Assembly: GCA_044892505.1 (NCBI GenBank)
Contig: CM097883.1
Location: 413,168,001 to 413,232,000 of the forward strand
Direction of reading: 5' to 3'
DNA length: 64,000 nucleotides
Origin: Schmidtea nova
Lineage: Eukaryota
Position numbers and translations under genes: made by a program. The notes below the pieces were generated by a model, which was given only the letters and a program-made list of their open reading frames with translations, did not search any database and had not been told where the DNA came from. Position 1 is the first letter of the stretch. Every line of letters starts with the position of its first letter. This document shows positions 1 to 64,000 of the stretch, in pieces.

Positions 1-94
1 GTCTGCAAAACGAATGTCCACAATTAGTAAACATTAAACTAGTTTCGTTTATCATTGGTGAATAGCATATCAAACATTCTTGATCTATTTCCAT
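1..94 (-). CDS. N-terminal part of a C3HC4 RING-finger protein, continuing off the left edge
   Basis: The reverse strand from ATG at 94 reads MEIDQECLICYSPMINETSLMFTNCGHSFCR, which has the C-x2-C ... C-x-H-x2-C RING spacing. It is below the ORF-track length cutoff. Confidence 0.7.
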   Translation of the reverse strand, partial: MEIDQECLICYSPMINETSLMFTNCGHSFCR

Positions 95-764
95 TAAAAT
101 GTTATTGTAATTTCTATTGAAAACAATTATATTCAAGAAATTAAAAAATCATTTAATTAACTTTTTCTTATATTCTGCTGGTTAAGAACAAAAAATTAAT
201 TTTTAATATATTTAAACAATTTTTTTAAAAATAATTTTTCAGTTAAATTTATTAAACATTAAATTTTATTAATAATTATTATTTGAAAACATATTCAAAT
301 TTTAAAAAAATATTTATATGAAGTCACCAAAACAATTTCGCCAATTTTAATTTAAAAATTTGCTGTTTATAATATTTTTTTAAAAATATTTTTTAATTTT
401 TCATCGATTTGTTGTTGTGCCAATGTTTGTAATTTTAAATTAAAATATTTAGTAAAAATTATTAAATTTAATTCGATGCTTCTGTAATCAAAATGTTAAA
501 TTGAAACAACCATTTTTTCTTAAATTTTTATCAATTGATAAAATATTGGTGGGAACCCAAAGAATTTACACCTAAGGAATTTCATATAATTGTTGGGTTA
601 TTGAGTTGTTGATGAAATTTAAAATTTACCAATTATTTCTCTGACCCCAAATGTGCTTTATTTATTTTCAGACAATTTAAACCTTCATTGATTACCATAG
701 TTAGCTACAGAAATTACAATGACACTTCCAATTCAATACCACAACAGCTTATTTCAACTCTTCG

Positions 765-1462
765 TGGTAATTTATTCAATAGGCTTCGACTCTTTTCTTA
801 TTCGATCAATTCTTGTTTTGCAATGTTCAATTAAATCTTCTCAAATTCACGTTTTTAATAATATAATTCTAATTGACTCAAAGGGTTTCTTCTCTAATCT
901 CCTCTACTACAATTTCCATTTATCCAATCTAATTTCCGCTTTTCTAATTATTAATTTCTCTAATTCTAACTTCTATAACTCTAACTTCTAATTTTTAATT
1001 TCTCCAATCTAAATTCTAATTCATCTACAGTGGTTTCTCCCTTTTATAGCTCGTCATTCTTGCGTACTTATTTCTTTTCCTATTTCTTTGCCTGTAGCAT
1101 TCTCTATATTTTCCTCAAAGCTCCGGCTGATAGCTATCAAGACATGTCATTCTTTTCTTTTTGTTGTTTCGCTTTTTCCTTCTGCACTCTTGATATCTCT
1201 GACAAGCTGACAAGATATGAATTTTCCTCTTGTTTTTGTTTCCCAATTTTGGAATTTCTTTTTCCGTTTTTGCACCTATAAATTATCAATGACCATTTTC
1301 TTGCTTTATTGTTCAATTTTTTTTATTTTGCTAATACTTTCTCATTTCTCATTTTTTTCTCTTCCTTCTTCTTTATCGAATTTCAAAACATCGTCTCGTT
1401 TACCATGTCAATTGTCTTTGATATTGATATCATTTATTTTTTTATTTAGATAACTTCAACAT
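765..1462 (+). repeat. Dispersed repeat family R1 (LTR-like, ends in CAACA), copy 1
   Basis: Shares long blocks (TGGTAATTTATTCA-TAGGCTTCGAC; CCAATCTAATTTCCGCTTTTCTAATTATTAATTTCTC; GACAAGCTGACAAGATATGAATTTTCCTCTTGTTTTTG) with 54343-54990. Reverse-oriented relatives lie at about 36170-36720 and 46352-46870. Confidence 0.7.
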
Positions 1463-1476
1463 AATAAAAAAATAAT

Positions 1477-2080
1477 ATCAATATTTCTCATTATGGTAAG
1501 ACTATAGATCTATTTGATCTATAATATAGATAAATATATAATAAAATAAAATAGATAAATATAATATAGATCAAATAGATCAAATAGATCATAAAGATTC
1601 CAAATGATCTAGATCAACGGTGGGCAAATGCGGCTCTTGGAGCCGCATGCGGCTCTTCGTTGAGTAAACTGCGGCTCATTGATAATTGAATTTGAAAATT
1701 GAATTCACCAATACACCAAATTTCAAAGATTTGACCAAGAGTCTTCGTTAATTCAAGGATTTTCATTACTTTTTATTAATGGATTTTTATTATATTATAT
1801 TTTTGTTACTTAAATTTTGAAATAATTATTTTCTTTTTGTTTTAATAGCGTTTAAGTCTTTTTTAATCAAATTAATGAAATAAAAAAAATGTGTACTTTA
1901 CTATGGTGGCTCTTTAAAATATAAATTATCGGAAATTGTCTCTCATTGAACTCATGCGTGCCCACCCTTGATCTAGATGATCGATTTGATTTATTTTATC
2001 TATAGTCTTACCAATTTGAGAAATATTGATAATAATGCTAAAAAAATATCAAAGGTGAAACAAAAAAATAATTATGATAA
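1477..2080 (+). mobile_element. Fold-back hairpin family (putative Penelope-like pLTR end), copy 1, with expanded centre
   Basis: Arms 1477-1510 and 1998-2030 are near-complementary. They are followed by the family tail ATCAAAGGTGAAA...AATTATGATA also seen after copies 2 and 3. Confidence 0.6.
1615..1970. mobile_element. hAT (Charlie-type) MITE, 356 bp
   Basis: TIRs CAACGGTGGGCA / TGCCCACCCTTG (11/12). Perfect 8-bp TSD ATCTAGAT at 1607-1614 and 1971-1978. Confidence 0.9.
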
Positions 2081-3160
2081 AAAATTAAGAATATGAAAAT
2101 ATCGAGTTTTCCAGAGAAAAAATTGAAATAGTTTAAAATTGAAAGGATCTTAATAATTTTTTTATGTTAAGTTTAATTTTTGGTGTTAATAGGAATTTCT
2201 AGAAAATAGGAAATTTTTTGTGCCAATGAAGACGCACCAGTACGGTGAGTGGGTAAAGCTAATATATTTTTAAATACATTTTTAGCAGATTATTTTTTGT
2301 GACATCATCAAAATTTGCTTTTATTTACACATTTTTTATCAATACAAAAGTCTATTTATTATTATTTAGAATACGTCTTTCACGCATCAAATGCCAAATG
2401 TAAGTGTAACAGTCCATCATAGCCAAAAGTTGAAGAATAATTTATAAAAGTCATTTTTAGACACTGTCCAGACTCAATGGAAAGAGCTTATTGGAATTAT
2501 GTGAAGGCTATTCAATTTTATTTCTTTCTAGATAAACAATCAGATCAAGTGTGACAAACAACAGGTTATACGGAAGCTGTGGTCAAAGATGGCTCTACTG
2601 CTTTCTTGTTGACAAAAAAACTTCATTCATTTTTTCTCATTATTTATACAAAAATAACTTTGTATGAACTTGTTTTGCCATGACTAGAATGGTAAGTTGT
2701 TGCCTTTACTAAACAATGTGGGTTATCCAAAGTATATTAGAAAGCTCGAAATTTAAATATTAAAATTAGGACTTCATTTGTAATGTTAAAGTTTGTCTAA
2801 ATGTTCTATTATTTTTAATAAAATTTTGCGTTAATAATAAAAATATTTTTATTAACCAGGCCAAATTCCACAATGCTTGAAAACTCATTGGATTGAAAAT
2901 ATTTAAAAAAGTAAAATGACCTTTGTTATAGACAGTGTTAATCCCTTACCGAATACAGTAGCACATCAGCTACATCCTATAAAATGCAACTTAAATTATG
3001 TTGGTACTTAAAACCAGCTATCAAATACTGGTATACATTGCTACCAACATCTAACTGATACATGAGCAAACATTCCTCTCAGTTACATGTTGTTTTCTGT
3101 AAGATAAGATCTGAAAGACTTCTTTCTTTAGATCAAAATGATGTGCACAATTCATTGGTA

Positions 3161-4983
3161 CAGTCAACCCTGTTTATTATGAACCCTGCTTAATATGAAC
3201 AGAGTTTAATATGAACATTTAAGTCAAAAATTATTAGAAATCATATGGTTTTCATGGGAAATTATGTTTTATAATACGAACACTGTTTAATTTTGAACAA
3301 TGCTCAAAATATAGTGTAAAATAAATCAATAATTTAAACAATTTCTTTTTAAAATATTTCATTTTTAACTGTCTTTTATTAACATGAAAAACACAAATTC
3401 AAAACGAAAAGGATTTAAATATCGAAGAGAAACAGAAATTGTTAAAATTATTCGATGAAGATAAAAGTTGTTCTCAACTCTTTCTTTCATCAAAATACAA
3501 TCTTTCATTAGGTTGTATAAATAATCTTATGAAATCCAGAGACTCCATTTTGAATTCACTCGAATACCACACAAAAAAGAAAAACACATTGATGTAGTAG
3601 ATATCAAATCGATGCCATCTTTTATGAATGGTTCCAGGCCCAGAGAACAAGAAATATCAGTGTCAGTGGTGACATATTACAACAAAAAGCATTAGAATTA
3701 GCAAATCACTTAGGAAATCATGATTTTAAACCATCAAATGGTTGGCTTAATTCTTTTCTTTCCAGGCATATGCTATCACCGAAAAGAATCATCGGAGAAT
3801 CTAAAACCGTAGATGAAAGGTATGTTCTTAATTTTAAGGAATTGTATATGGAAAAGTTAAAAGAATATGAAGATAGAAACGTTTATTATTTTGACGAAAC
3901 TGGACTGTTTTAGAAATGTTCATTAAACAGAACATATATAATTTCTAAAGAGGATAAAGCAAATGGTAAGTTTTCTGAAGATCGAATTACTATACTCTTG
4001 GGAGCAAACAAGTTAGGAGAAAAGTTAAAGCCTTTAGTGATAGGCATGTCGAAGAAACCTCATTGTTTTAAAAATTTCGATATAGAAAAATTACCTATTT
4101 ATTATCGTTGGAATACAAAATCTTGGATGACGTTGACAGTTTTTCAAGATTGGTTAAAAGATTTAAACAGTATAATGAAGGCAGAGGATCGGAAAATACT
4201 ATTATTGTTAGATAACGCACCTATTCACCCAAAAGACTTTGAATTGAGTAATATCGAATCATTCTTTTTCCCATCAAATACGTCATCTCTTATTAAACCT
4301 CTTGACCAAGGTATTATAAAAAGTTTTAAAGAATATTATAAGAAATTTTTGAGCCAGTCAATGAATTTTAATTTAGATATTAACGTTACACAAGAGATAT
4401 GGTGACAAAAAGGTTGATTTATATCAAGCAGTAGTTTGGATTTCGAAAGCATGGAATAGTGTAAAACCTGCGACTATTTCTAATTGTTATACCAAATCTT
4501 TCGAAAATGCGTATGTTAAAGAAATGAATGCTGAATGCGATGATTTTATATGTTTTGAAATTAATCTAAAATTTGACGAACATCTCTTGTTTGATCTAGT
4601 AGAAAAGTATCAAATGAAAGTTCTGAAAATGAAGAAACAAATGATAATTCTGTTGAAGAGGTAAAAGAAGATACAGTAATAACAGGATTCGAAGCCTATG
4701 AGCATGCAAGAAAACTCGAAAAATACTTCCAAACTAATATTCCTGATAAGATGAACAAAATATGGGATTTCATTGATGAAATTCGAGAAAAAACATCACA
4801 ACAATTGAAAATCACAGACTTTATAATGCGTCAAAGAAATAGAAATTGTGATAAATAGGTGTAATAAATACATTTTTTGTGAAATCTTCGATATTGTTGT
4901 GTTAATAATTGTTCATGTTACTTCTAAATATGAACATTTGACAAAATTGGAACGCTAGTGTTCATATTAAACAGGATTGACTG
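3161..4983 (+). mobile_element. Full-length but degenerate pogo/Tigger transposon (CENP-B HTH plus DDE_1)
   Basis: 24-bp TIRs CAGTCAACCCTGTTTATTATGAAC / GTTCATATTAAACAGGATTGACTG, with TA on the left. Broken ORF from 3384 (...FYEWFQAQR...FKPSNGWLNSF...FDETGLF); ORF 3998-4405 has KILLLLDNAPIH and FFPSNTSSLIKPLDQGII. Confidence 0.92.
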
Positions 4984-5179
4984 CATTTGTATATACTTTA
5001 TTTTGTATTGGAATTCATCTAACTTATAACGCGAGATTATCACAATTACCAAAAAACAATAATAAATAAAATATTGACCTTATATAAAAAATGGTAAAAT
5101 CATAATCAAATTATAATTTATTATAATTTTAATATCAAAATAAAAATAAATTTCACAATTTTATTTAAAATTGAAAATG

Positions 5180-8100
5180 TTAATTGTCCAATGTAACTTG
5201 GAAGGGTTTGGAAAATGCTCTATCGCGTCCACTGACTGCTTCACAGTGATAAATGGCATCATCACCCGGTTTAAAATCATTGATAGTTAAAACGCTAACA
5301 ACACTGTCACAATTGTTTTTGATTTCTCCAATTTTCATTCTCGATTCATCCGGTAAACAATTCCAATTGAATCTCCACGTGACGGCGGGCAGTGGAAGAC
5401 CTGCTACTTCACAAGTCAATTTCACAGTGGTTCCCGACCTTGCTCTAACATCTTTCATCGAAGTGCTGATGATAATTGGTTTAGCTGGCACACAAAAACG
5501 AAAATGCGAAATCAATTCCAAATGAAATAGACAAGAAAATATATTACCACAACCAATTTCATCTTCACCATTTCTACAGTCGGCAGTTCCATCACAGACA
5601 TAACCATAAGGCATCTTGTCACCATTGCTGCAAGTAAATTTCAAAGGTCTGCATTTGTCGGATGCTAGAAATATGTGAAAATATTTGATGGAATGACAAA
5701 AGCAAATTTAAACAATAAATTACCATCACAATGTTTTTCATCGAATCCATTTTTGCAGTCTTCTTCTCCATTGCAGGCCCAATCAATGTTGTATTTCTCA
5801 ACTGTGCTATTGCCGATGATTGGTCCACAAGCTTTCTGTACAGGGTCGCAAGAATCTAGATGGTTATTAATTGGTGGCCATTATTTTTATTTTAAAGCAA
5901 AAAAGTACTGCAATAAGATATATCTTCATCGGATCCATCTTTACAATCAACCACTCCATCACAGAATTTCTGATTGCTGACACATTCTCCACTCCTGCAG
6001 TAGCGATGGTTTGGTGGACAAATGTCTTGGACATTGATTGTAACGTAGGCAACTACTTCTCTAACTCCACAAGTCATCTGAAGTTGTTTGGCATCGATGT
6101 CGATTCCAAATGGAGCAACTAAACGAATTCTTGATGGTCCGACTTTTGAAATTTGAAATCTTTTATCCTTAGATACGAGAGATCCATTGAGAAATCTGAG
6201 ACTTGGTTCTCCAACAGGGGTTCCAACTTTGTCTTGAGTGAAACATTCAAATTCAAACTTTTGACGCTTTCGTACATTGAGAACTGGAGGGCTGACCTTG
6301 GCAACAAATGGTCCTGCAAAGGCAAAGTGAAATATAAAATAAAGGATTATATGTATATGAAATTACTGAATCGTTTCTCAACAATGAACTCGGCTTGGGT
6401 TTCTTGACCAGATGGAATTGAGCAAATGAAATAACCATTGTCTTCCATTTCTGCTGAATCGGTTCCAATGAAACTAGTCCTATCGGCTACATGTCCAGTA
6501 TAAGTAGTCCATCGTTTGTTTGGCATGGCGATTCTTTCTGATCCATCTTTTCTCACGAAATACCATTTGATGTCGGTATTTTTGACATTTGGAATGTTAT
6601 TGACTCGGCAGTGAAATTCACCAGGTTGACCTTCCAATCGTTTCTCAACAGCGGGAGAAATAGCCAACACTCCGTCATCTAGTAGGACACGAATAATCCA
6701 ACAATAACAATTGCTAAACAAGTTCATACCTTGAATGATGATGATGTTGACAGCTTTGGTGACATCACCTACTTGGCACTGATAATGTCCTTCATTTTTC
6801 ATTTGTGCATTGTTCAGAACGAGGATACTGACAAGTCTGCCATTGACTCGTGCAATGTTGAATTTGTTCAGGGAGTCTGGAGTAGATAATTCTTGGTTTT
6901 CGAACTTCCATTGAACATCTGATCCAGAATATTCACTGTCAGCAGAAATTTCACAATGCAGTTCTTTCTTTCTCGACACGATGACAGCGACTTGTGATCC
7001 GGCTCCTTCGATCAGTTCTACAGACGGGAAATTGAACTGGAAAATATAAATGCTGATCACATACCGACTTTAATTGGGACAAAGAATGATAGACGTTGAT
7101 AAGATTTGGCTTCTAATTCTACTTTCTGATTTCTTTGATCGAGTCCGACTATTTTACATTTGTACACTCCAAGCTTCGAACGGGCGAAACTGTCAAAGGT
7201 TATCGTTTGTTGATTGCTTTCCAACAGTTGATTGTCATGATACCAAGAATATTGAACTTGTTTCAGTTCTGGTGCCACTTGACATCGCATTGAGAACTTC
7301 TCATTCAAACGAAACTTTTGAGGATAAGGGGTGATTGTGATGGAATATGATGCATCTAAGGTGGTTGAGGAGGATTCAGCTGGATTGTCAAGCAAGCATC
7401 GTCAATGTATTAGTAACAATAGCAATGAGGAAATATACCAATAATGTTGACTGTTGAGATGAATGTTTTGCCTGATTTATGAGCTCTGTAATGACATTCG
7501 TATTGCCCGAATACCGATTCATCATTTATTGGGACTTGAATTGTGTCAGTCTTCGAGATTGTTCTTCCTTGGGAATCTATCCAATAATAAGAAAATCTTT
7601 CAGTCGATTGAGCCAATTTGAATCCGACACATTTCCTATGAATCAAGCCGTTGATTGTCAGTTTCTCGGAAGCTAGGATCTGTATTTGAACGGTTGGTAC
7701 TAAATGTTGACAAATAATTAGCATGGTTGAATATTCAACCAAATTTACCTGCAATCCTTAGAATGACATCTTTTCTGAAGACCTGGGTCGGTTGAGTTTT
7801 GTGAACAATGGCACAAGTGTATGTGTTTTCGTGTTGTTTCTTCAAAACTGATTCGATAAATAACCGTTCATTATTTGATATGACATATCCATCAGATTTG
7901 ATCCATTGTGCATCGTATTCGTTCCTTGACCAGTTCGTGACTGAGCATTCAATATCGAGATCTTGTGTTTCTTGCAGTGTGATAGTGTTGTGACTTCCAT
8001 CGAGTTGAGAAATGACAATGTTAGGAATGTTTTCTTGTTCCACAATTACTTGATCTAAAATGTGGAAAATATATAATAATTTCCGGATTTCTTTTGCGAT

Positions 8101-8435
8101 TTGTTACCTTGTTCAGTTATGGTGGACTTTTCTCCAGCAATCAATCCCGATTCTATTTTTTCACTTGATCTACAGACATATTTCCCAACATCTTTCAATT
8201 GAACATTTTTCAAATATAATTCTCGACCTTTGCCAATGATGACATTATTTCGTTCCCAATGTATATCAATGATATTTCTTTCATTTTCAGCAGAACACAA
8301 TAATTTGATATCTGAACCGATTCGAACCGTTTCAATTTTCAGTGGAGTTGGTTTCGTTTCAGGCTGACATGAATATATAGAAATCAACATGAAACAAAAC
8401 AGCAATTTCCATGATTGAACTTTGATGTCAAACAT
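5180..8435 (-). CDS. Secreted Ig(7)-LDLa(3)-Ig perlecan-like protein, copy A (10 exons, 922 aa predicted)
   Basis: Exons 8435-8108, 8054-7749, 7699-7439, 7379-7065, 7017-6730, 6678-6367, 6313-5909, 5855-5724, 5664-5548, 5484-5180. All introns are GT-AG and phase 1; no stops or frameshifts seen. Confidence 0.88.
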
Positions 8436-8922
8436 TATCAATGAATGAATGATGATATGAATTGATTACAGAAACAATTTCTTTTATAGTAGTTGCTGAT
8501 AGTGGGAATGTGAAACTATCAGTGATTTGATTGGATAATGTCACACATTACAATAGTTGACGCATACAAATTACAAACACAGCAATGAAAATGAATTTTG
8601 TCATTTTTTAAATATTTCTTACTTATTTTTATATATTTTATTCGAATGTAAAGTTTTAAAATAATGAAAATAATAACAACTCATTTAGAATAATAATAAT
8701 AATTATTCTGATAATAATATTATTTTAAGATAATAAAATTCACCGTTTATATTTCGGTTGGATTTGACCCACCTGTATAACCGGCATATAAGTAGAAGTT
8801 GATTTGATGTTCGTTCAAAATGGTGAAATAGTTTTGTGAATATTTACAGTTTTTATTCCATCTTTTCAAGTCTTTGATGTCGTTATGCTAATTATCTTTC
8901 ATTTCCATTGGAACTATATATA

Positions 8923-9277
8923 CAGGGGTGTGTTGCCAATGACTTAACAACCGACTCGCTAATAAAAAACAAACATTTTTTTATTTATTATATTGAAATA
9001 AGATTATACATATAATGCACTAAGCATACATTTATATAAACTGTATAACAGAGGAAGATGAAGTAGGCATATGAAGCCTTTATTAATGCATTCATATAAG
9101 CTCCATATACCTTATTCATTTCCTGAAAACGACTTCTCGACCCTTTTTTTCACTATCGTCTCCGTTGCCAGTCTATGACTTTCATTTATCCACGACTTTA
9201 CCATCTGCGAAATAATTTAACAACTGGCTCGGCGATTTTCCAAAATTTTAACAACCGGCTCGTGCGAGCCAGTGCGA
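8923..9277. mobile_element. Partial hAT-type MITE inside the inverted arm (mirror at 11842-12196)
   Basis: Starts CAGGGGTGTGTTGCCAATGACTTAACAACCG with repeated TTAACAAC(C/T)GG motifs. The other end is not visible; the element is absent from copy C. Confidence 0.5.
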
Positions 9278-9479
9278 NNNNNNNNNNNNNNNNNNNNNNN
9301 NNNNNNNNNNNNNNNNNNNNNNNNNNNNNNNNNNNNNNNNNNNNNNNNNNNNNNNNNNNNNNNNNNNNNNNNNNNNNNNNNNNNNNNNNNNNNNNNNNNN
9401 NNNNNNNNNNNNNNNNNNNNNNNNNNNNNNNNNNNNNNNNNNNNNNNNNNNNNNNNNNNNNNNNNNNNNNNNNNNNNNN
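9278..9479. other. Assembly gap (202 N)
   Basis: Run of N. Confidence 1.
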
Positions 9480-10479
9480 CAACAGGATCAATCTATAACG
9501 CACCAAAGATTGGTCGACCGAGAACTGTTGTAACACTAGGAAATGAAAAGATTGTCTCGACCGCATCAAAACACAGAGCTTCCATTGAATTAGGTATTCC
9601 CTGCACATCTTTGAGTCGTATGATGAAAAATTTGGGCTTGAAAATGTATCACTCAAGATTAATCCACGGATTATTAGAAGATGATCCGGATCACCGGTTA
9701 CAATTCTGCGAGAAAATTTTGAACGAAGAAGAGCAACAAAATGCTATCCTAGAAAAAATTGTTGGTCCGATGAAGCAAATTTTAAGCTTTTAGGCGCTGT
9801 TAATAGGCATAACTGTGCCTATTATACCACGGAAAATCCGCATATCACAAATGAAGAACAGTTAAATCAACCTGGGGTTACAGTTTGGGCAAGCATTTCA
9901 TGGAAAGGGTTATTGGACCTTTCTTTTTCCATAAAACTGTGACACATGGCCTGTATCTAAATCTCTTGAGAGATACTGTTATCCCACAAATACGGCAGAA
10001 GTTTGATAATGAAGAATTCTATTTTCAGCAGGATGGAGCTCCTCCTCACTATGCAACAGCAGTGCGTCAATTTCTTGACAAAGAATTTCCTCATAGATAA
10101 ATAGGTCGATGAGGGTCAATTGAATTGCCACCGAGGTCACCTGATCTCACTCCAATGGATTTCTTCTTTTGGGGTATTATCAAAAATAAAGTTTTTTTAA
10201 AAGAGCCACGCACCATTGATGACATGATTAAATTTATAAAAGAAGCATGCAAAGAAATAGACAATAATGAAGAACTCTGTGCAAAGGTTTGTCTCAGTGT
10301 GAAGAAAAGGCTACAAGATGTATCTGTGTTGAAGGCAAACAATTTGAACACATCAGAAACTGTATATAATTTGAATTTATTGTTTAGTTTTTCATGGTTT
10401 CATAATAAATCCTAATTGTGACTTTAAAAACTATTTTTTAGAATAATAATTACTGTATACTTACTTTTGGACCACCCTG
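9480..10479 (+). mobile_element. Degenerate Tc1/mariner-superfamily transposon, DD41D (rosa-like); 5' end lost in the gap
   Basis: Broken frames give [15 protein letters not shown] and LPPRSPDLTPMDFFFWG, with 41 residues between the second and third D. Right end CTTACTTTTGGACCACCCTG followed by TA. Confidence 0.88.
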
Positions 10480-10483
10480 TATA

Positions 10484-10487
<4 letters not shown>

Positions 10488-10541
<54 letters not shown>

Positions 10542-10549
10542 TATATATA
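10488..10549. repeat. (TA)n microsatellite
   Basis: Direct reading. Confidence 0.95.
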
Positions 10550-12683
10550 AATTCATACGATAAATTATTATTATTATTAATATCTCTTATTTTGACCTTT
10601 GATAATTTATATTCATAAATTTTTATTTTTCTATAATTTATTTTTCAAAGTAAGAATACCCCTCTTCTATCGAGTTCCTTCACTTTAATGGATGTTTTCC
10701 AGATATTAAAGAAAGAAATTGGAAATTTTTTATTTTTTCACTTGAAGATGAAATGAGGTTTACTGGTTCCACCTGTTCATCATACATAGGATATCATCAT
10801 AGTTAAACTGTTAACCAGAGACCAGATTCGTTTACAATATCGCTCTGATTTACTGTTCAGTGATTAAATCTTTTATATTCCGATTCTTAAATTTTAAGTT
10901 TTGTGCTAGATTCCGTTCAGTTCAGGTTTTTGTTCTTTTTCTAAGTTTTGTTCTCTTAAATAATTTCTTCGATCTGGTAAAGTAAGTTTTCTGGGTTACT
11001 TGGTAATCTAACTCTTACTCACTCCTAGTAACCGCTATATCAATGCGATTTAACCATATTGCTTCCCGTCGCGTACCAACGTTGGTGCTGTACCAAATGA
11101 GTGAATATCCGCAAAAGCTGAGCACTGTTTCAGGACTATAATTGACCGGATATCATGTTTTGGTTTAAGTGCTACTGACAGAAGGTATAATGCCCATTTC
11201 TATGTTCCTTCAATTTCTATAAGAATCATATCAGTACATTTGTACTAATCTTCGAAAATTATTCTGTAAGTCTAAGCAATGAATTAATATCAATCAATAA
11301 GCAATATTTTCTAACTTCGAATAATCGAATCATCGAACTTACGAATAAATTCTTAAAAAAAAGGAGCCCATGAAAACAAGTTTTTAATGCAACTCTTTCG
11401 TTTTCTAATGTTCTCGGTTAATTTTACTGTTGTTTCATTGTTTGGTAGTTTCTTGGCAACAGTAAATTGAAAAATCACATTGTTTCAAAATTTTTCAATT
11501 TTTCAATGGAATAATTTGTGGGCCACCACGAGTCTGCTCGCAAATCTTCAGGTCGATTGGATATCGGGAAGTGGGTTAAAAATCAATCCAAAGTTTGACA
11601 AGAAAACAAACAGAAATTGGAAGTTAAGAAAGAGTTAAATAAGATCAGGATCAGTATATTCACGATCGCGCAAATCTTATCTAAATATTCTTGCTATTTC
11701 TGCAAAAGAACTAGTCGTTCTAAGATTGATTCGTACTCCTCAATCGTAATCTTTAACGGATAAAATATCTCATTACTCCCTCTGGTCCTAATAGTTAATA
11801 TGTTTTGTAGGCTAAAACTAGTTAAAATATTGCTCGCTAGATCGCACTGGCTCGCACGAGCCGGTTGTTAAAATTTTGGAAAATCGCCGAGCCAGTTGTT
11901 AAATTATTTCGCAGATGGTAAAGTCGTGGATAAATGAAAGTCATAGACTGGCAACGGAGACGATAGTGAAAAAAAGGGTCGAGAAGTCGTTTTCAGGAAA
12001 TGAATAAGGTATATGGAGCTTATATGAATGCATTAATAAAGGCTTCATATGCCTACTTCATCTTCCTCTGTTATACAGTTTATATAAATGTATGCTTAGT
12101 GCATTATATGTATAATCTTATTTCAATATAATAAATAAAAAAATGTTTGTTTTTTATTAGCGAGTCGGTTGTTAAGTCATTGGCAACACACCCCTGTATA
12201 TATAGTTCCAATGGAAATGAAAGATAATTAGCATAACGACATCAAAGACTTGAAAAGATGGAATAAAAACTGTAAATATTCACAAAACTATTTCACCATT
12301 TTGAACGAACATCAAATCAACTTCTACTTATATGCCGGTTATACAGGTGGGTCAAATCCAACCGAAATATAAACGGTGAATTTTATTATCTTAAAATAAT
12401 ATTATTATCAGAATAATTATTATTATTATTCTAAATGAGTTGTTATTATTTTCATTATTTTAAAACTTTACATTCGAATAAAATATATAAAAATAAGTAA
12501 GAAATATTTAAAAAATGACAAAATTCATTTTCATTGCTGTGTTTGTAATTTGTATGCGTCAACTATTGTAATGTGTGACATTATCCAATCAAATCACTGA
12601 TAGTTTCACATTCCCACTATCAGCAACTACTATAAAAGAAATTGTTTCTGTAATCAATTCATATCATCATTCATTCATTGATA

Positions 12684-15600
12684 ATGTTTGACATCAAAGT
12701 TCAATCATGGAAATTGCTGTTTTGTTTCATGTTGATTTCTATATATTCATGTCAGCCTGAAACGAAACCAACTCCACTGAAAATTGAAACGGTTCGAATC
12801 GGTTCAGATATCAAATTATTGTGTTCTGCTGAAAATGAAAGAAATATCATTGATATACATTGGGAACGAAATAATGTCATCATTGGCAAAGGTCGAGAAT
12901 TATATTTGAAAAATGTTCAATTGAAAGATGTTGGGAAATATGTCTGTAGATCAAGTGAAAAAATAGAATCGGGATTGATTGCTGGAGAAAAGTCCACCAT
13001 AACTGAACAAGGTAACAAATCGCAAAAGAAATCCGGAAATTATTATATATTTTCCACATTTTAGATCAAGTAATTGTGGAACAAGAAAACATTCCTAACA
13101 TTGTCATTTCTCAACTCGATGGAAGTCACAACACTATCACACTGCAAGAAACACAAGATCTCGATATTGAATGCTCAGTCACGAACTGGTCAAGGAACGA
13201 ATACGATGCACAATGGATCAAATCTGATGGATATGTCATATCAAATAATGAACGGTTATTTATCGAATCAGTTTTGAAGAAACAACACGAAAACACATAC
13301 ACTTGTGCCATTGTTCACAAAACTCAACCGACCCAGGTCTTCAGAAAAGATGTCATTCTAAGGATTGCAGGTAAAATTGAATGAATATTCAACCATGCTA
13401 ATCATTTGTCAACATTTAGTACCAATCGTTCAAATACAGATCCTAGCTTCCGAGAAACTGACAATCAACGGCTTGATTCATAGGAAATGTGTCGGATTCA
13501 AATTGGCTCAATCGACTGAAAGATTTTCTTATTATTGGATAGATTCCCAAGGAAGAACAATCTCGAAGACTGACACAATTCAAGTCCCAATAAATGATGA
13601 ATCGGTATTCGGGCAATACGAATGTCATTACAGAGCTCATAAATCAGGCAAAACATTCATCTCAACAGTCAACATTATTGGTATATTTCCTCATTTCTAT
13701 TGTTACTAATACATTGACGATGCTTGCTTGACAATCCAGCTGAATCCTCCTCAACCACCTTAGATGCATCATATTCCATCACAATCACCCCTTATCCTCA
13801 AAAGTTTCGTTTGAATGAGAAGTTCTCAATGCGATGTCAAGTGGCACCAGAACTGAAACAAGTTCAATATTCTTGGTATCATGACAATCAACTGTTGGAA
13901 AGCAATCAACAAACGATAACCTTTGACAGTTTCGCCCGTTCGAAGCTTGGAGTGTACAAATGTAAAATAGTCGGACTGGATCAAAGAAATCAGAAAGTAG
14001 AATTAGAAGCCAAATCTTATCAACGTCTATCATTCTTTGTCCCAATTAAAGTCGGTATGTGATCAGCATTTATATTTTCCAGTTCAATTTACCGTCTGTA
14101 GAACTGATCGAAGGAGCCGGATCACAAGTCGCTGTCATCGTGTCGAGAAAGAAAGAACTGCATTGTGAAATTTCTGCTGACAGTGAATATTCTGGATCAG
14201 ATGTTCAATGGAAGTTCGAAAACCAAGAATTATCTACTCCAGACTCCCTGAACAAATTCAACATTGCACGAGTCAATGGCAGACTTGTCAGTATCCTCGT
14301 TCTGAACAATGCACAAATGAAAAATGAAGGACATTATCAGTGCCAAGTAGGTGATGTCACCAAAGCTGTCAACATCATCATCATTCAAGGTATGAACTTG
14401 TTTAGCAATTGTTACTGTTGGATTATTCTTGTCCTACTAGATGACGGAGTGTTGGCTATTTCTCCCGCTGTTGAGAAACGATTGGAAGGTCAACCTGGTG
14501 AATTTCACTGCCGAGTCAATAACATTCCAAATGTCAAAAATACCGACATCAAATGGTATTTCGTGAGAAAAGATGGATCTGAAAGAATCGCCATGCCAAA
14601 CAAACGATGGACTACTTATACTGGACATGTAGCCGATAGGACTAGTTTCATTGGAACCGATTCAGCAGAAATGGAAGACAATGGTTATTTCATTTGCTCA
14701 ATTCCATCTGGTCAAGAAACCCAAGCCGAGTTCATTGTTGAGAAACGATTCAGTAATTTCATACACATAATCCTTTATTTTATATTTCACTTTGCCTTTG
14801 CAGGACCATTTGTTGCCAAGGTCAGCCCTCCAGTTCTCAATGTACGAAAGCGTCAAAAGTTTGAATTCGAATGTTTCACTCAAGACAAAGTTGGAACCCC
14901 TGTTGGAGAACCAAGTCTCAGATTTCTCAATGGATCTCTCGTATCTAAGGATAAAAGATTTCAAATTTCAAAAGTCGGACCATCAAGAATTCGTTTAGTT
15001 GCTCCATTTGGAATTGACATCGATGCCAAACAACTTCAGATGACTTGTGGAGTTAGAGAAGTAGTTGCCTACGTTACAATCAATGTCCAAGACATTTGTC
15101 CACCAAACCATCGCTACTGCAGGAGTGGAGAATGTGTCAGCAATCAGAAATTCTGTGATGGAGTGGTTGATTGTAAAGATGGATCCGATGAAGATATATC
15201 TTATTGCAGTACTACTTTGCATAATAATAATAATAATGGCCACCAATTAATAACCATCTAGATTCTTGCGACCCTGTACAGAGAGCTTGTGGACCAATCA
15301 TCGGTAATAGCACAGTTGAGAAATACAACATTGATTGGGCCTGCAATGGAGAAGAAGACTGCAAAAATGGATTCGATGAAAAACATTGTGATGGTAATTT
15401 ATTGTTTAAATTTGCTTTTGTCATTCCATCAAATATTTTCATATATTTCTAGCATCCGACAAATGCAGACCTTTGAAATTTACTTGCAGCAATGGTGACA
15501 AGATGCCTTATGGTTATGTCTGTGATGGAACTGCCGACTGTAGAAATGGTGAAGATGAAATTGGTTGTGGTAATATATTTTCTTGTCTATTTCATTTGGA

Positions 15601-15937
15601 ATTGATTTCGCATTTTCGTTTTTGTGTGCCAGCTAAACCAATTATCATCAGCACTTCGATGAAAGATGTTAGAGCAAGGTCGGGAACCACTGTGAAATTG
15701 ACTTGTGAAGTAGCAGGTCTTCCACTGCCCGCCGTCACGTGGAGATTCAATTGGAATTGTTTACCGGATGAATCGAGAATGAAAATTGGAGAAATCAAAA
15801 ACAATTGTGACAGTGTTGTTAGCGTTTTAACTATCAATGATTTTAAACCGGGTGATGATGCCATTTATCACTGTGAAGCCGTCAGTGGACGCGATAGAGC
15901 ATTTTCCAAACCCTTCCAAGTTACATTGGACAATTAA
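12684..15937 (+). CDS. Secreted Ig(7)-LDLa(3)-Ig perlecan-like protein, copy B (10 exons, 922 aa predicted)
   Basis: Exons 12684-13011, 13065-13370, 13420-13680, 13740-14054, 14102-14389, 14441-14752, 14804-15208, 15262-15393, 15453-15569, 15633-15937 total 2769 nt (923 codons with stop). Signal-like [23 protein letters not shown]; Ig C..W..Y-x-C motifs; LDLa [13 protein letters not shown]; last Ig has TWRFNW and YHCEA. Confidence 0.9.
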
Positions 15938-15951
15938 CATTTTCAATTTTA

Positions 15952-15957
15952 AATAAA
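15952..15957 (+). promoter_or_regulatory. Polyadenylation signal AATAAA of copy B (conserved in A and C)
   Basis: AATAAA about 15 nt after the TAA stop in all three copies. Confidence 0.6.
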
Positions 15958-17580
15958 ATTGTGAAATTTTTTTTTATTTTGATGACAACATTTTATTCAG
16001 TTTTTATTTTATAATATAATTTTATATAATTATTATTTAATTATACAATTTACATATAATGGGTGTAATGTTACATATTGAAAAGACTGCCCGTTATTTT
16101 TGTACTCGAGTTCTTAAAATAAATTAATTAAATCTATTGTTGGGCTGGTAAAAGCAAAATTAATTATCTGTTTTATCGAGTCAAAAATAAATGTATAAAA
16201 ATAGGTATATTCAAAACTCACGAAAATGAGAAATAGCACTAAGTAGTTACAATCATAAACTATTGGGAAATTAAAATATTAGAGCACAAGAGAATATCAA
16301 CTCGAAAATAGTGTCGGGATTTTATAAAATAAGCTCAAATAAAAAAATAAAAAGCACAAAAACTCGATAAAAATCAATAAAACTATAATCATTCTAAAAG
16401 TAATAATTAAACTAATAAAATTAATTAAAATTTAAAAATATAGTTTTAGCGGGGGAAATTGGTATGGAAGTATGTCAAATTGTGAGACGAATCCAAAAAT
16501 GGTAAAATCAAAATAATGGGGCTCCTCAGAAGAATAGAATTAAAAAATTAATTTATTAAAATTTAATTGGCTAATGAAAAACTCGAGCCAATGGATAACT
16601 CGAGTAGGTGCGAAGCACGGAGGATCAGCAAAATAGTTAATTTTCCCCGGGAAATTTGATTTTAAAGGAAACTTGAAAAATCCAATTGATAGGAAAACAA
16701 TTAACAATTTTATGATAATTAATTAGATTAGGAAGTGTCAACTTGAGACGCACCCACCAGACACCCTAATCAGATAGGAAAAAAATCATCAAGCTGGACA
16801 ATATAAAAAGAAGAGACATATTCCAAAGTTTTCTTGAGTGGAGGAAAATAAATGTTAGTAAATATTTACAAGACGAGAGGTTGAGAATCAGTAGTATTTT
16901 GAATCAAATTAATTCTTATTATCGTATCAGAAAGAGAGATCTGATTTATCCTTCCGCTTAATCAGAAAAGCAGAGAGAATAGAAGTTGTTAAAATTGTGT
17001 AAAAAGACTTATTATTATCAAAGATTGTGTCAAATAGTTGGTGTAAATACTTTCGAATAAATTTTACTGTATTAGGTATTCTTGAGTCAATTCAAAAGGA
17101 ACACTAAGGAGTCAGATAAACAGCACCTACTAATTGTTAAATACCCTTCAAAAATAGCATACAAACCGATTTCATAAGTCGGTCCATGTAGTGGTAAAAC
17201 GATAGAAAAAAAAGAAAACACACAATTTGATTACAGGTCGAATTTCCATATGGTGGACCACAAGAAAATTGAATGGGTAATAACCATTGTATAAAAATAA
17301 TACCAAAATAGAGAGAATAATTTATAAAAGATTATAGAAAGAAATACCCATTAAAATATCATTAAAATCATAGAAATAAGAATAAAAATTAAATTAAATT
17401 TGATTAGATTTGATTGTTTTGACCAATCTTTAACGAGCAGTAACACATCTTTTAGCAAATAATATAGAAATAGCTAGAAAATAAATTAAATGAATAGAAA
17501 ATTAATATAATCGAATAAATTGCAAAATGAATCATTTATCGAGTAAACATGCACAGTTAAATTCTAATTAGTTATAATTT

Positions 17581-17795
17581 TTATTATCAATAATTCTCAT
17601 AATGACTATAGATCAAAATTTTTTTTTATAAACAATAACACAATATTTCGGCACAGCCTTTATCACTTGATAAAGGCTGTGCCGAAATATTGTGTTATTG
17701 TTTATAAAAAAAAATTTTGATCTATAGTCATTATGAGAATTATTGATAATAATAATAAAAAAAGATCAAAGGTGAAAAAAGATAATTATGATAGT
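17581..17795 (+). mobile_element. Fold-back hairpin family copy 2: perfect 85-bp arms, 2-nt loop, plus family tail
   Basis: 17581-17665 is the exact reverse complement of 17668-17752; loop CT. Tail AAAGATCAAAGGTGAAAAAAGATAATTATGATA follows. Confidence 0.85.
17664..17694 (+). ncRNA. Minimal type I hammerhead ribozyme motif (U3-A8 variant, Penelope-like)
   Basis: CAC-UUGAUAA-A-GGC(UGU)GCC-GAAA-UA-UU-GUG: stem I CAC/GUG, stem II GGC/GCC, palindromic AUAU stem III, NUH site AUU at 17689-17691. Activity untested. Confidence 0.55.
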
Positions 17796-18119
17796 TATAA
17801 TTTTGGTGAGAAAATGCGTGGGCGTTTTAAAAATTAGTATAAATAGACGCTGAGAAATCAATAATTAACTTCGTATTTCTAGTCAACTTCTCACTTGTCA
17901 GCCAACGTTTTCTATTTTTCGTGACATTTTCGGAGCGCTGCTCAAAGTTTTTTTGGAAAAAGTTCAGTAACAAACAGGTATGATGTTATTTTTTATTGTA
18001 ATTTTGAAGGTTTTATTGCTATTTAATAAATATTATGAAGTACTCATTTGGTTTTTATTTATCGTTTTGTTAATATTACTCTGACTCAAATGTTCTGAAT
18101 TGAATGAGGCTGAAACTTT

Positions 18120-18970
18120 AATGTTCTTTCTTGGACTTCTGAGTTTCAGAGTTCACTCGGAACATATCATTAACAAAGAAATAATTCAAAGTGATAGAAA
18201 AGAGTCATCAAAGTTTTTCAAAAGACTAAAATGTATAAAGGTTTTGAGAAGCTTTTGAAGACCAACGAACTATTATCGAAAACTTATCAAAAATTACACA
18301 AAATAGCCAAGAGTGCTAGAGATATTAATGAGGATTTAATCAAAAGAAAATCATGTGGTATGATGAATGTGAAACCACGTTGTGCGGATTAAAAGAACAA
18401 CTTTTATCAAAATGTTTTGGACACTTATGTAAGCTTTGATGGAATTGGAGCAGTTTATCCCAAATAGATGACAGTAGACTTGAAAAAGTAATAGCTTTTG
18501 GATCACATGCAATGAATAAGCATGAATTAGGATGCTACATCACAATAAAAGAGCTTTTGTCAATATTTTACTTTACTCAACATTTTAAACATTATCTACG
18601 GAAAAAGATTTAAATTACGAACCGACCACAAAGCAATAACTTTCATGGTTAAAACTACAAAACCGATAAGTTAAGAAGTCTCGAAGTGATTTTTGAATAT
18701 CGTAAAGGTGACTATCATGGAAATGCATCTGCATTATCAAGAATTGAAAATCATTCAGATGATCCATGAAGATTCGAAGACTGAAAAATTGACAACAAAG
18801 ATTTTAGCTCTAATGCAAGCAACTTGTTCATTATGACAGAAGAACTCAATGGAGATTTCAGTCGTCTTCAGTTGCACCGGACAATGCACCACCTACGAAA
18901 CTTATGACACAGTCACGTGTTAGTGCACATTCAAACTTTTGCGTGTGTGTGCGATTCTCACAAATATAAA
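18120..18970 (+). mobile_element. Degenerate Ty3/Gypsy pol remnant (RT thumb, RNase H)
   Basis: Broken frames give LRSF..TNYYRKLIKNY, GIGAV...KVIAFGSH, KELLSIFY, LRTDHKAI and EYRKG..HGNASALSR. Confidence 0.75.
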
Positions 18971-19058
18971 CAAGAAGCGACAGGCCAAACCGGTTTGATA
19001 TTTTATTGCCTCAGTTAGTGTGCTTGCTTGTCTCACTGCCGAAGCATATTTGATAATA

Positions 19059-20159
19059 CACCGTATAACGATGACCAACATTTCCTATAATATTAAATTA
19101 AATTACACTATAGAAATTCAAAACACTCACCTGTGTGTTATCGGTGTGCTAACATTCATTAACATCCTTTATTATGTGGTAGACAAAAAGGATAGAAAAA
19201 TTTTGTAAACCACAAAAAGGCATTATATAGTATAAACTGCATGCAAACTTTTAATGGGTGCAAATCTAATCAATCACTAACATCCCGTAATAAATCTTAC
19301 GCACACAAAAAAATTTGATATTTTCTTCATTTTAATTATTTTTTTATCGATTTTTAAAATGAAATTAAAAGCAAAATCATTGAAAAAAAATATATTTCAA
19401 GAAGGCATATTTTAAGATGTCTTTTTCATTTAAAAATTAAATAATTTTTTATAGCAAATCCGATAATTCTGAAGGCTCCCAGTTAAGCTTTTGGGAAAAC
19501 AACCAGCTAAATTTGTAAATATTATTTTTTTTAATATATCATTAAATCAAAATTTTTATAGAATATCATTTAATGAATGGCAATCAAGTTCTACAGGGCT
19601 TGGTTTGGAAAGAAAAACTAGAAACAAAAGCTGAAAAAGTCAAAATCGTGAATGCCATGGAAAATGGGGAAAATTATTTTCAATTTGGTAGACTGTTAGG
19701 AATTACTAAAAACACAATAAAAGCAATAGTAGTTAAGTATAAAAAATTTGGCTTTAAATCAAAAGGGAAAATCGGTGGCAGCAAATCAAAGATTTCCGAA
19801 GGAAATGGAAACAAACTGTTAGATTATGTAGAAAAAAAATTATTTTTCAATCTAACAGAAATAAAAAATTACTTAAATACACAAAACTGTTCGATTTTTG
19901 AAAAATAGTCCAAAATGCTGCAAAAAAATAGTTATCTCTGGAGATTAATGTTATTAATGTAATAAAATAATAAATTTTACTTTAGTTACTTACTTTATGT
20001 GAATATTAATCCAATAAATTGTTGGCAAAAGGCTAAAAAATGATATTTAAATGATAAAATTAAGTAATTTTCTTACTTAAAACAAAGAAAATTCATGAGT
20101 AATCATGAATACGCACACCAACTAGCATTATAGAGGATGTTAGTCATCGTTATACGGTG
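19059..20159 (+). mobile_element. Non-autonomous IS630/Tc1-type element, 1101 bp
   Basis: TIRs CACCGTATAACGATGAC(C/T)AACAT with TA on both sides. ORF 19573-19908 resembles a Tc1-like N-terminal HTH; no DDE region remains. Confidence 0.8.
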
Positions 20160-20206
20160 TATGTACACGTGTTTTGTGCTTTTTGTATATTTACACTACT
20201 TCAAAG

Positions 20207-22660
20207 CAGCGGATAAGATGGGCTGATTTAGCTGAATCCAGGGGCCCGACATTTTTCAAGGGAGCCCAAACATATTTCACTGTATAATAGAGGTGTGCAA
20301 ATGTTTGTCTGAATCCCTGAAAATATCATAAATAAAATTATAAAATCTCATCTATTTTCACGAGAAAATGTCGAAGAGTTTGAAATACTAGAAACCATTA
20401 CCCATTTGTAATAAAATCTAAAATTCATATGCAGGAAAGAGGAAACCTAGCTAAAAATCAAAAAATAAATTTCGTATTAGTTTGCTAAAATTGCGAATAT
20501 AGAACTTTGACATAATGTTGTATAATTCAATAATTGAATTTGTAACTAACTACCAAGTTGCCTACCGTGTTACGAGTTACGACGCTTTGACAGGAGAGCG
20601 GTTTGACAGAAATTGGTTAAGCTATTCAAAAGCTAGTGGCCGTGTTTATTGTTTTGCATGCAGGTTGATGTCACAGACAGTGAGCAAGCTTACAACTGGC
20701 TTCAGTGATTGGAAGCATGCTCATGAAATGCTTTCGAGTCATGAAACCTCTAAGCAACATCTTGATGCAATAGCAGCACCAAGTGGTGGTAGTCATCCCT
20801 TTAAATCGACTTTAATCTTTCAACTTAATTTGAAAGTGAAGTCCAATATTGGTAAACAGTTCTTATAAGGATAGTAAGCGTTATACAATTTCTTTGTATT
20901 CGTGATCTTGCATTCCGTGGCAAGAATGAACTGCTAGGATAACTGAGCAATGGTACTACCTTGGAGTCAATTTAGCACATTTCTTGCAGAACATATCTGT
21001 CAACATGAAAATAAAGGATGTGGACATACGTCTTATATTTCCTCAACTATCTGTGAAGAAATTATTGAACTGATGGGTCAAAACGTATTGCCTGTTATTG
21101 TTGCTGAAATAAAATCTGCAAATTACTTCTCGATATCTGTAGACTCAACGTCATCTGTTATGCGCGCGTACCAGTTAACAGTGATCATCCGATATGTTGT
21201 ACAATATGGCCCTGTTTAGCGCTTCATCAAGTTCATACCGATGGGTTCACTGTATCAGAAATGGTCTAAATTATTCTTAATTTTTTGAAAGAAAATGACA
21301 TTCAAATTCAAGATTGCCGAGGACAGTCGTACGACAACGATGCAAATATGAGTGGGAAGTATAACTGAGTATAGGCTATTATTTGTAAGAAGTGTAATGT
21401 TGCTCATTATGTGCCGTGCACTGCTCATTCCCTTAAATAGGTTGGGAGAAGTGCAGCAGAAAGTTTTCCTGCTGCTGCCAGATTTTTTCCCTTCTGCAAA
21501 ATCTTTATACTTGGCTTGTTGCATCTGCTCATCTTTGGCAGGTACATAGAAAATACCTGAAAGGGTTACATGTTAACAAAGCCTTGTCTGACACAAGATG
21601 GTCAGCCCGACATGATACTGTAAGGTCTGTTAATAAATCATACAATGAGAATATTGAAGCACTGGAAGAATTGGCAACTGATGAAAGTCAGTCGCGTGAC
21701 AATAGACTTGAAGCATAAGGATTTCGGAAAACTCTTGAACAACTGGAAGTCACTATTTTACTTGAAAATTTGGACAATTTTAGAAAGATTTCAGAAAACG
21801 AATTTATCCCTTCAAGACCGGGACAATCTTTGAATTCAGCCATCTATTTGTTGAAATCTCTCCTTGAGTTTGTTAAAAGACAGCGTTCTGAATTTGATTC
21901 CTACGAAGAAAAACGAAAAAATTGTAGAGAAAGAGTATAAACAATCTTCAATATGATCACAAAAGAGAAAGTACCAATTTCATGAAGAGCCATCAGCGAA
22001 ACAGTATTTTCCCCCAAGACAAAAATTTAAGGTTGAGGTATTTCTGGTAATCATTGACAAACTCTCTTCAGCTCTCCAACATCTGTAAGATGCATATAAA
22101 GACATCCATGAGAAATATGGCTTTCTTACAAACTGAACTGAGCACAGCAATGACGCCATCCGAGGGAAGCAGCCAAGTTAATGGAAGAATATTCAAGTGA
22201 TTTTGAAAACTCATTTCCTTCAGAATTAGTATAATTTTCATAGCTCTTTAAGACAGTTATTGTCCAGCCACAGAGCCAGGGTCAGGGACAGGAAGAAGCA
22301 CAATGCGAACCTCAAAACACATGCACAAAGCTAAAGATGTTGCTGTTTTTGATTGAGATACAGTCCTTTCCGAATACCCATATCACACTTCGTATCTATG
22401 TCTCAATGATGACATCAAACTGCAGCCGATAGCGATCATTTTCAAAGTTAAAAAGAATAAAAAATGAAGTTAGAAATTTCATGGGACAACAAAGACTGAG
22501 TCTGCTCTCTCTAATGCTCATTGAAAGGGAAATTGTAAGCTCACTAAGCTATACTAACTTAATTGATAACTTCGTCATGAGAAAAGTTGACAAATGTGGG
22601 TTAAAGCTTGAAAAATATAATAATAAATATTTTAATGAAGTGTGGATTCATGTAACTTTA
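20207..22660 (+). mobile_element. Degenerate hAT transposase (ZMYM1/Tip100-like, TTF zinc finger plus DUF4371)
   Basis: RNWLSYSKASGRVYCFACRL, YFSISVDST...QLTVIIRYV, RGQSYDNDANMSG, SDTRWSARH, RSFSKLKRIKNEVRNFMGQQRLSLLSLM; many stops and frameshifts. Ends are approximate. Confidence 0.88.
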
Positions 22661-22769
22661 TATAAATAAAATTGACTTCTATTTAATTTTTTGTTTTACT
22701 ACACTCTACCTTGCAAGTTACAATCTTACATTGCTAATAGCAATCATTTTACTAAACCTCCAAGTTATG

Positions 22770-24045
22770 TGGAGGCAAACCTGAAGGCATGGGCCACCAG
22801 GCAGTTCTTTGTGGATTGGGTAAACCTGGTTTTTGGCCCTTCTCTTAAAAGATATCTACAGGAAAACGACCTACCCATGCAAGCCATTCTTGTCCTCAAC
22901 AATGCTCCTGATCACCCACTGAACCTCGAAGATGACAGCATCGAAGAGTTCAAGTTTATAAAAGTTCTTTACCTACCACCCAACACCTCTCCTATCCTGC
23001 AGCCCATGGACCAGCAGATGATTTCAAATTTAAAGAAACTGTGTATCATGCATCTGTTCCGGCGTTGTTTTGAGGTAACGTAGAACACAAACCTCACACT
23101 TCGAGAGTTCTGGAAGGTCCACTTTAACATCATAATATGCCTCAGAATTGTTGATCAGGCCTTACTGGGTGTTACAGCGAGAATCTTGGCCTTTGCTTGG
23201 AAGAAGTTGTGGCCTGAAACTGTAATTGAAAGGACCTTTGAAAGATTTGAACCCGAAGTATCAGTGGAGGATCGGATCGTGTCTCTGGAAAAATCCATGG
23301 GTCTGGAGGTGGATGAGAGAGACGTGAACGAGCTCGTCAAGTAGCACTCTCAGGAACTGACGACCGGGGAGTTACAAGAGTTACAGTTGCAGCAGCATAC
23401 GGAGGTTCTTCGGGAAATTATTTTCGAAGAGGAGCCAGAAAGGGAGATGGTTATCTCTAAAAGAGAGATCAAGGACATTTTGGGAAAGTGGGAGAGTGTT
23501 TCACAGTTCGTGGAAAAGAAACACCCCGAAAAGGCTGCAACTGGTTGTGCATCGGAGCTATTTAATGACCCTTGCCTAACTCATTTCCAAAACATTCTGA
23601 AAGAGAGAAAGAAACAAACCTCCTTCGACAGTTTATTTTGAAACGACTTGCAGGAGAAAGTGAGTAAAGCGTGGTAAAATGCAAAGACCAGTGGAGAGAA
23701 AAACAGTGACGAAAAGTAAGCGAAAGTTAGCGAAAGTTAGCGAAAGTAACACTTCCTCCAGCATCTTATGTAAGCTCAAGTCGTCTAATTTTTAAGGTAA
23801 ATACACTATATAAAACCAATCTATTTCTTTATATTCTCTTTTATTATTTTAATACAATATTTGTCATTTAACACTCAATAAATAAATTTTTCATATTCAA
23901 GAACACGTAACAAAAACAACTGAAGTGCGATTTCGGGGGCTGAAACGGATTATTGGCATTTCAATAAATTTCAATGGAGAAAAATGCTTCAATATACGAG
24001 CAAGGTTAACGGAACGAATTAAACTAGTTTGTCGATATACCACTA
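22770..24045 (+). mobile_element. 3' half of a Tigger (pogo) transposon
   Basis: ORF 22691-23083 has KAWATRQFFVDW, AILVLNNAPDHP and LPPNTSPILQPMDQQMISNLK. Right end GAATTAAACTAGTTTGTCGATATACCACT followed by a TA run. Confidence 0.88.
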
Positions 24046-24182
24046 TATATATATATATATAATTATTAATTATTAGCTTACTTACTTACTACCAAAAGTA
24101 GATTATAAATATATTATATAAATAATTTTTAATTTACAGCGTTACAAACAGACAGACAGACGAATTTGTATCATTATTATAA

Positions 24183-24210
24183 ACTAGGCTTTATCCCGTG
24201 CTAGCACGGG
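24183..24210 (-). mobile_element. Helitron-like 3' terminus
   Basis: On the minus strand, the 16-bp palindrome CCCGTGCTAGCACGGG is followed 7 nt later by CTAG then T. Confidence 0.5.
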
Positions 24211-24229
24211 TAAATAGTTTGAATACTTA

Positions 24230-24377
24230 AAGCCTTGTCACTGTATGTATGTGTCTGTAACGCTGATAATAAATCAACTTAATAAATTTATTTTAATAAA
24301 TTTCAATTTTAATCTACTTACTATAGTAAGTAGACTGTCTAATGTGGTCAGCGTTACAGACACATACAGTGAGAAGG

Positions 24378-24380
<3 letters not shown>
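24230..24380. mobile_element. 151-bp MITE with about 33-bp TIRs, abutting (TA)n at 24381-24445
   Basis: AAGCCTTGTCACTGTATG(TATG)TGTCTGTAACGCTGA versus TCAGCGTTACAGACACATACAGTGAGAAGGCTT. Internal 20-bp palindrome at 24314-24333. Confidence 0.7.
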
Positions 24381-24455
<75 letters not shown>

Positions 24456-25722
24456 ATATAAAAAATGTTTGAATTTAATTATTACACATTTACTATCAGC
24501 CTCGTATTTACTTATAGTATTTTATATGTATTCTTATTGCATATGTTTCACATAAGTAACCCTGGTACGACATATATTCGTACTCACTTGAAGAGACAAA
24601 ATTTATTAAAAAATTTCAAATTTAATTAAGGACTTCTTTAATTTATTAAACAGAAAAGGCAATGCTAGAAAAACAAATAATTTTTGTTGTTTTTTAATTA
24701 ATTTATAAATATATTTTAGGCGTTTTTCGCTGTTTATTTAGTCTGTCAACAACGCCTATATGAATTATCCCCAACAAAATGTTAACACTTCCTTTGCAGG
24801 ATTAACGGCTACAAGACCTTTTACAGAATTTTTTATGCTTACCGAAATTGTCTTCAAAGATTTATTCTGATTAAAATTATTTCCAGATTCGTTGCAGATG
24901 GAGGTTAGTTAAAATAACTTGCATAACATTCAGTTGCGCAATGACTGTTATAGGCTGATGTCAGCATGTAAAAAGTCAAATGTTATTAGCATGTTTGACA
25001 TCAGATTTTACAAAATTTTTCAAATTACCATCGCGTTATGATTGCAACAATTTTATGAGAAAATAGCAAAATAATAAAAAACTTTTTTAAACCATTTTTT
25101 AAGGAACAATTATCAAACACCATTACCAAAGAGAAATTTGAATACAGGAAAAGAAGTTCACCTAAAACAGATTTTGGAAAGAGAGACAAAGAAAAAAGTT
25201 AGAGAAAAGGGGTAAAAAGTCCACAAGAAGTCACTGAAAAAAACAAGAAATAATTCAATGCAGATTATTATATCATTTATTCCACGATCTAATTGCCGTG
25301 GGTTTTGTTTCATTTATCAATGTTCTAGGGGTAATCTGGTAGAAATAAAACCAGTAAAAAAGTGCTGAACAAATATAGGATTTTAAAAATTCAGACAAAA
25401 TTAGCAAAATAGACAAGAACTTTCTTAAATAATTATGAAAATGATTCAAAATCACCACACTGGTCCAATTTACTTTTCGTAATATACAATAAGATTGTTA
25501 TAGAAAACAAACAATACTCTAGAACAGGGGTTTCCAATCTTTTTATGGTACCATACCTGTACGTTGTAAGCAACTTGATGACGTACTGGTAGACAAAATA
25601 TTTGGAAATAGGAAATAAAATCCAATAGAGAACATTTGTAAAAAAAGATTTTCATTTATAAGTGTTTTTTGCAAATTATAAAAATTTATTTATAATCATT
25701 TTCATAAAAAAAGTGTAAAATG

Positions 25723-25830
25723 ATATCAATAATTTCCATAATGGTTTTACCATTGTCTTACCATTATGGAAATTATTGATATTAATATTAAAAAGAGATC
25801 AAAGGGGAAAAAAAGATAATTATGATAAAG
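25723..25830 (+). mobile_element. Fold-back hairpin family copy 3
   Basis: 23-bp perfect arms 25723-25745 / 25760-25782 with a 14-nt spacer, then the family tail. Confidence 0.7.
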
Positions 25831-25914
25831 TATTTACGTCTATATTGTAATAAAATTTATCTGAAATCTAATTAAAAATAAAGTTTAACAAACAAAAAAA
25901 CATTAATAGATGAA

Positions 25915-28900
25915 AAAGACTTGCAGAGATGAAATAAAAACTGTAAATATTCACAAAACTATTTCACCATTGTGAACGAAAATCAAATCAACTTCTACTT
26001 ATATGCCGGTTATACAGAGGGGTCAAATCTGCCCGAAATATGAACGGTGAATTTTATTATCTTAAAATAATATTATTATCAGAATAATTATTATTATTAT
26101 TCTAAATGAGTTGTTATTATTTTCATTATTTTAAAACTTTACATTCGAATAAAATATATAAAAATAAGTAAGAAATATTTAAAAAATGACAAAATTCATT
26201 TTCATTGCTGTGTTTGTAATTTGTATGCGTCAACTATTGTAATGTGTGACATTATCCAATCAAATCACTGATAGTTTCACATTCCCACTATCAGCAACTA
26301 CTATAAAAGAAATTGTTTCTGTAATCAATTCATATCATCATTCATTCATTGATAATGTTTGACATCAAAGTTCAATCATGGAAATTGCTGTTTTGTTTCA
26401 TGTTGATTTCTATATATTCATGTCAGCCTGAAACGAAACCAACTCCACTGAAAATTGAAACGGTTCGAATCGGTTCAGATATCAAATTATTGTGTTCTGC
26501 TGAAAATGAAAGAAATATCATTGATATACATTGGGAACGAAATAATGTCATCATTGGCAAAGGTCGAGAATTATATTTGAAAAATGTTCAATTGAAAGAT
26601 GTTGGGAAATATGTCTGTAGATCAAGTGAAAAAATAGAATCGGGATTGATTGCTGGAGAAAAGTCCACCATAACTGAACAAGGTAACAAATCGCAAAAGA
26701 AATCCGGAAATTATTATATATTTTCCACATTTTAGATCAAGTAATTGTGGAACAAGAAAACATTCCTAACATTGTCATTTCTCAACTCGATGGAAGTCAC
26801 AACACTATCACACTGCAAGAAACACAAGATCTCGATATTGAATGCTCAGTCACGAACTGGTCAAGGAACGAATACGATGCACAATGGATCAAATCTGATG
26901 GATATGTCATATCAAATAATGAACGGTTATTTATCGAATCAGTTTTGAAGAAACAACACGAAAACACATACACTTGTGCCATTGTTCACAAAACTCAACC
27001 GACCCAGGTCTTCAGAAAAGATGTCATTCTAAGGATTGCAGGTAAAATTGAATGAATATTCAACCATGCTAATCATTTGTCAACATTTAGTACCAACCGT
27101 TCAAATACAGATCCTAGCTTCCGAGAAACTGACAATCAACGGCTTGATTCATAGGAAATGTGTCGGATTCAAATTGGCTCAATCGACTGAAAGATTTTCT
27201 TATTATTGGATAGATTCCCAAGGAAGAACAATCTCGAAGACTGACACAATTCAAGTCCCAATAAATGATGAATCGGTATTCGGGCAATACGAATGTCATT
27301 ACAGAGCTCATAAATCAGGCAAAACATTCATCTCAACAGTCAACATTATTGGTATATTTTCTCATTGCTATTGTTACTAATACATTGACGATGCTTGCTT
27401 GACAATCCAGCTGAATCCTCCTCAACCACCTTAGATGCATCATATTCCATCACAATCACCCCTTATCCTCAAAAGTTCCGTTTGAATGAGAAGTTCTCAA
27501 TGCGATGTCAAGTGGCACCAGAACTGAAACAAGTTCAATATTCTTGGTATCATGACAATCAACTGTTGGAAAGCAATCAGCAAACGATAACCTTTGACAG
27601 TTTCACCCGTTCGAAGCTTGGAGTGTACAAATGTAAAATAGTCGGACTGGATCAACGAAATCAGAAAGTAGAATTAGAAGCCAAATCTTATCAACGTCTA
27701 TCATTCTTTGTCCCAATTAAAGTCGGTATGTGATCAGCATTTATATTTTCCAATTCAATTTCCCGTCTGTAGAACTGATCGAAGGAGCCGGATCACAAGT
27801 CGCTGTCATCGTGTCGAGAAAGAAAGAACTGCACTGTGAAATTTCTGCTGACAGTGAATATTCTGGATCAGATGTTCAATGGAAGTTCGAAAACCAAGAA
27901 TTATCTACTCCAGACTCCCTCAACAAATTCAACATTGCACGAGTCAATGGCAGACTTGTCAGTATCCTCGTTCTGAACAATGCACAAATGAAAAATGAAG
28001 GACATTATCAGTGCCAAGTAGGTGATGTCACCAAAGCTGTCAACATCATCATCATTCAAGGTATGAACTTGTTTAGCAATTGTTATTGTTGGATTATTCG
28101 TGTCCTACTAGATGACGGAGTGTTGGCTATTTCGCCCGCAGTTGAAAAACGATTGGAAGGTCAACCTGGTGAATTTCACTGCCGAGTCAATAACATTCCA
28201 AATGTCAAAAATACCGACATCAAATGGTATTTCGTGAGGAAAGATGGATCTGAAAGAATCGCCATGCCAAACAAACGATGGACTACTTATACTGGACATG
28301 TAGCCGATAGGACTAGTTTCATTGGAACCGATTCGGCAGAAATGGAAGACAATGGTTATTTCATTTGCTCAATTCCATCTGGTCAAGAAACCCAAGCCGA
28401 GTTCATTGTTGAGAAACGATTCAGTAATTTCATAAACATATAATCCTTTATTTTATATTTCACTTTGCCTTTGCAGGACCATTTGTTGCCAAGGTGAGCC
28501 CTCCTGTTCTCAATGTACGAAAGCGTCAAAAGTTTGAATTTGAATGTTTCACTCAAGACAAAGTTGGAACCCCTGTTGGAGAACCAAGTCTCAGATTTCT
28601 CAATGGATCTCTCGTATCTAAGGATAAAAGATTTCAAATTTCAAAAGTCGGACCATCAAGAATTCGTTTAGTTGCTCCATTTGGAATTGACATCGATGCC
28701 AAACAACTTCAGATGACTTGTGGAGTTAGAGAAGTAGTTGCCTACGTTACAATCAATGTCCAAGACATTTGTCCACCAAACCATCGCTACTGCAGGAGTG
28801 GAGAATGTGTCAGCAATCAGAAATTCTGTGATGGAGTGGTTGATTGTAAAGATGGATCCGATGAAGATATATCTTATTGCAGTACTACTTTGCATAATAA

Positions 28901-29783
28901 TAATAATGGTCACCAATTAATAACCATCTAGATTCTTGCGACCCTGTACAGAGAGCTTGTGGACCAATCATCGGCAATAGCACAGTTGAGAAATACAACA
29001 TTGATTGGGCCTGCAATGGAGAAGAAGACTGCAAAAATGGATTCGATGAAAAACATTGTGATGGTAATTTATTGTTTAAATTTGCTTTTGTCATTCCATC
29101 AAATATTTTCACATATTTCTAGCATCCGACAAATGCAGACCTTTGAAATTTACTTGTAGCAATGGTGACAAGATGCCTTATGGTTATGTCTGTGATGGAA
29201 CTGCCGACTGTAGAAATGGTGAAGATGAAATTGGTTGTGGTAATATATTTTATTGTCTATATCGTTTGGAATTGATGTCGCATTTTCTTTTTTGTGTGCC
29301 AGCTAAACCAATTATCATCAGCACTTCGATGAAAGATGTTAGAGCAAGGTCGGGAACCACTGTGAAATTGACTTGTGAAGTAGCAGGTCTTCCACTGCCC
29401 GCCGTCACGTGGAGATTCAATTGGAATTGTTTACCGGATGAATCGAGAATGAAAATTGGAGAAATCAAAAACAATTGTGACAGTGTTGTTAGCGTTTTAA
29501 CTATCAATGATTTTAAACCGGGTGATGATGCCATTTATCACTGTGAAGCCGTCAGTGGACGCGATAGAGCATTTTCCAAACCCTTCCAAGTTACATTGGA
29601 CAATTAACATTTTCAATTTTAAATAAAACTTTGAAATATATATTTTTATTTTGATGACAACATTTTATTCAGTTTTTATTTTATAATATAATTTTATATA
29701 ATTATTATTTAATTATACAATTTACATATAATTGGTGTAATGTCACATACGTTGAAAAGACTGCCCGTTATCTATGTACTCGA
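25915..29783 (+). repeat. Duplicated block C (direct repeat of 12244-16109)
   Basis: Homology starts at AAAGACTTG and ends at TGTACTCGA. Confidence 0.95.
26355..29607 (+). CDS. Secreted Ig(7)-LDLa(3)-Ig perlecan-like protein, copy C (10 exons, 922 aa predicted)
   Basis: Exons 26355-26682, 26736-27041, 27091-27351, 27411-27725, 27773-28060, 28112-28423, 28477-28881, 28932-29063, 29123-29239, 29303-29607. Splice sites and frame are intact. Confidence 0.88.
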
Positions 29784-31496
29784 TTATGATTTGATATTAA
29801 AGTTCATAATGTTTTATTATTTTAATATTTTTGAATAAGTTTTTCAGCATTGTGGAATTTGGCCTAGTTAATAAATATATTTTTCTTTTGATGTTTTTAT
29901 TTTTAATTAAATTTTGGTCTTAACCGCTTATCCGTGTATCAAATCCATATATGTCAAATATTTCATTGGAATTTTCCTCATTGCGTAATTGAAGTAGTTT
30001 CTTCGAAATAAATTTTACTAAGTTATTTTTAAAATTAAAATTAATAAAATGATCATGACTTTTAAATTAAGTATGCTTTCCTCCAGTGTGTTATTTTATT
30101 ATATAATTGATGTTTTTATGTAATATAGGTGTTTTTCACGTGGATACTTAATGCGCATTTGTTCATTTTAATTTTTAAATATGTTTTAATTAATTATTTC
30201 ATAAGTTTTGTTATTACTGTGTTTTACTTGATGTTTTTCTCAATCATATTTTAAGTTTACTTCATGCTCACCCTCAAAATGTTGTATTTCCGCGTTATTC
30301 AAACAAAATTCAGTTTTTGCCCAACACTTTAATTACTTAAATTATCATAAACTGCATTCTCTTATGACCCTAGGGACTATGGGAAGCGCTACATTGACGT
30401 CAGCAATATCCACTTCTCGGCGAAATTCTACTTCTAAAATACTGAATCTACGCGGCGGCGGTTCACAATATTAATAAGTTTTGGATTTAAGTTGTGGTTA
30501 AATTAAGGGGAAAAGTCCATTTGGGTTCGATTTATATAAAAATAAGATGGGTTCTTTTGATAACAGACTATCAATCAAATTTATTATAAATATTTCTTGT
30601 ATCATTTTATTAATAATGATCATAAATTTTTAAGTATTTATACAAATTTATCCAAGATTTGTGTGTATTACTCATGAATTGCAATTTGATTGCATCCCTA
30701 TTGCAGCTTGATTAAAATTCTATTGCAAGTTGACTGCAACTAATGCATTTCCAACAAAGATATTGCAATACAGATGCATGTCGTAAAACTTCATGTCATA
30801 TAGCTAAAGGTTGTATGATAATTTATATATGTCAGTAATTAGTTATACATATAAACCGCATTTATCTACTCTGACAAGTAAGTTTTGGCTAACAGGTACT
30901 CAAATAAACACTGACCATGTTCTTTACTAAATCATCATAAAATATACTAAACAGGTGTGTTTTCACTATGCATGTGTATTTTCACTAAACATGTGTGTTT
31001 TCACTATAATATATCTTAAAATCACCCATATTAACACATAAAGTAATTATAATCATTTACTTTAATATTATAAGTTATTTTATTTTGCTAATTAAATTTT
31101 TATATTATAAAAAATTGTAATTGTTTCATATTATAAAAAATTGTGATTAATTTATATTGTATTTAATGTTGTTAAAAATTATTTCATGTTAATACTTAAG
31201 TTATGTAAAGTAGCGCGTTAACGATACTTTAAAAGTTATGTTTTATATTAATTTAATTTCTTGTTACGGTTTCCATTATTTATATTTTTAATAAATTATG
31301 ATATATAGTGTAATAATTATATTTAAATATATTTCGTTAGGTAAATTTTGACGATTTTAATTACCAAGATTTATTGATGATGATGAAGTCAATCAGTTTA
31401 AAAGATTTTATTTTATAATGAGATTGTATTTTACTTTTAATTTTTTAATGAAGCATGCCACTCTTTGTGGTGGACGACCGTAATCCAACCTATTGG

Positions 31497-31497
<1 letters not shown>

Positions 31498-31546
<49 letters not shown>
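31498..31546. repeat. (TAA)n microsatellite
   Basis: Direct reading. Confidence 0.95.
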
Positions 31547-31547
<1 letters not shown>

Positions 31548-31719
31548 TTACTTTGGAAAATAATACTTAGGAAAATATATCAATATTAGTAATAATAATA
31601 ATAATACTTCGGAAAATAGAAACAAGGATAATAATTATTATAATAATAATAAATTAATAAATAAGTAACAAAATAAGCCTTTTATGCAATATCAATTTTA
31701 TTAAGTTAACATTTCATAT

Positions 31720-33351
31720 TCGGACATCCTGTTCTTTTATGGCCTTCTTCACTATATGCCAATTATTTAAACTTTGGTCTGTCATTTCTTTGGATTCCTT
31801 GGATGTTAAAATTATATTGCTTGTTTGTAATTTTTAATTCTGATTTGGCTTGCTGTATGCTTTTCTTCTAGACATGTAGTTGTATCTTTGTGGCATAAAT
31901 CTTGTTAGAATATATACAATCTTTTAGTCATATCAGCGTATCTTGCTTCAGTTCTCATAACTGCCATCGAGTTACTGTTTCGATTTAATTCTTTAATTAC
32001 CTTTTCGTGTTTTTTAATTCTCTTTTTCATTTCATCCACTTATTTATATTCATTTAATCTCAAAATCTTTTTTTCAAATCTTGGTCTCTTACTGCATTAA
32101 ATATGAGAATTTTTTGGCGCTCTTCTTCATTAAATTCACGTTTCAGAATTCATTTTGATAATTTCTCAATTTTTTGCAGAAATCATCCTTGTCTATATTC
32201 TAGCGTTTTAATTAGGTCTTCCATCAGATTCATTGGTTTTTTGAAGGCTACTCTCAGTTTATACATATAATTTTGTTTCTCATCGGCAAGATCATATTTT
32301 TAAATTGCATCCGTTGATAAGAAAGCTTTGACAAATCTTCCTTTAAAATCCTCAGCTATCGACATTAATTCGAAAAGTCTTTCTGTTTCCTTTATTAAAT
32401 CTTCGACATCGGTTCCCATCTCGAAATTTTACGGTGCCTTGATAAAATTGTCCATCGTGGTCGTCATATCATTTGTTTGATTTCGTAAATTAATAACGTC
32501 GATAGTTTCTCAAAATATTTTTTAAAACAACACAAATTTCTTCTATTATTAAAACAATTTCTTTTTTATCTTTGAGGATATTTTTGCAAGCATGAATTAA
32601 TAATTGAATAGGGAATATTCATACACAAGCATTCAGTGCGCATTTTATATTTTAATTTTCAATCATTCTTAAATATGAAATTTACAATCAAGCTAATTAA
32701 TAATTTCAATATTTATATTCAATTTATTATGCTGATTTATAATTTTATTATCTAACTTTATTATATCCATTAAAAGCTAAAAATTAAATACTGTTTCTAT
32801 TTAATTATTCTCATATCCCTCTTTTTAAAAAGCCTTAGCCACTCTATATTTTGTATAAACCTTTTTTCCATTATTAAGTTCTACTTCATAGCTCCTCTCA
32901 TGTATTTGTTTTATCACTTTGGCAGGTCCAAAATATCTATCATCTCCTACTTTTAATTTTCTTTCTGTTATTTCGTTAAAACTTGTATTCTCAATTGACA
33001 TATTTGTAAACCATTCTTTATATATACTTTTTCCAAACACTCTTTCACATGTAGTTTGTCTAATTGTTTTCTGAAATGTGGAATTCAACATAAACTCAAC
33101 TTTTGGTAATAACTCCATCCAGTTCTTGTGATTCTGATCTTTTAAACTGATATGAATGGCATCTCTAATTGTTCTGAATTGTCTTTCGATTAATTTTCAA
33201 TCATTTTTAAATATTAAATTTACAATCAAGCCAATTAATAATTTCAATATTTATATTTAATTTATTATGCTGATTTATAATTTTGTTATCTAATTTTATT
33301 ATATCCATTAAAAACTGAAAATTAAATACTGTTTCTATCTAATTATTCTCA
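31720..33351 (-). mobile_element. Ty3/Gypsy remnants: LTR-like repeat, integrase tail, PPT, LTR-like repeat, degenerate gag
   Basis: ORF 32825-33118 (WMELLPKVEFMLNSTFQKTI) is integrase-like. About 155-bp direct repeats at 32657-32813 and 33195-33351 start TG on the minus strand; a purine tract AAAAAGAGGGATA precedes 32813. A broken gag-like frame at 32470-31720 ends GHKRTGCP. Confidence 0.7.
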
Positions 33352-34654
33352 CAAAAACAAAGTTTCAATACATCACAAGTGCAATAAGACCAATAATAAA
33401 GATATAAACCTACAATAATTTCATATTAAATATCAAAAATGCAAAATCTTTTCAGCAAATCGAATCCAATAAAAGATTCAGTTCAAATGAAACCAGTTAA
33501 GAACGAAGCCAAATTACTTTTCTTCCATTGAAATTACTTTCCTCTTGAAGCATGAAGTGATAAGTGGATATTCCGAGCTGTGTCATGATTTGAAAAGCGA
33601 GATGGTTACCTGAAATGAAGACATTAGAACCACAACTAAAATAAACCACCAATCTAAACCACCCGTTAACATGCATCAAATGTGAAAGACTACAAGTGAA
33701 AGAGTGTTTGGAAAAAGTATATATAAAGAATGGTTTACAAATATGTCAAAATTAACACGCATCAAAATCGATAATTTACTGTTGAGTAATAATTACCATA
33801 TTGTAATTTGACCAATCAGATTTCCCTTTTTTTGATCGCCACCTACTAAAAATAGATATATTAGATCTTTACTATTAAAATAATTTTACTTTCATTTAAT
33901 AGAGGGGGGGGGTCACCAGGATTTAAATCGCTAATATAATTTTCATTATTAATGAATTTAATAACTTTAAATAGTCTTGAAAGGGAGATTTAGGACTATA
34001 TAATTTTAAGTATCTCGGTTAAAAATCCGCTGCTTGGATACCAGAGCCGCGGAATACATTTAAAAAATAGAAATAAAAATTTTAAAATTTAGATTTTCTT
34101 TTGTATCAATTGGGAAAAATCCGTTAGACAAATTGGCAAATTAATGGTGATTTAGTAAAAGAAATCTCATAACACAATTAAAAATTATTTTTTTAAAAAT
34201 ATAATTTTCTTTTTGTGTTGATAAACAATTCCATCAACCCTTTTTAGGACGCCAAAAAATTGGACGAAGTTGTAAATTGGAATGATGAAGCTAATTAAGT
34301 CTAGTACCCACGATTGGTTTGACGAAGGTTCTCGATTTGATGAATGCCCTGAATTGGGTTGTATAATATGCGCGTTTAGGAGTGATGATTGAATTAAATG
34401 ATTGAGAGTTTTTTTGGATGAAGGTGGGATAGATTAATAGGCCTGGTGCCGCTTGGCAAGAAGTTCATTTTCATAAAATGTTTAAAGATTTTATCAGTTG
34501 TTAACCTCTAAACATCCTTAAGATATTGCTATCCATGGGGAACTTGTTTTTGACTCCAACCCCTAGCTCGGAAGGCCTTGGAAAATGGGGAACAAATGGA
34601 TAAATCTTCAGAGAATATTGGTAAACTGGAATAACCTTAACATGCTTTTAATGA

Positions 34655-35466
34655 TCTTGTTTGGATTGTTCATTTGCGTTATATATGTGGCATGAATACA
34701 GGATTAATGCGAGGGTTCACATCTTTTGTATGTCTTGTGCGATCGGAAAAAAGCTGTATCGAAAATTTGGCAACAATACTTATGTGAGTGAATTATTAAA
34801 GTGAATTATTAATTTTTTATTTCATTTATTTATTCATAAATCCATGAGGAAAGTTGTGAAGTTATGTTCATCATTATTATTCGTACATATGAGAGATGAA
34901 GTACTGATTATAGTAGTAGTAGTTGACTTGCGCTTATTGGAACAATTCTAGTTATTTATAAAACATTTTAGATGACAGAAGCAAAACTAGATGAAATTTT
35001 AAAATATGCCAAAGAGTCGGCACAGAGAAACTGACACACAAGCATCAGGTTATCCGATATGGAAGAGGAGAAGAAGCTCAAATTTATGACGGAACGTATG
35101 GAAAAGTTTCATTCTCAGTGCCGAAAGATTGAGTCCACATCGACCAATGTGGAAGGCACCGAGAAGTTGAAAAAACAGATTTGACTTCTCCAAGAATAAG
35201 CGGCTGAAGATGCGCTACACCAACGAGCGTTGAATCTCACAATCCGAGAGCATAAAGCCGAGATCGCACGACTGCAAGTAGATGCCAACATAATTTCCGT
35301 TATGCAGCCGAAAATTGAATTCCCCAAACTGGAGATTTTCCAAGTGCTGGTGGGAGAAATAGTTCAGATCACTACGCCCGACTCAAATGCTGTTTCTGAC
35401 CAACAAAAACGATGTAGACCTAACAAAGGAGTGCGAGCTAAGTGGAAGCGTTGCCAGGAAGCATGA
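34655..35466 (+). pseudogene. Decayed two-exon gene: Zn-finger-like exon plus coiled-coil-like exon
   Basis: 34655-34783 reads SCLDC...RVHIFCMSC. Intron 34784-34971 is GTGAGT...TTTTAG. 34972-35466 is one 165-codon frame with three internal stops. Confidence 0.45.
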
Positions 35467-36169
35467 TTTCTGGCTCAACTGAGAAAAACAAAGACGGAGA
35501 CAATATTTTAATTACATGTATAATTTAACTTATTTTACTTAGTTTTGTTGTTGCTCAAAAGAACCTACCGGGTAATTATTTTCGAAATATGATTTACATC
35601 GACAATGCATCCGTTAGAGAATCGAAAATCTTTCCTTAATTTTCTGATATCGTAATTTCTAACTGAGATATATAACAGGATATAGGACTATGGAAGGGCA
35701 ATAAACCTTCCATCGCTCACCCTTGAACCCTCTGCAATGATCAGTAAATCATAGTTCCGAATTTTTCGACGCTCACTGATTGCGAACCTCCACCGTTTGT
35801 TACATTACCAAAGTTACATTGTAGCGGGCAACAAGATGGTTAGCTAATGTTTTGTGTGTTGAGTTGTTGATGATAAGCCATAGCAACGTCAAGGTCACAT
35901 TGACGGACAACAACCCAACATAAAGATTTACTAAAGAGAAAAAGGGCAAAGTTTTAAATTTACAGAAGGTTAAAATTTGCGCCGAATCAATTGTTTTTAT
36001 CTCTCATTGAAGAACTATCCTTAACACTTGAAGAATGCAGATAACTGTGTAACTGTAATTATCTATTGAAATTTGAAAAAAAATTATTTTGTGTGTTTTG
36101 TTAATTTGTTTATAATGAAAGGACATGTGGAGTCATATAGTAACCGGCTTTTTAATAATAACCCAACAT

Positions 36170-36720
36170 ATGTGTTGAGGATACCTAAATAATAAATAAT
36201 ATTATAAATAAATGGAATAACTTGAGGGGAATCGATAGGGTGATTGAGATAGTATTCTGAAATTTGGAGAAGAAAACAGAAAAGCAGAAAATTGAGAAAT
36301 GAGGATAGGATATCAAAACAAAAAGAAATTCAACAATAAAGCGGAGAAAGGTCACTTATAATAATAAGTGCAAGAAAATAAAAAGGAATTCCAAAATTAG
36401 AAAACAAAATCAATAAGAAAAAAAATCGGCATCTCACCAGCTGCCAGAGGTAACGTGAGAACTAGGAAAAAGTATAGAAAATGCCAGAAGCAGAAATGGA
36501 AAAAAACAAATTATTCCGAGTTCCGAACTGTCAGGTGGTACCACGGGAGTTGAAAAAAAAGAAAATTCCAAATGCCAAAGACATGAATGGGAAAAAACGA
36601 TTTACCCTGAGTGCTGGAAAATGGTGGACAATAAAACCGAAAGTTATCTTTATTGAATCAGAAGTTAAGTAGTGTTAAAAATTGAATTGTAGAAGTTGCG
36701 CGATATTTGAAAATTAAAGT
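36170..36720 (-). repeat. Dispersed repeat R1, reverse copy
   Basis: TGTTGAGGATACCTAAA start and GGAGAAGAAAAC-GAAAAGCA-AAAATTGAGAAATGAGGA block shared with 46352-46870. Confidence 0.65.
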
Positions 36721-38945
36721 GGAGATTTCGAATTGAAATTGAAAAGAAAATTTGTATCTGAGAAATTTGGTATTTGGAAAAGTTTGTTGAATGCAGTAGA
36801 AGATTTAAATTGAAAAAGCTACGTGATATTGTAAAAAATTGATATCGAGATAATTTAATTAATCGGTGTGACGAAATTTGAATTGAATAAAAAAAGTCAA
36901 AATATATTTAATAAAGTCAAGTCAAGGCACGAGGACAATCGACACCAACTTACCCAACTGTTGAGTCAAATCAGCGGCTAGTGATTATAAGAGTATTTGG
37001 GAATTATACACTTGGAACTAATTCATCACGTAGTGTTGTAATAAGCTCCGTATAATTGCCTGCTTGAGTGTTGAATCAATCGTGTAATTATAATTCGTGT
37101 AATCAACTATGATAATCAATACAGGTTTATATTGTCTGAGAATTGCTATTTTGTGGATCAAATAAGGCACTCTTTGGAGTCAGATATTTGATTGGTAGCG
37201 TTTAAATTTCACTAACAACCCAATAACCCAACATATGTAATTATAATTTATTACGTAAATTTTGTAACCCCATAAAAATGTGGGTGTTCACTGCATAATT
37301 ATAGTGTAATTTACACAGTCTATAAATTTATGGCTTGTGCCAGAGAACTCACTTCCCCATACTATCTCAAATTACTGATGAGTTATTAACTGGATAGTAA
37401 TACTACGATTGATAACGAATCTGTGTCGTCTAAAAAACTGTCATCAATATCAGAAAGTACTATTAATTAAAAATAAGTTATTACTCAATGTTGTTTAAAT
37501 AAATCATGTATTTTAAAATGAATTATTGACGGAGTTTTTATTTTAAACTGATTGGGGAGTAAGCCAAACGGAGGGCACTGAGATTATTTACTAAAAACAA
37601 ATTTATGAATTAAAATATTTTCTATAAATATAATAATAACAACCCAATTTAATTCTCACATTAATTATTAAACTTATGTAAAACAACCATTCAAAAATAA
37701 TGGAACAGGCATTTAAACAATACTTGAGAAAAATAAAAAATCAATAATACACTTTCCTATTTACAAAATAAATTAACATTCTTCTATAAATTCCACAATA
37801 ATAATTTTATAATAATTGCTACTTTATTGAATTTCATAGACATTTTCTAATATTTCAATTTGTCATTGTTTTTATTTTATTTTATAAAACTGGAATAAGT
37901 TCACATTTCAAGCAATATTCTTAAATTAATAAATCAATATAATTTTCCATGGGTTAACGTAATTTTGCTGACAAATTTGCAATAATAAATCTTGTTTTGC
38001 TTAAAACATATCTAAATTTAAGGACAAGATTTCAACAAAACATGGGTGCCACCTAATCGATTTTTAGAATATACAAACTGAAAAGTTCTGGACAAACAAA
38101 CAAACAATTATATACACACACACAAGCTAGGAAAAACAATGAAGCCAGTCCAATTAAAGTAACATGTTGTAATGAGTAGGTGCGGACATTTCATTGCAGA
38201 TTAACAGCTGATCATTTTCTGTTCCATTCATGTTTTTTTTATTAAAACAATGAATGTCCTTCAAACTATATAGTATTAATTAACTAACTAAGATGAAACA
38301 AATTCCTTTATTTTTATTTTGAGATAAAAAATAATCTGTGTTCAAATTGTTTTTAGAATTAATTATTTGCATTTCATTGATAAAATAATTCAATTTGAAA
38401 ATTTAATCGAAGCTAATGATTTGATTAATTATTTCTTTATAACACCTACACACACAAACATTTTGATATTATTTATTATAAATACTGTGGAAAACCACTT
38501 TGAAAACTATATACAATTCATTCAAATTTAAAGTAAGTAATTTTGTTGTTGTTTTTTGGTTTTTCGTAAATTCTAATAAATTTATTTCATTTTGTAATAT
38601 TGAAATATTTTTGTAGTTTGTTTTAAATATATGAATGGAGATAAAAATAATTTAACTACATCATTTTCCTTTTTTGATAATTAAGTAGACATCATCATTC
38701 TAATTATAGAATTTCTCTGATTCTATTGGATGATTTTGTGTTTGGAGAATTTTTTTTATCAAACTCTGACGCCATATCAGTAGGCGGTAAGAGAAAATTT
38801 CAATTTATACGAAACAATTTCTTCGTCAGAAGAAATTCTATATTTTTTTCCATTTCTAATTTTTACTGAATAAGATTATATTTTTCTGTTAATTTTTTGT
38901 CATGATTTTATCTAACTTTTAAACATTTTAAAGGATTTTTATCAA

Positions 38946-39797
38946 ATGATATCAGAAATAGCTGTCGCTGTTACGTATATTGTCAGTCCTCTCTACTCTA
39001 ATTTACCAAGAAGACGAGTTGATGATTTTGCAATCGAATTAAATAGTCTTTTAAAACTTAAAATCTCTCCGTTTTGGTTTCCAAACCAGCCGTTTCGAGG
39101 CATTCATCAGCGCTGTTTTCGAGTCAATGGACCGTATGCGGATCCAATTCTTTATCTTGCTGCTTCAAAATCCGGTATCAATCAAGATGAATTGTTCAAC
39201 TTTCTTCCCAAAGACGAATTGAAAATCTGGGTCGATCCCGGTGAAGTGACATATCAAATCGGTGATCAAAACTCTGAAATCAAATGTCTATTCCGTTGCA
39301 ATCCAGTCGCCAATGAACAGAATTTCCAATCGTCACCTAGCATTTATAATGAAACAAATAATAATAACCAAAGCCATTTCTATCTTCCAAAAAGTCTCGT
39401 ACCGAGTTTCACCGTGTCGTCGTTTGCAAAAACAAAATTTGGTTCCACAAAATTGAAACCGAATTCTTCGGTTTTTTCGGAACCCGTGAGACCGAATTCT
39501 TTGAAACTGCTGTCAACGACTACTATTCAACAAGACTCACCAAATAATATTAACAATACCCTAGTTTATACGCCTGATTCCTGTAATTCTGGAGTTTTGT
39601 CTCCAAATTATCAGAATGTTTTAAGTTCACCAGAATCAACAACTCTAAACATCCCATGCTATCTCCCATGGAATGTCGATCCGAATAATAATTTATTAAC
39701 GATAAACATTCCTCATTATAGTACTGCAAATGGTCGCGAATCATCTGGTGCTGGCTCTTTGAATTCTGAACTCAGTTCTCCAGTTCATGGTTATTAG
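38946..39797 (+). CDS. TOB: BTG/Tob family antiproliferative protein, Tob-type, 283 aa, single coding exon
   Basis: MISEIAVAVTYIVSPLYSNLPRRRV start, box B LKIWVDPGEVTYQIG, Tob-specific FAKTKFGSTKLK motif, and a low-complexity S/N/P tail. Confidence 0.93.
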   Translation: MISEIAVAVTYIVSPLYSNLPRRRVDDFAIELNSLLKLKISPFWFPNQPFRGIHQRCFRVNGPYADPILYLAASKSGINQDELFNFLPKDELKIWVDPGEVTYQIGDQNSEIKCLFRCNPVANEQNFQSSPSIYNETNNNNQSHFYLPKSLVPSFTVSSFAKTKFGSTKLKPNSSVFSEPVRPNSLKLLSTTTIQQDSPNNINNTLVYTPDSCNSGVLSPNYQNVLSSPESTTLNIPCYLPWNVDPNNNLLTINIPHYSTANGRESSGAGSLNSELSSPVHGY

Positions 39798-41447
39798 ATG
39801 TATTTAATAGTATATATAAAAGAAACTAATTTTTATCACTAGGGTTATGTCTATTTTTTTAAAATAGATATAATTATTTTTTTCATTTCAACTACTATTT
39901 TGTACGACGTAATTATCTATCTATCAATTCATAAACTTGTCTCGATATATCTATCCATTCTCTGCAGATATTATTGTATTGCATACTAATTGATATATTT
40001 ATCAGTAATCTTATTTTTATTATTATTTTGTCAGAAAATCTATTGACAGAAAAAATTGATATGTTAATAACCATATGTTGAACATATTTGCTGTAAGAGA
40101 CCATTTTTTAGGTGATTTTTATACTTTCTAATGTCGACAAAATTCTATCTATCTATTATTGCTGATGCTAAATGCTGCTGATATTAATGTTTTCATTTTA
40201 AGAATTGTAATGAATAGATTTATCATTAAATGCTGAGCGAGAAAAAAATAAAAATAAATCGACGATTCGTATTAAATAAAAATTAATTATCAATTTTGAA
40301 TTCTTATTTAAAATTTTAAAAAAATGCATTTGTACTAACTCGTCGTTTGTAATGAATGATTCCAAGTTTTGTTTATTATTGATGGATTTATAATATATTT
40401 ATTGATTTGGTAGGAAATTTATTTGTTTATTTTCTTATAATTAATATATTTTCGAAATTAAATTAAGATTGATATTAAAATATTTGGAGTTTGTTATAAT
40501 CATTGAATAGTTTCTGTTAAATAATTGGCAAAAATTAAATTAGTTAATTGAATTTAATAATATATCTTATAAAATGGATATATAACGGATATTATTAATT
40601 ATTGCGAAAACCTAAGTTAAACCTAAATTATTTTACTGTATCTGATGGTTATTTGCTATAAATGAAAGCAAAATAAATTTAAACTTAATCTAAATTGAGA
40701 TTAATTTTAATATAAAATGCCGCACTTTATTTTATTTAAAAATGTTTGTTTTATTTAATCTGACAAGAAACAATTTCGTTTGTCTAAAACTGGGATTTTT
40801 TTTTAAATTTAGTCAATTTTGCTTTTTAGTAGCATATTATTGGACAATCGTGGACAACAATTTAATTGAAAGTAAATTAGTTGCGGAACTTAATTGGTAT
40901 TAGGTTGTATACAGTTTAATGTTAGCTAAAAAACAAAATATAATCCAAATGTTAAAATGTATTTATCGTTAATGATGATGGAAGATGACTAAAGAGAATC
41001 TGGAGTGTCATTACTACAAATTTTAAGCCTAATACAATATTTTGTTTAAAGCCATCTTGATTGCTGAACATTTTGAACTAATATATATTTTGAAATCATT
41101 TGAGAAGGTTTGACGTAATTTATTTAAATAAATAAATAAAATCCATTTTTAAAATATATTTTTGCAATATGTTTCGATAGTTTATTAAAAAACATTCAAT
41201 AATATAAGAATTTGGGTAACTGAAGTATACTCCTTTTATACAAAAATAAATTAAATTTTAATTAGAAATCAATAAATTATTGATAATAATAAATAAAGTT
41301 TCAATTTCTGAAAATATTATATAACAATCTGTGCCATTATCAAATACATCTCTCTATAATCTCAAGAGACCCCATGTACTTTATGAAGCACACTGGGAAA
41401 TTTATCGTATCGCCCAAATTGTATTTGTTTATATATATATATATATA

Positions 41448-42117
41448 CATATCCCCCGATTTACACGGTACTTTTTTGCACGTTTTCGCTTTTACACGGT
41501 TTCGAAAATTATAATTTTTTTTATTTCACTCTTATCAATACATATTTATAACAATATTATGCATATGTATATACATATTTATTTAAAAATAAAAATTTAA
41601 GTATAAACCGGGAATTGCCCATTTAAGTATTCGTGTTTTAACAAGTTATGAAATTATTTTTTCAATGTCTGCGCATTACGTTCATTTGTTTTAAGTACGC
41701 GATAAGTAATACAAGTATAATTCATTTGTCCAGTTTGATTGATACAACAGTAGATTTGTGTAATGTAATATTATTTTGAGTTTGATTACACAATTTTCGA
41801 GAATCATCATAACGGTAAGTATCCTATTAAGAAATAAAATTATTTTAATTATTACATACATATGTGATTTTAAAGGTCTTATAATGTCGAAAGAAATTCC
41901 GAAAAAAACAATTAAAAGAAAAGTTATATCGCTGGAAACAAAAATAAAAATATTAGATAGACTTTACCCAATGTTTAAGTTTCCATTGATTTATAGGTCC
42001 GATTTGCGAGTTTAATTCTTTGTTGGAACCAATCTCTTACAAATATACTATATGTCTTTATCCCCATTTACACGGTTTCGATTTACACGGAATCTACCGT
42101 GTAAATCCGGGGATAGG
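41448..42117 (+). mobile_element. Internally deleted Tigger derivative (MITE)
   Basis: TIRs CATATCCCCCGATTTACACGGT / ACCGTGTAAATCCGGGGATAGG with TA on the left. Residual MSKEIPKKTIKRKVISLETKIKILDRL HTH start. Confidence 0.8.
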
Positions 42118-45100
42118 GATAAACGCAAAAATGACCAACTTTCACTTAACAACATTTTGTAAACTTTCTGAGTTCAATTTGGTCTATATGAAACCAAACA
42201 AGATAATAAATATTGAAATTAGTAGAAGGTCTCGCGAGGATAAGTGAAAATGATTTTTAATGAAACAACAACGCATCTTTCAACAATGTTGTATTTGCAA
42301 AATATAAATTTATTGCTGCTAAAAATAGTATGTACATTTGCATTTTACTGATTTGTAATTAAAATTTAATTTGATTTTAAATAAGGAGATAAGCTTCAGT
42401 TAACTCAAGATTTAATCTTTATTTATATTGTTGGGCTGACAGAAGTGAAAATTATTATTTTGTTTTAATGCGTCGAAAATTCACAAGCACCATAAGAAGT
42501 TTATTAAAATCCACTCTAACACATCAAGTAAAACAAAGTTAAATAGGATAAGTTTTGAGGAAATATTAAAACAATTTTAACTAAAATCAATAAAAGCAAT
42601 AAATTACAGACATCCACATACAATTAAATAGAATTAAAAATAAATTAATAAATAAAAAATACGCATTGCAAAGATTACCATATTAAAACTAAAATCCATC
42701 ATGGCGGCCGAATAAAAGAAAAGAGAAAACAATTATTGTATTTATTTACACGAAAATATCATATTTGATTTAAAGTAATTAAATAAAATAAAAATTATTT
42801 TTGTTTTAAAAAATAATTTAATCATTACACAAGTATTGGTGTATGTACTATTAAAAATGATTGTCACTAGAATTACTGGAACCCACACGCCTTCAAGAAA
42901 ATGTTAAATCTGTTCACTTATGTTACCTTAGTTACTCTTTGGTAATCTATGTTGGTAATGTACTCGTCGGCACGAGAATCCAATTAGCAAGCGAGCTTTG
43001 TTACCAAAACTATTCATTGCATTCTCTCTTGCGGGTTCCTGTTGCCGATAGAAGGTCTTTCTCACATACTATTTTATCTTTCAAAGGTCCACCTCCTTAT
43101 CATTCTGTACCTTTCAAAAATACTTCCTAATCCTATTTCACACTTTCCCCCATTTTTCTACATCTTACATCCTTTGTCCTTTCGTCTATGTCTATCTATC
43201 TTTCGAAAAATTCGACATCTGCCCGCCTGCCATTATCTATCTAAGTTCTAAATTTTCTATTTTATTTTACTAGTTTCGAAAATTTTAGAAGAGTCCTATA
43301 CTCCGATTTTCAGGAGTTTACTTTAGTTTTCCTTTTCTAATTCACCTTTGCCCTAAATCTACCTGTATAATTTGAGCGATGGTTAGAGGACTCGGCCCAA
43401 CTGTTCGGTTCAAGATTCTCCAATCGACAGGGAACTTGTGACTGGTAGGCTGACAGAGCTCTTCCTAAATCAGTTTAAAATAGCAATAAAAACAAACAGG
43501 TTTTACTTTAAACAGAGAGTTGGGAAATGAATATTGATGTGTGTATTTTCGTTAGTGAAAGTTTACTTGGGGATTATATTTTGATATGTATATTTTTTAC
43601 ATTAGTAACACTTGCTTTGTGAATAAAGTACTTACATAGAGACTGAGAATTAAGGAGCAGGTTAGTTTCATTAACAAAACTGCTCCTCGTTGCATCTTTT
43701 TTTAGGCTGATAAGCTGCCGATAAAGGGACTAACGCAAACTTTCAATGATACTTTCCTGAACTTATCTGATTTTCGGTGGATAATTTTCACCAGTACAAT
43801 GAGTTACTTTCTAGCGTTTAGAATCGTTTTATTATTGACACATATTGCTTTCCCTATACTTCTATTGCGTTTACGTTCCCTCTATTTTACATTTTTTGTA
43901 TCTACCCCAACTTTAGCGTTTATACTCATGTTATTCCAAAAATTATCGCAACGTACTGATTTTATTTTTAGGTACTCCGAAAAATTTGCACAGGCTTTTC
44001 CAGAAAAATATTCAAGGATTCCCTTTTCAGATTTTTTTTATTCAAAACTTATTTATCTTATCCATGATTTAGTTTTGCAACGGCTTTATGACTAATATAT
44101 TTAATAGAAATGTTGGGTTTATTAATTTGTATTGCAGGAATTGACTCCGCACATCCCTTTGATCAAATCAATTCACAACCCAACAAATAACAATGTTTAT
44201 TTCAAGATTGCACAATAAATTGACACCAACACTTTGCAAAATTTATTGAATTTACGGAAAGTAAACTTCTCAATTAATATTTGAAGTGGTTGATGCCTGA
44301 AAAAGTAACAACCCTAACCCTTGAAAAACTCAAAGAAATTTTATTTAAAAAAAAATAAAAAATATTTTTAATGGTTTTTTTGACATATTAAATAGAGACT
44401 AAAATTCTATTTTTAAGCGCCCTTTACAAGAGACGCGCTGATGCTTTGCATATACCGCTTCCAGCTAAGCCAGCACTGAGCTCAGTTGATAAGTCTTATC
44501 AATGAAATTAATTCCTTTTCTCTACGAATTAGTCTCCAAAAATGTGTATCCACTACTTATTTTTCTTGTATTAATTGTTCTTCTACTAACTTTTTATCTT
44601 TTGCTAATTTTTCTCCTGATTCAATAAATAGTTTTTTTAGTTTGCTCTGCTCTGATACTTCAAATGCAATAATTCAAATGGAAAGCATTAAAACTTAAAA
44701 ATTTAAATTAAGAGAAAAAATAATTAAAATTTTTTGTGATAGAAAGTAAACGATAAAGACGAATATATTAATTAATATTTAATGGAGGGGGCCTAGGTAA
44801 AGGTATTTTAAAAATAAAAATTAATTATCTATCTAACTAATTATGCAAAATAAATCGCTGATAAGCCTCTAAGAAACAAGATTGTTGACTGTAACAGCTA
44901 CATTGCTAGTCTGTCAAATTATGGCTAAGTTATATTATTTTATATCCATTTTGTTCAATAATTACAGTTCTTGGGATCCATTGTTGGCAGCATCCATATT
45001 TGAAAAAATTCAATTTATTTTTGGGATTTACCAATAAACAAAGGAGATACAAAACGCGTTAAAAGAAAGGCGCCTCTACAACCAGCGCCAGAAAACTAGA

Positions 45101-46351
45101 AAGAGTTTAAAAGAAAAATAGAGTCGGGAAACAGACAGAGTCAGAACTTGTTATTGAAGCAATAATTGAGAATTTTACTAAAGAATAGTAATTGTTTCTT
45201 CCCAGAGCATCATCGAGTAGTTCATCTTAGGTAACCTCACCCATGGTTATCAATTTTAAATATTGATTGGTTGTGTGATTGTGTTATAGACGAAAAAACC
45301 TTGTTATTTTGTGGGTTTAAGTTATTTGATCAAAAAGACGCGTGGAGTCAAGAAATTAAACTCGACCGGTAATCTTTTAAAACAAACCTAACACGACAAA
45401 AACGAAAGTTATCGACGAACCATAGTCAATCGATTACAATTGAAATTTCTATTAATGAAAACAATTACTATTCTCCAAAGATATCTTCAGCTCCGGTAGA
45501 CTTATTCAGTTCAAAAGCTTTGTATCAATTGGTTGTGTGATTTTGTTATAAAAAATAAACATTCTTATTTGATGGATTATCAATTATTTTGATCAAGGGA
45601 CACGAGGAGCCAGTGCAAAGTCAAATTCTGAAAATACATATTAATTAGCCTAACAGTATCAGCACTATACAGGTCGCATGATTACTTAGGCAAATGTAAA
45701 GTTGACCTTCAATCCAATTTTGGGAGTTGTTATGGGTCGCTCCATTGACTAATAATGGTTTACGAAAACATGGTACAAGGGTTGTACCACTGGTCAGTAA
45801 TCGTTTACTGAAGCATGAATCACATATGGTATCATAAGCTAGTAACGGTTGACAAAGTCATAGTACACATTTTATATCATATGGCATTATAATGATACTA
45901 ATCACTCCTTATTAAAAGTAATTTCTTCTAATATTGGCTTCGTAACAAAAAACTAATATAAGCTTTTAAATGAAAGTCTTTGATAACCTTATGTAACAAA
46001 ATCATATTTCCAAAGTCAAAAAATGAATGGTACTAACAATAAGGGACTTACTCATGAAGGCTATGTTGTTTACTATAAATTATAATTTAATTACGCTTAA
46101 AAATAATCAACAAATCTAGTGTCAAAGTTACATTGCAAACATTAATATAGATAAGAATTCAACTAAAATTTATTCAATCAATTAAACCAAATCTTAAAAA
46201 ACCTTAAATAACAATTTGTGACGATATATATAATACAACAAACATGGCACTGAAATAATTAAAACAAACGCCAATCCAAAATTACATTCTGCACAATGTA
46301 TGCCAGGAAACTCCTTTTCATCATCAGGTGCTTTTCAGTCGCCATTCCAAT

Positions 46352-46870
46352 TGTTGAGGATACCTAAACTACAAATAATATTATAGACAATTTGAATATA
46401 TTGGGGAAACCCGATAGGGTGATTGAAAGAGCATTCTGGTGCTTGGAGAAGAAAACGGAAAAGCAAAAAATTGAGAAATGAGGAAAGAGTAACAAAATAA
46501 AAGAAATAAAACAGAGAAAGGTTACTTATAATTAATAAGGGCAAGAAAACAAAATTGGAATTCTAAAATTCTAAAATGAAAACAAAACTGGTATCTTGAA
46601 AGTTGTGAAAGATAACGTGGGAACTATAAAAAATGTATGGGAAATGCCAGAAGCAGAAATGGAAAAAACAAATTATCCAGAGTGACGAACTGTCAGGGGC
46701 AATATGGGAGTTGAAAAAAGAAAATGGAAAATACCAGAGACAGGAGCGGGAAAGGCGAAGTGGCATGAGTGTCAGACGATGGCGAACTATAAAAGCGAAA
46801 GCCATCTTAAGTAAATCAGAAGAAAAGTGGTGTTAGAAATTGGATTGAGAAATTTGTGTTTTATAAAAAA
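46352..46870 (-). repeat. Dispersed repeat R1, reverse copy
   Basis: Aligns by eye with 36170-36720 and with the reverse complement of 54343-54990. Confidence 0.65.
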
Positions 46871-47030
46871 AATTAGTTAAAAATGATTGTAACTTACTCT
46901 GATTGTAAATAAATCCAAAATTTTCTTTTAAAAAATCACAATTTCCTACAAAGTAATTACAAAAAATTGTAGAGCTCAGATAATCTATTAAAGCTTTTAA
47001 GGCGCTTTTTTCTGTTCCGCCCACAGTCAA

Positions 47031-49279
47031 CCCGATAGTCAACCTGGTCTCTACCACCCACTGGTATATTGTTGAAAACATTATTTAAAAACATTTTTAT
47101 TTTATCAGGCATTTTCGATTCCCAGCTTTTCAGATATACTAATATCAATAATTCCCATAATGGTAAGACTATAGATCAAAATTTTGATATATTGTCTTAC
47201 CATTATGGGAATTATTGAAAGCATCATAAATAAACAAAACCCAATTTGTTTAATATGTAATAAAACACTATCAAATGAGACAATGAAGCCAAGTAGATTG
47301 CGAGAACATCTGTCTACAAAACATCCAAATGATAAGGTCAAGCCGATTGAATATTTTCAAGAATTACATAAAAAATTCCTAAATCGGTCAACAATCGTTG
47401 CGTCATTTAAAAAACAAAATGCAGTGAACGAAGATGGATTACTTGCCTCTTATTGCATATTGCAATTAATTGTAAAGTGGTAAAAATTCTAACATTGGAA
47501 AAAAATAATATCTTCAAAAAAAAAAATTCATCAACACAGTCATGCATCAAGATATACCTCAAGCTTTAAAAACATTGCCATTAAGCGATACTAAAGTAAA
47601 ACGTAGGATTGAAGAAATGTCAGTTAACGTGGAAAATAAACTGATTAGTTCTTCAACAATGTTCATTTTCCATGCAATTGGATGAGTCTATCATTGCAGA
47701 CAATAACGCTTTATTGATGTCATATGTACGTTATTTTGATGAAAATAATATAATACAAGAAGAAATGCTATTCGGAATAAATCTTATTTCGGATAGAACT
47801 GGATTATCCATATTTACTACTGTGAAATCATACTTTACAAAAAATAATATTCCTTTGCATAATATTGTTGCTTGCGCTACCGATGGAGCACCAGCAATGG
47901 TAGGTAGCTATCGTGGATTTGTTGCTTTTTTTCAAGGCTGAAGTACCAAATGTTTCATGTATCCATTGTGTGGTACACAGACAACATCTTGTTGGAAAAA
48001 AATTTAGGTGAAAGTCTCCATTCCTCATTAAGTATAGTAATTCGAGCTGTAAATAAAATAAAATCTAATGCCAAAAATGATAAAATGTTTCGGCAGCTGT
48101 GCCAGGATAATAATGAAGATTTTATAAGATTACTTTTGCACACAGAAGTTCGATGGCTGTCAAAGGTACATGTTTATATTGTTTTGCAGCATTATATGAT
48201 AGTATCACAAAATTTTTTGAAAGTACCAATGAAACCACTCTCTCCCAACAATTAACAATTGTCAAAAAGGATGCCTTTTATTTGGCAGATATTTTCAAGA
48301 GATTTAATGATATTAATTTACAACTCCAAGGCACTAATAAAACTCTTATAAGTTACCAAAGTGTTGTGTCATTATTTATTGACAAACATTAACTTTTCCG
48401 TCATAATCTATTAAATAGAGAATTTTATCAGTTTCCTGAATTATCATCTATAAAAGACGATGTAACTCTAGATGATATTGAAAAATTCAGTAGCCACCTT
48501 AATGAACTTAAATCTGGCATGAAAAAAACTATTTGAAGATATTTTGAACCTAAAGGTGTACGACTGGATGAAAAATCCATTAACAGCGAATGTTAAGGAA
48601 GCTGTTGCAAAGTGTCAAGAAGAACTCTTAGAAATCAAATATGATGAATAAAGTAAACAGAATTTCGACAATGGTGGATATGAATACTTATGTCAAAAAA
48701 AAATGTCTCTCTTACATCCAAATATGTGGAAACAGGTATTAAATTTATTGAAACCTTTTCGTATCTCATATCTAGTAGAATCAGGCTTTAGTCCTGTTAA
48801 ACGTATTATGACCAAAGAAAGAAACCACTTGAATATTTCTGAAAAAGGAGACATTCGCTTATTTCTTACAAAAATAGAACCATATATCAAATATTTAACT
48901 TCGCAGCATCAACCTTAAGGATCCCATCAATAATTCAATTACATTTAATTTCAATAAAATTTATATTTCTATGTATTTCAAAGTATTAATAAATTAATAT
49001 AGAAATATGTGTTTTATCATTAGTTTTCAAGTAGAGGACGCGTGATACTGTGTATATAAGGTACTTTGTTATGATGCAGTAAGTTGTTATACGTATTTTT
49101 CTACTACTAAAATATTGTATTTGTATGCTTTAATTTTCTGTAACTCTACTTTATAAATTGTTTAAACCTTCCTATTTTATCAATTATCAATACTGTAGAA
49201 TAGGTGGGCGATAAGAATATTTTACTACCAATCTAGGTGAAAAGGTTGACAGTAGGTATGAAAAAATTGACTACCCCTA
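47031..49279 (+). mobile_element. Degenerate hAT Buster/Charlie transposon (ZBED5/8-like)
   Basis: PICLICNKTLSNETMKPSRLREHLSTKHP, MQLDES, CATDGAPAMVG, LLLHTEVRWLS, YLVESGFS. Weak TIR-like ends ATAGTCAACC / TTGACTACCCCT. Confidence 0.9.
47145..47218 (+). mobile_element. Fold-back hairpin family copy 4, inside the Buster 5' region
   Basis: 25-bp perfect arms 47145-47169 / 47194-47218; centre contains the palindrome ATCAAAATTTTGAT. Confidence 0.7.
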
Positions 49280-49341
49280 ACTCAACACTTATGAAAATAA
49301 ATAAGAGCTTAGGAAATAAATAAAACCTTATTACACTAAAA

Positions 49342-49345
<4 letters not shown>

Positions 49346-49386
<41 letters not shown>
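49346..49386. repeat. (TA)n microsatellite
   Basis: Direct reading. Confidence 0.95.
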
Positions 49387-49389
<3 letters not shown>

Positions 49390-50174
49390 AAAGCTGACAT
49401 TAAATAAAATAGCGTAATATACTGTAAACACTATAATGCCTACAAATTAAAACAGAAAAATGCATTAAATATTACATACCTACAAAACATACTTGCAAAT
49501 TGTTAAAACATCTTCACCATTTTCATTGGTAGAAATAAATGTGTGCATGTGGAAAATATTTTCTGCCCCCTTTTTGACTTTATAATAATGCTTTTATTCA
49601 TTGAAAAAACACTGCCACCACACAGTTAAGTGTATGCATTTTCAGTCATATCGATGTTTGTGAATATGTGAGTGTGAGAAATTTGAGTGCGTGTGTTTGC
49701 CTCATTTTTTGCGGTTTAAGTAAATTAACTGATGTGATTGTTGATGATGTTTATTTTTTTCTTTTGATTTGTGTTCTATACTCGTTAAATTTTTCAAACG
49801 TCATGGGCGAAATGCCACATACTTTTCTGTACTCTAGTATTAGAGCATTTTCAATTGGGGATAATGGATTTTGTTTTCAATCATTCTGTTGTTTATAAAT
49901 ATGAAAATATCTATAAAAATTTTTTAAAAAAATATTTTTTTATAAAAAAAGAATATTATATTTTTAAGATTAATTAATTTAAATTAAAAAATTTTTTATC
50001 GCTTTATATTTTTTGAATATTTTATAAAATTTTTAATATGCATTTTATTTTAAAAATTATTATTAATTTGTTTGGAATATCAATTTATTTGATTTATATT
50101 TGAATGGAAGATTGAGTAGCACCTGATGGAGAGAATTAAGTTATCGAAATATATTGTGCAGAATATATATTTGG

Positions 50175-50373
50175 NNNNNNNNNNNNNNNNNNNNNNNNNN
50201 NNNNNNNNNNNNNNNNNNNNNNNNNNNNNNNNNNNNNNNNNNNNNNNNNNNNNNNNNNNNNNNNNNNNNNNNNNNNNNNNNNNNNNNNNNNNNNNNNNNN
50301 NNNNNNNNNNNNNNNNNNNNNNNNNNNNNNNNNNNNNNNNNNNNNNNNNNNNNNNNNNNNNNNNNNNNNNNNN
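50175..50373. other. Assembly gap (199 N)
   Basis: Run of N. Confidence 1.
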
Positions 50374-51819
50374 ATTCCATCTAAAGAAAGGAGTTAAGTT
50401 TATTGAAGTAATTTTGAATTTATTCATGGATATTTCTTTTATCTTGATTTAAAAAAACAAATTCTTTTAAAAATATTTATTGAAATTACCAATAAAAACA
50501 ATAAATATTTAATTTATAACAGTTTGATATTCTATTTAAGATCACATCATATATATGTCAAAAATCAGTTAATGGAAATAAACTTTGTGAAAACAAACAT
50601 CTCGATCGAAATTATTTCCTTTTGCTTTTCTTGAATGAAATTATTTTCTTTTGCTTTTTTTATTCAGATTATTTTCTTTTGACTTTTTTGATTTTTTACG
50701 TACCCGATTATAACCTAATTAATAATAATTGTTAGTTGCAATAGAATTGCATTCCATTTCTGTATTCATTTTACTTGTCAATAATAAGATAAGTCCAAGT
50801 AGAAATATATTACATAAGATAATCTTTTATGGAAAAACTTTCTGCGACAATTTTAATTCAACATTCAAATTATTTTAAAAATAAAATATTGAAATTTACA
50901 AATGAAAAGATTTTTCAATCAAATATATAAAGTTTTCAAAAATTAAAATATTTATCAGACAAACCTTAATGTAATTTTAAATAGCATTTTAGATTTTAAA
51001 ACAGTGATTCTTCATAATTTCTTTCACAACCGTATTTTAAAACCCTTTCAGTATTTCTCATTTCATATTGTCTTTTTCGTCTTTTAACAAGTACCTCCTT
51101 TCAAGCATTATATTTATTATCATATATGGTCCTTCACATCTTTTTTCGTATTTATTTTGAATCTTTTGCTTTATATGTATAGGGTTTCTCATTTGATAAT
51201 ATAACTTTTGCATTAGATAGTATTAATATTTCATTTATTAGTGTTTTTTGATAATTTTTTTAGATGAATTTTAATACAAAATAAATACCTTATTCTTTGT
51301 CGTACCAGGTCTTATCGGGCTGAAAAAAAATGAAATCAACCATAAAATTCAAAAACACTAGCGTGTAAATCAATGATTCTAAACCTTTTCTTGGTTTGAG
51401 GCATACTAAATAAATCTTAAAATTTTCGCGCAAACCTGGAAAAATTTAGTTTTATGGCATAAAGTTGTATATTCATTTAGCCGTTGACCGTTCTCTACTA
51501 ACCAATTTCGGGCCAATTAGCCGTTCCAATGAAAACAAAGACTGCTAATGAAAACATTGTTTGCAGGTGGAGATCTGAAGAATGAACAAACTGATTTGGG
51601 TAGGAATATATAGTATTATATATTATTAATTTATTTAACAAGTGAAATTTGTAATATCTGATTAAAGTTTTATTGAGTTCATTTGCATTTTGTTATTTGA
51701 TCTATATAGTTTTTAAATATATATGACAGACTTAATTTTACGTTAAATTAGATTACATATTTTTCATGAAGGCTGTCCATGTTTACCTAAGTGTCGGGTA
51801 TTAATTTCTGAATCCTCGT

Positions 51820-52580
51820 GCTGTTATTTAAATGAATCAAATCACCAAACACGATAAATTTTATTTAATCTAGCACAATGATATACACTTATAAATAACA
51901 CTCATTTATCTACACTTTCGCTGCGATAAGAATAAATATTTCAACGGGAAATGCAATTTCTGGTACGCAAATTTGATTTAATTGGCTGATACTATCACAC
52001 TGCACATTTCTAACCTCTTATTTATTTCTGAATTTTACTTAAATATCTTTTCGACCATCTAGCGAGAATAATGAATTTGTTTCCACTTTTTAGAGTATTT
52101 TTCTAATTGAATATTAAGATTACACCGAAATCGGCATCTTAATACTTGGCAACGTAATAAAAATTTGGTTATAAAACAATCTATTGATTTAAAATCAAAC
52201 TTTAATCTAAATCTATATTAAATTTTTAATAAAAAAGAATTAATAGAATTGTTTGGTTTATTTTTATAAGTCGGTTTTAATACCTGACTCACCGTGCTCT
52301 TTATTTTAAATTAATCAAATCACCAACACAATAACTTTTATTTGTTCTAGCACAATAATTTACACTTTTCAATACACTTCGTCTGGACTCGCTGCGCTAG
52401 AGAGTGAATGTCGCAATGGGAAATTCCATTTCTTGTACGCAGAATAGAATTAATTTACTGATGCTATTAAACTGTCATCGGTTCCTTACCTCGTTTTTAA
52501 TTCTCAAATTATGAACGTTTCTTCGACCAACTGGCCAGAATAATGAATTCATATACTCTTTGTATTGTTTCTCTAAATGA
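51820..52580 (+). repeat. Two diverged tandem copies of a ~290-bp LTR-like unit (51820-52110, 52290-52580)
   Basis: Shared AATCAAATCACCAA-CAC-ATAA-TTTTATTT--TCTAGCACAAT, TCGCTGCG, GGGAAAT and TTCGACCA blocks; related starts near 44110 and 60131. Confidence 0.55.
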
Positions 52581-53449
52581 ATAATTTCCCGATTTTGATT
52601 GACTTATTGGTCAGGATCTCTCGCTCAATTTGTCTAGAACTAATTAAGTCATCTTAGGTTTGAATGCCATTTATCGCTCGGGTCTTCCTTTTTTCCATAG
52701 AGTTTCACGATAATTAATTTTGTCGGGGTAATTGGGTTAGCTGTTGTGCGCCCAGCCTTCCTCTAAATCATCCGATTTCCCCTGGTAATTAGATAATTTT
52801 GTTGATGACTTCGGATTTCCCATTAGGTAATTAAGTTTATTTGTTTTCTTAATATTTTTTTCTGGGAACCCACATTGATTTTATATTATAAAATTTGACT
52901 TTGTCTCATCATTTGCTAATCGCCCATATTAGTTTTTAATTTTTCTAAAATTTTAATTAATTTTTGAATTTTCTTGTTTTTGTCGGGTTGTTGGCGAAAT
53001 TTAAAATTTACTAATTAATTCTCTGACTCCAAGCATGCTTCATTTGACCCACAAAATACTAATTTTCAGACAATATAAACTTTTATTGATTATCATAGAT
53101 GGTTAAACAAATTACAATGACACGTCCAAGCCAATAACACAACTGGTAATTATACAGCGCTTACTACAACACTTCGCGAGGAATAGGACTATAGCAACAG
53201 TCTGTAATTAAGGGTCACAAAGACACTTATTACAGGCAATTGCTGAGTAATAATTATTTATTATATTTTTTAAATCATATTTTAAAGCTGTTTTAACATA
53301 TTTTAATTTAATTACATATTTTATTTAATATTTTAAGTTAAATATCTATTTATTTTATTAATATATTTTTTAGATATTTATGAAATACTGGAAAAGGTAA
53401 GTTTTTATAATTTTTATTCGACAATTAAATTACATGTGCTTATTTAAAT

Positions 53450-53760
53450 GTCCCCCAAGATTTCCTATTTGAATAAAGACTTTGGGAAGATCCTTTTTCT
53501 TGTTCTTCCTCCACAAACCTTTTGACTGATTCCGTTCGAATTTTGCAATCAATAGTACTCCATCCTTTGGTTGCCGCAACTTCTTTTCTGATAGCCGCTT
53601 TTTAATTTACTAAATAAACTTTCTATGGGGTTTAGAAAGGGGCTATATGGCAGCAAGAATTTTATACCGTTTCACCACGTTTCATTACTTCTTTTAGTAA
53701 TTCTTTGTCATGTTTTCTATATCTATGAAAATTTTAGCTACAAATTAAAAATTCAAATCT
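53450..53760 (-). mobile_element. IS630/Tc1 (DDE_3) transposase C-terminal fragment
   Basis: Reverse frame KFLLPYSPFLNPIESLFSKLK. Confidence 0.7.
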
Positions 53761-54342
53761 AATTTACTTTTTTCGATGTTTCACTTCTCCAGATTCGGCT
53801 GGTTGAGGCACAATAACTTCATTTTCTGCATTTCTAAAAATATTTTTTATTAAATATTTTAATAAAATTGTAAATTTAAATTTCTCCTTGATCCTCTCCA
53901 ATAAATGGTATTGTTGATTTCGACGAAGGTTCTGAAATATCTTCATAAATCATGATTTGTTTATATTTGAAAATCCCTTAATTAAAGTTTGTCACTTAAA
54001 TTATGTCCATGTTTTTGTGTTTTTTTATTATAGGGTTTTATGTGTTGTGTAAGTGTGTTTTTTGACCTAAATTATTTTTCTTCTTTTCTATAGTATGGGC
54101 CCGTAAATTATGATTGTGCTTTTTATCTAAGTCTTTATCTGCAATAGGTATGTATATTTTTTCAATATATAATTTAATTTGTTATAATAGAATCTTTAAT
54201 TGCTGCCTGTCTGGTCCTTAATTTATGACTTTTGGTGTATTTTATAATACCTAAAATTTAACAATCACTTACAACTGGGTTTGATTCAACAATTGGTAAA
54301 TTGATTTCGGTTGTCCTCGTAACCTCTGACTTGGTAATTTAT

Positions 54343-54990
54343 TCAGTAGGCTTCGACACTTTTTATTCTTGTTTTGGTAAGTTCAATTTAATATTCTCAA
54401 ATTTACGTTTACCAATAATATGATTCTAATTGACTCAATAAGTTTCTTTTCAATCTCCTCTACTAAAATTTCAATTTCTCCAATCTAATTTCCGCTTTTC
54501 TAATTATTAATTTCTCTCTCATCTGTCATGGGTTCTCCCTTTCATAGCTCATCATTTCCTGGTATCTGAGATTTTTTTTGCTTTTACCATTTCATTGCCT
54601 CCAACATACTCCACATTTCCATCATAGCTCCCGCTTAATCTCTTATATCTGTCAAGATATGCCATCCTTTTCTTTTTATTGTTGCACTCTTTTCTTCTGC
54701 ACTCTTGATATCTGTGACAAGCTGACAAGATATGAATTTTCCTCTTGTTTTTGTTTACCAATTTTGGAATTCATTTTCCCTTTTTGCACTTATTAATTAC
54801 CAATGACATTTTCTTGCTTTATTGTTCGATTTCTTTTATTTTGCTAATACTTTCTCATTTCTCAATTTTTTTGCTCTTCCTTTTCCTTCTCCGAGTTCCA
54901 GAACATCATATCGTTTACCCTGTCAAATTTCCCCCAATTATTTTATTTATTTATGATATTATTTAATTTAATTATTTAGGTATCCTCAAC
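54343..54990 (+). repeat. Dispersed repeat R1, forward copy
   Basis: Matches 765-1462; ends TATTTAGGTATCCTCAACA. Confidence 0.7.
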
Positions 54991-55229
54991 ATGTAAATTT
55001 TTTTTGATCTTTTGCCTTAAAAATTTTAATGCAACCAAATGAAAAAAAACTACAAGAAAATATTAACATTTAAAATTGAATAATGTTAAATAGTATTGAT
55101 TAATTAACTTTTGTTCACAATTTTTTTAAATTTCAATACTTCACCAGCTTTAACCAGAAACTAGATTGCGACTGAAATACAATTGACTTGATATTTATAA
55201 CAATTAATTATTCAGAGTTATAAATTCAT

Positions 55230-56402
55230 TTTTCAAGGTTATAAATTTAATTTTTTTAAATATGATAAATGTTAAAAAAAATATTAAAATATTTTATAAT
55301 TAAAATAAAAAAAATATATCTTGACGTTTTTTTATTCAAATATAACGCTCTCTTCGTAAGGCTTTTTCTAGCCATTTTCGCATAGATCTCCAAAACCCAT
55401 GGCAATGTTCAACATATATATTATTCTCTGATAGAATATCAGATAATGCTTCCTCCACTGTCATTTCATTATTGGATGCTTTCAAGGCTCTGAACTTCGA
55501 TTTAACTATACTGAAAAATTCCTCAATTGTATTAAGTTGAGAGGACCATGGTGGTAAGTATTCTTTACTTATCCTATGCATTTAACAACGAATGTTGCAG
55601 TCAGAGATGGCTTCCATAGTAGAAGAGGGCACAGGTGTGTTTATGTCACAGCCAACGGTGGTTCGCAAATTAAAAAAACTTAACATAACCAGAAAACGTC
55701 TCATTCTTGTGCCGGCGGAACGTAATTCACCAGACAATTTACGCAGGCAAAATTGTTAGATTACCCCCAGAAAAACTAGTTTGTTTTGGATAATTCTGGA
55801 TTCAACAATCATTGTCGGCGCCGTTATGGTTACAGTTATGTTAATGAGAAAGCTTATATTACTGTACCTGGTAAACGTAATATTAATAAAAGCTTGCTTT
55901 GTGCTATTAACAATAAGAGCCCCGTTGCGTTCGAGTATAGATCAGGTGCTTATAATGCAGAGTTACTTACGTCTTTTATTGACAGTAAATTGGCACCCTA
56001 CTTTGCAATGCATCGTGATCATATGTCCAGGATTGTAGTTGAAGCCTTGAATAGGCATAGGATAAGTAAAGAATACTTACCACCATGATCCCCTCAACTT
56101 AATACAATTGAGGAATTTTTCAGTATAGTTAAATCGAAGTTCAGAGCCATGAAAGCATCCAATAATGAAATAACAGTGGAGGAAGCATTATCTGATATTC
56201 TATCAGAGAATAATATATATGTTGAACAGTGCCATGGGTTTTGGAGATCTATGCGAAAATGGCTAAAAAAGCCTTATGAAGAGAGCCTTTTATTTGAATA
56301 AAAACACGTCAAGCTATATTTCTTTATTTTAATTATATAGTATTTTAATATCTACTTTAACATTTTTCATATTTAAAAAAATTAAATTTATAACTCTGAA
56401 TA
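55230..56402. mobile_element. IS630/Tc1 (DDE_3) remnant with an inverted duplication of its 3' end
   Basis: 55590-56310 (+) gives NITRKRLILVPAERNS, DNSGFN..RRRYGYS and YLPP*SPQLNTIEEFFSIVKSKF. 55230-55581 (-) repeats the last ~350 bp. Confidence 0.85.
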
Positions 56403-56476
56403 ACTCTATAATATTAAATTGATTTTTATTTCATTTAAAATATGAAAATCAATCAAATAGAAATGTATAATGCTAT

Positions 56477-57079
56477 TTACTTACCGAAACATGAAAGTGA
56501 TTTCTGACAAATATTAAATTTTTTCTTCTTTACTTTCATATGAAAAGTCCGTTTTTCGTCACAAACTTTGCACAGAATGTCACAATCTCTCGTAACGTGT
56601 TCTTTACCATTATAAGGCACATGAAGAGTTTTTCTACCAGCATTGAAATATCCCACCAACACTTGACCATCGACAACAGTTCTCCCAATAAATCCATCTA
56701 CTGAATTAATTGAAGCGGCTTTATGCGCACCAATTGGCAAATCGAATCCTTTGATTTTTATCCACTCCATATTGGTTAGATTTGGAATCGGTGTTTCAAC
56801 AAAAACCAACAAAGTTTTTCAAAAATAAACGAAAGACAATAATTTGTAAGTTACTTGATACTTGAGTTTTCTTATTACAGATCCATTATAAACGACATAT
56901 GCACAAGGATCGCCTTTAGTTAAAGAGCCAATTAATGTTTGGCCATTATGTACAACTCTAATTACATAGCAATAATCACTGGCAGAAATGGCACCTTTTG
57001 GTATATTTCCATTTTCACCAGGTTGCCAGAAATTATAATTATCAACTTCATCGAAATATTGTTCGTTTTCTTCATCCAT
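56477..57079 (-). CDS. DM9-repeat (DUF3421) protein with two repeats; anomalous junction, possibly a pseudogene
   Basis: Repeat 1: FWQPGENGNIPKGAI..YVIRVVHNGQTLIGSL..YVVYNG..KYQ. Repeat 2: WIKIKGFDLPIGAH..FIGRTVVDGQVLVG..LHVPYNGKEH..DIL. The two ORFs are in one frame, split by a TGA at 56821-56819. Confidence 0.75.
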
Positions 57080-57289
57080 TTCGTTACTAAAATCAGCAAT
57101 TCGTATATTAAATCAATTACAAATTAATACTAATATACATTTAAATGTAATGACTGCAGTAAAGTACGAATTTAAATACTACACGATTACACAATTGATG
57201 TTGGCACACGATTTAAACACGTGATAATTGGTTATATTATTTGTGAGATGATGACAAAGGTAATTTAATTTAATTTTAAGAAAATAGTT

Positions 57290-57600
57290 TAATTTTGAAT
57301 CAATAAAATGTAATGAGTTTTACACCGTGTTTTACTCAATGGTAGAACATATAATATGGTGGATTACCCATAGGTGTTTGACCACGAATCCTTCTCTCAA
57401 AGAAATCATGCATATCCATTTCTTGTATCAACTCTATAGGTCTTTCCCCATGACTTGCCAGAGATTGCAAAGAAATTTTATAGTTATAATTTGTTATGAT
57501 CAAGTGATTTGGTTCTGAATTACTGTAAAAGTCAGCAATTGAGTAAACATCCAGTTTTAAATACACCGTCATATAATCCAATAACTTGGTAAAATTTGTT
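57290..57600 (-). mobile_element. Relic of a protein-primed family B DNA polymerase (Polinton/Maverick-like)
   Basis: ORF 57336-57581: YMTVYLKLDVYSIADF and IELIQEMDMHDFFERRIRG resemble the recalled YxxLYLKTDVLLLADVF and LELITDxDMxxFxERGIRGG motifs. Confidence 0.6.
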
Positions 57601-58940
57601 TCTTTACTTTTAGATATTCATTATAAATTTATTGAAACAATGGATAGACAGAATTTAATTGTCTACAAAATAGTTTCATTCAAAATTTAAAATGCCGTGT
57701 ATTCTGTTGTGCAAAAGTGTTTTGTAACTAAATTTGTATTTTCACCTATATTAAGTAACTTTATTGAGTTTTCATTGTAATATTGTAAGTACAAAATTAG
57801 AATTCGTATAAATTGGTTCGATTCAAAAGTGTGTATGTCGTTTAGTTTGTGATGCATACGTGATATGTAATTAATTTAATATTTATTACTCATTTAAAAT
57901 ATTTTTATTGAGTTTTCATTGTAATACTGTACATATAAATTAAATTTTCCTATAAAATGGCTTGATTAGAACTTAAGTGTGTCGTTTTGTTTGCATTACA
58001 TGGGTGTTGTGTTGTTAGTTTACCAAATTTTCATTTATATCATCTATTTTACATTTTATTATTTAGATTTGTAAAAAATAGAAAGAATTTCCTTTAAACA
58101 TTTGAATTTTCGTAATTTGTGGCTAATTTTTTGTAATTATTGTTTTTATGCTATTTTGTGCTTTTTACGTTTTTATGCTTGTACTTAATTTTTTATGTGT
58201 TTTTATTATTAATTTGTTATTTTTGGTGTTTTCTATTGATAATTTAATTCATCACAGCAACATCAATCAAATGGTTTAGGGGAATGAGTGATACGTACAA
58301 TGAGGAATTTTATCACAGCAACTTTAATCGGAGAATGTTGAGACAAGGATTGGGTATAATTACTGCCAAAGAATGAGGTTACGATAAATATCATATAAAA
58401 AGTACTATGAAATAATCACCGTTTGAGATTATTTCTGGAAGGAAAATCAATCTGCATTCAGTATTAGAACAACAATCTGAAATCCCAGGAAGACAGATTG
58501 GCAGTAAAACGAAATTCGGAGAGTGACAAGAATAATAAGGGACATGGATAGAAATAAGAGGCAACTGGAAATTCGAAGTGGGGAGAAGATTTTTGTATTG
58601 AAAGAACCTTAAAACAGAAAAAAAGACAAAATTCAATACGAAGGACCATGCAGGATTATTAAATTTAAATCACCACATCAATAAGAAATTCAAAAGGAAA
58701 ATATACTGAAAAAGCGATTTTTGCTATTGAATATATGTAACTAAATTTCCTCAATTACCTGCCACTTGATCCACGTCTAATTTCCTTTTTGTTCATGATA
58801 AGCTAGCTATATTCCCTTGTCAAATGGGAAATATATGCCAAATTCCAAGTACCTCATTAAGTATCTTCCTAATCGATGTTGAAAACATATGATAAGAATA
58901 AAAATAAAAGTTTGAACGCACACTTTGGTAAAATTATTTA

Positions 58941-59315
58941 TTAAAAGTCTATAGAAACAATGTTAAGACCCAAAGGATCTCCTATAATCCTTTCGTGGAT
59001 CTCCACAAATAAAGGAATGTATGTTAGGTAATCTAAAAAATCTACATAGCCTTTATTTTCCCGGTCGAATTTGTGAATAATTGTGTTGATGATATTTTCT
59101 GCTATTCCGCCCGCCATCAATTCAATCGCTAAATTCTTTACAGAAACCGTTCCGTTTGGGAGCTCGTCATTTTTGCTGGACATCAGATTGAATAATTTCT
59201 TAAGTTTTACATTATTTATCCAAAAGCTGACAAAAATTAAGTCACCTTGGCCTTCTCCATTTTCGTGTCAAGCGCTTTGAAATCGAATTTATTTAATAAT
59301 CTTTTGGTGAAAGGC
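58941..59315 (-). CDS. Last two exons of an EF-hand-containing protein (5' exons not located)
   Basis: Exon 59315-59246, 47-nt GT-AG intron 59245-59199, exon 59198-58941. In-frame ...KMEKAK|KLFNLMSS...FDRENKGYVDFLDYLTYIPLFVEIHERII. Confidence 0.7.
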
Positions 59316-59478
59316 CTGAAATTAAAACAGTTTGTAGAGCTGATAGAGTTGAATTAGAAATTAGTTAATAAATATAAATTTTTTTGGAAAAAAACCCGAA
59401 TTAATTTAATTATAAATGTTACTAATAAAACATATTTTATTTCTTTTACTTGAATCATATTCAATATTTTCTATTAAC

Positions 59479-59729
59479 CACCGTATTTCCGGTGTATAAG
59501 ACCCCCTCGAGTAAAAAGACCCCCTCGAGTAAAAAGACCCCCTCTAAACTTAACGGATATAAAAATGTAAAAAGTAAAATGTGTAAAAATAATATAAAGA
59601 ATTAGTTGTAGCTTGAATTTATTTGTGTAAGAGTTTCTTTTTACCATTTTGAATTGAGGGATAAAAATTGAATTTTCATCACTGAATATATGTAAAATAG
59701 GGGGGTCTTTTACACCGGCAAATGCGGTA
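59479..59729. mobile_element. pogo-type MITE, about 250 bp, with internal 18-bp tandem repeats
   Basis: Ends ACCGTATTTCCGGTGTATAAGACCCCC / GGGGGTCTTTTACACCGGCAAATGCGGT; unit AGACCCCCTCGAGTAAAA repeated. Confidence 0.75.
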
Positions 59730-60034
59730 CCCGTTTGGCCCTCAGCTATTTTCCTTGAAACCTTTGGTCATCGACGTTTCCTAAGTTGCAGGCCTAATTT
59801 AGGATAAGCTTATAACCAAATTCGTAACACTCTTGAAATCCAAAGTTTGATTGCGTTCAGTAAGACAGTTTTGTTTCAACAGATTACTTTTTGAACTAGC
59901 AACCGCTCTGGTAACATTTCAAAGACTTATTATACACTTCTAAAAGGTATTATTTTTAAATGTGTTATCGCTTATTTATTATTTTGATCTATGAAAAAAA
60001 AGAATAACACGATATTATGTTGGAAAAAGTTCTT

Positions 60035-61080
60035 TTTAGAATTCAACACTCAGGGTTAAAGATTAACCCAGAAAAATGTGAGTTATTTAGAAAGAAGGTG
60101 ATCTTTCTCGGATATGCTGTAAGCGCAAAATGTTGGGTTGTTTTATTTAAACACTAGATCGATCAAACTCTGTTTCTTCTTTTATCTATATAAAAATCAA
60201 TAATACCCAACACAAAATAATTTTATTTGACTATCACAACAAATAAAAATTTGTCTTTAATTCCAATTTATTCTATCAAGACAATTTCCAATAATTTGCA
60301 CTTTCTTTCGTTTATTAATTTGATTCAAGGTTAATGTAGACAACCCAAGGGATAATTACCTTTTCTGACACGTTTTATTGATGGAAATTTTATTATAATC
60401 GCTTCTTGATTCCCTTCCTTAACTCTTCTAAGCTTTTCTTCATGAAAGTTTAACTTAATTCTTTTCCATTAACTAGCGGCTTGTCTTTTTTCCACTCTCT
60501 TTTTATACCATTAACGAGAAGATAATTATCTAAAATTGCTGAAAGTCTTTGGGCCTTATTTGGACAATAACAAATTAAATTGTCCATCCGTCACTAGCGC
60601 CCGGGTAAGTTTTATCTTTAATTGTTTTGCGCAATTACCCGGGTTCCCGGCTCTCTCGGCACTCCAATGCTTTTAAGGGTTTCCTCATCACTCGGGTTTC
60701 CCATTTAGCTATTAATTAAGTTTTAATTAATTTTTTGTTTCCCAATAATCTTTAGTAGGAACCTTTTATTAAGTTTTATGCTATAATTGAGTCCGTCCTA
60801 TGATTTTGCGTTTAACCATACTCATTCCCCCAATTAATATTAACTTTTAATTTTGGAAATATTTTATTTAATATTTGCGTTTTTAGTTCCTTTTTGTACT
60901 GATCCTAACAAAATTATTGAAGAAATCATAAAGGCAGATAAACCTTAATGTGTAAAGCAGTTAAGATCCTTTTTATGCATGGCAAACTATTACAGAAGAT
61001 TTATTAAAGATCATGCAAAAGTTGCAGCTCCTTGTTTATAGAGAAGGTCATTTAAATACCGATGGGCTATCTAGGATAAA
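60035..61080 (+). mobile_element. Ty3/Gypsy RT/RNase H fragment split by a nested LTR-like insert (about 60131-60890)
   Basis: GLKINPEKCELFRKKVIFLGYAVS stops at TGTTGGG (60131), then resumes DPNKII...KQLRSFLCMANYYRRFIKDHAKVAAP and YREGHLNTDGLSR. Confidence 0.8.
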
Positions 61081-61439
61081 AGGCATGCTATGCGCATAAT
61101 GTCAATCGAGACATTAAAAGGATTAAGAAACTAAAGTAAAAGTTAGACACATTTACATGATGCAGAAAGCAGAGGTAACACAACAAATAATTAGAAGCAC
61201 AAGAAAAAGATAAACAATTTCAAAAGATAAAGAAGTACCTCGATGGTGCAAATTCCAATATGATAACCTTCGATTCAAAAGATTTTCTTTACAAACTAAG
61301 AAATGACTTAATAGTATAGGACAATTTAGTAATGATTAAAAAGGATAGAATGGGATTAGTACTATTCCCTAAAGATTTCAGTAGAATACAAATGTCACGA
61401 AAAGAACTAAATCATTTTGGAGTATAGAAAATCTTAAAT

Positions 61440-62272
61440 CTTCGTGAATATTGGCAACAATACAACATTTTAGACACCGTACAAAATATTAAATTTGCTT
61501 GGGATGAGGTAAAAAACGCAACTATGAATGCCGTTTGGAAAAAAATATGGCCTGAGTGCTGCATCAGAGAAGAGGTTGTGGATATGCCAGCACTTGTGAA
61601 AATTGTGGAAATGGGTAAAAAATTGGGGGTGAAGGACTTGATGATATAAGTTCATAAGATATTTCTGAAGTTTTTGAATGGGCTCAAGGAGATCTTTCTG
61701 TTGAAGAAATGGTAACGTATTTCGCAGACAATAAAGTCATAAAAGACAAAAGTGATGATGATGCAGAAATAGTCAAAAAAAATAGGTATTGAAGCACATG
61801 CGGAATTTTTGAAAATCGACAATAAACTTGGTGAAGAAGCCATTAACTTAGACCCTGATTTGGAACGTACTTTAATATTCCGCAGACGTTTGATTGAACC
61901 ATTAGCGCCGTATAAGGAACTTTATAATTCAACAAATAAAAAGCAATCACTATTAACAAGTTTTTTTACAAAACCCTTGGCGGAAATATCAAATTCATCA
62001 GAATATAGTAGTGAAGACAGCAGTGAAAATGAAATGATGTAAAGAGTATTTCATTTAAATGTGTATTTTATTAAATGAATTTATAATTTTTATTTATTTT
62101 TTGTTTATGTTTAACTTTTATTTATATGTAATATAACTAGTCACTGAATAAAAACTTTATTTGAACTATGTACTTACTTAGAATAATTTCTTTTTTCTCC
62201 AACTTTAATACAAAAGTGGGCTCACAGTGCACGGTTTTTTTCAGAACGTAACTACCGCACAGATCGAGGGAT
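61440..62272 (+). mobile_element. 3' fragment of a Tigger element
   Basis: IKFAWDEVKNATMNAVWKKIWPEC and KKQSLLTSFF; Tigger-like end CAGAACGTAACTACCGCACAGATCGAGGGATA before a TA run. Confidence 0.75.
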
Positions 62273-64000
62273 ATATATATATATATAATTATTATAAATT
62301 ATTATTATTATTAAACTATAAAATAAAAATGGCAATTTATTCAAATAAATAAAAGAACACCATTTTTAAAATATATTATTGCAATATATTTTGACAGCTC
62401 AGTTGTCATCATCAGACTATAAACAAATTCAATAAAATAAAAATTGAAATATATTGTAATAATATATTTTAAAATATGGTGTTCATTTATTTATTATTAT
62501 TATTATTAATTCGATTAATTTTCTTTGAAAAGTTGAAAAGAACCAATTTTTGAAATACTTACTCTAAACGTGTAACCTTTTCCGATAAAGCTGCAATACA
62601 ACTGAAGGTTTGCATGTTTATCCTTGGATGATGAGGTAATTTTAATATCTGGAATTGTAATCATATAATTTTTATAGGATAGAAAAATTTAAAATGGTTT
62701 GTTGATGAATTTTAAAACATGAATAAATAAAAATTTTTATTTTTATTATTATTTTAAAATAATAATTAACAAAATTTATTACTAAAATATTTTAAAGCAA
62801 TTCCAAATTCATGGACATCTACAAATTTAACACTCGACAATGTAAATAATTCCGAATGCGTAAACAGAATCATTATGATGCGTCTACTGGCTAATCCTGG
62901 AATAAAGATTAATTTATTATTTATTTTAAAGTTTGTTTTTTGGCTAATTAATTTGTGATTAAATAAAAGGAAAAGAAATAAGGTTTTGGAATGCACTATT
63001 TTTAAATTAGAAAATACAATTTAAAGTTTTTGTTTAAATATTAAACAATTAGGCAGAATTGCGATTTTAATTGATTATTAGTTTTTAAAATGATTGACTT
63101 TTAGTATAATGATATTTTTATTCGTTGGATATGTTTTCTTCTGCTCGTGCAAATTACTGTCAATTGTTGGTTTTGCAATGGAAATACTAGACTCCCAAAG
63201 GTATTAAAATCTGTTTGACTTGTCCATATTGTGATCAATATAATGGCTTCAAAAATGATGGTGATTATAACAATTGTATTCCGTCTCATTATCATGAAAG
63301 CAAGAATTGTGTGTCATTAGGGAACCAATAAAAGATTAACAATATCAACTGGTACATTTTATGATTCATGTAATAGAAAACCAAACAGAAAAATCGTATT
63401 ATTAAGAAATTTTAAGAAAATGAAAAACTATACAAAAGTTTAAAAAGTACAAAGCATTTAATATTCAATATAATTTGTGTTATGATTGCAACAGAATTGC
63501 GAGTGATAGAATTAATTCAGCTAATGATAGAGTTCTGCAAGATTATATGAAGTGGTCAGTAAAAGAATGCCGTGTGAAAATGAATGAACATCAACAACAG
63601 TTATCGAATATAAAACATTTGAACGTTCTGTCAGTATCAGTAATAAGCCTTTTAAATGATTGCTATTCATTGATGAAATTTGGGGAAACTTCGGCAGAAT
63701 TTTGTATTCATAAATTTACAATTGCTTATCTTTATTGCAATAATCCCATTGGACTGCTGTTTAAACCAATTAAAAAAAGATTTATTACAATAATAAAATT
63801 GTCGATTCTTTTGTGCTTGATTTGTGTTTTTACGAAATTTTCTTTCATGTAAATTGTGTCAGCTGAAAACTGTGTTGTTTGAATGGAGTTGCGTTTTATC
63901 AACCGACAGAGAATAATATGTCTTATTTCAAGACGCAATGTCCAAATGTTTGTAAAATTGTTTCTGTAATAAAATAGAGTATGGTCTGTCATATTTGAAT

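Follow-up and report, generated by a model that had tools for sequence, protein, structure and literature searches.

Results

The window analysed here is a 64,000-nt stretch of chromosome 2 of Schmidtea nova (assembly schNov1), which holds three copies of one 10-exon gene: copy A on the minus strand (5180 to 8435) and copies B (12684 to 15937) and C (26355 to 29607) on the plus strand. Self-BLAST of the window and a repeat search showed these copies to be mutually 98.5 to 99.35% identical. A and B are arranged head to head as an inverted repeat, the visible part of arm A (5134 to 9277, minus strand) matching 11842 to 15983 at 99.35% identity over 4144 nt (25 mismatches, 1 gap). In genome coordinates arm A extends 6 nt beyond its visible part, to 9283 (match at C2:413176876-413177283), while arm B, placed by self-BLAST and the genome search, occupies 11836 to 15983 on the plus strand. 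With arm ends at 9283 and 11836, the true arms are 4150 nt long, the spacer is 2552 nt and the whole A-spacer-B structure spans 10.85 kb. Copy C is a direct repeat 13.67 kb downstream of B: plus-strand positions 12244 to 16109 recur at 25915 to 29783, also on the plus strand, with 98.50% identity over 3872 nt and an offset of 13,671 nt. A and C match in inverted orientation (5134-8875 against 25915-29655, 98.56%). An additional 402 nt of the 5' flank of B (11842-12243) is common to A only, and an additional 126 nt of its 3' flank (15984-16109) to C only. A previous sequence-only reading had placed three copies here and had described B as their hub; our searches agree with its coordinates to the base, and the flanks bear out this geometry. 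Its count of three holds for the window; the genome contains five.

Exons were delimited manually on copy B, and those of A were mapped from this model. Exons 1 to 5 of B lie at 12684-13011, 13065-13370, 13420-13680, 13740-14054 and 14102-14389, and exons 6 to 10 at 14441-14752, 14804-15208, 15262-15393, 15453-15569 and 15633-15937. The nine introns are 47 to 63 nt long and all in phase 1. Introns 2 to 4 are proven by dispersed intronless copies, and introns 4 to 8 are confirmed by a spliced relative, P0001, which agrees with the exon model. The stop codon of B is at 15935-15937, and an AATAAA signal follows 15 nt beyond the stop in A, B and C. As the sequence-only reading had proposed, open reading frames, splice sites and poly(A) signals are kept in all three window copies; indeed, the coding sequence is 2769 nt with a single terminal stop, encoding 922 aa, in five of five genomic copies, and GT..AG splice sites are present in 45 of 45 introns (nine in each copy).

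The predicted 922-aa protein combines a signal peptide with seven Ig-like modules, three LDL-receptor class A (LDLa) modules and a last Ig module of the I-set type, and no membrane anchor was seen in it; the product is predicted to be secreted. When exons were run singly against Pfam, three LDLa modules exceeded the cut-off and were followed by the I-set module with E = 1.7e-12. The gene represents one clade of a lineage-specific family, of which this genome also contains more distant paralogues. A protein atlas search returned generic Ig clusters only (score 0.82), and no contig on record was found to encode the 400-aa reading frame of B or P0001. Sequencing runs X1 to X4 contain 55 to 70% of the words sampled from the stretch.

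A genome-wide search found two further intact copies, E (minus strand) and D (plus strand), 460 to 505 kb upstream, so that a 530-kb span of one chromosome contains all five; none was found on any unplaced contig. E and D form a second head-to-head inverted pair, with arms of ~5.6 kb, a 37-kb spacer and a divergence of ~0.5%. On the 5' side, homology of D and E to A, B and C breaks off abruptly 185 to 196 nt before the ATG, and on the 3' side it breaks off at the stop codon; across 80 kb surrounding D and E the gene is the only sequence in common with the window.

The spacer between A and B begins in an N run (9278 to 9479), which is non-coding and sits 842 nt 5' of the start codon of A. The assembly stretch that spans it (C2:413171634-413178375) contains 0 N by N count, and the N run is therefore a mask over assembled sequence and not a scaffold gap. 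Roughly ten hits of the (TA)n-rich segment at 10442-10552 map inside the N run, at 9289-9464. The visible spacer (9480 to 11835) opens with a dispersed ~1-kb repeat (9480-10479), which has >40 genomic copies at 92 to 95% identity; a (TA)n tract fills 10480-10558, and the remainder (10559-11835) is mostly unique. No second genomic copy of this visible spacer was found, and the palindrome has no continuation into it except for the (TA)n tract. Likewise, no second genomic copy was found for the outer flank of A (window 1-5133), a transposon excepted, or for the 11 kb past C (29784-41000), a 1.1-kb repeat excepted. The transposon is a pogo/Tigger-like DDE_1 element on the plus strand (3159 to 4995; PF03184, E = 2.5e-33) with many copies at ~90% identity, and it ends 138 nt short of the outer boundary of A. 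Between the outer flank of A and the flanks of B and C there was a single 81-nt match at 81%, which we judged uninformative. The B-C interval (16110 to 25914) is 9.8 kb long, contains 0 N and carries transposon-derived HTH_SB (19573-19908) and DDE_1 (22691-23083) frames; there is also no N between D and E.

Nine introns and 48 to 848 nt of non-coding flank are common to the copies, which are therefore duplicates made at the DNA level. Exons diverge by 0.3 to 1.0%; introns diverge by 3.7 to 6.8% in all pairs but D/E. Only three residues differ among the A, B and C proteins, and dN/dS is 0.03 to 0.18 across 10 of 10 pairs of the five copies, values that place all five under purifying selection. 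The differences are unevenly distributed. Positions 12372 to 13375 (plus strand, B coordinates) are identical in A, B and C, a tract that we read as the product of recent gene conversion, and between A and B the identity extends further, across 11842-13375. The longest identical tracts measure 1534, 1054 and 1004 nt (permutation p <= 0.0002). In the A/B pair the 1534 nt adjoining the spacer are identical and the remainder is ~1% diverged, with conversion involving C also seen. In contrast, the 5' edge of the B/C repeat (12244 to 12371, plus strand) shows 11 differences across its 128 nt (8.6%), probably a remnant of older, unconverted divergence; the outer edges of this repeat are 6 to 9% diverged versus ~1% in its interior. 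With D and E as outgroup, mutually incompatible shared derived variants were found at 7 sites for AB, 3 for AC and at least 7 for BC.

A retroelement-like dispersed repeat carries a spliced fragment of the gene at 35 or more places in the genome. The fragment corresponds to exons 2 to 5 (13177 to 14263, plus strand), and introns 2 to 4 are precisely absent from it, from which it follows that the gene was transcribed and spliced. The Ig part of the 536-aa reading frame of the dispersed element gave one match when used as a query.

Discussion

Our results suggest that the locus is a real local expansion of a gene family, and we consider it quite likely, on the sequence evidence, that its five intact paralogues have been homogenised by gene conversion together with selection. 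The differences among the copies are distributed as would be expected for non-allelic gene conversion, which they indicate, and the idea that the copies convert one another, already present in the sequence-only reading, gains support from the identical tracts and the mosaic of shared variants. The same reading had taken the amplification to be recent, a view that our data do not support. Divergence is 6 to 9% at the edges of the B/C repeat and 3.7 to 4.1% in the introns, and the synonymous divergence of C from A and B (0.026 to 0.030) equals that from D and E; average identity thus understates the age of the duplicates. We infer that the duplications predate what an identity of 98.5 to 99.35% implies and that likeness has been upheld by conversion and selection. 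The apparent youth of these copies would then be largely a product of gene conversion, which is relevant to the dating of duplications and the counting of gene gains in Schmidtea.

A single burst of recent amplification, with no conversion and with ordinary mutations accumulating after a young duplication, would account for the mean identity of 98.5 to 99.35% and for the intact copies with nearly the same proteins. However, such a burst does not predict zero differences over 1.0 to 1.5 kb at the 5' end (p <= 0.0002) beside 8.6% over the 128 nt with which the B/C repeat opens. Each pairing of A, B and C is backed by several shared derived sites, a pattern incompatible with a simple tree, and at synonymous sites C is as far from A and B as from D and E; we regard this explanation as very unlikely. 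It is hardly credible that the 3.4- to 4.1-kb unit is the cargo of a self-copying mobile element. Transposon remains do adjoin the copies, namely the pogo-like element, the frames between B and C and the spacer repeat, but the end points of the duplicated units differ (11836/15983, 12244/16109 and about 12490/15935), the units have no termini in common, and neither BLAST nor the repeat search detected terminal repeats. Moreover, the copies are confined to 530 kb of one chromosome, and what is dispersed is only the spliced fragment, not the gene.

The possibility of an assembly artefact deserves more attention, since the sequence-only reading had cautioned that arm A might be an allelic contig scaffolded in inverted orientation. 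More generally, an uncollapsed haplotype or a misjoin might account for A or for one partner in each inverted pair, and the true copy number would then be lower. schNov1 was assembled with canu on HiFi reads, followed by purge_dups and SALSA2, and polishing used one alignment per read (PMC11410931). Canu separates haplotypes, their removal by purge_dups is imperfect, and residual haplotype duplication is known in such assemblies; divergences of 0.65% for A/B and ~0.5% for D/E are in the allelic range. Polishing of this type could have blurred differences between paralogues, and a mixed consensus could in principle yield identical tracts and mosaics. Ko et al. (2022, PMC9516828) count a gap between duplicates among the signs of false duplication, and in the window an N run is visible between A and B. 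Our observations resemble the heterotype false duplications of that study (Ko et al. 2022, PMC9516828) in the near-identical neighbours, the purged diploid long-read assembly and the apparent N run, but depart from them in lacking a true gap, in their inverted orientation, in having unduplicated flanks and in that the other pairs lie in uninterrupted sequence. The assembly is continuous where the mask lies, and no N separates B from C or D from E. The outer flank of the inverted copy A, unique except for its transposon, matches nothing next to B, C, D or E, and A carries private variants as well as variants common to C only or to D and E only. In addition, the 10.85-kb structure is smaller than a typical HiFi read (~15 to 20 kb). 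An artefact is, in our opinion, unlikely, and the suspicion about arm A is not upheld; the cluster is probably an ordinary expansion and assembly error improbable. The analysis distinguishes a true gene-family expansion from a scaffolding error that had been suspected in this planarian reference genome.

An expansion homogenised by conversion has parallels in tandem or segmentally duplicated gene families under concerted evolution, which similarly show duplicated introns and flanks, an identical interior with diverged edges, mosaic variants and purifying selection on each copy. Unlike these families, the cluster is small (five copies) and of mixed orientation, with two head-to-head pairs and one direct copy. 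Each copy flank that was searched consists of its own unique sequence, as expected of a segmental duplication. A second comparison is with the palindromes of primate sex chromosomes (P1-P8 type), whose arms measure 9 kb to 1.45 Mb. Shared features are arms more than 99% identical, a short unique spacer, one gene per arm and, in A/B, a fully identical stretch beside the spacer, as arm-to-arm conversion predicts. However, the present arms (4.15 kb in A/B, ~5.6 kb in D/E) fall short of the ~9-kb minimum, arm identity is 99.35% and not >=99.9%, and the host chromosome is from a hermaphrodite flatworm. It is conceivable, though rather doubtful, that the gene has twice independently been built into head-to-head pairs (A/B and E/D, whose spacers and flanks are unrelated) and that arm-to-arm conversion homogenises each pair. 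If so, these pairs would be an analogue of ampliconic palindromes outside sex chromosomes, and fold-back repair at (TA)n tracts might have initiated them.

The A/B pair may have arisen by fold-back or template-switch repair beside the hairpin-prone (TA)n tract, and the advantage of the expansion could be a higher dose of one near-invariant secreted binding protein; we infer both this mode of origin and the role in dosage. The near-identical, intact predicted proteins fit a dosage role. The gene product, a secreted Ig/LDLa protein specific to the lineage, is encoded by five almost identical copies and is therefore a plausible candidate for a dose-sensitive role outside the cell. The nearest domain arrangement in our comparison is domain II of Perlecan (HSPG2 / UNC-52 / Trol), also part of a secreted protein, in which an LDLa cluster is directly followed by I-set Ig. 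In the planarian protein, by contrast, seven Ig-like modules precede the LDLa cluster and the gene ends (stop, AATAAA) right past the last Ig; SEA, laminin B, laminin-EGF and LamG domains were not found, Pfam giving Ig and LDLa families only.

The dispersed element provides a separate view of the history of the cluster. Its fragment was captured after the split between A/B/C and D/E and before the changes specific to A and B, so that the captured spliced fragment serves as a built-in time marker.

Arrangement and continuity of the copies

Repeat finding and self-BLAST of the window reproduced exactly the coordinates that a sequence-only reading had given for three copies of one gene, A (-), B (+) and C (+). 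In the self-BLAST, A (5134-9277) aligns over 4144 nt with the reverse complement of B (11842-15983) at 99.35% identity, the two differing by 25 mismatches and a single gap; the direct match of B (12244-16109) to C (25915-29783) covers 3872 nt at 98.50% identity, with an offset of 13,671 nt; and between A (5134-8875) and C the match is inverted, at 98.56%. The description of B as the hub also holds, as B alone has both 11842-12243, common to A only, and 15984-16109, common to C only. By genome coordinates, the arms of the inverted repeat are 5134-9283 (-) and 11836-15983 (+), 4150 nt each, and with the 2552-nt spacer occupy 10.85 kb.

The same reading had cautioned that arm A ends at an N gap, as would an allelic contig scaffolded in inverted orientation. 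In the window, which covers C2:413168001-413232000, N runs occur at 9278-9479 and 50175-50373 (199 nt). A genome search with 9480-12243 as query extended the A-arm match (C2:413176876-413177283, window 8876-9283) six bases into the first run, and about ten further matches, to the (TA)n-rich stretch 10442-10552, fall at 9289-9464, all within it. A genome stretch fetched across 9278-9479 (L002, C2:413171634-413178375) contains no N. The run therefore masks sequence that was assembled and does not mark a scaffold gap; the assembly passes without a break from A through the spacer to B, and the caution is void. No reading frame crosses the run, because the A start codon is reached only 842 nt downstream of it.

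A false duplication introduced during assembly is an improbable explanation of the copies. The schNov1 assembly was built with canu from HiFi reads, followed by purge_dups, SALSA2 with manual Hi-C curation, arrow gap closing and DeepVariant polishing (PMC11410931). The marks of false duplication described by Ko et al. (2022; PMC9516828) include gap, depth and k-mer criteria, and the gap is absent here. The outer flank of A (1-5133) has no second genomic copy except for a pogo-like DDE_1 transposon at 3159-4995, and the sequence searched beyond C (29784-41000) is single-copy apart from a 1.1-kb repeat, including a single-exon BTG/Tob family gene (38946-39797, +; PF07742, E = 6e-27) of which the genome apparently has one copy. 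Copy A lies in inverted orientation, has six variants of its own, and shares others with C only or with the distal copies D and E only. The 10.85 kb from A to B is also shorter than a typical HiFi read of about 15-20 kb. Between 55 and 70% of the words sampled from 10600-16500 are present in four runs of one study. A DM9-repeat reading frame lies at 56477-56812 (-), and tRNA and Rfam searches of the window gave no matches.

The wider gene family

The genome holds five full copies of the gene: A, B, C and, upstream on the same chromosome, E (C2:412666989-412670424, -) and D (C2:412707675-412711119, +); the genome search found none on unplaced contigs. E and D are also head-to-head, with arms of about 5.6 kb at 99.3-99.5% identity around a 37-kb spacer, and the 80 kb fetched around them contain no N. 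This region and the window have only the gene in common, beginning about 190 nt before the ATG and ending at the stop codon. A 558-nt partial copy (C2:412713396-412713953, L017:3396-3953), consisting of the final 227 coding nucleotides and 3' flank, sits 2.3 kb downstream of D and is what remains of another rearranged copy. Within the E/D spacer lies a satellite of 375-bp period (C2:412675268-412682008, L013-L014), with about 18 units that are 99% identical. Exon 7, which encodes Ig plus LDLa, has more distant paralogues with 30-67% protein identity at C2:439783957, C2:341994024, C1:185202481, C1:505825752 and C1:505651261; the nearest, 1 Mb downstream (C2:414204854-414205219), is broken by four stop codons. 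Within this larger family, the five copies form the youngest clade.

Gene structure and product

Copy B (+) runs from an ATG at 12684 to a stop at 15935-15937 in ten exons, with nine GT-AG introns of 47-63 nt, all phase 1. Introns 2-4 are proven by dispersed copies that lack them, and introns 4-8 are confirmed by a spliced relative of 629 aa (P0001), the sole match among 5.8 billion proteins to the Ig part of the dispersed element's reading frame; it is 95% identical to that query and, compared with B one exon at a time, 76-89% identical. The 922-aa product has a hydrophobic leader at its N terminus and no membrane-spanning hydrophobicity beyond it. Its cysteines fall in the order of seven Ig-type pairs, 18 in three LDLa modules, and a last Ig. 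With the exons searched one by one, all three LDLa modules pass Pfam cut-offs, as do Ig domains in exons 1, 4, 5 and 10; exons 2 and 6 give a weak Ig match, and exon 3 and the opening part of exon 7 give none. Among solved structures, DSCAM is the best relative of the last Ig, a generic I-set domain. Most exons (12684-15937) encode one Ig-like or one LDLa module; such symmetric 1-1 exons are typically seen where extracellular modules have been shuffled. In placing an Ig after LDLa modules the product resembles perlecan domain II, but it is not a perlecan orthologue, because the exon searches show no laminin or LamG domains.

Selection, conversion and age

The copies keep their reading frames and splice sites, as had been noted for A, B and C: all five coding sequences are open at 2769 nt, and 45 of 45 splice sites are intact. 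Exons diverge by 0.3-1.0% among copies, introns by 3.7-6.8% per aligned base in all pairs but D/E (0.6%). The dN/dS ratio is 0.03-0.18 in all ten pairs (Nei-Gojobori), and only three residues differ among A, B and C.

Differences between copies are unevenly placed. Identity is complete between A and B over 11842-13375 (permutation p 0.0002), among all three window copies over 12372-13375 (p below 0.0001), and between D and E over 14495-15812 (p 0.005). The B/C repeat has 11 differences in its first 128 nt (8.6%) and about 6% in its last 170 nt, against about 1% in the interior. With D/E as outgroup, A and B have derived states in common at 7 sites, A and C at 3, and B and C at no fewer than 7, so that no single tree fits. 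At synonymous sites, C is as far from A/B (0.026-0.030) as D/E are (0.025-0.028). Taken together, the uneven differences, mosaic sites and equal synonymous divergence are read as the mark of older duplicates kept alike through gene conversion and selection rather than one recent amplification. Of the earlier proposal of recent amplification with self-conversion, triplication and conversion stand, while "recent" is not supported, given edges 6-9% diverged and the equal synonymous divergence. The arrangement is real but is a common sort of gene cluster, with several copies that evolve in concert and a neat palindromic layout.

A captured spliced fragment

The exon 2-5 stretch (window 13177-14263), with introns 2-4 cleanly excised, is found at 35 or more sites spread over all three chromosomes, as a 932-nt fragment within a dispersed retroelement-like repeat (for example C1:487003643-487007716, L021:3643-7716; also L006-L010, L019-L020 and L022). 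The exonic sequence is 97.6-98.6% identical to copy B, falling to 91.5% in a more diverged form, a tandem array of at least five units with a 6,313-bp period (C1:94097110-94122806, L019 and L020). In L021, the fragment directly follows a 512-nt direct repeat (3643-4153 and 7205-7716, 99.0% between copies) and a primer-binding-like motif starting with TGG; the reading frame around it, of 536 aa, also takes in a ribosomal protein L6e fragment, and a DUF7041 reading frame lies downstream. Most dispersed copies are frameshifted. Comparison of individual copies shows that, of the five genes, C is closest to the fragment (agreement at 13 of the 15 sites variable among the genes), which lacks the three A/B-specific states; on these grounds, capture came after the ABC/DE split and before the A/B-specific changes.

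Origin of the inverted pair and nearby repeats

By genome coordinates, arm A ends 5 nt before the start of the (TA)n-rich matches, and a second (TA)n tract lies at 10480-10558. Such tracts form hairpins and are prone to breakage, and fold-back or template-switch repair could yield an inverted duplication with a short spacer; a (TA)n tract at the arm edge would be compatible with such an origin of A/B. The other repeat boundaries examined have no terminal repeats and no clear microhomology. Within the spacer, 9480-10558 is a dispersed repeat of about 1 kb, with more than 40 copies at 92-95% identity and a (TA)n tract at its end. Copies elsewhere in the genome are likewise flanked by (TA)n, on either side, suggesting that the repeat inserts into (TA)n microsatellites. 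A hairpin-forming stretch at 17581-17752 has a relative near the distal E/D pair (window 17561-17802 against L018:6251-6509, about 90%, both strands) and is therefore part of a repeated element.

What the first reader, a model, noticed from the sequence alone, without database searches (positions are those of the whole stretch)
12684..15937. Stand-alone secreted 'mini-perlecan': Ig x7 - LDLa x3 - perlecan-type Ig, ending before the laminin domains
Seen: a clean 10-exon, all-phase-1 gene of 922 aa with a signal peptide, no transmembrane segment, and stop plus AATAAA right after the last Ig. Known: in perlecan/UNC-52/Trol, the LDLa cluster is followed by a distinctive Ig (recalled as GxPxPxIxWRLNWG...DxGxYTCEA), then laminin B/EGF, a long Ig array and LG domains. 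The last Ig here ([17 protein letters not shown]...DDAIYHCEA) matches that Ig, but everything C-terminal is absent. Inference: a perlecan N-terminal half has become an independent, amplified secreted protein, perhaps a novel matrix, adhesive or lipoprotein/morphogen-binding factor.
Basis: partly seen in the sequence, partly recalled or inferred. Interest (0 to 1): 0.78.

Follow-up and report, generated by a model that had tools for sequence, protein, structure and literature searches.

The report
Flatworm secreted Ig-LDLa protein, triplicated
The gene is real and intact, but it is an uncharacterised member, present in three near-identical copies, of a known flatworm-specific family of secreted Ig/LDL-receptor-repeat proteins (planarian LDLRR / "IgLdl") whose tail resembles the start of perlecan.

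Summary
Window 12684-15937 (+) carries a 10-exon, all-phase-1 gene of 922 aa. It encodes a signal peptide, seven Ig-like domains, three LDLa modules and a terminal I-set Ig. A stop and AATAAA follow directly, and there is no transmembrane segment. Two more intact copies lie at 5180-8435 (-) and 26355-29607 (+), with synonymous changes far outnumbering non-synonymous ones.

The last Ig does match the Ig after the LDLa cluster of true perlecans. It scores 39-53 bits there, against 16-17 bits for any other Ig in those proteins.

The "novel mini-perlecan" reading is only partly right. The protein aligns end to end with a Platyhelminthes-wide family of about 850 aa: Dendrocoelum "LDL-1" at 40% over 798 aa, plus schistosome, Taenia and Echinococcus proteins. 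All of them end within a few residues after the same Ig.

Planarian papers already describe this architecture. LDLRR-1/-3 are secreted and HSPG-like, and knockdown impairs brain regeneration (PMC5055394). Six "Ig-LDL" proteins are called Platyhelminth-specific and like the very N-terminus of perlecan (PMC6453901).

A 92-aa Schmidtea mediterranea transcript fragment (dd_Smed_v4_55870) nearly matches the last exon, including the stop. No read-level RNA evidence could be obtained for this locus.

Verdict: new member of a known kind, low to moderate interest.

The parts
12631..12637 (+). TATAAAA, putative TATA box 47 nt upstream of the start codon
   Evidence: Read directly from the sequence. It lies inside the 12372-13375 tract that is identical in all three copies.
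12684..13011 (+). Exon 1: start codon, signal peptide, Ig1
   Evidence: Gene model. Pfam Ig_2 at 1.6e-8 and Ig_3 at 1.3e-7. Most of this exon has no aligned counterpart in the roughly 850-aa relatives.
13065..13370 (+). Exon 2: Ig2
   Evidence: Gene model. Weak Pfam V-set and Ig_3 hits at 5e-4 to 1e-3. Generic Ig HMM envelope at residues 125-208.
13420..13680 (+). Exon 3: Ig3 (cryptic in sequence searches)
   Evidence: No Pfam Ig hit. Invariant Cys, Trp and Cys in alignment A3. AF2 model at pLDDT 85 is all-beta. Ig-like structural matches at TM 0.64-0.71 with weak E-values.
13740..14054 (+). Exon 4: Ig4
   Evidence: Pfam Ig_2 at 1.6e-7 and Ig_3 at 4.2e-7.
14102..14389 (+). Exon 5: Ig5
   Evidence: Pfam I-set at 1.8e-6. 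38% identical to Dendrocoelum LDL-1 over this domain.
14441..14752 (+). Exon 6: Ig6
   Evidence: Weak Pfam V-set hit. 47% identical to Dendrocoelum LDL-1 over this domain.
14804..15208 (+). Exon 7: Ig7 (no Trp, DPRF-type motif) plus LDLa1 (canonical six Cys)
   Evidence: Pfam Ldl_recept_a at 3e-9. AF2 model at pLDDT 93. Foldseek hits to NCAM, titin and antibody Ig at E about 1e-5. The same Ig-LDLa unit is repeated many times in Taenia P0153.
15262..15393 (+). Exon 8: LDLa2, five-cysteine variant with an insertion
   Evidence: Pfam Ldl_recept_a at 7.4e-6, covering the C-terminal half only. The cysteine pattern is invariant in 26 family rows.
15453..15569 (+). Exon 9: LDLa3, five-cysteine variant (third Cys replaced)
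   Evidence: Pfam Ldl_recept_a at 2.2e-10. Cysteine pattern.
15633..15937 (+). Exon 10: terminal I-set Ig (WRFNWNC motif, extra Cys pair) and TAA stop at 15935-15937
   Evidence: Pfam Ig_3 at 1.5e-12 and I-set at 1.7e-12. Scores 66-99 bits to family terminal Igs and 39-53 bits to perlecan domain-II Ig. Trees. 89 of 92 residues identical to S. mediterranea transcript dd_Smed_v4_55870, including the stop.
15952..15957 (+). AATAAA polyadenylation signal, 15 nt after the stop
   Evidence: Read directly. Similarity between the copies ends soon after, at 16024 and 16109.
5180..8435 (-). Copy A of the gene. Intact CDS, head-to-head with copy B; the homology runs up to the N gap at 9278.
   Evidence: blastn at 99.0% over 4185 nt. 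Intact CDS and GT..AG at all introns. Differs from copy B at 6 synonymous and 2 non-synonymous codons.
26355..29607 (+). Copy C of the gene, intact CDS
   Evidence: blastn at 98.5% over 3872 nt. Intact CDS. Differs from copy B at 15 synonymous and 2 non-synonymous codons.

Best explanation
This is a functional, secreted member of the flatworm-specific Ig-LDLa family. The family is called LDLRR-1/-3 and 'IgLdl' in Schmidtea, 'LDL-1' in Dendrocoelum, and is auto-named 'basement membrane-specific heparan sulfate proteoglycan core protein' in parasitic flatworms.

The genome is a planarian of the genus Schmidtea, probably S. mediterranea.

The protein has two parts. The first is a fast-evolving array of seven Ig-like domains. 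The second is a conserved C-terminal cassette of three LDLa modules and one Ig, homologous to perlecan domain II, after which the protein ends.

The cassette most likely arose from a perlecan-type gene before triclads and neodermatans split (inferred). This paralogue then expanded to three copies locally, and all three are kept under purifying selection (shown).

By analogy with LDLRR-1/-3, the product is probably released into the parenchymal extracellular matrix. There the calcium-binding LDLa modules and the Ig domains would bind matrix or signalling ligands (inferred, not tested).
For: - Gene model and domains.
- Three intact copies. Synonymous versus non-synonymous codon differences are 6:2, 15:2 and 17:2. 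Intron divergence is 2.9-3.3% against exon divergence of 0.3-0.7%.
- End-to-end BLASTP alignment with Dendrocoelum lacteum LDL-1 (P0186): 40% over 798 aa, 611 bits. About 30% over about 840 aa with Schistosoma, Trichobilharzia, Paragonimus, Spirometra, Taenia and Schistocephalus proteins. All of these alignments end within 0-4 residues of both C-termini.
- In the representative library, the most similar terminal Igs are all at or near a C-terminus.
- Intronless transcript contigs of relatives encode 833-852 aa. One ends in a 3' UTR with a run of A.
- A cysteine framework of 6+5+5 in the LDLa modules and 4 in the Ig is invariant in 25-26 family rows.
- The Ig's best non-family matches are the domain-II Igs of true perlecans, at 39-53 bits against 16-17 bits for the next Ig in the same proteins.
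- In the tree the domain-IV Igs separate at 93/90 support. A single clade of family plus perlecan domain-II Igs is not rejected (AU p = 0.49).
- Literature: PMC5055394 and PMC6453901.
- S. mediterranea transcript dd_Smed_v4_55870 is 89/92 identical to exon 10, with the same stop.
Against: - There is no read-level RNA evidence for this locus.
- The only transcript evidence is a 92-aa fragment with three residue differences, seen in few cells (114 in the atlas column) and with no gene model listed. It may come from another paralogue or strain.
- The tree link between the family Ig and the perlecan domain-II Ig has only moderate support (88/83). It is 'not rejected' rather than shown.
- Function is extrapolated from paralogues that share only about 30-40% identity at best.
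- The signal peptide was judged by eye and hydropathy only.
Confidence: 0.85

Rival explanations
1. The model is only the 5' part, or an alternative short isoform, of a longer perlecan-like gene whose laminin B/EGF, Ig-array and LamG exons lie further downstream.
For: The planarian perlecan homologues plc and phmus-1 begin with a similar Ig/LDLa arrangement and then continue into laminin B (PMC6453901). No RNA reads were available for this locus.
Against: - tblastn with two true perlecans finds only the Ig/LDLa exons of the three copies. Nothing matches the laminin or LamG parts anywhere in the 64 kb.
- Downstream of copy B there are only transposon remnants: HTH and DDE_1.
- All nine real donors start with GTA. 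After the last Ig cysteine the only GT is a phase-0 GTTACA.
- The stop and AATAAA are kept in all three copies.
- Relatives across the phylum end at the same residue, including intronless transcript contigs with a 3' UTR.
- The S. mediterranea transcript fragment has the same stop.
Confidence: 0.03
2. The gene is real, but the 'amplification' is partly an assembly artefact. One or two of the three copies would be uncollapsed haplotypes or misjoined duplicates rather than separate loci.
For: The copies are 98.5-99% identical. The homology of copy A stops exactly at an N gap, 9278-9479. A 1-kb stretch (12372-13375) is identical in all three. Read depth could not be examined.
Against: The three copies sit in one contiguous window with different flanks and different orientations, and the homology ends at different points (16024 versus 16109; starts at 11842 versus 12244). 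Private variants occur on each copy, about 14 on A, 10 on B and 22 on C by my own count from the difference list, which fits an ((A,B),C) history of real paralogues.
Confidence: 0.1
3. The copies are young duplicates that are silent or on the way to becoming pseudogenes. The apparent constraint would reflect gene conversion rather than selection on a product.
For: The matching S. mediterranea transcript is a low-abundance fragment with no cell-type enrichment and no gene model. The identical 1-kb 5' tract suggests ongoing conversion.
Against: All three reading frames and all 27 splice-site pairs are intact. Non-synonymous changes are 2 against 6-17 synonymous per pair, and introns have diverged five- to tenfold more than exons. 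Conversion alone would not spare introns less than exons.
Confidence: 0.08

Closest known systems
Planarian LDLRR-1 / LDLRR-3 (dd_Smed_v4_1054 'IgLdl', 914 aa) and Dendrocoelum lacteum LDL-1 (UniProt T1DBM0, P0186)
   Same: All have a signal peptide, no transmembrane segment, an N-terminal Ig array, three LDLa modules and one terminal Ig followed by a stop, at about 830-920 aa (PMC6453901 supplement; PMC5055394). The window protein aligns end to end with LDL-1 at 40% over 798 aa. It shares the invariant 6+5+5+4 cysteine framework with LDL-1 and the other family rows.
   Different: It is a distinct paralogue. Only 21-47% of residues match LDL-1 in the N-terminal Igs, and exon 1 adds an Ig with almost no aligned counterpart. 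It is present in three copies here. The only transcript known for it was a 92-aa fragment excluded from the published matrisome. Expression pattern and RNAi phenotype are unknown.
Neodermatan orthologues auto-annotated 'Basement membrane-specific heparan sulfate proteoglycan core protein' or 'Ig-like domain-containing protein' (Schistocephalus P0103, Schistosoma P0173, Echinococcus P0170, Taenia P0106/P0153)
   Same: The same C-terminal LDLa x3 plus Ig cassette and the same C-terminus. Identity is 46-52% in the last Ig and 42-63% in LDLa1.
   Different: Most are about 850 aa with fewer N-terminal Igs. Taenia P0153 instead has a 2756-aa array of repeated [Ig-like + LDLa] units before the same ending.
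Perlecan (HSPG2 / UNC-52 / Trol), domain II
   Same: An LDLa cluster is followed directly by an I-set Ig carrying WR(L/F)NW ... DxGxYxCEA. That Ig is by far the best match among 13-18 Igs in each true perlecan tested, at 39-46 bits against 16-17 bits. The best tblastn HSP spans perlecan's last LDLa plus this Ig.
   Different: There is no SEA/GAG domain I, no laminin B/EGF domain III, no domain-IV Ig array and no LamG/EGF domain V. Seven Igs precede the LDLa cluster. LDLa2 and LDLa3 have five cysteines and the Ig has an extra cysteine pair, whereas the three perlecans inspected have six-cysteine modules and two-cysteine Igs.
Planarian perlecan (plc, dd_6915) and pharynx muscle-1 (phmus-1, dd_8356)
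   Same: [quoted passage not shown]
   Different: Both continue into at least one laminin B domain. They show that Schmidtea mediterranea has a separate perlecan, so the present gene is a paralogue and not the species' perlecan. I could not align them here, because the sequences in the supplement are truncated and have no reference.

Membership tests
Flatworm secreted Ig-LDLa family (LDLRR / IgLdl / LDL-1) | N-terminal signal peptide and no transmembrane segment | tested here: met
   The hydrophobic N-terminus was read by eye. The maximum Kyte-Doolittle 19-residue mean elsewhere is 1.45. No dedicated signal-peptide predictor was available.
Flatworm secreted Ig-LDLa family (LDLRR / IgLdl / LDL-1) | An array of Ig-like domains before the LDLa cluster, the last one being the Trp-less 'DPRF' type fused to LDLa1 | tested here: met
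   Pfam and HMM hits. Alignments A2 and A3. AF2 models with Foldseek matches.
Flatworm secreted Ig-LDLa family (LDLRR / IgLdl / LDL-1) | Three LDLa modules with a 6+5+5 cysteine pattern | tested here: met
   All 16 cysteine columns are conserved in 25-26 of 26 rows, including the window protein.
Flatworm secreted Ig-LDLa family (LDLRR / IgLdl / LDL-1) | Terminal I-set Ig with WR[FY]NW, an extra cysteine pair, and the protein ending a few residues later | tested here: met
   The window has WRFNWNC...NNC. It scores 66-99 bits to family terminal Igs, which lie 0-4 residues from the C-terminus in 12 of the 15 family rows (exceptions: fragment P0066 at 30, partial model P0133 at 201).
Flatworm secreted Ig-LDLa family (LDLRR / IgLdl / LDL-1) | Colinear full-length alignment with named members | tested here: met
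   P0186 (Dendrocoelum LDL-1): 40% over 798 aa, E = 0. About 30% over about 840 aa with more than 25 trematode and cestode proteins.
Flatworm secreted Ig-LDLa family (LDLRR / IgLdl / LDL-1) | Expression in differentiated parenchymal (cathepsin+) cells and a role in regeneration, as for LDLRR-1/-3 | not testable with these tools
   This is known only for the paralogues. The matching transcript fragment shows no cluster enrichment.
Perlecan (HSPG2 / UNC-52 / Trol) | LDLa cluster followed by the domain-II Ig (WRLNWG type) | tested here: met
   Domain-specific scores, tblastn HSP, tree and AU test. The motif here is the variant WRFNWNC.
Perlecan (HSPG2 / UNC-52 / Trol) | Domain III: laminin B and laminin-type EGF modules | tested here: not met
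   No Pfam hit in any exon. No tblastn match in the 64-kb window. True perlecans P0038 and P0042 do show these domains with the same tools.
Perlecan (HSPG2 / UNC-52 / Trol) | Domain IV long Ig array and domain V LamG/EGF | tested here: not met
   The protein ends at residue 922, right after the domain-II-type Ig.
Perlecan (HSPG2 / UNC-52 / Trol) | Domain I with SEA module and clustered SGD glycosaminoglycan attachment sites | tested here: not met
   No SEA hit. There are seven SG dipeptides, none in an SGD cluster.

The most novel reading that the evidence does not exclude
The triplicated paralogue would be a planarian-specific offshoot in which a conserved LDLa x3-Ig 'anchor' cassette carries a rapidly diversifying seven-Ig 'binder' array, including an extra N-terminal Ig. 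The copies would be kept alike by gene conversion, hence the identical 1-kb 5' tract. On this reading the protein acts as a secreted recognition or opsonin-like factor, not as a matrix or signalling modulator like LDLRR-1/-3. In addition, the two five-cysteine LDLa modules would be joined by an inter-module disulfide unknown in other LDLa proteins.
Probability: 0.1. Interest if true: 0.5.

Novelty: new member of a known kind. Interest (0 to 1): 0.25.

Why it matters
The finding adds a full-length gene model, in three copies, for a planarian Ig-LDLa family member. Until now that member was visible only as a 92-aa transcript fragment, which was dropped from the published planarian matrisome.

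It also sharpens the family definition. The defining features are a fixed C-terminus, a 6+5+5 cysteine LDLa cassette and a four-cysteine, perlecan-domain-II-type Ig, all conserved from planarians to tapeworms and flukes.

This is useful for annotation, because many of these proteins are auto-named 'perlecan' although they lack every laminin-type domain. It is also useful for anyone studying LDLRR genes in regeneration. It does not reveal a new kind of protein or mechanism.

Tried and rejected
No read-level evidence on splicing, the 3' end or copy number could therefore be obtained.
- The look-up of sequencing runs found only four runs of one study, none recorded as RNA.
- The PDB sequence search with the last Ig gave only generic I-set Igs such as Dscam, DCC and PTPRD.
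- The ESM Atlas feature search gave only generic Ig clusters below 0.9.
- A profile search with a mixed alignment of homologues and window exon pieces was swamped by the first sequence's words and returned nothing useful.
- The spliced 922-aa protein has no reference. I therefore could not submit it whole to the database tools, and could not check whether this exact protein is already deposited.
- The 'mosaic variant' idea: the interleaved private variants fit a simple ((A,B),C) history. Only the variant-free tract 12372-13375 calls for gene conversion.
- The Rfam gathering scan of 16450-64000 found no family, so the hammerhead reading of the 17577-17756 hairpin is not supported at that threshold.
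- One Pfam query (window:9272-9790) spanned the N run 9278-9479. It was translated as given, nothing was filled in, and it matched nothing.
Full report
**1. The observation**

The region was read directly and spliced by script. The ten exons are 12684-13011, 13065-13370, 13420-13680, 13740-14054, 14102-14389, 14441-14752, 14804-15208, 15262-15393, 15453-15569 and 15633-15937. Together they give a 2769-nt reading frame of 922 codons with no internal stop. All nine introns are GT..AG, 47-63 nt long and phase 1.

The stop TAA is at 15935-15937, AATAAA at 15952-15957 and TATAAAA at 12631-12637.

Pfam on the individual exons finds Ig domains clearly in exons 1, 4, 5 and 10 and weakly in exons 2 and 6. 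It finds LDLa in exons 7, 8 and 9. Two segments had no Pfam Ig hit: exon 3 and the first 96 residues of exon 7.
- Exon 3 shows invariant Cys-Trp-Cys in an alignment with relatives. It folds at pLDDT 85 into a seven-strand beta domain. Its best structural matches are Ig domains of CD4, CD146 and NCAM at TM 0.64-0.71, although the E-values are weak.
- Exon 7 folds at pLDDT 93. It matches NCAM, titin and antibody Ig domains at E about 1e-5.

No 19-residue window reaches transmembrane-like hydropathy; the maximum mean is 1.45. The N-terminus looks like a signal peptide, but this was judged by eye only.

**2. Three copies under selection**

A self-comparison shows the gene three times in the window:
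- copy A on the minus strand (homology 9277..5095, CDS 5180-8435), 99.0% identical;
- copy B, the finding itself;
- copy C (homology 25915..29783, CDS 26355-29607), 98.5% identical.

All three have intact reading frames and intact splice sites. Pairwise codon differences are 6, 15 and 17 synonymous against 2 non-synonymous each. Introns differ by 2.9-3.3% and exons by 0.3-0.7%. This is the signature of purifying selection on a protein product.

A 1-kb tract, 12372-13375, covers the promoter, exon 1, intron 1 and exon 2. It has no difference at all among the three copies, while the rest of the unit averages about 1.8% variable sites by my count from the list. That points to recent gene conversion.

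The homology of copy A stops exactly at an N gap (9278-9479). Read depth could not be checked, so a partial assembly artefact remains a minor possibility.

**3. Is it a stand-alone gene?**

- Downstream of copy B, up to copy C, the open frames are transposon remnants: an HTH domain and a pogo-type DDE_1.
- tblastn with two true perlecans (P0038 and P0057) against the window, with 16409-16444 masked, hits only the Ig and LDLa exons of the three copies. Nothing matches the laminin B, laminin EGF or LamG parts.
- All real donors begin with GTA. In exon 10 the only GTA lies in the middle of the Ig at phase 0. After the last Ig cysteine the only GT is a phase-0 GTTACA. Splicing past the stop is therefore unlikely.

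Direct RNA evidence could not be obtained. The four runs that hold the stretch are not recorded as RNA. I worked beside those places and sent none of their letters to any search tool afterwards.

**4. Relatives**

An exhaustive phmmer search with LDLa3 plus the last Ig gave 3334 hits. After re-scoring by single domain, the highest-scoring Igs (66-99 bits) all carry WR[FY]NW. In 12 of the 15 family rows they sit 0-4 residues from the C-terminus; the exceptions are a fragment (P0066, 30 residues) and a partial model that continues into Kunitz domains (P0133, 201 residues).

Their names and a second search show they are all flatworm proteins:
- cestodes: Schistocephalus, Spirometra, Taenia, Echinococcus, Hymenolepis, Mesocestoides, Anoplocephala;
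- trematodes: Schistosoma, Trichobilharzia, Heterobilharzia, Paragonimus, Opisthorchis, Echinostoma, Calicophoron, Dicrocoelium, Fasciola;
- a planarian: Dendrocoelum lacteum 'LDL-1'.

Outside flatworms the search drops to LDLa-only matches.

The spliced window protein aligns end to end with Dendrocoelum LDL-1 (40% over 798 aa, 611 bits). It aligns at about 30% over about 840 aa with the parasite proteins. The alignments end at both C-termini.

Two relatives are intronless transcript contigs of 2.8-3.1 kb that encode 833 and 852 aa. One has a 295-nt 3' UTR ending in a run of A. The short form is therefore a real mRNA in relatives.

Conservation rises along the protein. Against four representative family members, the N-terminal Igs are 6-47% identical, LDLa1 42-63% and the last Ig 46-52%. 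Exon 1 has almost no aligned counterpart in the roughly 850-aa proteins, so this paralogue carries an extra N-terminal Ig.

**5. The perlecan link**

P0038 (4303 aa), P0042 and P0057 were taken as true perlecans. Pfam shows laminin B, laminin EGF, LamG and 17-18 Igs in the first two. In all three, the window's last Ig matches the single Ig that follows the LDLa cluster at 39-46 bits. The next best Ig of the same protein scores 16-17 bits. A fish-like fragment (P0120) scores 53 bits.

In maximum-likelihood trees of 68-73 Ig domains:
- the window Ig sits with the family terminal Igs;
- the four perlecan domain-II Igs form a starred clade (99-100/93-95);
- the 45 domain-IV Igs lie on the other side of a 93/90 branch;
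- holding family plus perlecan domain II together costs 0.38 log-likelihood units (AU p = 0.49).

With about 92 columns, however, the sister relation is 'consistent, moderately supported' rather than proven.

The family has also diverged from perlecan. LDLa2 and LDLa3 each lack the third cysteine, and the Ig has an extra cysteine pair. Both features are invariant in 25-26 family rows and absent from the three perlecans inspected. There is no SEA domain and no SGD cluster, so nothing suggests that the protein is a heparan sulfate proteoglycan.

**6. What the literature already says**

Roberts-Galbraith et al. 2016 (PMC5055394) describe planarian LDLRR-1 and LDLRR-3. These proteins have a signal peptide, no transmembrane domain and closest similarity to basement-membrane HSPGs. 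They are expressed in differentiated non-muscle parenchymal cells and were identified in a screen for genes required for proper brain regeneration.

Cote et al. [quoted passage not shown] Their table lists dd_1054 (LDLRR-3) as 914 aa, with a signal peptide, six Ig-type domain annotations, three LDLa and a terminal Ig, enriched in cathepsin+ cells. The same paper shows that the species has a separate perlecan (plc) and a shorter relative (phmus-1) that do contain laminin B. Later work uses ldlrr-3 as a cathepsin+ cell marker.

In the table of contigs excluded from that matrisome, dd_Smed_v4_55870 is a 92-aa open frame. It is 89/92 identical to the window's last exon, has the same ...VTLDN stop, and its best human hit is HSPG2. 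It was rejected for lack of a signal peptide. No SMESG gene model is listed for it, and it was detected in 114 atlas cells without cluster enrichment.

This places the window in Schmidtea, probably S. mediterranea. It also shows that this gene, or a very close paralogue, is transcribed at a low level and had not been recognised as a full-length family member.

**7. Mechanism**

Shown: an intact secreted-type multidomain protein, three copies under purifying selection, family membership, and homology of the C-terminal cassette to perlecan domain II.

Inferred:
- The cassette was copied from a perlecan-type gene in an early flatworm.
- The product is secreted into the parenchymal matrix.
- LDLa1, which has the canonical CDGxxDCxDGSDE acidic cluster, binds calcium and basic ligands as LDLa modules generally do (established knowledge of the LDLa fold, not tested here).
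- The variable Ig array provides binding specificity.
- The two five-cysteine modules may be linked by a disulfide between their unpaired first cysteines. This is a speculation from cysteine counting only.

**8. Verdict**

The 'mini-perlecan' is a member of a known, phylum-wide, already named family, not a newly truncated perlecan.

What is new is modest: a full-length model for a previously fragmentary paralogue, its local triplication with a converted 5' kilobase, and a sharper sequence definition of the family.

Interest is 0.25. Novelty: new member of a known kind.

Noticed in passing
window 12372-13375, and the matching parts of copies A and C: A 1004-bp tract covering the promoter, exon 1, intron 1 and exon 2 has no difference among the three copies. 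The rest of the unit has about 1.8% variable sites, by my count from the list. Recent gene conversion of the 5' end is the likely cause.
   Followed up: partly
window 14390-14440, 14753-14803 and 15570-15632: Introns 5, 6 and 9 are multiples of three (51, 51 and 63 nt) and free of stops. Exons 5-7 therefore read through as one 400-aa ORF (14059-15261) and exons 9-10 as one 154-aa ORF. Retention of these introns would keep the reading frame.
   Followed up: no
window 15262-15569; family proteins P0103, P0119, P0106, P0186 and others: LDLa modules 2 and 3 of the whole flatworm family lack the third cysteine, giving five Cys each. The terminal Ig has an extra Cys pair (NW[GNR]C ... C). Both features are invariant in 25-26 rows and absent from three true perlecans. 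They hint at an inter-module disulfide.
   Followed up: partly
Related short pieces lie at 1994-2079, 25762-25827 and 47137-47185. Rfam at gathering threshold found no family in 16450-64000.
   Followed up: partly
window 38946-39797 (+): A single-exon ORF of 283 aa with an N-terminal BTG-family domain (Pfam PF07742, E = 6e-27). This is probably a BTG/Tob antiproliferative gene.
   Followed up: no
window 3998-4405, 19573-19908 and 22691-23083: Transposon remnants lie between and beside the gene copies: pogo/Tigger-type DDE_1 (E = 2.5e-33 and 3e-14) and an HTH of the Sleeping Beauty/paired type.
   Followed up: no
L002-L004 (JGI metatranscriptome contigs) and L001 (Logan SRR10482241): Full-length intronless transcripts of family members (852 and 833 aa) from unidentified organisms occur in environmental or unlabelled RNA data sets. 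P0119 has a 72%-identical relative, P0154.
   Followed up: no
P0153 (Taenia crassiceps, 2756 aa) versus P0106 (Taenia solium, 635 aa): The tapeworm version of the family is a long array of at least 16 LDLa modules alternating with the Trp-less Ig-like unit, ending in the same cassette. The T. solium model looks like a truncated prediction of the same gene.
   Followed up: partly
P0133 (Opisthorchis, partial, 348 aa): In this gene model the family's usual C-terminus (...LVLLND) runs on into three Kunitz domains. This is either a fused prediction of two neighbouring genes or a real variant.
   Followed up: no
window 24245-24472: A TA-rich microsatellite reads as a run of IYIYIY in one frame.
   Followed up: no
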